A DNA stretch of 64,000 nucleotides from Amoebophrya sp. A120 (taxonomy: Eukaryota; Protista; Dinoflagellata). Of this stretch, positions 1 through 64,000 are shown piece by piece. Location: assembly GCA_905178155.1 (NCBI GenBank), contig CAJINV010000001.1:6481860-6545859 (forward strand), written 5' to 3'. The notes below the pieces were generated by a model. The model was not told the DNA's origin. It did no database searches and worked only from the letters and a program-made list of their open reading frames with translations. The number at the start of each line of letters is the position of its first letter. Position 1 is the stretch's first letter. A program made the translations under genes and the position numbers.

Positions 1-1632
1 GAGTGCCAGCGCCGGTGTCTATGAAAGGCAAAAATCAGGACCAGCCAGGCAGTGCCGACTACAATGCAGCAGCTGCCGTACCGGTACCAATGAGCAAGAA
101 TTCAGTCGGGCTCGGCGGACCTGGGTCGGTGACCTCGCAGATCAAGGGTGCCGCCGCAATGCCTTCCTCTGGCGGCTTTCGCGGCGTCAGCACGAAGCCA
201 ACCAGTCAAGCGCCGACGAGCGGGAAAGGGACAAAGAGCTTGCGAAGCGGCAATAAAATGCCAAACTTGATCCCCGATGACGCCACAAATCTGCAGAATA
301 TGGGCTTCGACGAGGCCTCCAAGCACGATTCCTTCGACCAGAATTCGTATCTCAGCATGCAGGGAGCTTTTGCGAGGGCAGACTCGAAGCAAAGCAACAA
401 AGGAGGCAAAAACATGGCCACGAAAGCCGGCCCGTCGAGCACGAAGTCCAACGTTTCCAATCCCGCCTACACTACGCAGAAGCAGACGCGGTTCATGAGC
501 GACTCCAGTCTGGAATCAGCCCGACTAATCCCCGCAGGAGCCGTATCCCACGGAAAAACTGTCTCAGTCTCAACCTTTTGCAGACTCAGAAAGAACACGT
601 CTGTCATGCGTCATATAGCAAACAACAGGAACAGAATAGAAAACACATGTAACATCAAAGACTAAGACTCCCTTTCTTGCATGTCCAGGGGGACCACAAA
701 AAAAACTATCTCAATATCAATTAGGAAATGGCACAGCACATTCTGAGACTCGTGAGACAGCTTTGTCATCTTTCGATAAGTCGCCACTGGAGGGCTGAGC
801 AGTGGCGGTCCTGGGAGCGTTATCGGGGCTCCGATCATGTCCTCGTACGGCTATCTCGGTATGCCGGTCAACCGTAATTCCAGGGGGATGCCGACGCTCA
901 CGCCGGGAGGTGGCTATCCCGGGGGCATGATGACGTACAGCTACCAAGGACAGCGAAGGATTGGTGCCCGGGACGACGAGGTGCCGGAGCTGTGCTGTGA
1001 CTGCTGTGCCTTTTTCTGCGAAACCCGGGCAGATAGACGGGAGGTCCGCAGGCTACAGAGGCACGGAACGATGGAATCAGCTTACGTAAACCTCTCTCAG
1101 CTTTCATTTTTGTTTCCCTGTTCTTCTCGTTAGAATCTTATTAGGAAGTAGATTCTTGTTGCCTTTTCGAACTCGAGGTTTGGTTTCACTCACTTGAGAA
1201 GAAGTAGATTAAGGTGTGTGAAGATGCTCCAGACAAGTAGAAGTACGAGCTGAAACATAAATCATAATCATGTGATATTTTTTCTCAAACTCCTGCGACA
1301 AATCGAAATCACTATCACAGGCCGAGCCGACGAGCGAGCACACGGGTATGTGGCACTCGCAGTTTTTCAACGCACAGGCGGCGGATTTGAAGGAGTTGCG
1401 GCGGCTCGAGGAGTATGGTGTCATGATGTCACGCGTGTACGAGGGCGAGGACTATAACGAATTCAACCGGTACCACAATTCCTGCTACCGGTGCATCCTG
1501 GTGGCTCCCTGGCCAATGATCGTCCAGCTCATTTGTTGTTTCGTGGTCGCTATCGCGGTGCAGATAAGAATGGGACAGATGGGCAAACCAGACTACGGGT
1601 TTTGCGGTTGGGATTTTGCCGAATACAATTGA
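1..1632 (+). CDS. 5'-truncated hypothetical protein with a low-complexity G/S/A/K N-region and a C-terminal Cys-rich/hydrophobic (putative TM) segment; exons <1-543, 784-1085, 1321-1632
   Basis: ORFs 3..665, 837..1133 and 1348..1632 join in frame after removing the TAT..ATA element (544-783 with one repeat copy, 240 nt) and a phase-0 GT-AG intron 1086-1320. Hydrophobic stretch ILVAPWPMIVQLICCFVVAIAV near the C-terminus. Confidence 0.65.
544..778. mobile_element. Introner-type non-canonical intron (TAT..ATA) in gene 1
   Basis: Direct repeat AGCCG (539-543)/AGTCG (779-783). Inner inverted repeat ctgtctcagtctca vs tgagactcgtgagacag. Removing 240 nt keeps the frame and removes in-frame stops. 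Confidence 0.7.
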
Positions 1633-2994
1633 GTGGCTACTACTTCTTGCGCTCCATTGTCATGATCACTTTCGTCCGGAGCCTTCTGATAATTTGGCGA
1701 GTGAAGATTGATCTTCTTGTTGTAAAAAATGCGTCGCGTTTGACTTATTTCGGTGTAACGGTACAAAGCAAAAAATGTCGAGTACTTGCTCGTCATATTG
1801 TACAATCACGACATCAGTTTGAGACTGCCTAGGATTCATTATTTTCCAATAGATTTATAGCTGAGTGAGTTTTCCATTTGTGGTTTTTTTCTTACAGTAG
1901 AAGCAGATCCCCGCTGATCTTTTCATGCTTGTTGTTTTCGTTCATTACACATTTATTTCCATTTGCAACGCTGACTCAGGAGAAAGCGCACAGCTGTGCC
2001 TTTCAACGTGGTATTTATTCACTTTCTTACACCCACTTGTACTAGCTACGCGTTTATTTTTTCTCACAATTTTGCACATGTACTTGCACACGAGTTACTG
2101 ACGCTTGCATATCAGTTGTAGTGCCTAGAATTAGTGAACAAGTTACATTTCATCCGCAAGTCCACCAAGAGGTTGTGATTTCCGTTGACGAGGAATCCAT
2201 GAAAAGTACTTGGGACGAGAATGAGGAGTAGACTTGCCCCGGATTCAGCGCGCGGGTGGACCTGCTGAATCTTCTTAACTCTAATTTTATTGCGGGAGTG
2301 AAACTGAACGACGTCTACACACGACCACCAAACCTTCTGGTTGAGGAGTCAGTGTTCAGAAGGAGAGGCAGAGTTGCAGGCGGCCAGGTGTGGTGGTATT
2401 GGCTCATCTTGCGCCAAATTTCTGAGAGACTCAGGTGATGTTGTAGTGTAGGAGCGACGATGTACATGTAGTTCTAGTTGCGGAATAATGGCTTGGAAGA
2501 TGCGCCACCACCCTAGCGAAATTTTCACACAGACGAGGAGCGTGCGCGTTTTCGTGTTAGCTGTTGACTCTTGTCCTTCGATTGCCAATATAATTATGCA
2601 TGCGCCGCCGCCAATACAATGCATGCGGTCTCGACATTTCATCGCGAGCGCGACCAAGGCCGCAGCGGAAAACGAGGGCTTCGCTGAGGCATCACCACAC
2701 CCATCGGGTAGATAAGATACAGAGATAAAGACGTCACAAGGTCTTGGAGGCGGATTCCCCTGCGAACACGATGCCGCCACTTCCTGCGCCGGTGCTCGGC
2801 TTCATGGTTCAAGACCGATCGGACGCACTGGATATTCGGAAGCTTTGGTAAGTTCGCAAAACAATAAATACTTAGAACATAATAGAAAGGGCTTGTCGCT
2901 GTAGCTGCTTTGATTGAGTTCCTTTTGGCGTCGAGCAGCCATTTTGACTACAACGGATCATGGTGATCATGGTCACGCTCTAGATGTGATCTAC

Positions 2995-4554
2995 ATGAAG
3001 CCGCAAAAACAGCTTCACAAAAATGCAGCTTGGATCATACAAAATTACAGGCATGTGACCTTGATTCTTGGTCTTCTCGTACTTTTGTACGAGCTGTGGC
3101 TGAACACCTTCGCCGGGACGATCGCAAGAGGATGGCTCCTCGGTCTCACTGCCGCAGGGTTGGGAATCCTCGTGAACTACTTTACGCTGACGCGTTTGGT
3201 CCTGTTCAGCTTCGGCGAAAGGGTGGACCGTTCGATCGATTCCGTCGGCGATTTCATGTCTCCCGTGGTGTCTGACCAGGAGTACGAAAAGCGCTTATCG
3301 CTAGAGGATGAGCAGACGGCACTGAACTTCAGCGCTTCGGGTAGCGGGGGCGGTGGAGGATTCGGTGCGAGAGCTTCGACCCCACCGCTCAGCGGAGCAG
3401 GTCGCACGGGAACAACTACGGGATCGTCTGTAGCAGGAGCTACGATGACCGGAAACAAAACCTCACCGACGACGGAAAATACCGGCGTGTTTTCATCCGT
3501 CGGTGCTGCTGAGCCGCCCCAGCTGATTGGCGGGCAAGAGGACCAAGTGGGCGGTGAAACTAGCTTCATCGACTACAATAGCGGTACGGAACAGGAGTCC
3601 GACCACGCGTTGCGTGCCCGGCAGCAAAGGGCGAAGACCAGACGGAACTACCGGAAAACGAGGGACCCACGGCTGGTTCTGTTCCCCAAGCTGCCGACCG
3701 GCAGAGTGCCCCTGTACCCAGTGTGCGGCGAGAACCTGATCGGTATGTGTCCCTTCACTGGCGGCCGGATCACGCTGTACATCTACCGGGACTGCTGGCG
3801 CGTTTGGATGTGGTTGTCGGTGTTCTACGGATTCTGGACGTTTTTCCAAACGGTGAAAATAATTCCGCTCTTGTCCATCCACGGCGGGGGGAACGAGCGG
3901 GAAGACGCGATTCGAAACGCGCACTCCTACCACGAAGTGACGTTTTTCCTCGTCTTTCTGATTCTGTTTCACATCAACTTTTTCTGGTGCGCGTACTTCG
4001 TCATCTACAAACAGACAGCGTTGTTGCAAAGGGTGATAGAAAATGGCAGCTTGTACCAGGCGGAGGTGATCGCCTTACGCAATACGCCGAATTATCACAC
4101 GAGCTTGCTGTACGGTTTGCCCACCGGCGGGGAAAACACGCCGACATCGAGCACCCCGGGGGCGAGCAGGATACCCAGTCGCGAAAGACCGGCTGCTTTT
4201 TCGCAGCCAGTGCCTGCTTGGAATTATCCGTCAACAAACCCGCCGCCTTCTTCAACGAGCACCACGGACACCCGCATTGCCAATGCGGCACCTGGATTCG
4301 CGCTGCCGGGAAGCGATCTGAAGGAGCAGGAACAAAGCAACGGGCCGCAACATCAAGGCAGTGCTACGCAAATCGTCGGGATCCCGCTTGGTAACAACAA
4401 CACAAGTACCGGTGGCGCGCAGACCAACAACGTCACCAACGGGGGCCGCGTCGTCGGTGTCCCTGTCGGGAGGAGTCCAAACGATGAGCAAGCGCTTGTG
4501 CTGCCACCGAATCAACTAGGAACATTTGACGGAGGCCCACTACAGCAGAGGTAG
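2995..4554 (+). CDS. Hypothetical multi-pass membrane protein (about 4 TM segments) with low-complexity S/G/T loop and tail
   Basis: ORF 2914..4554, first ATG at 2995. Hydrophobic segments TLILGLLVLLYELWL, WLLGLTAAGLGILVNYF, VWMWLSVFYGFWTFF and VTFFLVFLILFHINFFWCAYFVI. No family recognised. Confidence 0.7.
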   Translation: MKPQKQLHKNAAWIIQNYRHVTLILGLLVLLYELWLNTFAGTIARGWLLGLTAAGLGILVNYFTLTRLVLFSFGERVDRSIDSVGDFMSPVVSDQEYEKRLSLEDEQTALNFSASGSGGGGGFGARASTPPLSGAGRTGTTTGSSVAGATMTGNKTSPTTENTGVFSSVGAAEPPQLIGGQEDQVGGETSFIDYNSGTEQESDHALRARQQRAKTRRNYRKTRDPRLVLFPKLPTGRVPLYPVCGENLIGMCPFTGGRITLYIYRDCWRVWMWLSVFYGFWTFFQTVKIIPLLSIHGGGNEREDAIRNAHSYHEVTFFLVFLILFHINFFWCAYFVIYKQTALLQRVIENGSLYQAEVIALRNTPNYHTSLLYGLPTGGENTPTSSTPGASRIPSRERPAAFSQPVPAWNYPSTNPPPSSTSTTDTRIANAAPGFALPGSDLKEQEQSNGPQHQGSATQIVGIPLGNNNTSTGGAQTNNVTNGGRVVGVPVGRSPNDEQALVLPPNQLGTFDGGPLQQR

Positions 4555-5089
4555 CGATGAAAGGTTGCTGCGAGGCGCAACTTAGTTCTTGCTCACGTGC
4601 TGAGAAAAAGTACATTTTCACGACGCACATCGAGGAACCGATACCAAACCCAATGAAACGGGGGTCTGCACTGCTTTTGTCCTTGAACGCAGCATCAGTC
4701 GGGCGGATGTTACAATCACGCAGTAGAAGGAGCGCGCAGCTGTTGTCTTATGATGAACACACAGCGACAGCCCATACTACCGCAGTTCGAATCAGGGTGT
4801 TTTTTTACTGGTTGTTCTTCTATTCAAACAAGTCATCACTTACTTTCCTTCGCCTTTCGGGACGAGGAACAGAAACCAAAGAGGCGACACAAGTGTCACC
4901 GTCCATGATAAAGAGCCTTGCTTGCACCTGTGACTTGTGCTTGCAGTTTTTCTATGGCATGATCGCCGGCTGCATCCACGATAGTGACAGATGTTAGGTA
5001 GTATCTAACAGATGTTACTAAGTAGTACCTACTAGCTTTCCCTTCTGCCACTTGAACGGGATGTTCTTGAACGCATCAACATACTAAGG

Positions 5090-6359
5090 ATGGCTTCGTC
5101 ATCGTCGTCATCCACTGCTCCCCCGCCGGCTGCGCCGGTGGTTGCAGATGCAAAGTCGATTGCCGCCGCGATGACCACCGGAGCCAAGGACTTTGACGAT
5201 GCGGGCAGCGTGCCGCTCGTGAAGGATTTTCACCGGGAGCAAATCTTGCTTGCCATGTGCAAAGCCGAGATCTTGCAGATGAAAGAGCTGCTGAAAGACG
5301 ATGACGAAAAGGGGCTTTCAACATCCTCTACTGCAGCGCTGGACAAACATGTGAAGCAGCTGGCCTTAGCGTGTGTGCGCACCAGAAAGTACGACGACGC
5401 CCGCATTCCGAAGTTGATGCGCGAGTTCACAGACTTGTTGCAGGAAATGAAACAGTGGAAAAAGGAGGACGTGATTGCGAGCATCAGCAAAAATCGCGTC
5501 AAGGAGGGATTTCGCTTGTTGCCCCGTCGCGACAAGCACGGGCGGGCGGTGATGAACACGCGGCTACGGTACCACGAACCGCGAGAAGTATCGACGCAGA
5601 CCACAATTCGAGCGCTAACGCTGATGCTCTACAACGCATTGCTGGGGGCGCCATTTGACGAAGACAAGCGAGAAGCCGAGGCGGAGAAAACGCAGCTAAA
5701 CGGAGTGTGTGTCTTCCACGACTTCCGAAATTTGACTTTGAGCAACGTCGACCCGGGGGTAGGGAGGGGATTGATTAAGCTGTTTTCTGGTATAGAACTT
5801 CTACGTTTGTGAAGAAATAACTTTTGCCACCTCGATCAGAGTCTGATGTTGAAAGGAAGTCATACATGAAGGAGCGCATAGAGTAGAGCTAGAGGGAGGG
5901 CTTTCCTGTAGTTGCATTAAATATGATTGATGTCATTTGGTCAATTTATCGTTTCCAGGCCGCTTTCCTCTCCGGCTCGGCGCAGTCTACATGCTGGAGC
6001 CGCCTTTCTTCATTCGTTACATTGTACTTCCGATGATGCGGCTGCTTCTGCCTAAGAAGTTGTCCTCTCGAATCACCACCGTGTCGAAGCTAGCTGACTT
6101 GAAGCAGTATTTCGACGAGGCAGAACTTCCGACAGAGTATGGCGGTGGCTGCGAAGATATGGATGTCGACAAGATGTGGAAAGGCTTCACGGATGTTTAC
6201 CACCCAGGCTACATCTACACCCCCTCACCGAGAAACACGAATGACGCAGTAGCTGGCGCCGGAAGCTTACCTGACTCGGCAGCTGCACCGGCAAAAGTGC
6301 AAAAAGGTGTGAGTGACTACTACAAGAAGGGAGTTGCTGTGGATGGCACACGAGTCTAG
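5090..6359 (+). CDS. CRAL-TRIO (Sec14/alpha-tocopherol-transfer-like) lipid-binding protein, ~366 aa; exons 5090-5789, 5959-6359
   Basis: Motifs RDKHGRAV, TQLNGVCVFHDFRN, spliced LFSG|RFPLRLGAVYMLEPPFF, and ELPTEYGG. GT-AG intron 5790-5958 (phase 1). Confidence 0.9.
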
Positions 6360-7122
6360 CCGTGCCGTTGAAGCTGATGAAGGAAACTTTGTTTGAACAA
6401 CTGCACTGCGCGCCAGAGGTCGTCTCTTTGTTTGGTTGTTGCTTCGCATGTGTTGCCTGCAACTGTGTTGCGACCAGGTAGAGCAGCAAGGCTGCTTTGA
6501 TTCTCGTCTTCGTGTTTTATTTTTGCATTTATTCGTTGACCACGAGTTCTGGCGTTTCTTTACTGTCTACGTGTTTGCTCAGCAAGAAAATTTGAATTGC
6601 TTGGATGCATTGTTAGCTAAGCGTTGAAGAACGAAGAAAAAAGAAATTGAAATTCAAGATCATAACACGGTAAAAAATCAAAAGTCGATGAAATGTAAAA
6701 CATAAATCAGATCCGCATCATAGAATCGGTACGAAGTTTTTTTGCCTGTCTCTGCTGCTTCGCAAAAATGAACAACAATGAACACGCGCAACTTCTTTCA
6801 AGAAAAAAAAAAAACAGTGCTAGAAGTGAACGGAAATGGCAGGTAGCACAAGATAAAGAAGTCTTTTATTTGAACGTAAGTGGCGACTTCGTAAAACAAA
6901 AACTGGTGCGACGGTTCTGTTTATTTCGGTTTTGGTTTTGAGAACGCAAGAAGACGAAGATTGAGACGATTTGACAATCACATTAAGTTGTTCTAGAAAG
7001 GCGACAGAGAGTTCTGCTAGCTTGTCTGTGGTTCTTTCGCAGACCTAAGTAGCAACTATGGGTCCTTCCTGAGGATCGCTCCGTCGTTCACGATAGCTCG
7101 CCTGTCGATTGAGCTAGCCACC

Positions 7123-10100
7123 ATGTCCCCTGGCGAAGAGAAGATCCTTGACCTGGAGGCCGGGTCGGATGCTGCCCTCAGCAGCAGCGAGAGCCACGAT
7201 CTGGCAGAGGGTAGTACCATCCTCGCGCGCGTCGAGCAGTCGCCCGGTGTGCAGCGGGGCGTCGGGCGCTTCCAGTTCGAAGCCCAGGGCGCGTTTGGAG
7301 CGCGGCCGTACAACCGAAGGAAACGGAAGGACCGAACTAATGGTGGGGGAGAACAAGGAGAACCCGAGCCCCATCTGTTATGGACGGGAGATGGAGGCGA
7401 TCTGGGCTACATCTCAGATGAATGTGAGGACGGAGGTGGTGGAACAAATAGCCTTGTATCAACACCAAATTGCCGGGCGCTCACCCCTGCGTCCACCTCT
7501 CGTGTGCGAACTCCGTCAACTCTGCCGCAGCCGGCGACGCACGTCATCAATGCGCGCGGACAGGCCTTCGAAGCTGGAGGGGGCGGCTCGTGTCAGCCTA
7601 GTCCGCGGAATAAAGAGCGACTGCCGACGCCGCACCTCACGGTGGAAGGCGAATGCGAGAAGATTGCCAACGTGCTTGCGCACCACTGTGCGCGTGACCG
7701 CCCTTTGGTGATGGATGTGTGGACAGAGGTGATGCTGCGCCTCGGGATCGAATCTTGTCACGAGTACTGCAAACACCGCGTGCGGGTTCTCTGCAAATTC
7801 AGGTACTATTGAAGGAACGTGATTCTCATTCTACTGATTCCGATTCGTTCCGTGATGTGGTCTTTTTCACCTCGACGACCATGATTTCATTTCTTGATAC
7901 TGTTGTGTGTACAATTTTGATTTCCTGAAGCGGAGTACCAGCACTTCTGTATCTGTTCAACAAACTCTTTCAGATTTCTCGTACCGGAAGAAGTTCCAAG
8001 CACCCAGGGTGGCCCCTATTGCTGTAAGCGGAAAGAAGAGGCCTTCCAGTTGAACGTAAACAAGATTCGTCTGGTGGACTGGCAAGAAGAGCTGGATCTT
8101 CTGCGGAGGCACTTTGCGCGCCAGATGCGTGCACGCTCGCACATTCGGTCCTCGGCGACGCATCAGCAATCTACAGGAGGTTCGCAGCGTGGCCTGCAAA
8201 CCGAGTCACCCAGCCTTGCTGTAGTCGTACCCGCCGCCGCGGTAGATAAAAATCATATGCACGACCCCCGGCCGAGGAGCAACAACAGCATTATCAAGGT
8301 CGCGACGACGCCTCTTCTGGACAAAGACATCAATACCGACGAGCAAAACACGACCGAAATAGCGGCGACGACGGGATCCTCGAGTGTGAATCGCATGCAT
8401 GACTCCTCGCTGGATTTCGCAGCCGCGTATCAAACGCAGCCGGGGGAAATCATGCGCCTCGGCGAGACGTTCGCTTTGCGGGCCCACGGGTCGCGCGTCG
8501 CCTGCTTCCGTGCTCGGTTCAATCCGTTTTACCGGACCATGGGCGACTCCGGGAAGGTACGGGTGGGCGGCTGCTGCTTCCTGTGGATCCTCGCCTGGTT
8601 TGCGTGGCAGTTGAGCGTGCTGCTGATCGGCGTCTTAGTTTTTTTCACGGGCATTTTCGCGGGTTCCGTCCCCATCCTAACTTTGGGTGATACAGATGAA
8701 GAGGGCTGCGAGTTCCAGCTCGACGAACTAGACGAAGACGTGGAGGTTGGCGAGTATGAACACGATGAGCCGGCGGAGGAGGATCCGCATTTGCGGGCTG
8801 CGGAGAAACTTTCCGTCGCAAAACGGAAGCTGCACAAGGGCAACAGAAGGCGTGAGCAAAGTACTTATCCTGCTCAGGAAGAAGAGCTGCAGGAAGTTTC
8901 CAGTGACAACCCGTGCAGCAGCAGCAGCAGCAGCAGCTTTGACGAGCGGGAGGCACTGAAGCGCTCATCGGGTGATTTTTTGCCTTCTTCGCGCTGTCGC
9001 AGAAGAAACAGCAACACTTCTTCGACCTTCAGCAGAAATAACCTCGTGTCAACATGCAGCAGACACTTCTCGTCGCGTGGGATGAACAAAAGTTCATCGT
9101 CGAAGAAGATGACCAGTAAGGACCACGAAACCTACGAAGAGATTCTCGAAGAACGACACTACTCCGCGACCACAAACACGGTCACCTCATCAACAAAGCG
9201 GATCAGAGTCGCGCTGAACGCACTGCCTGATTTGGAAAACCCCAACGCCCCGGCAGACTGCTCGGGAGACGAGCTGGACTACAGTACAGGTGGCAACTCG
9301 AAGATGCAGAAGCACCACTTGGACAAAAATGGGCAGCACGACAGCCCGTCTAGAAGTTGTATTGCGAAAGAGCACGACGAAAACAAGGTTACAAAACTTG
9401 GAAGACCGGTTCTCTACGGGCACGTGTACCAGATGCGGATTCGGGCGAACGTGCAAGACATTTTTCGCCAAGACCTGTTGCTCGTGATCTTCACATCCGC
9501 GGTACACAAGAGCGGCCCGGTCCGCTTTGGCGACGACATTCATGTGCTTTCCACGCCGGTGCAGGGCCTCTGCCGGTGCTGCGCCTCGGGCCCGCGGCGC
9601 ATTATGCTGCCGGACGAGGAGGAGTGCGCGATTGCGGGGGAGCAATACCGGTTGCGCCCCTCCTACGGAGTTACCTCGTACTATGGGGCGGGCGAGAAAA
9701 GCGACAACGTTGTTCTGTCACTCAAAAACTCGCCGCACGATATTGCGGCATTAAGTGCCGTGAAGCGGGGGGTGTCCTCTACGCCAGGCAGTGCTTACAA
9801 GGACCCAGTTTTGCTGACAGCGACACCGAGAAACATCAGTACTGCAACGAATAGTGCCAACAAAGCCGCGAATCCGCAGAGCGTGGATATTCTTCCGGGC
9901 AGCACGACATCTTCTGGTGCAGGTGCGATATCTACCACTACGACAAGCAACGGCGAAGTACATCCTGCGGCAGTTTCTGTCTCTGCTATGAAACCTTCAT
10001 CAACTTCGACGGTCGACGGCCAGACCGATGATCGACAACGGTTCACGTCCTGCTCTACCAGGCCGAGCGCCGACTGGCGCTCTTCGCCCCAAAGCTCGTC

Positions 10101-12426
10101 TTTCTCCGCCAGCGGGTACAAAAGGATCAACAGCTTCAACAACGACGCCTTGCGCGAAACACCGGATTTCGTGCCTGACAACAGCAGCATCGCAGCGAAC
10201 TCGGGTCGTGGAGTGCCCTTCTACTCCCAGTTGCCAGGCCAAGATATTAGCCATCGTGAAACGTCCGGCGAAAAGAACAAGATTACGAACAATCACGAAG
10301 AATCTACTTCCGTACAAAACCTACAAACCCGTCCACACACGAACTCCACCCGGTACACCAATCGCGAACTGGATCACCCCACGCACGACACCAGCGAAAC
10401 TGAGTCGGAGCAGCCGCTCCCGGAGCTCCCGCGTCTCGTCCCGCACCAGCGGCTCCTCCACGGTGATGCGTTCATGCCCTGGACTGCCGCGAAACGGCAG
10501 ATGCACCTAATCGACACCCGAACGTTTCTGGCCGCGGTCAATTCCGCGCACCATGTGAAGAGCATTTTCACGATTGAGCACGCCGATCTGGAGAAGCACG
10601 CTCTGATTCAGCTCGGACAAAACTCCAGCTTTCCCACCATGTCCACGTATGAAGCGGAGGACCGATTCAGCAATAGTCCCCCGTCGTTCCGGGCAGTCAC
10701 TGATACAGCAAATGTCGGCGCGGAAGAGAATAGTACGATGCGTGTTGAACAAGGCCCAAAAATGAACGCAGAGCCACTACCAGCAGCACTTGGGACGACG
10801 CCGGACCTTGTGTTGATCGCTGAAGTAGATGGTTTTACTTCCGGTGCGCCCTCTAACTGTGGTCCCGCAGGACCAAAGAACAACGTGTATGAGGATATCG
10901 ACTTTCTACACGAACACGAGGACAAAGCGCCAGCAAATAGTGGCGAAGGTGATCAAATTATTCCAGACTTGAACAACGTATCCGACAACTCTGTTCTTTC
11001 CGGCATTCTGGAGAGGAACGCCCGCAGCCTGTCGACGCCGACGGCGACGCACCTAAATCTCGCCCTGAATGGCAGCGGTCGAGATCTGTCACCTGTGTCT
11101 TCCCTCGGTTCTCCGCCTGAGAAGAACGGGACGAAGAACAACAAGTGCGTCAGACTTACCGAAGGGTCCCCGTCCTCACAGGTGGGCCATGTGAAGAAAA
11201 CTACCGGTTTGCAAGAGAACGATGCGGCTGGTGGAACGACAAAATCTTCGAAGTTCCTGAGAAAAAGCAACACCATGGCGACCCTTCTACCTTCCAGGAA
11301 TTGTGATCTCGCCGAGCAGCACACCCGGCTCGCCGACCCAAACGACGGCCGCTTATTGGCTATGAAGAACAAAAAGGACCCATCTGTCGTGCCGTTTCAG
11401 CTTCTGGCTTACAACATTTGGATGATGCCCTCACTGATCACTGACGTGGCGCCGAAATCGTGGAACTTGTCCCCCGTGAAGCCGGACCGGGCGATCCGCA
11501 TCCCCGAGGCGATTTTCAGCTGCAAAAAGCTCCAACGGCTCGACGTGATCGTGTTCTGCGAGGCCTTTTGCGAAGAGACCATGCCGCTGATCTCGAGCCG
11601 CCTGCGGGAACGGGGGTTTCTCTACGACACCATTCCGCCCGTGCTGGGCCGGAGGTTCATTAGTTCGGGGATTAAGGTCTATTCCCGCCACAGAATCGAG
11701 GAAACTGCCTCGGAAATCTACGACAAGTGCAGCGGCGACGAGCGGTTGGCCGCCAAGGGCTGCACCTACGTGATGGTCCGGAAAAACGGGCTGCGCATCC
11801 ACATTTTCGCGACGCATCTGCAAGCGTGGGACGGCGAGCAGGCGCAAAGAGACCGGCGGTCGCAATTGCGGCAGATTAGGAGTTTCGTTGCTAAGCGGAA
11901 CATTCCCCCGAATGAGCCCGTTATCCTCACCGGCGACTTCAACATCGAGGCCGACAGCCAGTCAGCCGAGTACCAAACCATGCTGCGAATCCTCTCCGCG
12001 GAAAACTACGACATCGAGCTGAAGGACCCGTCGGTTTTGGCGTCCAACCAGTGGTGCGAGTTCGGCTCCGTTTCGAGCTCCCCGGCCGAAAGTCTATTGC
12101 TGGACTACGTGTTCGTTGAAAACAACCACCTGCTGCCAAAGTCCGCAAAAGTTACGACCGAATACCTTCAAAGCTTCAAACCCTTCATCTACCGCGACCG
12201 CCACTTTAACGACCTCTCTGATCATTACCCCGTCTTCGGCGACTTCATATTCGAACGAAAAATGCTACGACCTGCCCCATTAGTAGTACCCAAAAATCTT
12301 CATCTTCAGGATACAAATAGCCCCCGGCATAATTCTCAATTTCGACGACCCAACGGAGATGACCAGACGCCGAAAGGAGCGACAGGTGCGAGTCCTTGTC
12401 TGAGTCCGACATCAACTGTTACGTAA
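7123..12426 (+). CDS. Large (~1710 aa) protein with one TM segment and a C-terminal EEP-family neutral sphingomyelinase-like phosphodiesterase domain; exons 7123-7802, 7974-12426
   Basis: EEP motifs YNIWM, DVIVFCEAF, SSGIKVYSRH, LAAKG, HIFATHLQA, VILTGDFNI, LLDYVF and LSDHYPV (about 11390-12260). TM at about 8575-8670. GT-AG intron 7803-7973 joins the two ORFs in frame. The stop overlaps a GTAAGT donor-like site, so the 3' end could extend. Confidence 0.85.
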
Positions 12427-13439
12427 GTAAGTAAAGGGTGCGCAGCTCATTTGTGTTGCTTGGCGCCCACGAAAAGAATTTTTTTTCGGCGATGCGACAC
12501 ACATGGACTTCGACATGCAGAATCAACGAGAGCAAAAAATGGAAAGTAGCCTTTTTAGCACCGCAGCATGTTCTTGAAAGATCACAGTGAATAGCTTGGA
12601 TTCTGTCGATGAAGCCGAGCAAACACATTCTTGCGATGTCTCCGTCCCATCCGCTTCGTGGTCGAACCATGGAAGACTTGGACTTGCGATTCATGATAAC
12701 GTGACTTCTGTTACGCCGGACTGTAAAATCGCCTCGTCTCGCTCTCGGCAACTCCACCTCCATGAATTTTTCAACGACGGAGAAGAACAACAAAAAGTGA
12801 CACGATTCAACATCAACAAAAGTGTTGGACGTATCTTCACGTAGCAACGTGAAGAACAAGTGTGGTCAGTGAGTGTTCCAAGTAGTGAGAGTGGTCGGAT
12901 CATATGGATTTTTGTGAGTTTTTGTGGATGGTTTTCTATCGGTTTCGGTCCAGAGTTCCAGTTGTAAGTCAGCCTGAGCAATAAAACGGAAAACGTGCGT
13001 GTCCGTCGTACTCCGATGGATCATCAGGAGAGATGTGAGCGTCGATCTCCACTGGAAGAGGTAGAGGATGAGTGCTTTCACAGCGATAAGGATCATTCTG
13101 TATTGGCTAACGCTAGGCAGGACGCTGCTGCATCTGCATTTCTATACGAAAGATCGCGCAAGTCTCCTAAAGTGACGAAGTACAGCCACAGCAGCTGTTA
13201 CATGTTGTACTTCTTAAAAAAGAAAAACCTGCAGATTGATCATCTTCCCTTCTGTGGCTTTTTCCCAGCGCTCCCGCTTTTTTTCATGAGCTAGCGCGCC
13301 CACTCTTTTCATATATTTTGATTTTCGATGTAAGGAGCACTCGCTACCTACTATGATCCATACGCATATCGTACCCGAGTTTGTGGTCTGACATTGTTTT
13401 GCACAGCCATTTCTCGGTCCTCCATTTCTTGATCCTTGT

Positions 13440-15128
13440 ATGATGATTCTGAATAAGAATTGCGTTCGATTGGTGCTCCGTCCTGGTGGCATTCGCGTTT
13501 TTCGATCCCTTCCTCTTGGACGGCTTCAGCAGGAGCATTCGGGCGTAGAATGTTCCGTATCGTCGTCCACAACTTCCGGACGAGGATCAAGATTATTCTC
13601 TACCGCAACACAGGATGCAGGAGCGCCGTCCAAGACTTTATTGGCAAGCTGGGAGACAACACTGACACCCGCTTCTTCCTCTTCGTCCTCCCCTCCAAGA
13701 ACCGGGACCAATGGAAGAGATTCTGGAAAATTTAGCGTTGAAATCCACGCGGCGCCGTGTATGTTCGACCACACATTTCTTACTTCCGTCATAGCAAGGG
13801 GCACAACATCTTCAAGCCGATCCGGATCATCACGAGAGCCCAGCGACGGTCGAAACGCAAAGCTCTTCCTCCTGAATCCGGCGAACGAGGGACTTTGTGG
13901 CATTCAGTACCCAACCTTTCCGCGGAACGGGTACGGAAGTCCAGTGCCCTTCCGCATTCCTGAAATTAGCTTCAATTGGTGTCGCGCGGAGGGGCAAATA
14001 CAGGATTATCAGACACTGGTGGCAACGATGCACGGAGGAGGTGGTGACCGCGCGAATGGAAGTGCTGGGGAAGTTTCTGCAAACGCATCGGAAAGTGGAA
14101 AGCGCCATACCGCGATGTCGCCACCCGCCACCTACAAGCCTGCTGAGTGCGTGGATGGGATGGTACATCGTTTATGCGGGCCAGATCTTTTGACCTACCT
14201 GACGACAGAGTATCATCGAAGGAAGGACTTCTCAGTTTTGCTGAACACACAACGCGAGCCCACTCCAGCTATTCGGTGCCCACCTGGCGAAAGCCGGTGG
14301 TCTCCGGCCTTCGGGGCATTAAAGCCGTATTTTCCAGACGGAATCCTTCATGCGGTGTCGCCTTTTCGCAACTTCGATTACAGTGAGCTTAATGAATCGA
14401 GCTCATCTGAAACTGCGCCGCTCACGGCTGCGAAGCTTTTACGCCAAACCTATCTCGACGCCTTGAGGCAAGCACTTTCACGCGCAAGCGGAAATGAAAT
14501 TTTCGGCCACAAAGTAGCGACCGTATCACGACCTGCAGGCGATAGTACGGAGGCAACAATCGCTTCCCCCCTACTCGGAACCGGTGTACGCGGCTTCGCG
14601 ATCGCTGAAGGTGCAAGGATCGCAGCGCGTGCATGCGTCGAGTTTTCGAAGGAAATGACGGACGCGAAAGATTTTGCCACGACCTCCACTTCAGAAGACA
14701 ACAACTTTGTCGACCCCCAAACGGACACGATCAAGAACGCGGACTATTTGCAGAAGAAAGATGGAGCGGGCACGTTGGACTACGACAGAGACGACTGGTT
14801 TTCGACAACAACGAGGGTGCCAGGATTTTCCTACTTGTCTTCCAGACACGACGAGCCAGACTTGTACCAAAAAATTTTAGCATCGAAGAAGGTGGGGCAG
14901 CAACAGGCACCGGGTGCTGGGCGGAATCATGATTCGAGTGGAAGGAAAGCGAAAGGCCAAACGGATGAGGCAAAGAACGCACCAGGAGGAGTTTCGGAGT
15001 TCAAAGTTGTCTTTGTCTTGCAAGAGTCTCTATCGCCCGCGGATCAGGCGCACGTCGTAGCCGCGTTCGAAGAAGCTCGACAGAATGATGGCGGGACAGA
15101 CGTCTCAAGGCTGAGAAGAACTTTCTGA
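13440..15128 (+). CDS. Macrodomain (ADP-ribose-binding/hydrolase, MacroD/YmdB-like) protein with insertions and a possible N-terminal organellar transit peptide
   Basis: LLNPANEGL, VDGMVHRLCGPDL, CPPGE..SPAFG, ILHAVSP, LLRQTY..AL, IASPLLGTGVRGF...GARIA. The N-terminus is R/S-rich and acid-poor. Confidence 0.8.
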   Translation: MMILNKNCVRLVLRPGGIRVFRSLPLGRLQQEHSGVECSVSSSTTSGRGSRLFSTATQDAGAPSKTLLASWETTLTPASSSSSSPPRTGTNGRDSGKFSVEIHAAPCMFDHTFLTSVIARGTTSSSRSGSSREPSDGRNAKLFLLNPANEGLCGIQYPTFPRNGYGSPVPFRIPEISFNWCRAEGQIQDYQTLVATMHGGGGDRANGSAGEVSANASESGKRHTAMSPPATYKPAECVDGMVHRLCGPDLLTYLTTEYHRRKDFSVLLNTQREPTPAIRCPPGESRWSPAFGALKPYFPDGILHAVSPFRNFDYSELNESSSSETAPLTAAKLLRQTYLDALRQALSRASGNEIFGHKVATVSRPAGDSTEATIASPLLGTGVRGFAIAEGARIAARACVEFSKEMTDAKDFATTSTSEDNNFVDPQTDTIKNADYLQKKDGAGTLDYDRDDWFSTTTRVPGFSYLSSRHDEPDLYQKILASKKVGQQQAPGAGRNHDSSGRKAKGQTDEAKNAPGGVSEFKVVFVLQESLSPADQAHVVAAFEEARQNDGGTDVSRLRRTF

Positions 15129-15769
15129 CTCTGTCGTACGTAAGTAAGTACGATGCGGATGCTTTATGTTTCTTGAAAAATTGCTACCATGTAAACTTTG
15201 TAAAGCGAAGGGAAATGTAACTACATAGTCCTATTCCTTGATGTTTCGACTAAAAGAGAGTACACGGACACGTCGAATTGCACCAGAACTCCGATGATTA
15301 TATAAGGAAATAACTGGAGCTGTTCACTTTCCGAACCCGATACAGACTTCGAGGTGTTGCAACGAAAAGAGGTTATCGTAGAAGTAGTTGACGAGTCAAA
15401 AGCACCCACTGCAGGGAGCATACTTACTTAAGAGGACGATAGAAGAGCGATTCCGATTTCAGTCTTTTATCTCTCGTTGTCTTGTTGTTTAGAGCAGATG
15501 AACAGGCTGCTCTTAGGATCATCTATCAGGCGATGAGAGTGCGCAGGGACGGGTGGGAGAACAAAATGATACTGAAGTTGCTAGCGTTTTCGTTTCGTCT
15601 CTTTTTAGAGGTTGGATGAGGCTGGTACATACGTGAGATTGAGGTGGAGAAGGCCACTGTTGACGCCACACTTGCACCAGCTGAGCGACACTCATACATT
15701 GTACTTGTAGGATCCCCATGATCGAATTTGTTTAAGTATAAGTTTTTATGATGTAGTGACTTTCCTGAA

Positions 15770-16996
15770 ATGGAATATCCGCGACTACCGTTTTCCGAGG
15801 CTTACACCTCTTGGATCGAGACCCGCGTCAAACGCCACATCGAAGACCGCGAGACGCAGGATGCTGTCAAGACTGCGGCGGACCGTCTGGAAATGCAACA
15901 GAACGCCAACAGGGCTCCCGAAGTCCTCACCCGCATAACGAAGCGCTCCGGGGAACTGCAAAGTCTGCGAAATAATCTAAATCAACATCTTCAATGCGTG
16001 GAGTCTGCCAAACAGGGAAAGCTGTGTGACGTGGACGTTCTGACTGTCGACGAAACTGCCGAAGCAACGCACGATGAGGAAGCGTACGTCTGGATTCCAC
16101 AAGGATCAAATGCGATCATCCAGCAAGGATCAGATACGGACGGAGTTGCCGACGCAGGGCCAACCCCGTCAACTGCTTCATCTGTGACCGCCGGTGCGTG
16201 CGGAAGCACGCCACTCGGTGAAGTTCGTCTTGAAGTGTGGTGTGAGGAATGGGTCGAAATTCCCAATGAAGCAGGCGGCGCCGTCGACGTCGAGAACGAG
16301 CGCGAAAAGGTGATCAGCTTAAAACACCCATCGCGGGGATGGGCCGACCTGAATGTGCTGGACTGTGTCAAACAAAGCCTTGTGCAGGATCAGGTGCGCA
16401 TGTGGATGGCGCACATTCGTCGCGGGCGCGGCCTGCTCAACAATGCAAGCACGACAAATCTTCCGCCCGAGTTGTTTCGCCTGATTTCCGTCTTTTTGGA
16501 TCCGTTTGCAGACGTCCTGAAGGCGCCCACGTACTACGCAGCGCTAGCCATTCGGCGCCGGTACCGAGACCTGGAGAAGTTGTTGGATACCGGGCTGCAG
16601 TATACCCTCGACCGATTGGCAGAGGATCCGGACGACAATATTGAAGGCAACATCTTGTGGAGGATCGTTAAGAACGACCCCAGCGAAGTATTAGTTGGAA
16701 TTCGATTCGGGTCAGTACGCTTCAGTATGTCGGGAGAACTTCCATGGCCGAATCTGTGCGAAAAGGACATCGTGAATTGTCGTGCATGGAATGCGAGGCG
16801 CAGCGTCGAACTTGCTTCGACGGAAAAACCCAAGTTCGTCCGACTTCCTTCGAAGCAGGTTTATTTTTCTAGCATCGCGCTAGTGCTGGCGGAATTCTTC
16901 CGGCGGAAAGGCCTAAAATTTTCGCAGTCTGACGACAATCGTCAGGATTTTACTATTTCTTGGGGCGCGAGCATCACTCCAGCAGCAGCTTCATGA
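15770..16996 (+). CDS. Unknown tandem family, copy 1 (internal F-box-like LPPELF motif)
   Basis: Intronless 408-aa ORF sharing blocks AYxSWIExR, RITKR, AKxGKLCD, QDQxRxW, LPPELFR..SFLxPF, ALRRRFRD, PWP, FFxRKG and ISWG with five downstream ORFs. Confidence 0.85.
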   Translation: MEYPRLPFSEAYTSWIETRVKRHIEDRETQDAVKTAADRLEMQQNANRAPEVLTRITKRSGELQSLRNNLNQHLQCVESAKQGKLCDVDVLTVDETAEATHDEEAYVWIPQGSNAIIQQGSDTDGVADAGPTPSTASSVTAGACGSTPLGEVRLEVWCEEWVEIPNEAGGAVDVENEREKVISLKHPSRGWADLNVLDCVKQSLVQDQVRMWMAHIRRGRGLLNNASTTNLPPELFRLISVFLDPFADVLKAPTYYAALAIRRRYRDLEKLLDTGLQYTLDRLAEDPDDNIEGNILWRIVKNDPSEVLVGIRFGSVRFSMSGELPWPNLCEKDIVNCRAWNARRSVELASTEKPKFVRLPSKQVYFSSIALVLAEFFRRKGLKFSQSDDNRQDFTISWGASITPAAAS

Positions 16997-17306
16997 CTGA
17001 GGACGATAATTTGAAATGGGGAGAAAAAGTATGAAACGATGCACGGGCTTTTTTTCATCTGTGCGATGCGGTTACTGTTTCTTACAGCCCGCAACAAGCT
17101 AAATCACATTTACAAGTAGAGACTGACACCTATTTCAAACGATAAGTCAAAGAAGACGCGAAGCAAAAGATGCACCGGGGCACCAACAGCAGCACACTAC
17201 TGCTAGGGCGCGACATGCTGTACTGCTTGAGTTTTTTGCGGGTCACCGATGTGCGCATTGCCATCTGGAGAGAGCAAATCTATTTTTTTAGCGCCATGCG
17301 TTTTCG

Positions 17307-17989
17307 TTAGACAAGGAAAATCGAGGAAGTTCATCAAAAATCGAGCACTCCCCTCCCGCGGGGTGGCAGGGGGGCGAGATGATTTGTCTGCGTTTCGGCT
17401 AGTAGCGGCCCGCCCCATTTCTGCAAGCCTTTCGGCCCGGACCAGCCGCGACTCCTTCCCGGGTAGAAAGACCAAGCGCTCATCTGCCGCGCAAGTATTT
17501 CGCCTTTGGCGCAACGGGCTCGGGGGCTCGTTTACAAACAAGGCCGGCCAAACCTGTACAAAGGCGACAGGCGGCGCCCAGGGGCCCCCCTCCAGGGGGG
17601 TGCCTGAGGGGGGTACTTTTTTTGGATTCCGAAATCGGCCATTTTAGGTCGGGGAAAGGAACGCCAAGGGGGGTGCTTTTTGGGGGTGCTTTTTTTTGGG
17701 CAAAAGGGGGGGCCCTTGGATTGCCCCCGTGGCGCGACTTTCCAAGAGACGGCCATTGCTCATTGGATCCGGAAAGACCTGGCCGCAGAATGCTTAAAGT
17801 ATTGTCGTAGTGCTTCTCTGCGTGGTGACGGAAGACGAACGCCGAAGCCGGCGGCGCTTCCGGTTGTGTGGGACCCACTGAGCAAAGCCGCCCCATAGAT
17901 GAAGCCTACCCGAGCCAACCGCCTGTCCCGTGAGCCCACGGGAGGGGGTGCTCGATTTTTGATGAACTTCCTCGATTTTCCTTGTCTAA
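17307..17989. mobile_element. Intergenic non-autonomous TIR element (MITE), 683 bp, 5-bp TSD
   Basis: 42-bp perfect terminal inverted repeat ttagacaaggaaaatcgaggaagttcatcaaaaatcgagcac, extending imperfectly to about 55 bp. TTTCG direct repeat at 17302-17306 and 17990-17994. The interior is rich in G/C homopolymer runs and has no credible ORF. Confidence 0.9.
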
Positions 17990-18452
17990 TTTCGTGCTCC
18001 ATCTAACTACCCGATGCTGTCGATCATGAGCTCTGTTTCTGGTTGATCACCTACGCCCTTCCAAATTAACTTACTACTGAAGAAGATGAAAGAAAAAACC
18101 GGCGCAAATGAACAGCGAAACTTTACCGATTGCGGTTGCCATTTCATTTTTGCACCCTACATGATCAATTCAAACTCGTTAAGTAAAGAACGGCTCTTGG
18201 TGCAACAAGAAGCATATACCTATATGCACGACGAGGAACAAGCGAAAAAAGTGAACGAGCTTCAGCTTGGTGAACAACGACACCACCAGGAGGCCTTTTC
18301 CTTTTGATTTTCATGTTGATAGAGAGCAGACAATAAAGATAAACGCGGAGCGGATCAAGCACTGTACATTAGCTGCTGCAATCCATTTCTTTTTATTTCA
18401 GTTGCACTTCTTTTGTTCTGCTTCTGGTTCTGATTCTGATATTGTATCCAAC

Positions 18453-19706
18453 ATGGCACCTTCTCCTCCCCCCGCTTTCCCACAATTGCCGTTCTCCGAT
18501 GCGTACGCCTCGTGGATCGAGAATCGGGTCAAGCGGCACGTTGACGAACGCCGGACGCAGGACGAAATCAAAACAGCAGCCGACAAACTCGAGATGGAGA
18601 ACCGGCCCGAAGCTTTACCGGAAGCCATGTCTCGCATAACGAAGCGCGCTGCTGAGCTTGAAGAACTACAAATGAATTTAGACGATCACCTGGAGTGCGT
18701 GCAGTTTGCAAAATTAGGAAAGTTCTGCGACGTGGATGTCCTGGACGTTGATGCAGAAAACAGCAACACGGCGTACGTTTGGATTCCGCAGGGCGTGGTA
18801 AAGGCGCCGCCGGACAACAGCGCCGTTTCTGATGTTCCAGTTACCAGCCCTACACCACCGAGCTTGTCGTGGCAGACACAGGAACAGCTAGAAGTTTGGC
18901 AGGAGTGTCGGCAAATTGAGACGGACGTTGACGACGATGGGTTAGAGATTGAGGGTGCCGAATTGAGGGAAGAAAAGCGCATTCGCTTGCTTCCTCGTGG
19001 AAAGTTTCGCGCAAAGTTGCCAGGCCTGCAGAACCTCAATGGGGTTCGCCAGAGCATTGCGCAAGACCAATTGCGCATGTGGATGGCTAGCCTCTCGCGG
19101 CGAACCGGGCTATTGCCGGCATCTTCGAGGAATCTTGATCTTCCACCTGAGCTGTTTCGCGTGATTGCGTCCTTTTTGCATCCCTTCGCGGACGTCCTGA
19201 AATCGCCCACCTACTATGCCGCCATCGCGCTGCGGCGCCGTTTCCGTGACCTCGAAAAACTGCTCGATGCTGGCTTGCGTCACCAACTTGACCGCATTGC
19301 TGAAGACCCCTCGTCGCAGAGCGCCGCAAATGGTATGATCAGGGGGCGCTTCACTTGGGAATTCAACCCGGACGACCAAATCGAGAAACGGGTATCAATC
19401 AAGCTCGGACCCGTGGCTTTCATGATGCAGGGATCACTGCCGTGGCCGAATCGATGCGAGGCGCAAATCGTCAATAGTCCCGCATGGACCGAGACGCGCA
19501 ATGAGGAACTCGAGTCCACGAATGGAGCGGAATCCCGCCAGCGCTTAGTACGGCTTTCTGCCGAGCACGCCAAGTATTCAAGCTTCGTCATCGTGTTACG
19601 GGAGTTTTTCCGCCGGAGGGGCCTGAAATTTTTGCAGCATTCTTCACAACCCCGGGAATTTAGATTATCTTGGTACAGTGCCGCCCCAACCGCGTCAGCA
19701 GCCTGA
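18453..19706 (+). CDS. Unknown tandem family, copy 2
   Basis: Same conserved blocks as copy 1. ATG 18453 chosen by alignment with the paralog starts. Confidence 0.85.
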   Translation: MAPSPPPAFPQLPFSDAYASWIENRVKRHVDERRTQDEIKTAADKLEMENRPEALPEAMSRITKRAAELEELQMNLDDHLECVQFAKLGKFCDVDVLDVDAENSNTAYVWIPQGVVKAPPDNSAVSDVPVTSPTPPSLSWQTQEQLEVWQECRQIETDVDDDGLEIEGAELREEKRIRLLPRGKFRAKLPGLQNLNGVRQSIAQDQLRMWMASLSRRTGLLPASSRNLDLPPELFRVIASFLHPFADVLKSPTYYAAIALRRRFRDLEKLLDAGLRHQLDRIAEDPSSQSAANGMIRGRFTWEFNPDDQIEKRVSIKLGPVAFMMQGSLPWPNRCEAQIVNSPAWTETRNEELESTNGAESRQRLVRLSAEHAKYSSFVIVLREFFRRRGLKFLQHSSQPREFRLSWYSAAPTASAA

Positions 19707-20643
19707 CGAGGTGATGATGAAAAGCGGCGACACACAAAAACTGGTTGTTAGCATGAATGTCTCGTCTGCTTCCAGATTGCAAAATTTGCGTCGACCCCGA
19801 GCAAAGAAACTGCAAAGAAACCACTCCTGATCAGAGAGCCCGGACGTTGTAGGTGGGTATAGATACGAACGCTAGCGGTTCAGATTTGGAAGCGAGACTG
19901 ATGCTCCAAAATGAGGACGATAAGCAGTGAGCTTGAAGATATTTTTTTGCGCTCAACAATGACAAAGCAAAAACATGTATCGACATGTCTGTGCCGTGCA
20001 CTGATGTGACGGATAAGTGCAGCTTTCTGTCTCTGGAGGTTGTTGTTCGGTATATTACATACTGTGATCAAAGTGTAACGCAGGCACGATAAACAGAGCC
20101 TGCAGCTGATGCTGATGTTGTCAGCACAGACGGAGAGATAAATTTTCACGTTCACAAAGATGGTCAGCAGCGACAGTACTTTTTTGTGATTTGGGGAGAC
20201 TGCGCAGGATTCCAATGTAGCAGTCTCACACGACAGGGTGTGCCATTTCCTCGCGGTGCTCTCTGTCTTCCTCCCCCTAGCGCTATCTGCGAAGTCGCGC
20301 TTGTTGCGATCCGGCATTGCTGCGGGTTGAAAATGCAAATCCAACGACGGGCTGATCATCGTGATCTAGATCCTCGTCATCTTGCTCTTTTCACAAGCCC
20401 GAGTACCAGATGTGCAACTAGTTGTAGTTTGCCACGGTTCATCTCCATCGTCGTGGCGAAATATGAAAACGCCATTTTGATGTCTTCCAGTTCCAGTTGT
20501 TTTAGTTTTGTCACAGTGCTGTTTAATGATGTCGCAACATTTCAACATCTCATTGATTTTGAATGGTGTTTACGTACAACGATCGCAAGTCAATTTCAAA
20601 AAGACCTGGACCTCGAGCTCAAATCCAAATCATAATCAAGAGA

Positions 20644-21849
20644 ATGGCATCGTTTCCTGAGATCAATTTCTCTGATGCTTACGCATCGTGGATCGACCTG
20701 CGAATGAAGCATTTCATTGCCACGCGCGAACGGGATTTGGCGCTCCAGAACGAAGCAGATGGAGCAAGAATCCGAGGGGAAACGGATGAGCGAGCCGCTG
20801 AATTAGCGGCCAAGATTTCTTCGCGCACCCAGACGTTCAATAATCTGAAAAGTCATTTCGAGCAACACCTTCATTGTCTGACTTGCGCAAAGGAAGGTAA
20901 GTTGTGCGATGTCAAGCAACTTGACGCAGAAATAAGTGAGAATGGAAATGACGCATCTGCCTATGTCTGGATACCACAAGCAGCAATTATGCAAGACAGC
21001 AACACTCCGAACCCAGTGTCCGTCTTTGGTCATGTAAAACTAGAAGTCTGGGAGGAGCGACGGCGAGAAGATGAAGATCAAGGAGAAAATGAAGACCACG
21101 AGGACCTTCCGGAACATGTTGTTAAAATATTATACGAATCTGCACAAATGCGTGGATTGGAGGAAGCGAAGGATCTCCGTGAGAGTATAGTGCAAGATCA
21201 ATTGCGGCCTTGGATGGCTAGAGTATCCCGGCCGAGTGCAGAATTGTTTGCAGCTGCCGCAAGCACACAGATACCACCAGCGAAACCGTCCTTGCCGCCC
21301 GAGTTATTCCGAATTGTGTCTTCCTTTCTCGATCCGTTCGCTGAAGTTCTCAAGGCGCCAGCCTATTACGCATCACTCGCTCTGCGTCGGCGCTTCCGCG
21401 ACTTGGAGAAATTTCTGGATGGTGGCTTTCAATACTCCCTTGACTCCCTCATTGAAAAACATCCGGAGACGACAGAAATTCAGGGAAGCATTACTCTCGC
21501 GTACAAGAAGGACGAAATACTGGGAACCAGGTCTACCGCGTTACGCATCACGCTTGGAGAGTTTCATTTCTCGATATCAGGACCAGTTCACTGGCCCAGT
21601 TATGGCGAGGAGCAGATCGTCAAAAGTGCAGACTGGGAAGCTGTGCAAAGAAAGGAACGGACTTCGGCTGCGTCTGACCCGCTCACGCTAGTGAGGTCAT
21701 CTCCGAGTGCGGCTAAATATGGCAACGTCGCTATTGTTCTGCGCGAGTTCTTCCGACGAAAGGGCTTCCGCTTCCTGCAGGAGCCCGACTGGCCACACAT
21801 TTTTACAATTTCTTGGGGTGATGCCAAGGAGCCGGAGGACGTGAGCTAG
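20644..21849 (+). CDS. Unknown tandem family, copy 3
   Basis: Same conserved blocks. ATG 20644 (MASFPEINFSDAYASW). Confidence 0.85.
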   Translation: MASFPEINFSDAYASWIDLRMKHFIATRERDLALQNEADGARIRGETDERAAELAAKISSRTQTFNNLKSHFEQHLHCLTCAKEGKLCDVKQLDAEISENGNDASAYVWIPQAAIMQDSNTPNPVSVFGHVKLEVWEERRREDEDQGENEDHEDLPEHVVKILYESAQMRGLEEAKDLRESIVQDQLRPWMARVSRPSAELFAAAASTQIPPAKPSLPPELFRIVSSFLDPFAEVLKAPAYYASLALRRRFRDLEKFLDGGFQYSLDSLIEKHPETTEIQGSITLAYKKDEILGTRSTALRITLGEFHFSISGPVHWPSYGEEQIVKSADWEAVQRKERTSAASDPLTLVRSSPSAAKYGNVAIVLREFFRRKGFRFLQEPDWPHIFTISWGDAKEPEDVS

Positions 21850-22601
21850 TAGTAGCAGAAGAGGAGACGAGGGGGTGCGTTGCCTTATTCTCGTTGTTTT
21901 CGTCAGAAAGAATAGTTATGTATTTTTGCAACGAACCGCAATTGTGGTGCTGAAGCTGAAGAAAACAAACGCAAATAAAGGACGCGTGTTGGCGCAAAGC
22001 CGCTTGTGGTCGCTAATCTTACGCAACTACTCTGGAGGGGAGCGACGTTCTGGAATGTCTCTGCCGTTGTTCGCTTCCATTTTCATATATAACAGGTCAA
22101 GCATTTCAACTCTCGCAGTTCAATCCGGCTACAGCGATCTACCTAAACTTCTATAGTTTTGATTTTACATTGCAACATATATACAATTGGACTCGCACCA
22201 ACCGAAAGAACCTCCTAAGGCACCATGACTTTGACGAATTCCCTTCATTACACAGCAGAATGCCGGCCATGATGTTGATGTGTATTTAAGTAGATTTATC
22301 GTTATGTTTTTCAATGAATTCGTTGCAGCGGAACCAACAGCTCGACTTCGAAAAATGACTTGCTCGAAAAAAAGCATGAAAACTGCCGCGGCGTATGATC
22401 ATCATGTTCTTGCCATGTGCATTGGAATGCAGAGGAACGCCACAGCTTAATCCTGAGCAAGCGTATGGGTATGCGTATCAACGTAGCAGGAGACGTAGTT
22501 AGATAGAACGAAAAGCACTATAGTGTACTTGTAGCTCTTCATCGCACTAACCGTCGTAAAGCAAGCAGACACACCCACTCAACCACTCCTGAAGCAAAAT
22601 T

Positions 22602-23951
22602 ATGGCTTTCGTCAAGTTGGAGCCATCGATCGCGTACGCGAACTGGCTAGAGACCCGGATCGCGCACTACGTGAACGAACGAAAAAGGCAGGATGCGGTG
22701 GAAATCGCTGCGGAACGTCTCAAGTTGGAGCAGCATCCGGAGCAAGGCTGCGAGCTGCTTACGCGAATTGCAAAGCGGAAAGAAGCAACGGACGAGATGG
22801 CAACGTTGCTCAAGCATCACGTGCAGTGTCTGGGGAGCGCCAAGCTCGGGAGCTTTTGCGACGAAGATGCGCTAGACGAAGCAGGGGTCCGTGTCCGAAC
22901 ATGGTTCCCCGGAAGAAACTACATAACACACAAAAAATGCCGCACCGACTCACCTGCGCCGTCTGCTCAGAGCATGTTCTCCGCCGTGTCCCACTTCGTG
23001 CGGATGGAAGAGTTTTCCAACGAGGGAGGAGACTACGAGGGAGGAGACTTGGCCGACGATCGAATCCTTGTAAGAAGCTTCTCTGTGAAACTCGAAAAGA
23101 AATGGCCCGGTTTCCTGCATGGCACGACCCCGCTGCGTCAAAGCCTTGCACAGGATCAATTGTGTGCGTGGCTGGTAGGCGTCCAAGCGCAAGCGAGATC
23201 ACGTTCACGTCCTCCCATAGGCCAAGCGACAAGGAGCAGGAGCGGCGCGCCGGGTGGTCGCATCTACTTACCGACGGAGCTCTTCAGGCACGTGGCGTCT
23301 TTTTTGGAACCTTTTCGGTCTGTGATCATGTCGCCAGCTTACTACGTTGCGGCTGCGTTGAGCCGACGGTTTCGAGACCTGGCAACCACGCTCGAAGCTG
23401 CCTACCGCGTCTACCTCGACCGACTTGCTGACGGCAGGCGCGCAGTGAGCGGATCCGCTGCGAACAAAGTACGCGGCAAGGTCTGGTGGGAGCGGGAGAC
23501 AAAAACTACCAAAGAGCAGAAAAATAAGGCGCGGGTCCGCCTCCTGGTGAAGTTCGACGGAGTTGAGTTTTCTACGCTCGGCGCACAACACTGGCCTACC
23601 CCAAGCGAGCTTGAGATAACCAGTAGTTTAGAATGGCGCGACATTTACGATTCCGAGCAGGAAATGGCTAAACAGCAGAAAATGAGAAGCAACTTTTGTT
23701 TTCGGCTCGATTCAGCAGCGGCGCAGCGTGACAATGTGCTGCTCGCCGTGCAGGATTTTTTTGAACGCAAAGGGTTTGCTTTCTCCTATGAGAAAAAAAT
23801 CAAGAAACGCAACCGACGGGGGCGGCGATTTTTGGTGTCGTGGGGAAAAGATCAGGATGAGGAGGAATCTTCCTCCTCTTCATCCTCCGATGATGATGAC
23901 GAGTCTGTGGTGATGTCAGAGAATGACGACAATGATGAAAATGATGCGTGA
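22602..23951 (+). CDS. Unknown tandem family, copy 4 (basic patch and acidic tail)
   Basis: Same conserved blocks (LPTELFRHVASFLEPF). KKIKKRNRRGRR precedes FLVSWG, followed by a D/E/S tail. Confidence 0.85.
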   Translation: MAFVKLEPSIAYANWLETRIAHYVNERKRQDAVEIAAERLKLEQHPEQGCELLTRIAKRKEATDEMATLLKHHVQCLGSAKLGSFCDEDALDEAGVRVRTWFPGRNYITHKKCRTDSPAPSAQSMFSAVSHFVRMEEFSNEGGDYEGGDLADDRILVRSFSVKLEKKWPGFLHGTTPLRQSLAQDQLCAWLVGVQAQARSRSRPPIGQATRSRSGAPGGRIYLPTELFRHVASFLEPFRSVIMSPAYYVAAALSRRFRDLATTLEAAYRVYLDRLADGRRAVSGSAANKVRGKVWWERETKTTKEQKNKARVRLLVKFDGVEFSTLGAQHWPTPSELEITSSLEWRDIYDSEQEMAKQQKMRSNFCFRLDSAAAQRDNVLLAVQDFFERKGFAFSYEKKIKKRNRRGRRFLVSWGKDQDEEESSSSSSSDDDDESVVMSENDDNDENDA

Positions 23952-24640
23952 CGAATTGCATTGTCTATTTTCTTCCCCAGATCATGTTATGAATTCGCCT
24001 TTATATTCTTATTGTTTTATGAAAACCAAAACTCCGAAAGTAGAAGTACGGGTTGGTGGTTATCTGCTTCACAGAAAGTGAAAGTTAGAGGTGCGTACAG
24101 CTGAAAAAAGAATCAATTTCGCCAGAACAGTGCTTGACGTTCGTAATTTTTTTTCTTCGCCACTTGTTTTTGTGATCCTGAAAAAGCAGGAAGGTCTTCA
24201 GCAGTTTAGACACGACGTAGGGTTCCCGTCTTGGTAATGTCATTGTGAGGCGCCGCCGATGGGATGATCATGACCTGGTAAATCTAAATTATCGTCGAAG
24301 CGTCAGCTTTCTTATTCTCATCGGTTGGAGTGGCGCGAATGCGTTACTTTTTTTTTCTGTTTCTCGATAAGAGGGAGATACAATGGTAGAGCTGCGCATT
24401 CCTGACTACAACACGAGAGAAAAAGGTCAAGCGCTAACCGAAAAAAAAATACTGCGTAAAATCTAAACGAACTGAGGGCAACATTTTCGTCCTCGATTCT
24501 ACTTTCTCTTTGTTTACAACTTACTAGTACGGCAATATCGGGAAGCTCGTTGTCAATCAATTGCGCAACCTCTTTGTGCGTCCTCTTGCTCTTCCAAATA
24601 CACGACTCGTTGAACCGGAAAAATAAAGGTCACCTTCAAC

Positions 24641-25910
24641 ATGACGGCTTTCGAATTGGAGGTATCGCACGCGTACGCATCTTGGTTGGAAACGCGAATC
24701 GGGCACTACCTCGATGAAAGAGAAAGAAAGGAAGCTGTTTTAATCGAAGCAGATAGGCTTCAGCTGGAAAAAAAACCGGCACAAAGCAGCGAAATCCTCA
24801 CGCGCATAACGAAACGGAAGCACATGACGCAGCAGATCCGCAGCCTCTTGACGCAACACACCCAGTGCCTGAAATTTGCCAAGCTCGGAAAGTTGTGCGA
24901 TGAGGACGCGCTCACAGTCGGCGAGGACGACGCGTATACATGGACCTGCGGGAGATTAAAAGACGAAAACGCACCAAGATCATCCGCGAAAGACATTTAC
25001 GCTGCGTTGCCCAAGATTGTTGGTCGCGAAAGATGGGAGCGACAAGCGCTTCCAGTCGACGACCCCGATTTTGAAGAGGACCGCGTGGAGAGTCGCCTCC
25101 ATCGTGTCGACCCGCCCCGCCGCTGCGATTTAGAAGAGTACTGGCGGGACCAATTGGATGCCATGGAGCCCTTGCGTCGCAGTTTGACGCAGGACCAACT
25201 CCGTTCCTGGATGGGCGTCATCCGCCGGAAACTTTACAGCGAGGACGCCCGGGAGAAAGGCGAAGGCTTCGCCCTCTTTCTGCCGGTGGAGCTGTTTCAG
25301 CACGTGAGTGCTTTCCTGGAACCATTTGGCCTCGTGCTCCTCTCTGCGACGTACTACGCGCGGACTGCGTTGCATCGGCGGTTCCGGGACGTTGAGAAGA
25401 CCCTGGACGCGGCCTGGCGTAACTACTTGGGCGAATTTATGGACAACCACGGGCCGGGAAGCGAGAGTGCCTCACAGTTACTTATTCCCTGCCACGACAG
25501 CCAACAAAGTCAGTGGCTCCATTGGATGGAAACGCGTCGGCGTGAATAAAAACAGAATCAAGCTGGACATCAAGTTTTCTGGCGCTTCGTTCATCACGAT
25601 CGGTGCCCAGCACTGGCCGTCTAAACTCGAGGAGGAGATAGTCGCCAGCCGGGACTGGACTTTAATCCGCAACCGAGAGGCGAGAAACGCGGAGAAGCAA
25701 TCAGTTCGATTGTCCGCAAAAGCCGCGAGATTCGACAACGTTTTGCTCGTTGTGCAAGAATTTTTTGAGCAGAAGGGGTTCACCTTTTCCTACGGAAAGC
25801 TCCTTGCGAAAAGCGACCGAAAAACCTTCTGGATTTCCTGGGGTGAGGGGCATCAGTCTTCATCGTCAGAGGAAGATGATGACGAAGAGGATGATCAGGA
25901 TAGTGCGTAG
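24641..25910 (+). pseudogene. Unknown tandem family, copy 5, with a +1 frameshift near 25445-25495 (pseudogene, assembly error or cryptic micro-intron)
   Basis: The N-terminal blocks lie in ORF 24641..25549. The C-terminal blocks (ANKVSG, GAQHWP, EFFEQKGF, ISWG) lie in the other frame, ORF 25308..25910. Closest to copy 4. Confidence 0.7.
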
Positions 25911-26453
25911 AATCCCTTCACGTTCTTCAACTTCGAGCACAGATCGAAATCCACCTGATCTTGTGCTTGATCATAACAGGCACACAGCGAAAAAAAGGGA
26001 AACAAACTAGAACTTCATATCCAGCACGTGCAGTTCTTTTATCTTCGCTCCGATGTATAACTATCTCGCATCGTTCAAGATGCAGGTGGAGCTTCAGGAA
26101 GCGAAACGACTACGCACCTCAAGCGACACAACTTTTTTGATTTTCCTGATGGCCCAGCACGTGTTCGACTTTAATATTGCCTTATTTTTTACGTAGAGTG
26201 ATACTGATATGTGATAACCGGCTACGGTGAGAACGTGAACAGCTGCTCGACAGAACTACTACAACCCCAAGGATTGATGGCTCTGCATTTTTCAGTTGAG
26301 CGGTGTGAGAATGGTACGAAGGCTGGGCGGCCCGCGTTGATGGAGAGGTCAGAAAGCCGCATCAAGAAACTGAAAAGAAACAAAAAGAGTATCTTCCTAT
26401 ATATTTGCAAAGATAGTACATTTACATAATCATAACTTGTTCGGAAGATCAAA

Positions 26454-27695
26454 ATGCCCTTCCCGGTGTTGGAAGTTTCTGAGGCGTATGCGTCTTGGAT
26501 CGAGAGTAGGGTAAAGCAGTTTCTGGATGACATGGCAAGGAAGCACGAAGTCCTTGACGCCGCAGACCGTCGTATTGCGGAACAGGAGCCGAAAAAGGCT
26601 GCGGAAACACTGGCCCGAATCACCAAGCGCGCAGCCCTGTTAGACTCACTCCGGGGTGATTTACGCGAACACTTAGAGTGCAAAACAAGCGCAAAACTCG
26701 GGAAGCTGTGTGACGTAGACTGGTTGGACGCTGATTCAGCAGACGATCATGAGGCATTCGTCTGGATTCCGCCTTCGCAAGAACAAGACGACACGTCATC
26801 CTCTCAGCAACAGCATGCCCTCGAGTTCTGGCAAGCGGAGTCCGTTGAAATTGATGAGGATGACGATGAGGACGACGACGCAGAACAGGAATTAGTGTTT
26901 AACAACAACACAATCCCCTCCTTCGAAAAGGTGCGTGCATTTGAGAGCACCCTGAGACAAAGCGTCGCCCAGGACCAAGTGCGGATGTGGATGGCAGCGC
27001 TGATTCGTAGACAGAGAAACCACATCAATGAAGCAGAAGCACCAGCGCAGCAGAGCATTAATCTTCCACCAGAACTTTTTCGACACATTTCGTCGTTTCT
27101 CGACCCGTTTTCGCCCGTCTTCAAGTGTGCGAACTTCTACTCTGCGCTCGCTCTCAGGAGGCGTTTTCGTGATACGGAGCTGATTCTGGAAGCTGCTTAT
27201 CGCTCTCTGTTAGACAAGGCTTCAGCTTCCGGAGCTTCAGAGAACTACCAGGTAGTCACAACCGCAAAAGGAAGGGTGAGATGCACCGTCGAATATGAGG
27301 AAAACAGCGACGAGGAGGACGAGGGCGAATCCGAATGCTTCGTCTCATTCAACGTAGGAATAGTTTTCGACGACGACAGCGAGGAAAACTTTACAAGAGA
27401 GGGATACAGTCTTCCCTGGCCGACGCGGTCAGAGGAGCAGATCACATCTAGTCCAGCCTGGGAGCGGCAGCGTATCATTGAAAATCGAGATGCGACGCTG
27501 CCAATCCGTCTGCCGGGGGAAGTGGCACGGTACGATAGTGTGATGAGTGTGGTGCGGGAGTTTTTTGAAAGGAAAGGCTTTCAGTTTTCTACCTCGGAAG
27601 AGCCGATCGAGCCGGACGCAGACGACTGTTACCCGTTTGAGATCTCGTGGGGAGAATCAGGAACAGCACCTGACACAACATCAGCAACGGAGTGA
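26454..27695 (+). CDS. Unknown tandem family, copy 6
   Basis: Same conserved blocks (LPPELFRHISSFLDPF, EFFERKGF, FEISWG), with acidic inserts. Confidence 0.85.
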   Translation: MPFPVLEVSEAYASWIESRVKQFLDDMARKHEVLDAADRRIAEQEPKKAAETLARITKRAALLDSLRGDLREHLECKTSAKLGKLCDVDWLDADSADDHEAFVWIPPSQEQDDTSSSQQQHALEFWQAESVEIDEDDDEDDDAEQELVFNNNTIPSFEKVRAFESTLRQSVAQDQVRMWMAALIRRQRNHINEAEAPAQQSINLPPELFRHISSFLDPFSPVFKCANFYSALALRRRFRDTELILEAAYRSLLDKASASGASENYQVVTTAKGRVRCTVEYEENSDEEDEGESECFVSFNVGIVFDDDSEENFTREGYSLPWPTRSEEQITSSPAWERQRIIENRDATLPIRLPGEVARYDSVMSVVREFFERKGFQFSTSEEPIEPDADDCYPFEISWGESGTAPDTTSATE

Positions 27696-28394
27696 GAGTG
27701 GCTTCGGCGCATGGCGGAATTTCTTCGACATCTGGGCGAGAACTAAGATCATCACAATTTCAATTTATTTTGGTATCAGGACGAGTCAAGGAGAATGAAA
27801 AACATCCAGAATGATACGGCTCAACATTTACATTTTCTTCATTCTACCACATCATCTGATGAAACTCAAACAAAGACAGTGCTTTGTGTTGAAGTTGATC
27901 GTGACCATGTTACGAAAGTAGATGAACATGAAGATCAAAGTGTTCTTCGACTTCAAACCTCATGTGAAACGATCATCAAGAGAGGACGAGGAGGTGGACG
28001 TGGAGGACATCATGATATAATGAGAGTGTCGCATTTACCGACAGCGTCGTGAATCTCCATGCATTGAAGAGATGTTGGACAACTACATGAGTAAGATTTC
28101 GTTCTGCCACTATTGCAAGAGTCGCTACTTCGTATATGTTACACTTCAGTCTCGTCTTTGTTTTTCGTTTTTTCGTTGTCGTGGGTTGTCGCCGTAGTAC
28201 TAACTTGGAATGTGGATGAAGAATTTCCCACATCGCAGACAACAGTGTCAAGCACAAGGAGCGATCCGAGGATTTTCGTTTCTGTTTTGGAGTTTGACCA
28301 CGAACCAGTCGCGGGAAATCTTGAGCCCCGCTCAACAAAGGCAAAAGAAATAGGTACAAGTGGTTGCAGCGTCGTCCTTGTGGTCGGGACGACG

Positions 28395-28757
28395 TAGGGA
28401 TGGAAAATGTAGAAAAGTTTCATACCTATAAAGTACTAGCTAGCACGGCCGGGCACTGTCATGAGCACGATTTCGGTCATTCTTCGCAATTTGTGGCGTC
28501 CCCACTAGCACTGTCGGACCGTGCTAGAAAAGCAGCCAGCCGCGTGCTAGTAGTGCCTATTTTTTGGATATATATTCACTTTTTCGCCCACATAGGCACT
28601 ACTAGCACGCGGCTGGCTGCTTTTCTAGCACGGTCCGACCGTGCTAGTGGGGACGCCCAAAAATGCCAAGAATGATCGCCATGGTGCTCATAACAGTGCC
28701 CGACCGTGCTAGCTAGTACTTTATAGGTATGAAACATTTTGCAGTTTTCCATCCATA
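28395..28757. mobile_element. hAT-superfamily MITE, 363 bp, almost entirely palindromic
   Basis: Ends TAGGGATGGAAAA / TTTTCCATCCATA, resembling the Ac/Ds TIR (C/T)AGGGATGAAA. 8-bp TSD GGACGACG at 28387-28394 and 28758-28765. The arms pair for about 165 bp around a central loop near 28561-28592. Confidence 0.9.
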
Positions 28758-28833
28758 GGACGACGCCTTCTAGTCAGACTCTTCAGTATCTGCACGTCAA
28801 CTAAAAAAGACCACAAGACACTAACCTCCCAAG

Positions 28834-31070
28834 ATGAACTCCCGACCTGGCGTATCTGCCTGGGATTCGCTCGATGACATCGAGCACAAGCTCGAGACGC
28901 TAGACGAGCACCAATTAGGGCACAGCACGCGACGGTTGGTAAGAATACCCCAGCAGTCGGTATGGGAGCAGCGACGAACCAAGGGCATGCAGCTCCGCGT
29001 GCAAATGACGCAGGGCGCGCGAACCATGGGGGTTGCCAGGCTCAAAGACAAAAGCAGTGCGTCATGCGTACAACTTCAACTTGTTGCTCTCTTTATCGTA
29101 TATTGACTAAGGTACTTTGTTTGATCTAGCTTATACTTCCTTGCACGGCCGCTTAATCAACACTGCTACGTAAAAGTCGTAAAAACTCATTAGGAAGAGC
29201 TAGACGTAGACTTTTTGAAAGCGTATATGAAGTGGAAGTTGTAGCACTAGCATTCCCATCCCCCAACAGGTCCTCGAAAACACGCAAACTGCGGATGAGA
29301 TTCTAGGGAATCAGATTCGCAAGCCCCGGCAACCACCAATAATAGCCAAAGTCACCAACCACTGCGTGGAGTTACGGGCGAAGACGGCAGAACTGAAAAA
29401 AGCCATCTACAAGCGAAAACGACAGCTGGATAGCCAGGAATACATCGAGAAATACCTGCAAAGACACCCGGGGAAACCACCACCACCAGAGATGTACGAC
29501 AAGAACATCATGCCGAAAGTCACAAAGTACTTCTTTTTCTTTCGTATTGCTAAATTTTCGATTCAGTTTCAGCCTTGAAATAGCGGCATGAGCCCACAGC
29601 CACAAATGTATCTATCGAATTTCAAACCACGACGGCGCTTCATGCTGCCGCTGCGAACATGACCAGCATAAAGTAAGTTTCTCACATCAGGACCTCGGCG
29701 ATGCTTGCAGGGTTGAACTTTCGTGACTTGGCAGTACCGCTTGCAACACTAAAGTGGGCCGTCCCGCCAGAAAGAATGGACATTCCAAGCAGGGAGCCAT
29801 ACACGAGGGTGAGATACATACATACGATTTGATTGATTCCTGCTTGCCTGCGCTTTGAGCTGCGGCCTTTTGGATGTATGATTATCTCAGCCACTGAACT
29901 TCTGACTATGCACTCAGTAAGTATGAGCTTCTGACTATGCACTCAGTATGATTATCTCAGCCACTCAGTATGAGCTTCTGACGATGCACCGTTAATTCGT
30001 CTTCATTTCAGGTCTCAATGAAAGCAGACTCGAAATTTGGTAACCTGTTGATGATGGGGGTCGGTCAGCGTTTCAAGTATCCGGCCACCTTTACCGGGTC
30101 ACCGATTGGGCCAAATTTGGATCCCCCAGATCTGCTCGACCACCAGGCTTTCAAGCACTACTTTATCGTGCCCAAGAGAAAACAGAAAGCACAGCTCAGT
30201 ACTTACTTTGACGAAATACTACTTGCGTTCTTTCTACTGTTTGACTGATTTTCAAAGTGAAACACATGAATAACCTGAACGATAAATACACGCGGGACAT
30301 TTCCTCATCGTCAAAGACCGCAACACAACGATGAAGCTGGTACTCTCGTCACACTAACTTTGCAAGTGCAACTTCACTGGTCGTAGATTGAATCCCAATC
30401 TTCTTTCAAAACAGCGAGCACTGGCGACAACTTGGGTCCGGGCAGTTACCAGTTGGACTCCGCATTTGCGAAGAAGGAGCTAAAGGACGACTTTGTGATG
30501 CGACTCAAGGACGCGCTGATGTGTCGCCCGGTCGAGCGAAGAGCGGGTACCATGGGTCGGCAGCCGAGGTTCACGAACCCGAACCAATACCAAGGCTGCC
30601 CAAGCGGTCCCAACTTCGATCCGCCAGGGTTGCTGGACAAGAAACCCTACAAGAAATATCGCATCACCGGCCGGCCAAAGAACGCAAAACCTCTGCTGAG
30701 TATGGAACTAGTTCCTGCTGTTTTAGTTTTAGTCTGTTGTTACCGTTATTCTTATTTTTACGGTTGCCTGTCATCGTAGCAGCGATCCAATGCTAGTAGC
30801 GTATTCGTATTCGTTTTACGGACTCGCAGTCGTGCGCTACTGTGGTGAAACTGGACAAAGAGTCCCTGTCCCTCTCAACTAAGGAAGAAATAGAAATGGA
30901 GCAAAATAAGTAATTCGAACCGCACAACAGCTGGCACAACCGAGGACGTGGGTCCAGGGAAATACGAGCTGCCGCCGGTGTTTGGTGTCATCTACCGACC
31001 ACGCAGCGCGAAGAGCTCGCCAAATTCACCCCGCAGCCCACCCCGGACGAGGCCGTCCAGTGCGCACTAG
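28834..31070 (+). CDS. SHIPPO/ODF3-like (sperm-tail PG-rich repeat) flagellar protein; exons 28834-29067, 29270-29526, 29691-29808, 30012-30198, 30415-30699, 30931-31070
   Basis: Five phase-compatible GT-AG introns. Repeated motifs NLGPGSY, DVGPGKY, GPNLDPP/GPNFDPP and QRF/QPRF. Confidence 0.7.
29876..29989. repeat. Mosaic short tandem repeat inside an intron
   Basis: Interleaved units gtatgattatctcagccact (x2) and cttctgac(t/g)atgcac (x3). Confidence 0.75.
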
Positions 31071-32105
31071 GCAGTATCCTGTTCTTTTTCTTCGGAATGG
31101 TGCGAGTATGGGTCGTTCAAAACGTTAATGTAATTAGCAGAAACGTGGTAAATCTGTTTCTGACGTAATATGAGTTTGGTTTTCCTTCGATCACAGTAAT
31201 GTCATTGTCAAAACGGGTCTTCCGGATCCATAGACTGCTATCGTTTTACCTTAAGATTGACGCAAAGTTTGTTATTGTTTCAAAAGTTCAGATGGACGTG
31301 GCCACCGCTACGAGCTGCAAGGAATCTCGAAAGCTCACAAGTTCAGTTGTACTTGGAGCATAAGAGGTCACTAAAAAGTAGCGGTAGCTCCACCGTCAAG
31401 ATCTGCAACGAACAAAAACCTGATGTAATAAATGCGATTGACGAATGTTTTCGTTTCGAATTCGGCCAGAACTGCAGAACTTTTTCTTGCTAAAAACTGT
31501 ATAAAAAGCTGTAGTGGCTGTGCGTTGGACCAAACTTTTGCTGGTGACCGCTTGTACAATACGAAGGCAAGAAACGAACTTGTACTCCTTTAGATGGAAA
31601 GAAACGTCGAAAACACGTATCAATCAAGACGGAGACTGATTTATGAGCCAGAACGCTTAGCAGTAGCGAAGATGAACGAACTAGAGCAGCTTGGGCGATG
31701 ATGTTCGCAACCGCGTGCTGGTGCTTGCGTTGTTGTGAAAAGAAACAGACGAGAGGAGTGGGGAAAGATTTGTGCGGAATAACTTTCAATGTCTCCTGTT
31801 GGGAGCGAAGTATATCAGACGAGAGAGGGCGCAGATGAAGAGACGCTAACTTCTGGAGTAACCGTGCGGCAGAGGCGGTTTATCTTTGCGTTGTAGTTTC
31901 ACCGAATCTGGCAAACTCACCGAGATTGATGTCTTGATCTTTCCGGTGCTACGGGCTCGGAACGGGAACCATGTCCACGCTACTCGGCGGGGCGCTTGTT
32001 GCTCCGGTCTCCACACATGAATTGTGAGTGAAAAGCAACTGTTGTCAGGACGTAGCAGCCGTCGTGTCGTGCCCGTTGCGGCACGGCTACGACGGGAGCA
32101 GCGGC

Positions 32106-33212
32106 ATGCGGGGATTAGCGAGAGGCGGTAGTTCCTCCTCCTGGTTCGCCCCGTCGTGGGTGCGAGTTGTCTTTTCTGCGGGGATTTTCCTTGAAAAACC
32201 TACCTACTCCGGAGCCGTGTTGCAGTTGGATTCAAGGAGCAAAAGTGAACCGAGTGCGACCCCGAGCACCACACCGCTGAAACTTCTCGCGAAAATAAAG
32301 GCTTCACCTCCAGCGGCAATTGTGCCACCTGTAACGGATGTGGATGCCACTGCGTCAGTAGAAGTGTCCGGCGGAAAAGAGATCCACGCGGCGGCCGCTG
32401 ATCGTGAAGATCTCCATGATGAAGTAGGACAGGATACAGATGCAATAGCAGTTGCAGACGACTCGAGTGCAGCTGGCGCCACTGCACCAGGGAAAAATGC
32501 GAGAACTGTTATCACCAAGGAAGACCTAGCTTCTACCCCTGGTGAGACCAACGCCCTCGTCGCGGTTGCTGACGCAGGCGAAACCAGTTCCCGTGACACG
32601 ACGAAGCAGCTCTGGCCCCCGTGGAAGCGGAAAAACTGTCCGCAGCCGAAGTGTCCCCAGCCGAAATGTCCCCAGCCGCGCTGCCCGAAGCCGCACTGCC
32701 CGCATTGCCCAAAGCCTTTGTGTCCGAAACCGGTGTGCCCGGTGCCGATCTACTGTCCGGAACCAAAGCGGCAGCTGCCGCCCCTGCCCCCGCAGCCCAA
32801 GAAGATTGACGGTACCAATGGGCACGTTACCGTCTGGGTGCCGAATTGTCCCGATGGCTGGACGCCGGTGACGGTTCCGAACGCGGCGAGACGGACGACG
32901 ACGGATACGATCTACTACCTGGTTCGGTATTTCCGCGACACGCCGAAGCCGCGCAAGGCCGTCGACCGGTTCTGCCGTGTGCGCTACGTGCCGCACAACC
33001 GCATGCGCTTGCGGTTCGGAAATCGAATTTTGCCGGACTTCCCGACGAACGTGCAGGGCCCGACGTTGCAGATGTACGGGGCCGGCGGCGTTGGGACCTT
33101 TGACGGCGTGGATGTGGCACAGAAAGCGACGTTTTTGCCGCAGTTGGAGCGTGTGACGAAGGGGAAAAACAGGGAAAGAAAATTCATCAAACTAGTGTGG
33201 TTCGGGGATTAG
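32106..33212 (+). CDS. Hypothetical, possibly secreted protein with CPxPx pentapeptide repeats
   Basis: ORF 32028..33212, ATG 32106. Moderately hydrophobic N-region, A/D/T-rich spacer, CPQPKCPQPKCPQPRCPKPHCPHCPKPLCPKPVCPVP, then a GC3-rich globular C-terminal part. Confidence 0.7.
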   Translation: MRGLARGGSSSSWFAPSWVRVVFSAGIFLEKPTYSGAVLQLDSRSKSEPSATPSTTPLKLLAKIKASPPAAIVPPVTDVDATASVEVSGGKEIHAAAADREDLHDEVGQDTDAIAVADDSSAAGATAPGKNARTVITKEDLASTPGETNALVAVADAGETSSRDTTKQLWPPWKRKNCPQPKCPQPKCPQPRCPKPHCPHCPKPLCPKPVCPVPIYCPEPKRQLPPLPPQPKKIDGTNGHVTVWVPNCPDGWTPVTVPNAARRTTTDTIYYLVRYFRDTPKPRKAVDRFCRVRYVPHNRMRLRFGNRILPDFPTNVQGPTLQMYGAGGVGTFDGVDVAQKATFLPQLERVTKGKNRERKFIKLVWFGD

Positions 33213-34139
33213 GGTGTTTTGGTTTGTGTTGTTCGTCCGTCGACATGCCTACATGATCTTGAGCTCGTGCGCTGATTTCAGCAATTTCTATTTCTTGCGC
33301 TAAACGCGCTTTACTTGGCATAACGGGCAAAACTTTTTTCTTTTCAGAAACGTCGAGTCAGTGTCTCCTTGTAGGTCGACCTGTTTATTGATTCTTTTTT
33401 CCAGCGGCAGCATGCAAAAGATGATCGGAAACTGTTTCACCGTTTACGTTGCTGTTTGAGTGCCTTCTCCAGGGATGTTCTTGTTCACACTTTTTACAGA
33501 ATCTTGACAGTAGCTCAATTGAACATCACAGAGCATTGACAGCAGCACCAGACAGCATGTGGACAGATGAAGTCAGGCAACAGATTGTGCTACGCCACCG
33601 TAAATCAAGCAAAGGTGGACCTGCGATGGGCTGAAAAATTACATGCGATGAAACGCAATAAATTCAAACACGCGACACACTTCTCACCTACACCTTGACC
33701 TTTTCAGCAGTCAAATTTTCGATTCAAAAATCAGAGTTGATGTTCGTGTTACGATCTGCATCCGTGTGGCCCGAAAGGTCATAATGTTTCGGTCAGTGGT
33801 CACCAGCTCACATGACTCACTCTAATTGCAACATCAGGAACTCTTTTGTCAATCCATGCATGGTCCTCGTCGGTCCTCTCTCCTCTAGATCATATACCAT
33901 TTACTTTACTGATTTTCAGGCCATTGCTGGGACACATTCACAACTTCTTGCTCCTTCTGGTACATCCTTGCCATACCCCTTCAAGTAAACCTACCCGTAA
34001 AGGACTAGACATCACGATCACGACGCTGTCGTGCCTTCCACCAAACAAAGCAGGAGGCCACAATCTAAATCTATTCCATTGAAGAAAAACAGGGACCCTC
34101 TGCAGTTGACGGAATCTTCACAGCTGCGCCTTAGCAAAG

Positions 34140-35992
34140 ATGCCGCCTGCTGCCTCAATCTTTGAGACGGTGGAACTGGCTCCGCCAGATCCCATTTTGA
34201 ACACTGCCGCGATGTACAAGGCAGACACGCATCCGCAGAAGGTACTTGCTTTCAATCATGTTGATGTTATAAGTATGTTTTCGGTGGTCACGTTCGGTAC
34301 TAGTACTAGAGTCGAGCTTTTCTTACGTGGTGTCTGTCCCATTACAGCAGATGCAGTGTGCTTCTTCTTGTTTCATATTGAGGATTTCGATTTTCATTGT
34401 TTCGATTCCGCAAACAAACAGGTAAATCTCGGCATCGGTGCGTACCGCACGGAGGAGGGCGTGCCATGGGTGCTGCCTGTCGTCCGGAAAGCCGAAGGAG
34501 AGCTGCTCCAGGAGCTCGGAACGGAGAACGACAAGGAATACGCTCCGATTGATGGCCTTCCCGGGATGAAGAAGGCCACGCAAAACCTGATCTTCGGCAA
34601 GTCGGACCCGCGCATCGCCTCGACGCAGGCACTGTCGGGAACTGGGGCGTTGCGAATCGTTGGGGAATTTATGGCCAGGTTCCTTGGCTACAAGAAGGTC
34701 TACTACAGCGACCCAACCTGGGGGAACCACCCAACGATTTTCGAGAAATCCGGCATGGTAGTCGAAAAATACCCATATTGGAACGCCGAGAAAAAAAGCA
34801 TCCGGGTGAAGGAGTGGTATTGTTGAGTGGAGCTCTTCGTTGTTGACAACTCCCGTGCTGCTTTGAGCGTGCATGCTTGAAAATGAAACACGGAGAAGAT
34901 TTTCCACACAGTGTACTTATGCGCTTCGATGATGATCATGATTCTGATTCAGAGCGTGTCATCAATGATGATCACAAATATTTCAGGATCGCACACATCA
35001 ACGCGGCAGAGCCCGGCGCACTCTACATCATCCACCCCTGTGCACACAATCCCACGGGGATGGACCCATCATTGGACGAGTGGAAGCAGATCATGGAGGC
35101 GCTGATAGCAAAGAAATGCGTCTCCATCCTGGATTCCGCATATCAGGGCTACGCGACCGGGAGTTTGGAAACAGACAGAAAGGTAAATAGAGATAGACAC
35201 CTTAGCCTTCATGCGCAGGTGCCATTCGGTTCTTGTTGAAGCAACGTTCTGAGTAGAGAGCTACATGCGGACTCGTCCAAACCATATTTCAAATCACCAC
35301 CAGGTCATTGAGATGTTTCTGAACCACCCGGCCAACCTCGAGTTTTTCGTTTGCCAGAGCTTTGCCAAGAACCTTGGTCTTTACGGCGAGCGCATTGGCA
35401 TGGTACACGCGGTCTGTTCGAGCGAGGAGCGAGCGAACGCTGTGCTGAGTCAGATGAAGATGGTCATTCGGCCGATGTACAGCTCGCCGCCCATTCACGG
35501 AGCCCAGATCGTCACGAAGATTTTGAGCTCCGAGGCCCTGTACAAGCAGTGGTGCGCAGAGCTGAAGCTGATGGCCGACAGGATTTTGGAAGTCAGAACA
35601 GGCTTAAGAAAAGGATTGGAGGAAAAAGGAACACCGGGAACGTGGAACCATATCACGGACCAAATTGGCATGTTCAGTTTCACAGGTATAATGTACCGAC
35701 AGCACCAGAACAAATTGAAATCTGCGTTTCGATACCGAAAAACCGACGACTGCGAATTGTTTGCATTGTGTACTAGTTTGTGACTGCAATGGAAATTGCA
35801 AATAGAACACATGAAGTTCAAAAAAAACAACTCTCCTCAGGTCTTAGTCCAGAAATGTGCGAGAAGTTGATTAAGGACCATCACATCTACCTGCTGAAGT
35901 CGGGCCGAATTTCCCTCGCGGGACTGAATCAGGCGAACCTGCAGTACGTCATCGACAGCATTGACCAGGTCGTCCGCTCGGAGTCGACGTAG
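34140..35992 (+). CDS. GOT1: Aspartate aminotransferase (class I PLP enzyme, cytosolic-type), 408 aa; exons 34140-34241, 34422-34816, 34987-35182, 35304-35685, 35841-35992
   Basis: APPDPIL, K|VNLGIGAYR, QALSGTGAL, PTWGNH, HPCAHNPTG, DSAYQG, QSFAKNLGLYGER (PLP lysine), QIGMFSFTG|L and GRISLAG. Four GT-AG introns. Confidence 0.96.
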
Positions 35993-37176
35993 AATGTAAT
36001 TTTGCGATATTCCATTGCGGGTGATACAACATATGAACTTCATCAATTTTTCGCAAATGAGTCCACTCATGATTCGCATCACCCGGCCGCAAATAATCTG
36101 CTGTAAGCGTATTGCACTCTGCTACATGCACAGAAATAATAAAGCGCTAACGCACTAGAATGACGTCATGACTATCGTCTCATCTCTGTTTCAGGTCTGC
36201 GAATCCCAAGGGATGTGTCCCCTGCTTGCCTGGAAGCGGGAGGTCGAGCCGCAAGAGTAGTGGAGACGGTGCCGCCGCAAGAATGTAAGTAAGAAGTTTT
36301 CACCTCCGGCGCAATGAAGGCGACCAAGTAGAAGTAAGCAGTAGTCACCCTCCACTCTTCGTCTTCACCGCAGCCAAGGCGAAGTTTCTCCGTCACCATG
36401 TTCGTGGTGTGGCTGGCGTGTGGTCTCACTTATCACCTACAAGCAACATCACCTGATGCTAATAATTCCAAATCCGGAATTACCGACACCACGATTCATC
36501 AATTTCCGCCTGAGAAAGATCTTCTTGCGTGTATCACCCGTAGTTCTTCATATCAAAAAACCGACAAGATAGACATAGACTTGCGGTTGAAGTCGAACAA
36601 TTTTTCATACAGCAATAAAAACGGCACAGCAATACTGGTCACAAGAGGCAGGAAGGACCGCGCATCAGACAAAGAAACTTGTTGTTCTAGTCCTTGGGCG
36701 CCGGCGGATGTTGGACAGAGAAACATACTCAAGTTACAACGCCTCAAGCGTAGTGAAGACGTGATGCGGCCTGGCCGTGTCACTCGATAGAGCAGCTGGC
36801 TCCTCCCACGTCCTACGAGGAGAGACGCGCGATTCATTTTTCGTGTCATTGATTGAGAGAAGGTGTTATTCTCGGGAGCGACTAATGTAATTTTTCACCA
36901 CGAGGAAAGACAACGCCGGGCGGTTACATTTTTTCCAGGCAGACGAGGAGGCTGCTTTTTTCAGCAGCGTCGCGGGGACGGGTGTCCCCATACCCTGGGT
37001 TCTCGGGGGTAGAGTGCGTCTCCTGTTTGAGCGTAAGTGAGGGCTTCGTAACGCTCTCCCGTGCTTTCAGGGGCCGGCTCCTCGCTGTTCTCGTTTTCGT
37101 TGGTTTATTTCGTAGATACAGCAGGGCCTGCTGTTGTGCCGAGGTCTAAAGGTTCGTTGGTTGCGGCAAAATAAAC

Positions 37177-40147
37177 ATGCCGACGCTCCCGACCTTCAAC
37201 TTGCCTCAGCTGCCGAATAAGCTGTTTGGCGTGCGCATCGACACCCTGCTTGCCTACGAGACGCCAAAGATAGTTTTACTCCGCAACCCGCAACTGGGCG
37301 CTTGCTATTTCTTCCTCGCCGTTGCCGCTTTTTGCTACATTGTCCTGTACCAGATCCTGTATCACAACGAGCACTTCCAGCTCTTTGACGTGGAGGGGAA
37401 AGTGCGCGCGACGCTACAGGAGCCGACGAAAAACGGCTGCAACCCAAATGACCCTGATTGTGCCGACAGTTTTGCACACTTGAAGGATTTACCGTATTGC
37501 AAGGCAAGTTCGTCCTCACCGAACGAGGATGCAAAAGAGGATGAACAAACGGGTAGCGCACCGGGGGTTCCGCCGGCGGTGCAGATGTTGTCGCGAAGAT
37601 CACGGCTATCATTCGGGCAGGCAGCCGCCGCAGCAGTGCCAGCGAAAAATATCACGCAGCAGGAGTGCATCTACCGTGACCAGCGCGAGATGGTCCCGTC
37701 GTACGCGACGGGTGATACCCTCTTCATCCCCACCTGGATCGAGTTTCGCACCGAAGAGGCCAGCTGCAAGCACACGGCTGACGCAGGGGACTGCACTAAG
37801 CTGCACACACTGACAAAGAAGCCGGAGGAGAAGTACGTGGCGGACGTCGAGGATTTTACCGTGTTAGTCGCGCACACCTACTACCGAGAAAACCCAGCGA
37901 ACCCGGCGGAGCACCTCGCGGGGAACAACGAAAGACACCAGGGGCTAGTCGAAATGTGTGTGGACGAGCGGTCCGTGAGCGCCGATCCAACCCTGGAGGC
38001 GGTCGAGGAAATCAGCAAAATGTCGAAAAAGATGCTGGAAACCATGATCGCGCCCTTCAACGTCGCGCACGAATGTCCCCCGCCGCTTGTGAAAAAGGTG
38101 AGTGTTACTTTCCCATGAATGTTTTGGTTGCACTTCAAACTACGAACCTAGCGAGTAGAAGTTTGAGCAAATGTCACAACCTTCTACCTCTGTCTTCATA
38201 TTCCTAGTATCCCGACTAAAAACACTGCAGCGCGTCCCCCTCCCCTGCATTCGTCCCGGTGCCTGTCGGTTCCGCGACGCCTACGCGGGCCAGTATGAAG
38301 AGCACTCCGCGATTGGAGACAACAAGCCGCGGGAAGTCGTCACGCAAGTTCCCACACCGGAAAAATCGATTTACAAATCCAGTGCCGAATTTTTGCAACT
38401 TTTGAGACAGCGGGTACGACGATGGGTAAGTTTCATCCAGCACGGTGTGGATTTCAGTGATCCCTGGACACGCAGGTACATGGAGGTGCTGCAGCAAGAG
38501 CACGAGGAAAGGGTGATACGACAGAAGGCGGAGACTGCGGAAAAAGATGTCGCCGTGAGCTTTCTGCAAATCGAATCTTCTGGAGGAGGTTCTGAGCCAC
38601 GTACCAAAAATGCTGCGGCTTTGCAACTACATAATTCCGATCATCAGGGTGAAACACAAAGCAAAGAACCGCAAAGCCAAGGGCTCGGATCTGCAGCATC
38701 GGCATTTCAGCGTGCGCGTCGCAGGCATTTTTTGAGCCATGTATTGGGGAAAGCAAAAACCGTACAAGCGAAGCTTGCAGCGCCGCGACAAAAAAGCACA
38801 AGAAACGCAAAGACAAAGAGGGTCAGGGGGATGGTTAAGCAGCACGAAGACCACGAAACACGCGACCACCTCCACCAGGGCGAGACATTCACAAAGGCGG
38901 TAGCTTCTTCGGTTGAGTCACCCGTCGAGAACAGCAAGGTAAGTGGAGTCATAACTCCCACGACGACTTCTACAGAGAAACAGAGAGCAGCAAGGAAGCA
39001 GAAGAGAATGCGTGGTCACCGCCACGGTCGTCGGGTTCGAAGATGGATCCTTCCTGCAGTCCGAGGGCGACATAAAGGCATAAGTCCGGCGACTACATCC
39101 CCGGCGAGTAGCAGGAAAAGGAAATGGGAAGGCAGTAAAGACAACAAGAAAAACAAACAGCCGAACATTTTTGATCCGGAAAATAAGGGAGTTGCGTCGA
39201 CACACACGTCGGCGCTGGCACCTTTTGGTCAGACGGTCTCTCCTCTTCAAAGTGCTACGCCGCAGACGCCAGCAGCCAAACACAACAAAAGTAAAGCGTC
39301 TCAAGGAAAAATAACGCATCAAGCAACCGCAGAGCGCCACAGAAGTGTCCGACCGCCTTCAAAGAAGAACCCGAACTACGTCGAAATCAACTTGCAAAAC
39401 TACGACAAGGCGGCTGTCCTCGGTGCTGCCACAAAACAAGACCCCACGTCCTCCACAATCTCCACACCTATGGTATCTGAACCAAAAACAAAAAGTCCAA
39501 ATTCACTTGATGCAGATGATGAGAAATCGTTGAAGCCAAAGCGGGATATGTACGCTTTGAAGAACGGGGACGTGTTCAGTGTGAGCAGACTTCTCGCAAT
39601 CGCCGGCGTGCAGCTCGACCGCCAGAAAAACGCGGATGACGAGGTGAAGCGACGAGCGGGGACCTTACTCGAAGTCGTTGTCGAGTACAGGAATCTGTAC
39701 CCGTTCTACTCCACCTTTCACCCAAAGCCAGAAGATAGCGCCATCGAGTACTGCTACAGAATAGTAGAACGGCCGGTGTCCGAATTTAAGGCGGAGATCT
39801 ACTCCGAGAAGCAACCGGACGACTTTCCGAAAACTAGGCTGATCGAGAACCAGCACGGCATCTACTTGGTGTTCCGCGTCGGGGGGTCGTTTGGCTTTCT
39901 CAACTTCATCTACGTTCTAGTGATGCTGACGACTTCGTTTCTGCTGCTCGCAGGGGCGCGCGCGGCGTTGGATATACTCGCGATCTATTTTCTGCCGGAG
40001 AGAGAAATGTACAAAGCGGCAAAGTACGAGACAGCGGAAGTTCCGTCATTGCACAAGTACCAGGAAAGAGACGGTGAGGCAGCTGCAGGTGTAGCAGGAG
40101 CTGTGCAGGAAGGTGGTGGGAGTGCTGTTGGCACAAGAGGAAGATGA
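37177..40147 (+). CDS. P2X receptor-like ATP-gated ion channel (~945 aa) with a very large ectodomain insertion; exons 37177-38097, 38231-40147
   Basis: N-terminal YETPK (YxTxK motif), TM1, DVEDFTVLV, NGDVFSVSRLL..AG, HGIYLVFRVGGSFG, TM2 with conserved Asp (ALDILAIY), C-terminal YKAAK (YxxxK). GT-AG intron 38098-38230. Confidence 0.88.
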
Positions 40148-41244
40148 CGCGAAGATAGCATACAAAAAAATCAAGACACAAAGCCTTTGCGGGCAGAAGA
40201 TCAAAGCCAGAGGAAGCACCACCGAGCAACCCGGAGGAAATACGTCCCTGACGTGCGAACAAAACCTGATGAAGACTGATGGGTCCTCGTAGTCCGGCAC
40301 CGAAGAAGTGGGGAAGATCGGAGTAAATGGAAATACCTCCCGCCACCTGTCGATTGCTGTGCTAATCAAGCGAAGTTTCGTTGACAGCGATAACAAAAGG
40401 TTGACGTAGAGGTGACGAATGAACGATGAATGTCGTAGCGACTCACTTGTTCAGTTTTTTTTTTTCCGCAACGATGCAGCCACTTCTTTTTTCACGACTA
40501 AAAAAACGCCTCCCAAATAAAAAGTCACAGCTTACGAAGAAAAATCAGCTAGATCATTTCTAGCGACATGGCAGCATTCTCTAAAACCGCACGACTATGT
40601 GTGTTCAAGTTCTGTAATACGATGGAGGGCTTCGTCTGAGAGCTCGCAGTCGGTCGCGCGAAGGAGGATGCCAGTCACCTCCTTGCGCTACTTTTTTGAA
40701 GTTGTGCTCTCACGTTTTTATTCTCACGAGTGTCCTCTTCCTGTTCCGGTTTAGCCCGAAGCCGAAACAAATTTGGCCCGAGAAGATAAAACTTTTGCTC
40801 TGAGCGATAGATGGGAAAAGAAGGGACAAAAACAGGACCTGAGTGACAGGGTCAGTCTGCTGGGCTTACTTCTCTGAGTACTACTTTCTCTTTCCCGGCA
40901 TTGTTGCTCTTTTTCATTCCAGATCATATCTCTGAAATTCGTTTACAGGTCCAGACAAGTATCTATGCTGGTCGTTTTGATGCCATACAGGAACGATCTA
41001 CATTGGTTCGTATTGTTCGAAGTCGTGTATGATATTCCACTTTTAGACACTTACTTTAGTTTTATTCCTAGTGGAAGTTAGTAGCTGCAAAGAAATGCGC
41101 AGCGTACAGGGCTTTTCAAGAAGCGTCAGCTTCATTCTTTTATAACCCTGAGTAGTATCCGTTTACGTTGACCATTACACACCCTATCCTTACCCGTCCC
41201 GCAGAAGCCCCGCTTCGTTTGAGTTTTCCTTCAATTGTTTCAAA

Positions 41245-44200
41245 ATGCAGGACTTTCGCGAGTTCAAAGACGTGAAGGATTTCCTGAAAGGAGACAAGTC
41301 ACTGATCCCGGACGACGTGACGACCGTGCTGCTCGGCGAGTGTACGCACGGGACGCAGGAATTCTACGAGCTGCGAGCGGAAATCACCAAGTATCTGATT
41401 GAGTTCCGGAAGTTCACCTGTGTGCTATGCGAGTCGGACTGGACGTTTATGTGGCACGTGAACGGGTATGTGCACCGAAAAAAGGCCAATATGTACCCGG
41501 ACAAGATGCGGTTTCCCGACTGGATGTGGAAAAACGCGCCCTTTCACGACCTGGTAGAGTGGATGCGGCAGCGGGCCAGCAGCGACGGGCCGCATCTGTT
41601 TGGGTTGGACTGCTACTGCCGAGAGGAGAGCAAAGACGAGTGCGTAAAATTTTTCGACTTCCACGACCGGGACGGGCTGGGAAAGGATTTCCGCAAAACG
41701 TTGTATCCCCGAGAGAGGCCGGAGCTGTGGCCAGAGATTCTGTCAAAACTGCAGTGGGAAATTACAGAAGACGACAAGAAGAACAAGATTTTGCAGTCCA
41801 GCCTGTCTAGGAAAGGAAGCAAAAGTAGTATCCTTGTTTTGATGCTGAGGTCGCGAACGCGATCGCGTTTGCGAAACTTTCGTCTGCAGCGATTTAGATT
41901 TTTTCAGATTCTTGTTTGTTCCATAGCAAGGACGCTCATCAGTTGTGTGTGTGTCTGTGTGCTGCTAAGAATAAGTACTTTTCAAACGTCATACTTAAAC
42001 ACTTTCAGTGTTCGGTGAGCGCACCACGGCAGATGGGTCACGTGGCGGCGTTCTGCTTTCCAGCTCAAAATTCCGCGGGTGTTCGAAACTCGATCAGTTC
42101 AATGCCGAGCAAAATCTCGAGTGCATGATTGCCGCCGACGAATACTACTCGAAGCAGCGACTGGAGCCGCCCGGCAGCCGGGCAAGCTGGAACGCACGAG
42201 ATCAGCACATGATGACCACGATTATGCGACTAAAGGCGAATAGCAAGGAGCTCTTTGGCATTGAAGAGAAGGACCTGAAGATCATCATCTGGGCGCATAA
42301 TTCGCACGTGGGCGATGCGACGGCCACGCCGATGGGCGGCGAGGACTTTCTCAGAAACGAAAAGTGGAACTTAGGGCAGATGTGCAGGAGCACCTTGGAT
42401 AAGGTGTTCATTACCGGGTTCTACTCACACCACGGCACCGTTCGCGCGGCTGAGCGCTGGGGCGGGAAGGGCCAGGTGATGCAGTTGCAGAACGCCCTGC
42501 CGGCCAGTCTCGAAGCCTGCCTGCATAGCCGCTTCCCGAACAAAAGCGCGTGCTTCGCAGTGGGGAAGTACTTCACGAAGAAAGCGGACCACGCAAATAA
42601 AGCGAAAAAGGACACCGGCAAGAAGGGCTTGCTTGGCGGCCTGTTCGGACGCTCGCGGACCAGCAGGTCGCTCGGAGACTTGGAGGAAGACAATGCCGAA
42701 GAACTTCTACAGGGTGCGGATTATGCGCCAGGAGAGCTGCAGGTCCCGTATCGGTGCCTACACACGGAAGTGTACGCCACGCCGGACGTAAATCCACCGA
42801 TGCGAGGCGAGGACAGCAGCGCCGGCACGAAAAGAAGAAAACTTGACCCAAGCGTGCCATTCGTCGGCGTGCAAAGGTATTTCTATTTTTTAAGCAGCGG
42901 GCGTTGTGCTCATAAACTCTAACTCTCATTGGCGATTGTTGCTTTTGATTTTTTCACTCACTTCGGGTTCGGATTGAAATTGATAAACTCGAATCTTCTT
43001 TGAATTTGAAAGCCCTCCGCGGACGCGTAATAAATTCAATCAAAGCTTTATTTCTCTTCAGGCAAACCGTTGAGCAGCGCACCCTCGCGCAAGTCCGGTT
43101 ACAGATCGAAAACTACAAGACGGACCCGACTTTGAACGGCTGGTGGGTCACCGAGGCCTACGATTCCTCGGTAACCGGTGTGAAGAACCAGGTGCAGTGC
43201 CTGCCGGTTTCCACACTCGAGAAATTGGAGGGGAAGAGTGTAGACGTACAGTCCGCGATGCTGCTCGCCAACCACCCGATTTTGCAGCGGTGGGTGGGCG
43301 TGCAGTACCACCCCGAGACCGAGTACCAGTCCCACTACGGGGAGATGCGCGTCGGCAAGTGCTACGACCTGATCGTGTTTTGCGACAAGAGCCAAGCGCT
43401 GTCGATCGACATCAGCGCACGGCCCAAGGTCGCGGATCAGCTGGTCGTGGAGGAGATGCAACAGGAGACTTCTAAAACGTCTGGTGGACGAGAAGTACAA
43501 CAAGTACCGCAGCCCCAGCAGACACAAGAAGGCAAGATGGAAAAAGCAACTTCCGCCCTCAGCAACAGCTCGACCTCGACCGCCGCATCCTCGTCCTCCT
43601 CTAGCACAAAAAATAACGCGAACCAGAACCCGGAGCTGGCGAAAATTCAAACGAAGGTCGCGGGTGCAGCCGGGGAAGTGTCTAAAAACGTCGCCGCCCA
43701 GCCTGTCAACAAGCGGCTGCTGACGGAATTCCGGCGCATCCTGAGGACCCCGATCGAGTTCATCGAGGCAAGGCCCCTGGAGACAAATCTGCTCGAGTGG
43801 CATTTCGTCATAACCGGGACGCAGGACCCGTACGTTGGCGGGAAATACCACGGAATTTTGGAGTTTCCGGACGATTTCCCGATGAAGCCCCCGTCGATCA
43901 AGATGCTGACGCCCAGTGGCCGGTTTGAAATCAACAAGCGCATCTGCCTCTCCATGTCTGACTTCCACAAGGAAAGCTGGAACCCGGCGTGGACGATCGA
44001 GAAAATTCTGATCGGCCTGATGAGCTACATGTACGAAGAAAACAACGAGTCCGTCGGATCTTTATTAGAGTCGAAGGAGGACCGGCGGAAGTACGCGCAA
44101 GCGTCCAGCTACTTCAACGCGCAAAATGAGATTTACGTGGAACTATTTCACTCCGTGGAGGAGGAAGAGCAGCAACAGGCGGTCGCGGATTTGAAGAAGC

Positions 44201-45345
44201 GGTGGCGGTGCGGCTCGGACGAGAAGGACCACGATGAGCCGGAAAAGGTGTGCCGGTACTGCCTGGTGGACACGGGCGAACTGGTAAACCCCTGCTCCTG
44301 TCGCGGCAGCTCCCAGTGGGTCCACAAGCAGTGCCTGCGGCAGTGGCAGCGGTCGGTCCTGGTCACGCAGAGCACGCACCCTCGGTACCAGACCCGGATC
44401 GACGAAATCTGCAACATCTGCGACAAGCCGTTCAAGCCGGAGTTCAAGGCGCCGTCGCGGCGGGACACGATCTTGGAATACACGGGGGAGGACATTCCGC
44501 AGCTGATTCAGAAGGGGAACCTGCTGGTGTCCAGCCGGCCCAAGTCCGAGAAGAACTGGGAGATCATTTCGAAGCACAAGGACATCGCGGACAAGCTGCT
44601 GCATTTCACGGAGTCCGTTTACTTCATCAGCCTCTGCGAGCCCTACAACCCGAACAAGCGCGGCGGCGGCGCGCTACTCGCGGTGAACACGGCGAACAAC
44701 CGCATCGTTAAGGAACCCCCAGATTCCGTCAGTCGTGCGCTGCCCGGCGACCGGTACGAGTTCTTCGTGTCGCCGAAGCGGACCTGGAACGAATCCTTTG
44801 CGGCGCTTGTGAAAACAATGCAGGACGCCGGGGTGTTGCAAGCAGGGAAAAATGGCGTCGAACACCGGATCGGCGGCCCCGTGGAGCCCGCCGAGGCGTT
44901 TGCGCTCGTCGATCTGCCGATGCTGAACGCGCCGGACAAGCTGTCGGGCAAGTCCGCCACTTCTTTGGAAGAGCAGAAGAAGAAGAACCGAACCATCCTG
45001 CAGCTCGCCAGCACCGACCCGGTGACGTGGCAGCAGGCCCAGAAGCTGCGGATAAAGAATTCTGTGTTCTTCGGAAATTTGGAAACCATTCTGGCGGTGA
45101 TCGCGTCGCTTTACAGCTGTGCGGAGACCGCGAACAGTGTCGCGAATATTCCGGTAAAGGTGTTCTGGGGCTACGCCAGCTGGAACGCCACACAGCTGCT
45201 CGGGGAAATAGCCAGGCGCAGCTGGGGACTGGTGGTCAGTGACAGCGACCTGTCCTTTGACAAGTACGGCAAATGCCTTGGCGAGTGGGAAGATCTCGTC
45301 GATAACTCCGTGGTTGCCAAGGAAAGCGAGTACGCCGCGTTCTGA
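41245..45345 (+). CDS. Multidomain fusion: erythromycin-esterase-like (EreA/TIKI fold) + Ubc6/UBE2J-type E2 + RING-CH (RINGv) + AlgH/DUF179-like; ~1218 aa; exons 41245-~41804, 42064-42876, 43062-45345
   Basis: Ere motifs LLGECTHG, ESDW, FPDWMWKN, GLDCY, SWNARDQHM, WAHNSHVGDA and VGVQYHPETEYQSHY. E2 motifs PMKPPSIKMLTPSGRF..NKRICLSMSDFHKESWNPAW. RING-CH CRYC..PCSCRGS..WVHKQCL..CNIC. AlgH motifs FTESVYFI, GGPV and VFWGYASW...QL.GEI.RRSW. The Ere C-terminus, E2, RING and AlgH are all in one uninterrupted ORF. Confidence 0.88.
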
Positions 45346-46505
45346 GCGAGGACCCGCGCCAGCCGATTTTCATTGTAGCGAGCTGGACAATGTTTGTTTG
45401 ACAGTCTCGCGCACTAAAGAAGCTACCCAAGATTTTGCGCGCGAGTAGGAACACTGGTTGCAGGCACCTGCTCGAGCTGAAAGTCCTCATTTAGTGTCTT
45501 TTCCCTAGCTCCTGGCACTGCTATCTACCCGCAATTTCATTTTTGCCCCTTCTGTCACATACACAACACATCTGAGTGCTTTGTGTCGCCCCACCTGCTC
45601 TGCATTTCACTGCGTCATCGTCAATTGCGGCGTCTATTATTAACAGGAAGCTGCTATAATGTGTCGTGTGACAATTGTTTTGTTTGTTCCACAATTGTGT
45701 TACTCCTGCTTCACTACGACGACCGGTTTAAAAATACTACCTCGACCGTCGCATTTGTCCCGCCCCCGCCCGCCACAACACCCACCAACTGCTACGCAGG
45801 TAGTACTTCGTTGCTGCTACAGACGCACACAGAGACTGAGGAAGAATAAGAAACCCTCCACCTTCTACTTCTAGATATTATTGACAAGGATCCCACTTGT
45901 TTTTGCAGTCTGATTGCAGCTAGAGCTACGGAAGTGAGTACACATCCGGACAAAGACGCTCACTGTCACTTGAGAACGAGATCAAATGATTGAAAAAACA
46001 TAAACAATATTGAAGATCTACCACTAGCACCCGCAGACAGAGTCAGAGGCATCTCCTTCTGCCCTGCTCCTCCGCTGCATTGCCAGGCGCTCCGCATGAG
46101 CCTACTGACTATCCACTTCACGGTGCTCTTTTCTTCACGCGATTGTTTACCGCCAGGAGATGATCATGTTCCGACACCGGCTTGAATCTCTGTATATCTG
46201 ACCTAATGCTAATCGTGCTTAAGAGCCACGACCTGGTGTGTAATTTCTTCCTCTTCGTTATGTGCAGGTTACGTTTTTCTTTTTTTTTTCCTCAGGTTGG
46301 TGTCATGATGGCAGACCCAGAAGCTACACGTCAACAATTTCTCACAAGCGTTTCGTGTAGTTGTGTCGTCCCGTGTTAAAGTAAGGATTTCACGTATCTG
46401 ATTTTCGATGTAAGGGAACGGGAAGTAGAGCTAGAGTAACGTTAAAGTTGTAGAAAAAGCAAAGCAAACAAATTTTCACTGCATGGCGAAACATCGATCT
46501 TGAAA

Positions 46506-48017
46506 ATGAATTTCACCTTTACCAAAGAGGATGACCCGGTGTGTTTCGCCGCCGAGGGGACCTGTCCCATCTGCTTCGATATGATTCAGGGAGACGCGAT
46601 CGAAACGATCTGTTGCGGGAAGCTTCTCTGTACCGGGTGTAGTGAGAAATGCGGGCAAAGGGCCACTTGCTTCAATTGCCGGGCTCCTGTGGCGACGACG
46701 GCGGGCGAATTTGAGCTGTCGGGGTTCTTTGGGTTCCAGAAGAATCATTTCGCGACGCGCATGTTGCAACAGGAAGAAGTGAAATGCACCTGGTGCGGAC
46801 ATAGGGGCACCCTGCAAAAGATGTCCTGCAGCGGGCACATCAGCGAAAAACACTACCGGTTCTGCCAGGCTCCCTGTCCGAAGATGATTCGAAAGTGTCC
46901 CCACGCCGGTTGCGAGTATGAGGGTGAGCTTTCGGCACTGAAACAGCACCTCGCCTGCGACTGCGAGAAAGGCTACCGAATGCTGGACCAGGAGGCGCTG
47001 GACATGTGCGGCGGAATCGAGGGCTTGGAGCGGCAAGTGAAACAGATACACACGCTGCTGGTCACCTTAAAGCCCCCGGTTCCGCCGGATGCCTTCGCCC
47101 TCACGTTGAGTCACTACGACACGAAAATCACGTCGAGCACGTTTGCCCGGATGTTTCAGGGCCGGAATTTCTTCAAAAAGCCGGCGACGAACTACTTTGT
47201 AGAGCTCGACGAGCAACATACCAGTAGTTCAGCGCAGAGCTGTTTCGTGCCTTCGTGTAAAGAGCTGGTCGACCTCAATCGCCTGCTCGATCCCGTCTTC
47301 ATGTATGCTCCCCTCGGCGACGATCGACCCGACGGTCCCCGGTTGCCGAAACTTTTGCGACAAGGGTACGAGCAGGTCGTGCGGTTGTTTGTGGTGGACG
47401 ACTACAATTGTGACATTCCCCTGCATATGCATTGCAAATATGTCTGGGTCTGGAGAAGTGCAACTTGTCATGCGAAGTCTCGATCGCAAAAAAATTTGTG
47501 TTGCATGAACGCCAAAAGTTGCCCACTTGTTTCTAAGCAAAAGGCGAATTTCTCATGCGGAGCAGGCATCAAGAAAGTCGCGCAAAATTTGTGATGCTTC
47601 TGTGTGCATTCCAGACCATCTGCCTGGTCCGTGAGATGCATGACAAATCTTGCATTCTTCCAGACCCAGACACATTTGCAATGCATACTGCACGAGGAGG
47701 CATTCTTTCAGCCGACCGAGAAGCGGCCATCCCCGGAGACTGCCCAGTTGCTCTACAAGCCCGGGGAGCCGGGACCCTCGCAAGCCATCGCGGATCTTCT
47801 CGGACACGGTCGCAAACGGAAGCAATCCGGAGAAATGGGTCTCACGCTGGCAATCGCGGCCTGGCACGAGGTGTTTGCGCCACAACCAGTTGCGTCGCTG
47901 GCACTGGCGGATGATGACACGGATGAGAAACGTAGTCGGCTCCGGGCACGTAGCTGTCGAAGGTCCCGGCAGCGAAGAAGCCGGACGCCTCCGGTCAGAA
48001 ACAGAGGCGCCGACTGA
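46506..48017 (+). CDS. RING + TRAF/SINA-type zinc-finger protein (putative E3 ligase); 5' end uncertain, with a possible upstream exon near 46305; interrupted by an introner
   Basis: CPIC..CCGKLLCTGC..CFNCR RING-like motif and KCPHAGCEY....LKQHL.CDC TRAF-like fingers. The frame continues PLH|EEAFFQ after 47426-47692 is removed. Confidence 0.75.
47426..47687. mobile_element. Introner-type non-canonical intron, TATGC family
   Basis: About 50-bp inverted repeat (tatgcattgcaaatatgtctgggtctgga...), perfect TSD CTGCA. Removal of 267 nt is in frame. No GT/GC-AG register exists across the repeat. Confidence 0.9.
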
Positions 48018-49160
48018 ACCACAATGATAAACACCCGAAGCCGTCGGAGTTGAAATTAATACGTAGAAATACTTCGTTCCTCTGTTGAGTAGCTGAAATA
48101 GGTTTTCTCCTAATTTTATTTCTACTCTGCCGAATGCAAGAAAGATCAGACAAAAGCAAAAGGAAAAGACATACTGGCGGTCTTCCTCTTATATGAATAC
48201 AGAAACTTCCGAAGTAGAAGGAAGATGAGAAGCGCGCAGCATGCTGGACGACAGCCCAATGTACAGTTTCTACGGAAACCTAGACTTTTCTGAACATGAG
48301 CAGTTCAATTTCAGGCTGTGTCTTACGTCACAGGAGAGCGAGGGTACGAACGGATGTGATGACGAGTGTGTGTGTGTGTGAGATCAAGTTCATGTGAGAT
48401 CAATCTGATAACTTCTCTACGCCGGTGATGTGGTGTGTAGTGAATGGATTGAACGAAAGAAAAAGTAAATGATTTCGCTCTCAAGCTGAAAAGGCAAAGC
48501 AAGAAAGCTCACGCCGCGATTTTTTACACAGGACCCCCCGTGGACGAAGTTGTTGGCTTTCATTTTGATTTTCCCACCAACAGATTTTTTGAAAGATTAC
48601 GTTCAGCTTTTTTTGGAAAGATCTGCTATTTCCGCGCACCGATCTTTCGTGCGCGACGTTCGCAGGTGCCTTCTTTAGCCGGTCGCTCGCAGCTTCCGCT
48701 TCATTGCATGCCACTGTCGATAGATCAAGTTGAAGTTTATTTTGAACTGCAAAATACCATTGCGATAAGAACAGATACAGAGTCACGATCACCATGATCT
48801 CCACAAGCAGCTTCTTTACAAGATCACTGTTTCCGATTTTCTAGTTTCTTTCTCTTTATTTTCTTTATTTGAACGTAGATGTCAATGAAAATAGAATCAC
48901 TCTCTTTCGGCGTTTTTCCATTGTTACGTCTGGGAGCATCGTGTTGATAAAAGTTCGGGCCAACTTCTAGTATTGCAAATTCTATTCTACTCAAACGAAC
49001 GATTTTTTTCGTTTGCCCGTACTAGTTGATAGTTCTCACTCGTACTCGTGTGTTGTGTTGAATACGCCAACATAACTTGTGTGTCGCTTGTCGCCGTTTT
49101 CAAAACTTCTTCGCGCTCTTCTTTTTTTTTTCTTTAGTCAGAACCCCATTGCGCACGAAA

Positions 49161-52100
49161 ATGCAAGTTCTTCGTTGGTCGTTTTTCACTGCTTCCCTTG
49201 CCGCGGTGGCACAGGAGATGGCTCACGAAGGCGATCCGGTATGTTGGGAAGACGGGATTCCACCAGAATATTGCTGCGGTGACGACTATGGAGACGCAGG
49301 TATGGTCTGCTGTGTGGTTGTATTTTCTCATCTTGTTGTACGATGTTCATCTGCAAAGTTTGACGAGTTTATAAAAAAAAGGCTGCCTCGTCATCGTGTT
49401 TCTTCGGTTTCTTTCGATATGGAAGGAAGGTATTGGCGGGTATTCGTATTTCTTTTTCTTCCTTCAGGTACACCGTCCTGCTGGGTAATGGGTTTCCGGT
49501 ACACGCGGTGCTGCGGCGTGAAGAAGAAGAAGGCATACACCCCGAGCGCGCGGCGCAGCATCAAGCTGTCCAACCCGTGCGACTACATCGTGGTCGGCGC
49601 GGGCTCCGGGGGCGCCACCGTGGCCTCGCGGCTGGAAACCGCGTACCGGGTTTGCCTGGTCGAGCAGAACAACGAGCCAGACAAGTACTGGAGCGAGGGC
49701 CACCCGGTGGGCCCGAAGGAGAAGGACTGGCAGTACAAGTTCGGGCGCGGCGTCGGCGGCAGCACGCTGATCAACAGCGGTGTGTACACGCGCGGGAATT
49801 TGGAGGACTACGCGGAGTGGGGCGGCGAGGAGTACTGGGGCGTGAACCGCACACTGGAGCTGTTCAAGACGCTGGAGCACCCGGCCAGCATCCCTGGCTA
49901 CGAGGTGGACTACGACTACCACCCGTACCGGAAAAACCCCGCGGAAAAGCCGGCACACGCGACACTGGTCTCCTCGGAGAGGCACGAACTGCCGCCGATC
50001 TTCCGGGCGATCGCGGACGCGTGGGAGGAAAACGGCCTGGGCAAGTACCGCGTGGACCCGCACAGCTCGACCGAGATGACGGGGCTCGGCGGCGTGTGGC
50101 GGTGGATGGGCTGCGGCGACGACATGGACGCGGCCTGCACGCCGCAGCGGGTCTCCCGGTGGCGGTACGTGGGCCACGAGCGCAACCATGAGAGCGTGGA
50201 CGTCACACTGACCAAGTATCGTTTTGAAAATTTACCATCTACTCCACCATCCAATAATTTCAATTTGCTGTCATGCGCAACATGTACGTACGGTAACGTA
50301 AGTTCTGTGTTAGTCATGCAAATGGTGGATGAGAATGCGGATGGATGCTAAATTTTCAGACAATACGAAGCCGAAGCTCTACATCGGAAAAGTGACGAAG
50401 GTCCTGATTCAGGACAACGTCGCGCGCGGGGTCGAGTTCATCGACGACCGCGGGCAGAAGCTGCAGCTTATGGCCAAGCGCGAGGTCATTCTGGCTGCCG
50501 GCGTGGCGTACACGTATCAAACAAAAAAGTGTTAACGTTAACGGTTTTCACAAATAGCAGTCACGCATTACAAATTTTGCCTTCCATGCATGCTGCGCAA
50601 TACAAATTTGGGCACTTTTTCTGATGCGTTACTGCATTACAAATTCCGTTAACGTTAACACTTTTTCTTGTGATAACACGCCCAAGATTTTGATGCTCAG
50701 CGGCGTCGGGGACCCGCTCGAGCTGTCGGCGCTGGGGGTCGAGGTGGTCCAGGAGGCGCCGCACGTGGGCCTGCACCTGCAGGACCATTATGGGTTCTCT
50801 TCCACCGTAGAAACGAATCTGAAGTGTCCGAAGGACGCGCACCGCGATGAGCACGGGGTTCCGCGGGGGGGCACGCACCTGGGCTTTTTGAACGACTTTC
50901 TGGCCCAGTTTTACGGGTTCTACAAGCTGCCCGACACCAACGTCTTCTTCGAGATGTTCCTCATCGAGGGCTGCCAGGAGGAAAAATACACGCTCACGTT
51001 CACCGTGCTGTTACTCTCCCCCTCCAACGAAGGACGAATCGTGCTCGACTCCGCGGACCCGGAGGAAAAACCGCGGCTGGCTATCTACCCTCACGTCCAC
51101 GAAGAGGACCTAAACTATCTAAACTACGTATGCCATGAAGAAAGGAGTATGCTTGTCCTGTGAGTTTATTGCTTAGACGCTTAAGAAAAAATGCATGATC
51201 GATGAACGACCTCAAGTTACAAGGAAGAGGAAGCTCATACATGTGTTACGTCCTTTGCTTGTATCATCATCTGCACGATTGGCACCACGGAGATGTTGCG
51301 CACTTTCGCTTCCTCAATGTTAATGCTTCTGCTAGAAAAAGAAAGTAGAGCGGGCAAGCAGAGTTCGTTTTTTTCTTTGGCATACTGTGCTTTGCGCATC
51401 TTGTACGTGAAAATATTCCCCGCGTTGCGCCAGTGGGACGCCCGTATTAGCCCCGACGTGAGTGTGATGTCAGACGAGACAAAGGCCAAAGCGTAAGCTT
51501 TCTTTCTCACCTTTTCACTGAGACGACGCACTGAGTTTGTAAGTGTGTACGAATGAAGACCACGAAGAGCTCCAGTACTTAACTTGAAAACATTGAATCT
51601 CAAACACACTCGCACCCACAGGTGGATCAAGGAGAATCTGTACTATTATTCGCACCCAACCGGCACGGTGAAACTGCACGCCCAGGATCCTGATGGCAGC
51701 GTGCTGAACCCGGATCTGACCGTGAAGGGCGTGCAGAACCTGCGCGTCTGCGACGCGTCGGTGTTTGGAAAAGCGCCGATCGGGCATTCCGACGGTCCCA
51801 CGCGGATGATCGGGGCCAATTGCGCGAAAATCATCATGGACAAAGACAGAGCAAACATGCCGGTCATCGGGTACTTATCGCGTTTTTCTCGTAGCTGCTG
51901 CTGCGTCGGACGTTTTTGCTGGCACACCGGCTGCACTTTGATAGCCAACTACGCAGTCAAATTTCTCTGCAGATACGAGTAGAAAGAGAGACACAGCCCC
52001 GTACTACACTTCTTGTTCTTACATAAATTTTCACTAAATAAACCCAGGTATGGTACGAACAACGAGCTGAAAGCTTTTCACATTTCGTATTTCCTCACTG

Positions 52101-52906
52101 CTGGCGGGCGGCTGATCGACACCGCGATTACCTATAACAACCAGGAGATCGTCGCCGCCGGGATCGGTCAGAGCAAAGTACCGAGAGAAGAAGTTTTTCT
52201 GGTGACCAAGGTCGGCCCGGACATGTTTGACGACACCTACCAGGCCATTAAGGACGACCTCGCGAAGTGGAAGGGCAAAACCAAGCACGGCGACATTGCG
52301 CGCGTGACCTATTTCGACCTCGTCCTCCTGCACTGGCCCAACCTGTACTCGACCGACCTGAAGGCCCCTAAGTGCGCGTCGGAGCCGGAGGGGTGGGTGG
52401 GGTGCCGCAAGCTGGCGTGGCAGGGGCTGGAGAAGTTGGTGGCCGAGGGGATCACGCGCTTCATCGGCGTGTCCAACTTTGACGTGAAGCACCTGGAACC
52501 GTTGCTGGACTGGGACCAGCGGAAGTACCCGATCTACGCGAACCAAATCGAGTTCGGCATGTTCCGGACCCACGCTTGGGACACGGTCAAGACCTACTGC
52601 GACCAGAAGGGGATCCGGGTTATGGCCTACGGCGTCATCGGCGGCTTAAAACGAGAAATGCTGATCGACCACGACCTCGTCAAGGCCGCAGCAGAGAACC
52701 GCACCGCAGAAAGCGCCATGTTCCAGTGGGCGTTAAATGAGGGCGTCACGGTGCTCCAGGGCAGCAAGAAGAAAAAGCACATGGATCAGTTCCTGGCACT
52801 GGCACCCACCCAAGAGAAGGTGATAAAAACTGACATTCCAATGGACGAGCGGACCAAGTGCTACGAACCCGACGTATCAACGAAAAAATCTTCTGCATCA
52901 CTGTGA
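49161..52906 (+). CDS. Signal peptide + Cys-rich module + GMC oxidoreductase + aldo-keto reductase fusion, ~896 aa; exons 49161-49299, 49468-50216, 50371-50514, 50681-51128, 51390-51492, 51622-51870, 52048-52906
   Basis: GMC motifs [24 protein letters not shown], spliced AAGVAYT|[23 protein letters not shown] and LRVCDAS. AKR motifs spliced MPVIG|YGT, IDTA..Y, VTKV, LLHWP, IGVSNF and NQIE. The exon sum of 2691 nt is a multiple of 3. Confidence 0.88.
50217..50365. mobile_element. Introner-type non-canonical intron in the GMC-AKR gene
   Basis: IR tatcgttttgaaaattt vs aaattttcagacaata, direct repeat CCAAG/CGAAG. Removal of 154 nt gives LTK|PKLYIGKV in the required frame. Confidence 0.8.
50515..50675. 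mobile_element. Introner-type non-canonical intron in the GMC-AKR gene
   Basis: 30-bp IR tatcaaacaaaaaagtgttaacgttaacgg, perfect TSD ACACG. Removal of 166 nt rebuilds the GMC motif AG..xTPxILMLSG. Confidence 0.93.
51129..51384. mobile_element. Introner-type non-canonical intron (degenerate) in the GMC-AKR gene
   Basis: IR tatgccatgaagaaa vs ttttctttggcata, direct repeat CTACG/CTGTG (2 mismatches). Removal of 261 nt is in frame. Confidence 0.7.
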
Positions 52907-54391
52907 CCCTGCACAAAACAGACACGTTGGTTGTGCATTTGTATCGATGTGAAAGAATGTTGTCCAAGAAGAGCAAGATGTGCCATGTTTTGTTAAGCTG
53001 TACTTCTACTTTTTTGCATTGCAACGCCTGATATAATTTGTCATGCTACACTGCTCGACGAAAGAATGCGACCGCGAGCGTCACAGGGATACAGTTTTTT
53101 TCATGCGATAACGGGCCGTAAACTACGAATGAGACCGGTCGTCTCAGCATAACTTTGACGTCCAGCTTTCATCGTGCTGGTCTCATCTTCATCTCATTTC
53201 TTCTTCTTGTTTTCACACACAGAAGTCAGCGGGCCACATCATGCCAAAGCTTTGCATTCCAACGTGGCAAGAACAAATTTTCGCGATTATGTCAGTATGA
53301 TTTGAGAAACGCCGTAGGATAACGCGTTTGCTATTTTCCTCGCCCATGCATTTGATGGCGATCTTCCCACGTTCTTGATCATTGATTGGTAGAGATTGTC
53401 ACCCTAAAACTGAACGACCACAATATACAAAAATTACAGCAAGCTGTAGCTGTCAAAACAAGGTTTATCCGCGAGAATACAGAATGTTGAGAATCTGTTT
53501 GGCATGCCAGCGCTTCAGCGTCGAAATAAGAATGGAGCAGCAGCATTGCCGTGATAGAAAGGAGTACTATCAATTGCAACTAACATACCAACACTCACCC
53601 ACGCAGTGATGGGGAGGGGGAACTGTGTGACGTTGCGTTCGATATCAATTTTATGTATCATTGTTAATGTTGCAGATGATGGGAGCGCTTTGTTCTTCGC
53701 TCTCCAGCAGCACCAGGAGCTTAGCCGCGTCGATACAGTGAGTATACGAGAGGAAAAAATAGTGGGTCTTGATGAGCGAAATGTCAGAGTACTTGATATG
53801 GAGAGCGGTTCTGTACTAGTCGGAGCTCTTTTGAGATACATGTTGAAAGATAAGTATCGGCTCTTTAGATTCATAGATATCCAAAAGGGCAAGGTACTAC
53901 CTTCGTGTCTTTTCGATCTTGGTTTCTGAGTCTTATCGGCGAGCGAATCGTCATTAGGAAAGCCGGCCAAGAATGTAGCGTCGTATTCGTCGTTTCGTTT
54001 TGCTCATGACGGGCCAAGCATCTTTTATTTACATGACAAATCGCCGAGGACGAGAGAGACACGAGATAAAACTTCTCTTGCCTGTTCATGAATTAGCGGT
54101 TCATCTTCTGTGGCTCGATCAAGTCGTTTGAGTACCTCGTCGTATTTCAACTTGTCTGCGTTTTGGCATTGTTTGACCATAACAGAAGCTAGACCGAGCA
54201 GATCATGGATGTGTGAAAGCTTACTTAAACCTAAAAGCTGCGCATGTTGCGCAGATGAAGATGATTGAGAAAGCATATCCTGGTATCGCTGATCTCGACC
54301 CACCGCTACGCGGCCGGTAGAAGGTTTCTACAAATTAAAGATTTTCTTCTGGGGCGTTCGTGACTGTGAATCAATTCTGAAGACGAACAAG

Positions 54392-56473
54392 ATGCGGGAA
54401 CACCACGAGCAGGAAGTTTCCGAGGTCGAGACGGCGACGCGGGGAAGCAGAAAGGAGGAGTTTGCCGGGTGCAAACCGGGGAACGGTAAATTTCTGACCG
54501 ACTGCCTGCCAAAGATCGCCGCGTACTGGGGCAACGAAAATAACACGTTTGTGCAGCTCTTGTGCAATGGTCAACGGTCAGAGGAAGGAAGCCGATTATC
54601 GCGCGATGAAGAGACCGAAGAACTAAAGCAAAGGATGAAGGAAGAGGGAAGCTGGTTTAAGGGATTGCGGAAGAAGTATAGCAGCTCAAATGCGTGCCTA
54701 TGTTGTGCGAAAGTATTATCGTACTGCTTCTGGTTGCTGTAACGCTAACGCATGACCACTTTGACGGCTTATCATTGTGCATTTTGACAGTATTAGCTTT
54801 AGCATTTCAGTATAGTGTTCCTCTTCGTCTTTCTTAGCAAGTCAGTGCAAGGAAGAGAGAAGTGAAAAGTGTCCAAGGGTGAGCATCTACGCGCGATGTT
54901 TTTCGCCGTTCTGACCCTAGATTTCTGCGTCCGACGCTGCTTGCGATGGCGGTCGACGTGCAAGGGTTTTTAATGTGAGTGACCCAGTCGTGTATGGATG
55001 AGACGAAAAACTTGATTTCTGATTCTGATTCTATTGATGCTGGAATGAAGAATAAACTTACAGTTCTTATGTTTATGCATTACTAGTGCTAAGTGCGCGA
55101 ATGCTTTTGCAATGCATAGTGCCAGCACAAGGAATATTGGGTGGAGGCCGAGACTCAGCAGGATTCCAAGCGTCTAGGAAACAACATACTCTGGTCCGCG
55201 GAGGGCGGGCTACCCCAGTTTATCAACGTCGTCCAGACCGAGTATGGCGCTTTCTTGCGCGAAGGCGTCACCGCCAGTGGTAGCAGTTTCAAGTGGGGGG
55301 GCGGCGACGCTGTTGGTGACGATGACGATGCAGCAGCGTCCTCCTCGTTCCTGCAGCTATGCATCGCAAATATGTCTGGATCAGGAAGACAGCAAGATTT
55401 GCCATGCTTGTCTGACATGACTCGAGAATCTGTCATGCGTTCTTGGAGGTTCAAAAAGATCATCTTCTTATCTGTGAATGTGATGCAAAAGCTATAGTCA
55501 GTCTGCCAAGGCAAGCGAAATACGCAAGACAAAGCAGCTCAAAAGATAAAGATTGTCACGCTTGGCCACGTAATTATATTACAGTGCGCCCAATTTTCTT
55601 GCCCGGTTTGCGTTACAAGTTTTCAGACCCAGACGTATTTGCACTGCTGGATAGCAGCAGCTGGAGAGCGGGAACGACCTCGACCTGTACGCTGCTTCTC
55701 GGCAGGCCCTGTTGCTCGGGACGACCGTCGACGACCTCACCGCGACCCGGGACGCGGCGACGGCGGAAACCACTTGGGAGAGCTGCAACAATCAGGACCT
55801 GCGCATGGCGTTCGGCGTCCCCGACTTCTTCGGAACGGGCTCCGATTTGAAGATTTGGGTAATCGCGCCAATGGGCAAGGCCGACTACAAAGGAGAAGGG
55901 AGCAACGCGGTCGTGATGTCCTGCGACCGGACGACAGAGTACTACTTCTACCGCACGGACGTGCCCAAAGAAAAGCTGCGCGACGGATACGACGAGTCAC
56001 GATTCCGGGACGGCCTCGCCAGGGCGAATTTGCGAAGCGGCTGGTACAACACGAACACGCTCGGGCATCTCACCATTAAAGAGAGTCACGCCGACGGAGG
56101 ACGCCGTCGCGATGTCGGGGACGCTAGCGAAGAATACCACGTGTATTCCTTCGACGAGAACGCAAAAAAAGAAACAACTGTCCGTGGCAAAACGATCGAC
56201 CTGCACGCTGGGTACCTGAAAGTCGAGAATGATTTTTGGGAGGAAATCTGGCTCGACCCGAATAAGCTCGGTAAACAGCAGCGCACCATGCTCGGGGACC
56301 TGAAGTTAATCTTCCAGGATGAAAAGAGTTCGGGCATAAAATACACAATCGGAGATGATGAAGGAAAGAAACATAAACAATCTTCCAAGAAAAAGAAAAA
56401 TAAAATAGAGTCAGATTGGTCTTCTACTTCCAGTTCCGCCAGCGCATCCGCATTCTTGCAGGTATCTTTCTAG
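54392..56473 (+). CDS. Hypothetical protein split by two introners; exons ~54392-54698, 55124-55357, 55659-56473 (5' end uncertain, frame open from about 54293)
   Basis: Three ORFs in successive frames become one after removing 425 nt and 301 nt (SSNAC|QHKEYW; SSFLQ|QLESG). GC3-rich codon usage in the last exon. Confidence 0.7.
54699..55118. mobile_element. Introner-type intron, TATG..CATA
   Basis: Perfect TSD GTGCC. Imperfect IR tatgttgtgcgaaagtatt vs aatgcttttgcaatgcata. The right end is shared with the 47426 element. An alternative GC-AG register (54692-55119) is also frame-compatible. Confidence 0.78.
55358..55653. mobile_element. Introner-type non-canonical intron, same family as 47426-47687
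   Basis: Left end tatgcatcgcaaatatgtctgga and right end cagacccagacgtatttgca are homologous to the 47426 element. Perfect TSD GCAGC. Removal restores the frame. Confidence 0.88.
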
Positions 56474-56751
56474 TAACAACTTCTACTCGGTGTCATTGTC
56501 CTCGCCGCTCTGCAAGTGCAAGGTCGGTCCTCCGGACCTTGTGCCTACTGAAGCCGTGTCTCTGTGATTGACGTGCTAACAAATTTAACGAACATGATGA
56601 GTCAATGAACAAGTTAGAGAGTCGCGAAAATTGTAGAAATAAAAGGCGCAAGCGCAGCGTCATTCTTTTGGTCGCCGTCATTGAAGATGCCTAGTGTAAA
56701 AATTGACTTCTTTTTTAGAATTGAACCGACTGGACCTGCCAGGAATCGTCT

Positions 56752-57639
56752 TTGCGGGAGCCAGTACCATCTGGTGCGACGTTCTCGCAAGAAGGAAGCC
56801 GTTCGGCACACGAGCTGCAACAGGGTAATATCAACCAGGAGAATAATTCGGGGCTGATTCTTAAACAGAAAAAGTCGACTGTCCGGACGTCTCTGCGTGG
56901 CGCAAGCAAGCAAGCGGTCGAGATCTCCACGTCCTCCGACACTGCCTTTTCTGCTCTCGACGACTTAGCAGCGTCGAGCACTGGTGGTGCAAGTGGCACT
57001 CGTGACCGACAAGAACCCTCCTTTTTCTCGTCTTTTGCACCAGAACGCGGCGGATCCGCGGACGTGAGTGGCGATCAAGATCAACCATCCTCGTTTCTCG
57101 AGAGCATTGGAGTGCAGCAGTACTACGCAGGAGCTCCCGAAGCCGATGCAAGCGAGACAGCGAAACGAACATCCACCGAAGAAACGCGTGTGAAGATGCA
57201 CGGACTTCTACCGACCAGCAGCCTCTTGTCGACCACCTCGTCCGCGGAGGAATGGCTTCCCGCGCTCGCATTTCTCCTGATTCTGCCTTTTGCCATGCGG
57301 CTCGTCGTGTACCGTCTCTACATACGCATGAGGGAACGTGGCGCGGAGGAAAAAGGAGACACCGAGCAGTCAGCGCTGAGCACCACGACAAGCACAAACA
57401 CTAATCCAGCGGGTAGTACCGGCTTTGCGAATGAACTACCCGATCTGGAGCTGGACAACAACGAAGCAGAAAGTCAAGAACACAACGTCGACAACCCGCT
57501 TGTTACTTGCTCTCCACCCGCCGGTCATGAAATTATGCAGACGTCATCCCTTGTGGCCTCCAGCTCCACCGAAAATAAATGCTGCGAAGAGAACCAGGAA
57601 TTACAGGGGGAACTCGCTGCGATTGAGAGCATCATCTAG
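56752..57639 (+). CDS. Hypothetical single-pass membrane protein, S/T-rich; true start not resolved
   Basis: 295-codon stop-free frame with TM WLPALAFLLILPFAMRLVVY. No ATG at the 5' end, so an upstream exon is likely. Confidence 0.5.
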   Translation: MREPVPSGATFSQEGSRSAHELQQGNINQENNSGLILKQKKSTVRTSLRGASKQAVEISTSSDTAFSALDDLAASSTGGASGTRDRQEPSFFSSFAPERGGSADVSGDQDQPSSFLESIGVQQYYAGAPEADASETAKRTSTEETRVKMHGLLPTSSLLSTTSSAEEWLPALAFLLILPFAMRLVVYRLYIRMRERGAEEKGDTEQSALSTTTSTNTNPAGSTGFANELPDLELDNNEAESQEHNVDNPLVTCSPPAGHEIMQTSSLVASSSTENKCCEENQELQGELAAIESII

Positions 57640-57662
57640 TTGTCGAAGAAAATCATTTTCGA

Positions 57663-57734
57663 CACACGACAGAATACAGTCTCCACAAAGCTTGTCGCAC
57701 ACACGACAGAATACAGTCTCCAAGCTTGTCGCAC
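57663..57734. repeat. Local tandem duplication (about 35-38 bp x2) in the 3' flank
   Basis: cacacgacagaatacagtctcca(caa)agcttgtcgca occurs twice head-to-tail. Confidence 0.85.
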
Positions 57735-58644
57735 AAGAAAGACGTGTTACGCAGCCAAGCAAAACCAAGTTTCTTCAAAGTAATTTCAAACTCAAAATGA
57801 AACTCAGTCCTCAGTGAACAGATTGATATGATATTTATCGGTGAAAAGTCAAGAACTTCCGACCCACCTCTGCACCTGCAGCTTATTATTGATATATAGG
57901 AGGCCGACTACGACTACCTTCACTGTGTTAGTTTGTACCCAGCGCGTTCCCACTGGTTTACGTGTATCACCTCAGTTAACGTCTGCCCCGAAGTAGAGAA
58001 ACAATCAACAGATGAAATTAAGTAAACGAATTTGTATGTATCGTATAGTGAATGCATCTAGCGCAATTAGAAAAGTCAAAATCCAAACTTTACAATGTAT
58101 ACATTTCGACTTGAGATTGAAGAATTTGAATTGCGCGGGCTTTTTAACAAACGCGAATCACGCCCTCGCTGCCTTCGGACGTCCTGTTGTCAACCTTGTT
58201 CTTCATGCACTGCTCTGGTCTTCCCATGCAAGAGCGAGATTCATTTTCAACTATCTACGGGAAGCAGAGGCTCGCTTCTTCTTAAAAGTGGTGGGCACAG
58301 CCACAGGGAGAGGGACAGGAGTAGGACTCATGCGACAAAGAGGGAGCCAGCGCTTGACGAATCGAGCGTAACAAGACAAAGACTTGAGGGATTGTGTGAA
58401 GCCAAGGCATCATGTCATCTTCTTGGTCTTGCCTTGATCTTGTACTTCTACTTGTACGGGCATTTCTAATATTTTGCGAGAAGCGACAAACCTTGAATTG
58501 ATGCCGCTTGTCGCGCCCTTGTCAGTGGGATTATTTGCTATTTCGGATGATGCCAAGGATACGGACGAGAAAGTAAAAGAGATACTAGCACATTCTAGTG
58601 GTATACTTAGTTTTCCTTGGAAGATCTACTAAGCGGTATTGAAG

Positions 58645-61040
58645 ATGGTGTCGTGTTGCGCGAAGCCGCCACCGAGTCCGGTCGCCAAGCCGGACATTAT
58701 GAGCCCCGGAGCGGAATTAACAAATTGGAACGCGAACCTTTTTTTCCGCGACGGGAGATGATTCCTGGTTCTACAGCATGCATGATCTTCTCCAGAAATC
58801 AACTGTCGTTCGTGGCAAGAACATGTGATGTCACAGCAAGCAAAATTTTGCCCGTGGAAGATCAGGTTTCAAGTTGCAATTTGATAAGGGACAAAGCCAC
58901 TAGAACTCGGAGAAGTGGTGGTCGAGACCAAAAAGCCCACGCTAGTCGAGGAAAAGGTGGCGGAGAAACCGGCAAAGGTAGAGGATGCTCCGGCGGTCGC
59001 ACCAACTGCAGAAGGTACAACCTACGGTGTCGTGTAAAGTGTGCCTTCTACATGTTAAAAGGTGAACGCCGTAAGATTAAGAAGTAGAAGTTGCAACGGT
59101 ACTATAACAGCACGCCATACAACAACATCATACTACAATGAATGATAGAGAAACGACGGGACCAAGAAACAAAATCATCTCACCGTACACCTTTCTTTAC
59201 CTTTGCGATTTTACACAACAGAGCCCGCAGCACCGGAGCCAGAAAGCAGCGCGCCAGCAGTGGACGAGCCAGAACACGAGGAAACCGCAAAAGTTGGAGA
59301 GGAAAACTACTTCTCATCATCTTTTATGGTATCATGTTGAAGCATGGTTGTGATCAAGAACCTGCTGCTGCAGTTTGATCTTCTACTTGTTTACCAGATC
59401 TTCGATTCTTAAGATGGTATTTTCTAGGAAAAGCTCCCACCTGCTGCATCTCCATTCTTGTCTACTAGTACTTCTTGCTCTTCTACAAGCGAATTGCAAT
59501 TGTGTGTACAAATTTCAATCTGCCATCAAAATCCACACCCAACAACCAGACATTCGACGAGAAGAAGGCTGTTTTTGAACCAGAAAACGTGGGTGAAGCG
59601 GAGGCCGACGAAGGCAATGGCGTGCCGTGCAACTTCCAAATCGATGGTCTCACAAGCAACATCGCCGCACTGCACATAGCACAGAAGGTAGGAAAAAGAA
59701 AAAGAGAAACCTGCTTCCTGATTACTGCAATTTGCGTGTGCTAACTCTAGAGTGTCATTCTTCTGCGGCCGGGTACTCGCCACTTGATGACCAGTATAAC
59801 AAATATGTATCAAAAATCCTCGAACCAAGAGCAAGAGCATCAACATCAAAAATTCCAGAGTTTCTACGCAAGCATGGCGCCAGCACCCCCTGGCATGAGC
59901 ATTTTGCGACCCCCGGCGCCCCTGCAGACACCAAACTTGACAACGGAATGGTCGTGGGGCCAGCAAAGCACGCCGACAACAAGTAGTAAACATCGATTTC
60001 ATGCTGCTTCCGACGCTCTTGCATGCATGCAACTCTCATTCTGCTCGGTTTGCAATGGTACAAAGAAAACAATGAAAATTGGCCTAGCAGTCGTCCAGGA
60101 GATTCAACAGCCTTTTCAACCTGAAAAAACAAAATCGAACGAAGGTGTGATGCGCACGCCGTCGATCGGTATGCCCTCCCTGTTTCTGCAGGGTTCGTTT
60201 CAGCCGAGCGTGCAGACAAGTGCCGTGGTATTCTGAGGAAAATAAATCCCCCCTCCCCATATCGAAAAGGTATGTTTCCGAAAATTTGCGTTGCTGATTT
60301 GAGGTCACAAATCACGCCTGTCTTGCAAGAAGTCACGCGGAGAGGCTTCCGCACCATTATGGAAGCGATTTGGCATGCTGTTGCGCCTGGGGGGCACCCA
60401 TTTGCAATGCTAAGCAACTAGACCTATACGCCCCTACCTAGGCCGAGGATCTGGCTGTGATGCCTTACTGCAAGACAAATCCGATTGGTGTACCCAAATC
60501 CTGCATCACAGATTTCCACTTCGATATGGGGAGGGGGGATTTTTCCTTTTGATACGTGGTGCGGGCCGAGACGACAGCAACGGTCGACGACGAGGTCGTG
60601 GTCAACGCGGACGAAGTGGACGTACCCGAACCGGCAGAGGTTATGGCGTTCTCAACTGTTACATTCTCAACTGTTGCATGGTTTGTAATGCAAAACGAAC
60701 ATCAACACTCACCAGGTGAAGCTACTTCGCATGACAAATTTTAGAGAGGCTAAACAGCACCCAAATATGTGCGGAATTTGTAATGCTACAGGTGCAACCT
60801 CCCTGCTTTGCCTTTGACTTTTGCCATTCTTGCATCACAAATCCATGTGACTTTTGCCATTCTTGCATCACATCTTCGTTTGTGGTTTCGGTCGGTTTAG
60901 CATCACAAATCCATGTAACATTTGAGAATGTAACAGTTGAGAACGTCATAGAGGTCGAAGTAGAGGTCGAGGTGGCGGAAGCAGAGGCGGACGAGCCGCT
61001 CGAAGAGGCGGAAGAAGTTGCCGCATGCGCAGCGAAGTAA
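58645..61040 (+). CDS. Multi-exon acidic E/V/A/P-rich hypothetical protein with an N-terminal MVSCC motif (not visible as a single ORF)
   Basis: Reconstructed exons: MVSCCAKPPPSP (58645-~58716), LGEVVVETKKPTLVEEK (~58890-59014), EPAAPEPE (59222-~59328), TFDEKKAVFEPE (~59550-59687), ..QTSAV (to 60228), VRAETT..EPAE (60560-60641), VEVEVEVAEAE..AK* (60956-61040). The internal structure of 59688-60191 is uncertain. Confidence 0.55.
60229..60554. mobile_element. Introner-type non-canonical intron
   Basis: TAT..ATA ends, perfect TSD CGTGG, perfect 22-bp subterminal IR aaatccccctccccatatcgaa. Removal of 331 nt links ORF 59784 to ORF 60556. Confidence 0.88.
60642..60950. mobile_element. Introner-type intron whose TSD supplies canonical GT-AG ends
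   Basis: About 50-bp IR tatggcgttctcaactgttacattctcaa, perfect TSD GAGGT. Register 60640-60953 reads GT..AG. Internal direct repeat tgacttttgccattcttgcatcaca x2. Confidence 0.9.
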
Positions 61041-62303
61041 ACCTATTTACTTTATACATGACGCCTTGTTTTGATCATTTGGGATTTGGTGAGTGTTTTC
61101 GTCAAGGAGAGGAATCAGACATAAGAAATAGAAAAATGCTTGTGCTTCACCGTCAGAACCACGACTTTCAGTAGACTTTTTTCAACTCTTCTGATCATCG
61201 TCTCAGATTGAGATCACGATGAAAGGAATCACTTACTCTACCCCGTACAAGAACCCAGCGCACAACCCGAACGAACGTTGTACTTGTAGCTAATCAAAAA
61301 ACACGCAAACCTCGTTTTTACGTTTCGCATTTCCCTTTCTCCTCCGTGAACAAGGCACGATGACGGCGCTGATGCAGTCGCAACAGTGCTGGTGTGGCCG
61401 TGTCAGCGAGATTTTTATGTGGTAAAGTCGAAAATGACGAGAGACAGAATTTGCAAAGAGTTTTAATAGCAACAAAGCGTTGATAATTGACTCGTCCTGC
61501 ACCAATTTTTACTACTCTACACTACAATTCGACAATAAAGTGGAAACACAAAGATGAACAACCTATGTGACAAGTAAATTAGGCCTTACCTAAATGCCGT
61601 GGGCTCCAGGTTCGTGCGAAAATGCTCCCATATTTTTCAAATTGAAACCAAGCTAGCGAAGCCGCAGCAGCAGGACCAGACTAACGTCCTAGTACGAAAA
61701 AGGCGTTGTCTGTGTGCAGCAGGACGACGAACAAAGTGTCTGATCGCTATGAGGTTTCCAGGTTGTTCGACATGTAGTTTTTGTGATAGATTTTTGCCCC
61801 CTGAGGAGTAGCGATGGCAGAGCACGAGTAGATAAAAACAAAAAGTTACTTCGGTTCATTGCTGCATGAAATTCGGTCTTTGTCGCTCCGGGCAGTCTGT
61901 CAAGATGAACAACCACATCATAAATCGGTATCGTGCTCCTCTTTCATTTTCGTCTAAGTTTCCATTCGTAATGTCGTGCAACAGCAATTCATTGGAGTCG
62001 TTGTCGTTCCCCCCATGTCTTCAAGGTTTCGTTCTTGCGATGAGGCCCGCATTCTGATTTTTCTCGGCAATGAACGAATGTTGCACAGGATATTTTTCCA
62101 CCCCAAAGCCAAACCCAAGATTTTGTCCTTGGCATAACCATAATTCCCCTGCTGCATTTACTGCTAATTTGTTTATTTTCTTTTCTATTTCTACGATGAA
62201 CACCTTGACCTTCGAGGGCCTGTAATTACCACCGTTCCACTTCCGCGACGAGTCCATCGGTTTCAAACCTGGTTGTGAGCATTAGTCGTAAGTCAAACTC
62301 GTC

Positions 62304-63653
62304 ATGTTCAGCTTCATTTTCGGCGACGATGACAAGAAGAAGGCTCCCAAGCCCGAGGGAGACGCAGCACCTGCCAAGGGGAACAAGGGTGGGGCTCCGG
62401 GGAACAAGCAAAATAAGCGGTCCTCCGGCGATGACCGCGACAGTCGTGGGAGCAACAAGGGGTCCGGCAACTCGACCCCGACCGCGACCTTCCAAATCGG
62501 CGACCACGTGCGGACGCAGAACCTCGAGAAGTTGCCGCATTTTGACGGAAAGCTGGCGGTCATCCTCACCCTGCTGGATGCCGAGGGCAAGCACAAGGTG
62601 CAAATCCGCCCCAAGGGCCAAAACTTGAAGCTGTACCCCACCCGCCTGCGCGCCGTGTCGGAGAGGGAGTACCTTCAGGAAAACCCCGAGGGTGACAAGC
62701 CCATCCAGAACCTGATCGACCAAGCCCGGCAGTCCTTTGGGGTCGCAGCTGCGCCCACGGGCGCAAACGCAAATAACGTCGCGCGCGACAACAACTCGTC
62801 CACATCCGGTGCAGCGAACAAAGACAATAAACAGGGGAATGCGGCGAACAACGCTCGTGGGAGTGCGGGAACTGTGCAGAATGCAGCTCCACCTGCTGGT
62901 GAAGCACAAGATAACACGACGAAGCAAGGATCGGTGCAATCGCCAGAACCAGCTCCGAAGACTTCTTCAACCGGCGCAACTACATCTGCAGCTGCTAACG
63001 CAAACGCCGCAAGTGGTACCCGATCCAGCGACTCTGTGCAGCAAGTCCAGCAACAACAAATGGCAGCAGCGAGAAAAGCGGATACCCAGTATTCCATAGC
63101 GGAAGTGTACGAAAATGCTACCCCCGCACAGGCGGATCAACAAACTCGTTTTAGTAGCACCCCTGCAATCAGCGTCAGCACTGGTACGAAGCAGCCCCAG
63201 AAATCCGTAGCGGTGGTGGAGCCTCAGAAGTCGTCGACACCACAGTTGTCCCAGTCTGGAACGACAAGTGGAAATGCCAACCTCCCAGCAGCAGGAACTA
63301 CATCAACATCCGTTCCCGTGAGCGGTCGCGCGTCCTCGGCAGCGGCGTCACTAACCCCGGAAGAGGTGGAAAAATTCGGCCGTCGGCGGTCGGCGTTTTT
63401 CACCGCACGTCACGGGGATGCAATCGCGGAGCAGGAGCGCACGAGGGCCGAGTTCGTGCAGGAACTCGTGGAAGAATCCGATCTTCGGGTGGACGCGTTT
63501 CTCAAAAGCTACGCATTAGAGCAGAAAATGATGCAGAAGAAGGCCGGAGCGGTTGGAGCAGTTGTAGGTGATGCGCCACAGAGGGACACCATCAACGGCA
63601 GAGGAGCTGTACCAGCCCCGTCATCATTGAAAGGAAAAGGAAAAAAAGCTTAG
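62304..63653 (+). CDS. Hypothetical protein with a small SH3/KOW-like beta-barrel module and a long low-complexity A/N/S/T/Q region
   Basis: 449-aa ATG-initiated ORF. IGDHVRTQNLEKLPHFDGKLAVIL...GKHKVQI....NLKLYPTRL resembles the GxxVxIxGL..PxLNG..GRxxV..KPxNL module common in protist proteins. Confidence 0.7.
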   Translation: MFSFIFGDDDKKKAPKPEGDAAPAKGNKGGAPGNKQNKRSSGDDRDSRGSNKGSGNSTPTATFQIGDHVRTQNLEKLPHFDGKLAVILTLLDAEGKHKVQIRPKGQNLKLYPTRLRAVSEREYLQENPEGDKPIQNLIDQARQSFGVAAAPTGANANNVARDNNSSTSGAANKDNKQGNAANNARGSAGTVQNAAPPAGEAQDNTTKQGSVQSPEPAPKTSSTGATTSAAANANAASGTRSSDSVQQVQQQQMAAARKADTQYSIAEVYENATPAQADQQTRFSSTPAISVSTGTKQPQKSVAVVEPQKSSTPQLSQSGTTSGNANLPAAGTTSTSVPVSGRASSAAASLTPEEVEKFGRRRSAFFTARHGDAIAEQERTRAEFVQELVEESDLRVDAFLKSYALEQKMMQKKAGAVGAVVGDAPQRDTINGRGAVPAPSSLKGKGKKA

Positions 63654-64000
63654 AGAGTCGTTGCGCCACTGCTTCGTTTATCTGCTTATTATGACCCCGT
63701 TCCACTTGCCCCGTTTTCTAGATCCCCATGCCCATCCCATTCCCAATAAGATTTTTTTCTCTGCTTCACATAGATAAATGAAAGGAAAGCGAAACCAAAC
63801 CTGGAAGATCAACTTCTACACTAATCCCGTCTCTAACAGCACACGAATCCCGTTCGTTGTGGCACGATGATGAGGAACACGAAGAAACTGTCTCGCGACG
63901 GCCCCATCAAGGCGCCGAGGCCCCAACTGGCCGCAACAGATGAAGAAGATGGCTCAATATGTTCTATATCGAATCGGTCCTCCATCTTTGGAACAGTCGC

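Follow-up and report, generated by a model that had tools for sequence, protein, structure and literature searches.

The question raised by this 64,000-nucleotide stretch of Amoebophrya sp. A120 DNA (the window) is how inserts that begin with TAT, end with ATA, and mostly lack GT-AG splice sites are removed from the RNA of protein-coding genes. Nine such elements, named here by their start positions, had been proposed in a sequence-only reading; all were found at those places, with lengths of 149 to 420 nt. To these we add two spliced copies whose repeats have decayed (52875-53110 and 58718-58886) and two further elements apparently outside coding sequence (17307-17989 and 28395-28757). The features are as follows.

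544..778, + strand: element TAT...ATA; weak inverted repeat; 1 mismatch in the direct repeat; intron predicted at 543-782
17307..17989, unstranded: element TTA...TAA, 683 nt, with 46-nt arms and a perfect 5-bp duplication; multicopy, apparently intergenic
28395..28757, unstranded: related element TAG...ATA with 171-nt arms and a 5-bp repeat with 1 mismatch; apparently noncoding site
47426..47687, + strand: element in a RING-like gene; 5-bp repeat perfect; intron predicted at 47425-47691
49161..53132, + strand: gene for a GMC oxidoreductase fused to an aldo-keto reductase (GMC-AKR; Pfam PF00732, PF05199, PF00248), with four hairpin and three GT-AG introns
50217..50365, + strand: element in the GMC-AKR gene; repeat with 1 mismatch; RNA joint 50213-50368; register 2-5
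50515..50675, + strand: element in the GMC-AKR gene; perfect repeat; RNA joint 50509-50676
51129..51384, + strand: element in the GMC-AKR gene; repeat with 2 mismatches; RNA joint 51127-51389; register 4 or 5
52875..53110, + strand: element late in the GMC-AKR gene; repeat decayed to 1/5; inferred join 52873-53115; register 4 or 5
54699..55118, + strand: element with a perfect repeat in a host gene without a Pfam match; RNA joint 54693-55119
55358..55653, + strand: element with a perfect repeat; RNA joint 55352-55654
58718..58886, + strand: element TAA...ATA; repeat decayed to 1/5; RNA joint 58716-58891; intron 58717-58890, register exactly 4
60229..60554, + strand: element with a perfect repeat; RNA joint 60223-60555
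60642..60950, + strand: element with a perfect repeat that also has a GT-AG register; RNA joint 60635-60950

The 5-bp direct repeat claimed for all nine original elements is perfect at six of them; the two copies differ by one letter at 544 and at 50217 and by two letters at 51129. Terminal inverted repeats were likewise claimed throughout; they are present, though weak at 544 (8/15 identical; fold z 0.5). Predicted end pairing amounts to 15.9 to 26.6 expected pairs in 10/11 elements versus 0.0 to 6.7 in 11 canonical introns. As had been noted, most ends fit TAT-N7-AAA (12/18, versus 41/965 TAT triplets in the window), the interiors are unrelated, and most elements lack a canonical register: neither GT-AG nor GC-AG is available in 8/9, GT-AG being possible at 60642, and 10/11 of the enlarged set lack such U2-type ends. 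The ends of 55358 are related to those of 47426. The bare DR5-TAT...ATA-DR5 pattern occurs in the window at chance level (8 matches versus 9.6 ± 3.3 in 100 shuffles), while the same pattern, once an inverted repeat matching at 14/25 or more was required, gave 5 matches against a shuffle mean of 0.08 and maximum of 1. Looser scans of the window for decayed elements yielded mostly chance pairs. In DNA run X6, the element at 17307-17989 has elevated depth and is represented by variant contigs; an RNA joint across it was looked for, and none was found.

That the elements are transposons is supported by the constant duplication in the sister assembly, where, among 528 inverted-repeat pairs collected blind to the repeat, 232 carry a perfect 5-bp duplication, compared with 8 for 3 bp, 4 for 4 bp, and 0 for 6 bp. 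TAT-N7-AAA stands at 152/176 left and 150/176 right ends in a sister set that was itself retrieved with one such motif. Element families there occur in both orientations (41:34, 11:9, 9:4, 5:7, 6:2, 2:2, and 2:1), and tests for palindromic targets, or for repeat position 5 pairing with position 1, gave chance values (33 versus 33.5 expected). Insertion duplicates 5 bp of essentially any target. Terminal inverted repeats together with a duplication of constant length are the marks of MITEs, and the elements, bounded by TAT...ATA inverted repeats and flanked by a 5-bp repeat, are likely to be nonautonomous DNA transposons. Element 47426 has full-length relatives (82 to 84%) in sister loci, and 60229 has relatives at 82% in L004 and L037. 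The single site shared with the sister strain, 55358, is occupied in both; the element in sister locus L080 has interior indels and intact ends. An autonomous partner with TAT...ATA ends or a transposase was found neither in the window nor in 393 kb of sister loci, where the longest credible element is 897 nt, without a convincing ORF. Longer candidates were dismissed as cross-pairs of neighboring copies (L034, L044, and L047), as a span containing two shorter copies (L058), or for want of a convincing ORF as judged by eye (L078). Separately, L037 contains an inverted pair spanning 3026 nt. Viral contigs gave 0 matches to the end motif.

Evidence for removal from RNA comes from the cDNA contigs of one run, X1, in which minor isoforms are invisible; the raw-read runs X9-X11 supplied 0, 0, and 1 read on 46300-61600. 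At the covered sites, the elements are absent from spliced RNA without GT-AG, in support of the earlier proposal: the contigs skip the element plus 5 nt directly at 7/9 of the original elements, with 47426 inferred. Among all 11 elements there are eight direct joints and two obtained by arithmetic, namely, 47426 (join 47420-47688, from a contig piece end and depth) and 52875 (from a contig piece end, depth, and record length). At 544, which has no RNA cover in X1, X3, or X4, removal is a prediction only. The same contigs skip seven ordinary GT-AG introns, bearing out the view that the elements lie beside normal introns. Retention or use of nearby GT/GC-AG sites, the outcome that would have spoken against the proposal, was not seen at covered sites. 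Frame-keeping GY-AG pairs do lie within 30 nt of 10/11 elements, and the joints leave them unused, apart from the register at 60642. A 3-bp duplication at 52875 was also discarded, as the join takes out 241 nt and agrees with the protein of Amoebophrya A25.

Removal of the elements restores the reading frame and the ancestral protein. It had been thought that deleting an element and one repeat copy gives the needed frame shift everywhere; an open frame does result at all nine, but there is no frameshift at 544, 47426, and 51129, where the excised length is divisible by three and its removal eliminates stops. The frame of the GMC-AKR gene is open only once all joins are made. Its orthologue, P0001 of A25, is gap-free across all four hairpin joins in a protein-level comparison; the two proteins are collinear and 68% identical, and retention of elements would truncate the A120 protein. 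The nearest named protein to the host is from Amoebophrya A25 (71%). In the sister assembly, removal of the element plus 5 nt opens the frame in 139/281 cases, versus 38 to 41 for +3, +4, +6, or +7.

These observations bear on two readings in which nothing is spliced. A hairpin flanked by direct repeats is the classic setting for template switching, so that reverse transcriptase might skip the hairpin between short direct repeats while the RNA retains the element, and all the RNA evidence is cDNA from one run. We regard such an artifact as very improbable: 58718, whose joint has 0 shared letters and is nonslidable, and 51129 and 52875, with 1 shared letter, obey the same rule as the others, and both the truncation of a conserved GMC-AKR protein and the preference for +5 among sister frames argue against it. 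The joined forms could instead represent element-free DNA alleles, whether empty sites or products of DNA excision, given that the RNA nature of X1 is our guess. The joined contigs, however, also skip GT-AG introns, and record lengths add up; X6 and X7 contain 0.99 of the sampled words of 46400-56300, and X6 has no joints on 1-18300, where RNA runs skip three introns. Hence, this explanation is exceedingly improbable.

Where, then, are the cuts? Perfect repeats allow a joint to slide, and the position has to be read from the four junctions with decayed repeats, which allow registers 2-5, 4-5, 4-5, and 4 only. A common register would arise by chance in 78/1296 random draws (0.06), a figure that rests on four junctions from the contigs of one run, one of them inferred. 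The 5' cut is likely to precede the left TAT by 1 nt and the 3' cut to follow the right ATA by 4 nt, each at a fixed distance from the hairpin. Since junctions with decayed repeats share this register, the direct repeat would not be required for removal. The register also places U-A at intron positions +2/+3: under register 4, 11/11 elements start N-T-A, and 11/11 canonical introns start GTA, although U-A at these positions is the automatic outcome of a TAT end once the register is set. In Table S4 of Farhat et al. (PMC7789003), the leading noncanonical end pairs start with NT in 9/9 for A120 and with TT in 9/9 for A25, whose repeats start TTA; thus, two differing end grammars both appear to place U at +2. 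The available passages of Farhat 2021, Gozashti 2022 and 2025, and reviews give no fixed register for these introns.

Changes in the terminal triplets are distributed unequally: at the 3' end, the first two letters are hit in 5/5 oriented cases, and at the 5' end, the third letter is hit in 5/6. This asymmetry is an after-the-fact observation and is weaker under relaxed settings, where one 5' second-letter change appears (Fisher p 0.03-0.08). An independent test, asking whether the intronic repeat copy drifts toward A/T, was null (14 versus 18). In sister copies, G is not selected at +1 (40/133, equal to the count at the mirror position), nor is the 3' end clearly enriched for AG (17 versus 10); GTAT starts in 6/11 window elements are therefore compatible with chance. 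A GT-AG register is possible in just 8/133 perfect-repeat copies.

We consider it somewhat probable that the hairpin elements are cut out by a relaxed spliceosome, with the end-to-end hairpin standing in for GT-AG. The transposon, its transposase supplied in trans, would insert with a 5-bp duplication that is then free to decay. In the transcript, the two ends would pair into a hairpin, and a 5' cut at -1 relative to TAT with a 3' cut at +4 relative to ATA would define an intron N-UAU...AUA-NNNN. U-A at +2/+3 may be read as what is left of a GUA donor whose +1 position is unconstrained. Within the 3' AUA, the first A, 7 nt upstream of the cut, might act as the branch point, and distance instead of AG would position the 3' cut. 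Because such cuts remove one duplication copy's worth of sequence, a new insertion in either orientation would be harmless immediately. A branch adenosine inside a stem, a +1 position open to every base, and the lack of AG are difficult to reconcile with known spliceosome chemistry. According to the available parts of PMC7789003, nearly all spliceosome proteins are present in A25 and A120, and U1 snRNA was not detected; U1 is present in an Amoebophrya with canonical introns. The spliceosomal precedent in tunicates is counted in favor of the relaxed spliceosome. The most specific form of the proposal, in which a TAT...ATA insertion at any target and in any orientation is cut at -1/+4 by a hairpin-measuring route whose sole sequence cues are U-A at +2/+3 and an A 7 nt upstream of the 3' cut, is tentative, and we hold it at slightly less than even chances.

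The same elements and register could be served by a nonspliceosomal route, in which a structure-specific endonuclease cuts and an RtcB-type ligase joins the exons, amounting to a precise form of SOS splicing. The free target, both orientations, strong predicted end pairing, and absence of selection for GT/AG all suit this route, and SOS splicing itself excises inverted-repeat transposons from animal mRNA via RTCB, apparently without the spliceosome; circles have been reported for euglenid hairpin introns, and RNase III or tRNA-type routes have been proposed for diplonemids. SOS splicing, however, is imprecise and often out of frame, whereas 10/10 tested joins here equal exactly the element plus 5 nt (contigs conceal minor forms), and U-A at +2/+3, with the apparently like outcome in A25, would be a coincidence. 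We therefore judge it possible but rather unlikely. That an end grammar read by a transposase is the only splicing signal common to otherwise unrelated interiors might instead point to a cutter, either derived from a domesticated transposase or a new RNA-binding one, or to catalysis by the element RNA. Such routes seem improbable: interiors of 150 to 420 nt that differ, survive a 35-nt deletion, and function in both orientations argue against a ribozyme, the window has 0 Rfam matches, and the search of the window and the 393 kb of sister loci recovered no transposase.

Returning to the relaxed spliceosome, the hairpin-measuring form, if true, would mean that a spliceosome without a recognizable U1 or a need for GT/AG lets a transposon class into exons and that one rule covers tens of thousands of introns whose splice sites have been reported as "variable." A fixed -1/+4 register, if true, would supply exact intron ends for annotation, predict the site of a lariat branch or circle junction, separate a relaxed spliceosome from an endonuclease-ligase route, and account for insertions that are harmless from the outset and for the flooding of coding sequence by transposons.

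The element class is already known. All five features that define A120 introners are present, the inverted repeat being weak at 544, and the earlier statement that such introners had been reported in Amoebophrya genomes was correct (Farhat et al. 2021, PMC7789003); the common end grammar, offered as a novel extra, already stands in section 11 of that paper. Its available parts describe, for the introners of A120 and A25, end inverted repeats, direct repeats of 3 to 5 nt (5 bp in the Fig. S19 legend), non-GT-AG ends, genes with mixed introns, a MITE-like nature, and an excision mechanism left open, and for A120 the TAT + 7 nt + AAA motif and the absence of a transposase, all in common with the elements here. 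The legends to Fig. 3 and Fig. S23 describe splice sites whose position varies with respect to the hairpin and a border that is unknown, whereas here the cut appears fixed at -1/+4, removal does not seem to depend on the repeat, and nearly all duplications are 5 bp long. What is added to the published class is the two spliced decayed-repeat copies (52875 and 58718) and the candidate -1/+4 rule.

The MITE-derived introners of Micromonas pusilla and Aureococcus (PMC11282704) are likewise nonautonomous inverted-repeat transposons turned introns, with splicing absorbing the duplication, but each of those brings one canonical splice site with it, the second being supplied by the duplication, whereas a GT-AG register is rare here. 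Fritillaria borealis MITE-derived introns (PMC11282704; PMC13326754) share the transposon origin and non-GT-AG ends and, in the available passages, are handled by a modified spliceosome; they differ in having preferred ends AG-AC and AG-AT, U2AF paralogues, and a retained U1, while ends here are free except for U at +2. Euglenid nonconventional introns (PMC12501133) are also hairpin closed, without GT-AG, with junctions that slide via direct repeats and cuts at set distances from short paired motifs, but their motif (N3CDG ... CHGN5-6|R) and spacing differ, and circles are reported. SOS splicing (AKAP17A, CAAP1, RTCB; PMC12779559), in whose text "Amoebophrya" does not occur, also removes inverted-repeat DNA transposons from mRNA with end pairing as the trigger; it is imprecise, with indels, whereas the dominant product here, one join per element in the contigs, is exact.

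The sequence-only reading had proposed that hairpin elements leave the RNA without GT-AG ends alongside ordinary introns, and the RNA joints bear this out. Joints were read from assembled contigs of X1, a run guessed to be RNA, over 46300-61600, where three raw-read runs hold 0, 0 and 1 read. X1 showed 15 of the 18 joints there, 7 at ordinary GT-AG introns and 8 at hairpin elements, each of the latter taking out the element plus exactly five extra letters; seven of these eight lie at elements of the earlier list, and the eighth lies at an element beyond it (58718-58886). Joints at 47420-47688 (element 47426; elements are named by their starts) and 52873-53115 (52875, the second added element) are deduced from where the pieces end, from binned depth and from record lengths; these data left zero extra letters within them. 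The gene at 544 had no RNA cover in X1 or in the RNA runs X3 and X4, and counts of RNA joints leave it out. All RNA-supported genes of the window lie on the + strand. Within 1-18300, X1, X3 and X4 skip three introns, all GT-AG; run X6 covers 1-17335 without a joint where the RNA runs skip GT-AG introns and is therefore DNA. It is very improbable that the joins are artefacts of reverse transcription, and still more so that they are empty DNA alleles. Two GT-AG introns, at 59688-59858 and 59983-60144, look partly coding, and keeping them makes the open frame longer or hardly any shorter; 3' ends of canonical introns around them are A/C-rich, not pyrimidine-rich.

Removal also restores the protein, as in a gene in which four of seven joins are at hairpin elements:

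49161-53132, + strand: GMC oxidoreductase and aldo-keto reductase fused into a single reading frame, contained in one RNA contig

After splicing, the frame is open for 924 codons, and the product aligns at 68% with the protein of Amoebophrya sp. A25, gap-free at all seven joins. The fusion is conserved in A25 (P0001): with one exon of the GMC gene as query, the sole match among longer proteins (1 in 1463 candidates) was this 933-residue GMC/aldo-keto reductase fusion, 71% identical. The match places the window in an Amoebophrya that is not A25. By eye, the N-terminal part carries a signal-peptide-like stretch and short Cys/Trp-rich motifs.

All nine elements first described (544, 47426, 50217, 50515, 51129, 54699, 55358, 60229 and 60642) begin with TAT and end with ATA, 12 of their 18 ends match TAT-N7-AAA, and their interiors are unrelated to one another, with clear end likeness only among 47426, 55358 and 54699. 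The 5-bp direct repeat ascribed to every one is perfect in six; in the other three, one or two of its letters differ. By itself, the DR5-TAT...ATA-DR5 pattern occurs at chance level (8 matches versus 9.6 +/- 3.3 in 100 block shuffles of the window); requiring in addition an inverted repeat that matches at 14 or more of 25 letters puts it far above chance (5 versus 0.08). In folding, the 30 nt at one end were predicted to form 15.9 to 26.6 pairs with the 30 nt at the other in 10 of the 11 gene-internal elements and 9.0 in element 544, versus 0.0 to 6.7 in 11 canonical introns. Ten gene-internal elements lie in 47400-61000, and no convincing one was found in 2400-46000 (about 45 kb). Two other structures lie in the window. 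At 28395-28757, in apparently non-coding surroundings, is a fold-back of 363 nt whose 171-nt arms pair almost perfectly (z -40); its ends are TAG...ATA, and its 5-bp repeat carries a single mismatch. At 17307-17989 is an apparently intergenic 683-nt element with 46-nt arms and a GC-rich interior, flanked by a perfect 5-bp duplication. It is multi-copy in X6, and no RNA joint spans it; its TTA...TAA ends are the type reported for A25.

The elements insert with a 5-bp duplication. A 22-letter end motif matched at least 128 stretches in a metagenome collection, all 80 listed matches coming from sister assembly JACKZZ01, and had no match in viral contigs. A repeat-blind scan of 127 loci (393 kb) gave 637 inverted-repeat pairs, of which 528, cross-pairs between neighbouring copies included, were left after nested pairs and 92 extending outward were discarded. 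The duplication was a perfect 5 bp in 232 of the 528; other lengths were 2 bp (47), 3 bp (8), 4 bp (4), 6 bp (0), 7 bp (1) and 8 bp (0). Deleting the element plus five gave a coding-like frame in 139 of 281 copies (at most 2 mismatches, length at most 700, sufficient flank), plus eight in 134 and the remaining lengths in 38 to 41, in a set biased toward the bait family and with splicing read from frames, not RNA. A codon model, which gave the correct strand for all 11 window elements, oriented 176 sister copies; the 153 strongly oriented ones showed families in both directions (41:34, 11:9, 9:4, 5:7, 6:2, 2:2 and 2:1), the largest family having 36 inconsistent edges of 725. One sister locus (L080) overlaps the window: its exons are nearly identical, and it carries 55358 at the matching position, with intact ends and indels inside. 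Near window position ~55295, L080 has one extra G within an exon G run, which would shift the frame.

At a perfect repeat the joint can slide, and only decayed repeats restrict k, the count of repeat letters retained left of the cut. They allow k = 2-5 at 50217, 4-5 at 51129 and 52875, and only 4 at 58718, so that k = 4 fits all ten joins. This suggests a single register in which the intron comprises the element with one base before it and four after it. Because random registers share a common k in 78 of 1296 draws (0.06), the four junctions are suggestive, short of proof. At 52875 and at 58718, both spliced, the repeat has decayed to a single match in 5 letters, and it is therefore not required for removal. 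With k = 4, each of the 11 elements starts N-T-A; each of the 11 canonical introns with RNA support starts GTA.

In 133 sister copies with a perfect repeat, the duplication showed no preferred letters and no difference between its two sides. Neither G at +1 as a donor remnant (40/133, and 40 at the mirror position) nor AG at the 3' end (17/133 versus 10) stood up. GT..AG occurred at k = 4 in 5/133, any GT-AG register in 8/133 and GC-AG in 4/133, and A/T drift of one repeat copy over the other was null (14 versus 18). Seventeen elements have one end that departs from TAT, and 11 of these could be oriented. In this small, post hoc sample the terminal triplets were asymmetric: all 5 changes of letters 1-2 fell at the 3' end, and 5 of the 6 changes of letter 3 at the 5' end, as in 58718 of the window. 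Under four relaxed settings, letters 1-2 changed in 1 (5') versus 5-6 (3') and letter 3 in 4-6 (5') versus 1 (3') (Fisher p 0.03-0.08), with zero 5'-end changes of the first letter. G-U wobble does not account for the third-letter pattern. Such asymmetry would imply recognition of U at +2 and of the A that lies seven bases upstream of the 3' cut. Branch points can sit equally close to the 3' cut in some protists and yeasts.

The hairpin may set the cut distances, placing cuts at -1/+4. We lean slightly toward removal by a relaxed spliceosome, given the putative U-A donor remnant under two end grammars, spliceosome proteins nearly all present with U1 undetected in A25 and A120 (PMC7789003), U1 present in an Amoebophrya with canonical introns, and tunicates as a precedent for non-canonical introns handled by the spliceosome (PMC11282704, PMC13326754). 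Removal by an endonuclease and RtcB, by analogy with SOS splicing (PMC12779559), is a possible but less probable reading, and some other route is unlikely. No autonomous element was seen in the window or in 393 kb of sister loci; Gozashti et al. 2025 mention, for A120, a family that has inverted repeats and Copia/Gypsy-like ORFs, a lead for the transposase. One sister locus (L078, 1797-2693) holds a TAT...ATA element of 897 nt, flanked by a perfect 5-bp duplication; its GC-rich interior contains short tandem repeats and no convincing ORF.

The original observation is correct, and its class, as it had acknowledged, is already in the literature: Farhat et al. 2021 (PMC7789003) describe the same elements, with 29,850 repeated introns, inverted repeats of 8-20 nt, direct repeats of 3-5 nt and, in A120, no transposase. 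The shared end grammar, offered as this window's addition, is also theirs (TAT, seven letters, AAA in A120). They call the splice sites "variable" and the intron border unknown, and the accessible parts of the literature (including PMC7789003, PMC12130899, PMC12501133, PMC11282704, PMC12005148, PMC12621601, PMC12779559 and PMC13326754) gave no fixed register for Amoebophrya introners. The analysis adds a specific, testable rule for where the cuts fall, together with evidence against any role of repeat, orientation or GT/AG. Aligner calls in Table S4 of PMC7789003 agree with the k = 4 reading: the nine leading non-canonical end pairs all start NT in A120 and all start TT in A25, where the repeats start TTA.

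Follow-up and report, generated by a model that had tools for sequence, protein, structure and literature searches.

A spliced gene on the forward strand of the 64,000-nucleotide stretch of DNA analyzed here (the window) encodes a 1243-amino-acid protein in which Pfam searches and predicted folds recover, in this order, an Ere-like hydrolase, a Ubc6/UBE2J2-type E2, a RING-CH domain and a DUF179/AlgH-like domain. The catalytic residues of the hydrolase, E2 and RING are all present and are kept in relatives. Hence, the proposal of a preliminary description, that four domains with intact active sites lie in one polypeptide, is borne out. By sequence comparison, this is a candidate ubiquitin module, previously undescribed, that is common to marine protists and giant viruses. 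All of its component domains are already known, and automatic annotation already groups them.

The gene starts with an ATG at 41245 and consists of three exons (41245–41824, 42009–42876 and 43062–45345) separated by two GT..AG introns of 184 nt (41825–42008) and 185 nt (42877–43061). The CDS of 3732 nt contains a single stop, the TGA at the end of exon 3, and yields 25 residues more than the 1218 first reported. Exon 1 encodes the N-terminal part of the hydrolase and exon 2 its core. Exon 3 has no internal stop and, as first described, carries the Ere C-terminus, a linker, the E2, the RING-CH and DUF179. Profile searches had been suggested as a check on the Ere and DUF179 assignments; exon by exon, Pfam matched Ere in each of the three exons (E 2e-17, 5e-34 and 8e-5), and UQ_con (4e-18), RINGv (1e-8) and DUF179 (9e-9) in exon 3.

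Transcript evidence takes the form of assembled contigs, and both splice joints were seen in only one of the four runs compared. In that run, X1, one 4532-nt contig spans 40952–45852 and skips both introns (the first at joint 41824>42009); by itself it is no proof of one continuous molecule. It includes a 5ʹ leader (40952–41244) with four upstream ATGs, short ORFs of 5–38 codons and an in-frame stop at 41149, and a 3ʹ untranslated stretch (45346–45852). Run X4 supports intron 2 only, run X5 covers the stretch as a single piece with its introns still present and is possibly the source of the DNA itself, and the raw reads of run X9 include only two that match. None of the runs on record as RNA contains the stretch. 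That X1 is RNA is a guess made by the search tool, which the GT..AG skips support. These features of the transcript evidence would fit a mis-assembly, or two genes merged by the gene model. However, parts of all four domains lie in one exon, and the domain order recurs in 40 independent protein clusters, several of them named as complete transcript ORFs. Sequence homologues thus all but rule out an artefact.

J2 family E2s normally end in a C-terminal tail anchor, and MARCH/Doa10 ligases have transmembrane helices after the RING. We found no transmembrane segment in the 1243-residue protein. Because its highest 19-residue hydropathy window reaches only 1.55, both the tail anchor and MARCH-type helices are absent, as the preliminary description had it, and the four-domain protein is predicted to be soluble; the E2, moreover, sits in the interior of the chain. 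Among 41 rows with the same architecture, eight have a window of at least 1.8, one each and late in the chain; in a modelled homologue this is a DUF179 helix.

The hydrolase has the active-site set of the Ere/TIKI superfamily, which includes EreC, BcR135/136 and RRSP. Residues E47, H50, E78, H289 and R261 of EreC correspond, by spacing, motif and alignment to BcR136, to E32 and H35 (within 41335–41349), E63 (41431–41433), H290 (42296–42298) and R257 (42197–42199, assigned by motif alone), with the same 3 + 28 residue spacing. A family loop, EPxGS, begins at 42164. There is no substitution at the catalytic positions in 55 family rows (two or three end gaps only). Fold scores against solved members are Z 29–35, taken for both lobes from the model of a homologue, P0005, rather than from the window's own Ere: Z 34.9 against BcR136 (2qgm; rmsd 2.7, 344 residues aligned) and 29.0 against EreC. 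In contrast, identity to the solved members is 12–17%, and scores are far under the NCBIfam EreA–D cut-offs (35.6 bits versus 750 for a viral Ere; no Ere match at 1e-3 for P0005). A role in macrolide resistance was dismissed on these NCBIfam scores.

The closest bacterial kin of the hydrolase are Ere-like proteins, as yet uncharacterised, that are either fused to a PRTase or an isoaspartyl-methyltransferase (PIMT) or encoded next to one. The PIMT link is sample-dependent (26 of 73 metagenome loci versus 6 of 80 genome loci), and PRTase dominates in genome loci, being fused in 11 of 80 and near in 31. A Pfam search of the window's exons and of 30 aligned members detected no PCMT domain, and no PIMT gene was found near 15 viral-type loci. 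A beta-rich insert of ~100 residues within the hydrolase (residues ~436–535; 42734–43218, interrupted by intron 2), perhaps with an SH3-like fold, is carried by only a subset of relatives. Family searches with it gave a best PDB match of E 1.0, no common Pfam family and no usable Atlas match. The low-complexity linker that follows the hydrolase (~105 aa, 43390–43710) marks the split point between the two genes in giant-virus forms; its match to FliF (E 0.08) is weak, and we took it as compositional.

The E2 (43711–44193) scores 222 bits against a J2-type PDB profile, versus at most 72 bits for other E2s, and its predicted fold matches UBE2J2 with Z 20.5 and rmsd 1.8 over 141 residues. Alignment to Ubc6 identifies C778 (43945–43947) as the catalytic cysteine, and S780 and H785 (43966–43968) as the equivalents of Ser89 and His94. 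A GRF loop replaces HPN, which occurs nowhere in the protein. Both G769 and R770 of this loop, the catalytic cysteine and the His94 equivalent are found in 94 of 94 rows, and the Ser89 equivalent in 91. The Ubc6-type identity first assigned is thus upheld. In the accessible part of a study of J2 family E2s (PMC11649903), His94 is described as the general base in serine attack; with the His94, Ser89 and GRF equivalents in place, the idea of ester ubiquitination is strengthened, as far as aligned residues can speak to it. The Thr-flap (E119, T121 and T122) has a similar length and retains GS, with Ser and Val at positions 121 and 122 in the window. Of the 50 rows that lack Ere, 46 have Thr121, versus none of the 44 fused rows, 42 of which have Ser or Ala. 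Because the flap is changed in fused forms, their E2s may be less selective for serine.

The RING-CH domain (44251–44421) follows the E2 after 32 residues, with a C4HC3 ligand set (C880, C883, C894, C896, H904, C907, C933 and C936) that, with the RINGv match, confirms its class. It had been described as the cognate Doa10/MARCH6 RING. We find no support for this: among solved structures the Doa10 RING matches it best (E 2e-5), but its sequence sets it apart as a separate RING-CH subfamily marked by an invariant W-Q...Q-x-T-H-P insert (THP at 44374–44382). The catalytic and zinc residues and the extra histidine of the insert are invariant across relatives. Thus, the protein shares with the Ubc6/UBE2J2 and Doa10/MARCH6 pair a J2-type E2, with its GRF loop and active-site residues, and a RING-CH, but differs in being one chain that lacks both the anchor and the ligase helices, in its altered Thr-flap and QxTHP insert, and in its two added bacterial-type domains.

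The last domain (44470–45312; GGP at 44872, GYASW at 45169) resembles YqgE/AlgH in its Pfam score (PF02622, 35.9 bits versus a gathering score of 27), in a GGP found in 115 of 115 rows, and in its fold match to 2gs5, which we take to be a member of the DUF179/YqgE/AlgH family (Z 9.7–12.1; at Z 9.7, rmsd 4.2 over 172 aligned residues). In a sequence search of the PDB, 2ew0 and 2gzo (the latter named UPF0301) were weak matches. Unlike YqgE/AlgH, the domain has large insertions, is fused behind a RING and falls far below the NCBIfam equivalog cut-off (21.7 versus 225 bits for P0005). Because the J2 E2 is absent from a 17-row RING-DUF179 clade, in which a single member has an E2 of another kind, the sequences suggest that RING plus DUF179 is an E3 module in its own right. 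The earlier suggestion that the domain recruits substrates gains indirect support from other branches of the DUF179 family, since two papers, in their accessible sections, tie it to AAA+ proteolysis: the action of E. coli YqgE depends on Lon (PMC11634777), and Arabidopsis DUF179-3 was enriched 4.6-fold in a CLPC1 trap (PMC8889267).

The order Ere-E2-RING-DUF179 is found in 41 of 146 rows, and no row has a different order. The other 40 protein clusters include many dinoflagellates and a choanoflagellate record, and giant-virus contigs carry the module split into two genes, Ere and E2-RING-DUF179; hence, the architecture is not that of a singular gene. The claim that it is unreported stands for the open-access literature that we searched, where no description of it was found, but it belongs to a conserved family that databases label automatically, with JGI names listing these domains together. 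Ere lies just upstream of the module on the same strand in all five viral contigs with the module; among 28 contigs where an E2 stands alone, there is no such case. No other neighbour is common to the four viral contexts in which the pair is kept. Of 15 low-GC loci, seven have an Ere with no adjacent module, and at three of these seven there are 4–8 kb of sequence downstream. Scanning the viral contigs with the single proteins P0045 and P0150 gave no matches, so P0045 is called viral on amino-acid composition alone; a search of phages gave no match either. In the Ere and RING-DUF179 trees, P0059 groups with the split viral forms, and in the E2 tree, built from few columns, all 37 fused rows fall within one starred set of 41. 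Because neighbouring genes are co-inherited, we do not take matching trees as a sign of co-evolution.

What might such a protein do? Our preferred reading, to which we give slightly less than an even chance, is of a self-contained soluble ubiquitin ligase whose clients are tagged for degradation and are also processed by its hydrolase. The core ligase, from loading by E1 to transfer onto hydroxyls or lysine, is quite probable. As in other members of the family, E1 would place ubiquitin on C778, and the adjoining RING-CH would activate E2~Ub, either in cis or between the partners of a dimer. The client would be brought in by DUF179, which is packed right behind the RING, and transfer to Ser/Thr, other hydroxyls and Lys would proceed via H785, S780 and the GRF loop. 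The hydrolase, through the E32/H35/E63/H290/R257 set seen in its sequence, would activate water and cleave an ester or amide carried by the client itself or by an adduct of it, most plausibly one related to damage or stress, and would so create or clear a mark read by the ligase half. A bolder version, which we consider unlikely, is that Ere opens or cuts damaged residues of the isoaspartyl ester or succinimide type, and that those it cannot fix are ester-ubiquitinated by the same chain; a bacterial repair hydrolase and protease adaptor would have been joined to a detached ER-type E2 and RING, the result being a cytosolic machine that repairs or destroys, and giant viruses would carry it and exchange it as a two-gene cassette. 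If true, this would give the large Ere-like orphan family and DUF179 a first biochemical role. The PCMTD1 cullin-RING ligase, reported in the available portion of PMC12590147 to recognize isoaspartate, offers an analogy only: it too ties a repair-associated domain to a ubiquitin ligase, but our protein has no methyltransferase domain, uses its own E2 and RING in place of a cullin, and has a hydrolase that looks active.

Alternatively, ligase and hydrolase may be unrelated in job, having been transferred as neighbours and then fused. An Ere-only viral group adjoins the gene for RNA polymerase Rpb2; locus L010, syntenic with L002 upstream, has no module immediately downstream; Ere is absent from the RING-DUF179 clade, so the ligase part can occur without it; and the linker between Ere and E2 varies from 12 to 103 aa and is modelled with low confidence. 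Nonetheless, the pair is retained in four viral contexts whose neighbours otherwise differ, and the fusion occurs with intact sites from dinoflagellates to the choanoflagellate record. An AU test weakly rejects the placement of every fused Ere in one clade (p 0.031; a 55-row subset with a long branch, and a group named after the tree was viewed), which would imply repeated fusion or fission. We regard a purely passive association as rather doubtful.

Two further explanations assign the hydrolase a different target. Ere might remove oxyester-linked ubiquitin made by the J2-type E2, guarding against self-ubiquitination or editing chains. Esterase activity is known for Ere enzymes and protein cleavage for the related RRSP fold (PMC7979712 and PMC6254334, in the parts accessible), the E2 has the oxyester-forming residues, and Ubc6 is self-ubiquitinating and unstable according to the accessible text of PMC11649903. 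However, this catalytic set also shows no variation in 102 bacterial-type rows, with neither E2 nor RING at any of 80 genome loci of bacterial relatives; the Ere-only viral forms have the same family loop; and Pfam detected no ubiquitin-binding domain in the window's exons or the aligned members. Such editing seems improbable to us, and our results lend no support to it or to the other early suggestion, that Ere senses a ligand. Slightly more improbable is a conflict system, in which the hydrolase exposes a non-protein or invader hydroxyl that is then ubiquitinated, and the viral module targets host defences or metabolism. This would suit the patchy distribution, a giant-virus cluster in which the three-domain module has 121 members (score 0.87, taken as no more than a lead), and the extra invariant histidine of the RING insert, since other enzymes use such histidines for hydroxyl ubiquitination of non-proteins (PMC11649903, accessible part). 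On the other hand, E2 identity among dinoflagellates is 84–91%, unlike that of a fast-evolving arms-race gene, and the neighbours of the viral forms are mostly metabolic or housekeeping genes.

Under our preferred reading of a soluble ligase with a client-processing hydrolase, the protein offers a naturally soluble, single-chain J2-E2 and RING-CH pair, as predicted here, with no requirement for membrane reconstitution. The 2024 paper on J2 family E2s (PMC11649903), in its accessible part, names a J2-Ub-RING structure as something still needed and treats non-protein substrates as an open question. Moreover, Ere-like hydrolases and DUF179, widespread domains of unknown function, are linked here to ubiquitin, and their roles can thereby be put to the test. 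E2-E3 hybrid enzymes are represented by UBE2O and BIRC6, each likewise a single soluble polypeptide with both an E2 and parts that recruit substrates; our protein differs in its E2 class, true RING-CH, DUF179 and hydrolase, with only the UBC fold in common. The UBC domains of UBE2O and BIRC6 were among the matches in our fold comparisons.

The gene that encodes the Ere-like hydrolase, E2, RING-CH and DUF179 domains starts at ATG 41245 and consists of three forward-strand exons (41245–41824, 42009–42876 and 43062–45345), separated by GT..AG introns of nearly equal length (41825–42008, 184 nt; 42877–43061, 185 nt). The joined coding sequence of 3732 nt has a single stop and encodes 1243 residues, 25 more than the 1218 given in the preliminary description. 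Among four sequencing runs compared, X1, presumably RNA, yielded a single 4532-nt contig that covers 40952–45852, contains all three exons and skips both introns at their GT..AG ends. The second exon joint was confirmed in X4; the stretch is present unspliced in X5, possibly the run from which this DNA derives, and X9 contributed just 2 reads. Splicing is thus supported at the contig level. Pfam recovered all four proposed domains: each exon matches the erythromycin-esterase family, and exon 3 also has matches to UQ_con, RINGv and DUF179. The reported lack of an E2 tail anchor and of MARCH transmembrane helices also held, since the hydropathy of 19-residue windows over the whole protein peaks at 1.55.

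The architecture, the intact catalytic residues and the absence of membrane anchors are established. Assignment of the E2 to the Ubc6/UBE2J2 type, as first suggested, is borne out by profile (222 bits versus at most 72 for other E2s), alignment and fold comparison (Z 20.5). According to one study, hydroxyl ubiquitination is determined by the GRF loop together with Ser89 and His94 (PMC11649903); the E2 described here has G769-R770, C778, S780 and H785, and the Cys, His and GR are kept in 94/94 aligned proteins, near-duplicates counted. The Thr flap diverges, with Thr121 replaced by Ser or Ala in 42/44 fused proteins and Thr present in 46/50 others. All eight RING zinc ligands are complete. An insert with W911, Q912, Q919, T921, H922 and P923, kept in 117–118 of 118 rows, distinguishes this RING from that of Doa10, which lacks it in the alignment. 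In the hydrolase, E32, H35, E63, H290 and R257 correspond to E47, H50, E78, H289 and R261, listed as catalytic in EreC (PMC7979712). The predicted model of a homologue, P0005 (mean pLDDT 81.9), matches BcR136 (Z 34.9), EreC (29.0), UBE2J2 (21.6) and the DUF179 structure 2gs5 (12.1). A beta-rich insert of ~100 residues lies inside the Ere domain and spans intron 2; PDB, Pfam and Atlas comparison found no family for it.

Protein searches, three in all, gave 37, 72 and 59 matches, and 19/37 of the first set carry all four Pfam families. Among 146 rows (the protein encoded in the window and 145 stored proteins, with the 28 members of cluster P0089–P0116 excluded), profiles from our alignment detected the four domains in 41, always in the same order, and 33 of these 41 have most of the Ere domain. 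Named carriers are Effrenium, Symbiodinium (annotated as Ube2j2 alone), Gymnodinium smaydae, three Amoebophrya strains and the choanoflagellate Didymoeca costata, whose record is truncated inside Ere. The closest relative is P0038 of Amoebophrya sp. A25 (E2 91%, RING 85% identity), a strain that has a second version, P0024; a related parasitic dinoflagellate is accordingly the likely origin of the window. JGI automatic naming labels some records esterase-like/ubiquitin ligase/AlgH. In the open-access literature, to which our search was confined, no title or abstract opening among the papers listed gave an account of the four-domain protein, in line with the preliminary description, whose author knew of none. 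Judged from sequence, it is a real, conserved and apparently undescribed variant of an E2-E3 hybrid, built from known parts.

In an Ere tree of 121 rows, for which every second bacterial locus was kept, a long branch (SH-aLRT 100) splits protist and viral forms from 66 others, nearly all bacterial-type. A RING-DUF179 tree (109 rows) recovers these main groups too. It also sets apart a clade of 17 rows that have RING-DUF179 without the J2 E2; among them are a choanoflagellate protein and one protein joined to an E2 of a different kind. Neither Ere nor J2 E2 occurs in a wider eukaryotic RING-CH(QxTHP)-DUF179 family (P0032–P0037, P0161, P0163, P0165–P0173). By its motif, the different E2 of P0035 looks UBE2Z/BIRC6-like.

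A related, intron-free Ere gene occurs on 8 giant-virus MAG contigs and 7 low-GC metagenome contigs. At 8 of these 15 loci an E2-RINGv-DUF179 gene (475–504 aa) lies downstream on the same strand, 31–1890 nt away. Searching from the E2 side found this full module at 5/33 viral loci, on contigs already found from the Ere side; Ere is upstream in 5/5 of these and in 0/28 loci with a lone E2. Furthermore, the pair recurs in four contexts with no other common neighbour (L001; L002/L009; L005/L006/L007; L013). Linkage of Ere and module in viruses is established. Obligate linkage is disfavoured because the module is absent within the examined sequence at 7/15 Ere loci, and because L010 resembles L002 upstream but has no module downstream. 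The 28 lone viral J-like E2 genes (L091–L118) have no RING, DUF179 or Ere nearby. In one giant-virus group (L003, L004, L012, L015) Ere sits in a conserved block and the module is absent from the examined sequence; Rpb2 of RNA polymerase lies near the block in L003 and L004. A 121-member Atlas cluster of the three-domain protein is assigned to Nucleocytoviricota (score 0.87, a lead only), and 39/41 stored three-domain proteins starting with the E2 have AT-rich-type composition. Two fused forms, P0045 and P0140, fall inside the principal clade of fused proteins; P0045, with its AT-rich-type composition and 38-kb contig, may represent a fused gene carried by a virus.

What might the fused protein do? 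We propose a soluble E2-E3 ligase in which E1 would charge C778 with ubiquitin, the RING would activate the charged E2, DUF179 would bring a client, H785 would allow ester links, and the hydrolase, in the weak step of the proposal, would act on the same client; we rate the whole at slightly below an even chance. Two studies suggest a recruiting role for DUF179: one reports that in E. coli Lon is epistatic to YqgE (PMC11634777), the other that a CLPC1 trap enriches for a DUF179 protein of Arabidopsis (PMC8889267). Processing of a shared client is favoured because the two halves remain together when split; that they are merely passengers of a fusion, with ligase and hydrolase unrelated in function, seems unlikely. 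It is also favoured because the Ere site is unchanged from bacterial relatives without a nearby E2 or RING, and we consider it distinctly improbable that Ere erases ubiquitin esters. A conflict system strikes us as slightly more doubtful still. By analogy with PCMTD1 (PMC12590147), Ere could work on isoaspartate-type damage, a version of the proposal that we regard as rather a long shot.

The bacterial relatives of Ere (~31% identity) form a large uncharacterised family (L016–L088, L119–L198), fused to or beside isoaspartyl methyltransferase (PIMT), PRTase or dienelactone-type hydrolase, with baeRF12 occasionally near. PIMT is fused at 26/73 metagenome and 6/80 genome loci (best 80 of each scan). 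PRTase is fused or adjacent at 42 of the best 80 genome loci, and a PRTase-type neighbour family occurs at 24/73 metagenome loci among the matches listed.

Of 20 stop-free frames of at least 300 aa in the window, 19 are on the forward strand and the remaining one shadows exon 3. Immediately upstream, at 37150–40147 (+), is a P2X-receptor-like gene with a weak Pfam match in its first ORF (E 8e-5) and a long low-complexity insertion in its second; its 3ʹ end lies under separate contigs, ending at 40465. Downstream, a Cys/His-rich ORF (46446–47594, +) resembles RING and TRAF-type zinc fingers by eye, with no Pfam match at 1e-3. Other forward-strand Pfam matches are exo/endo/phosphatase (7921–12423), GMC oxidoreductase (49062–50348) and aldo-keto reductase (51983–52903).
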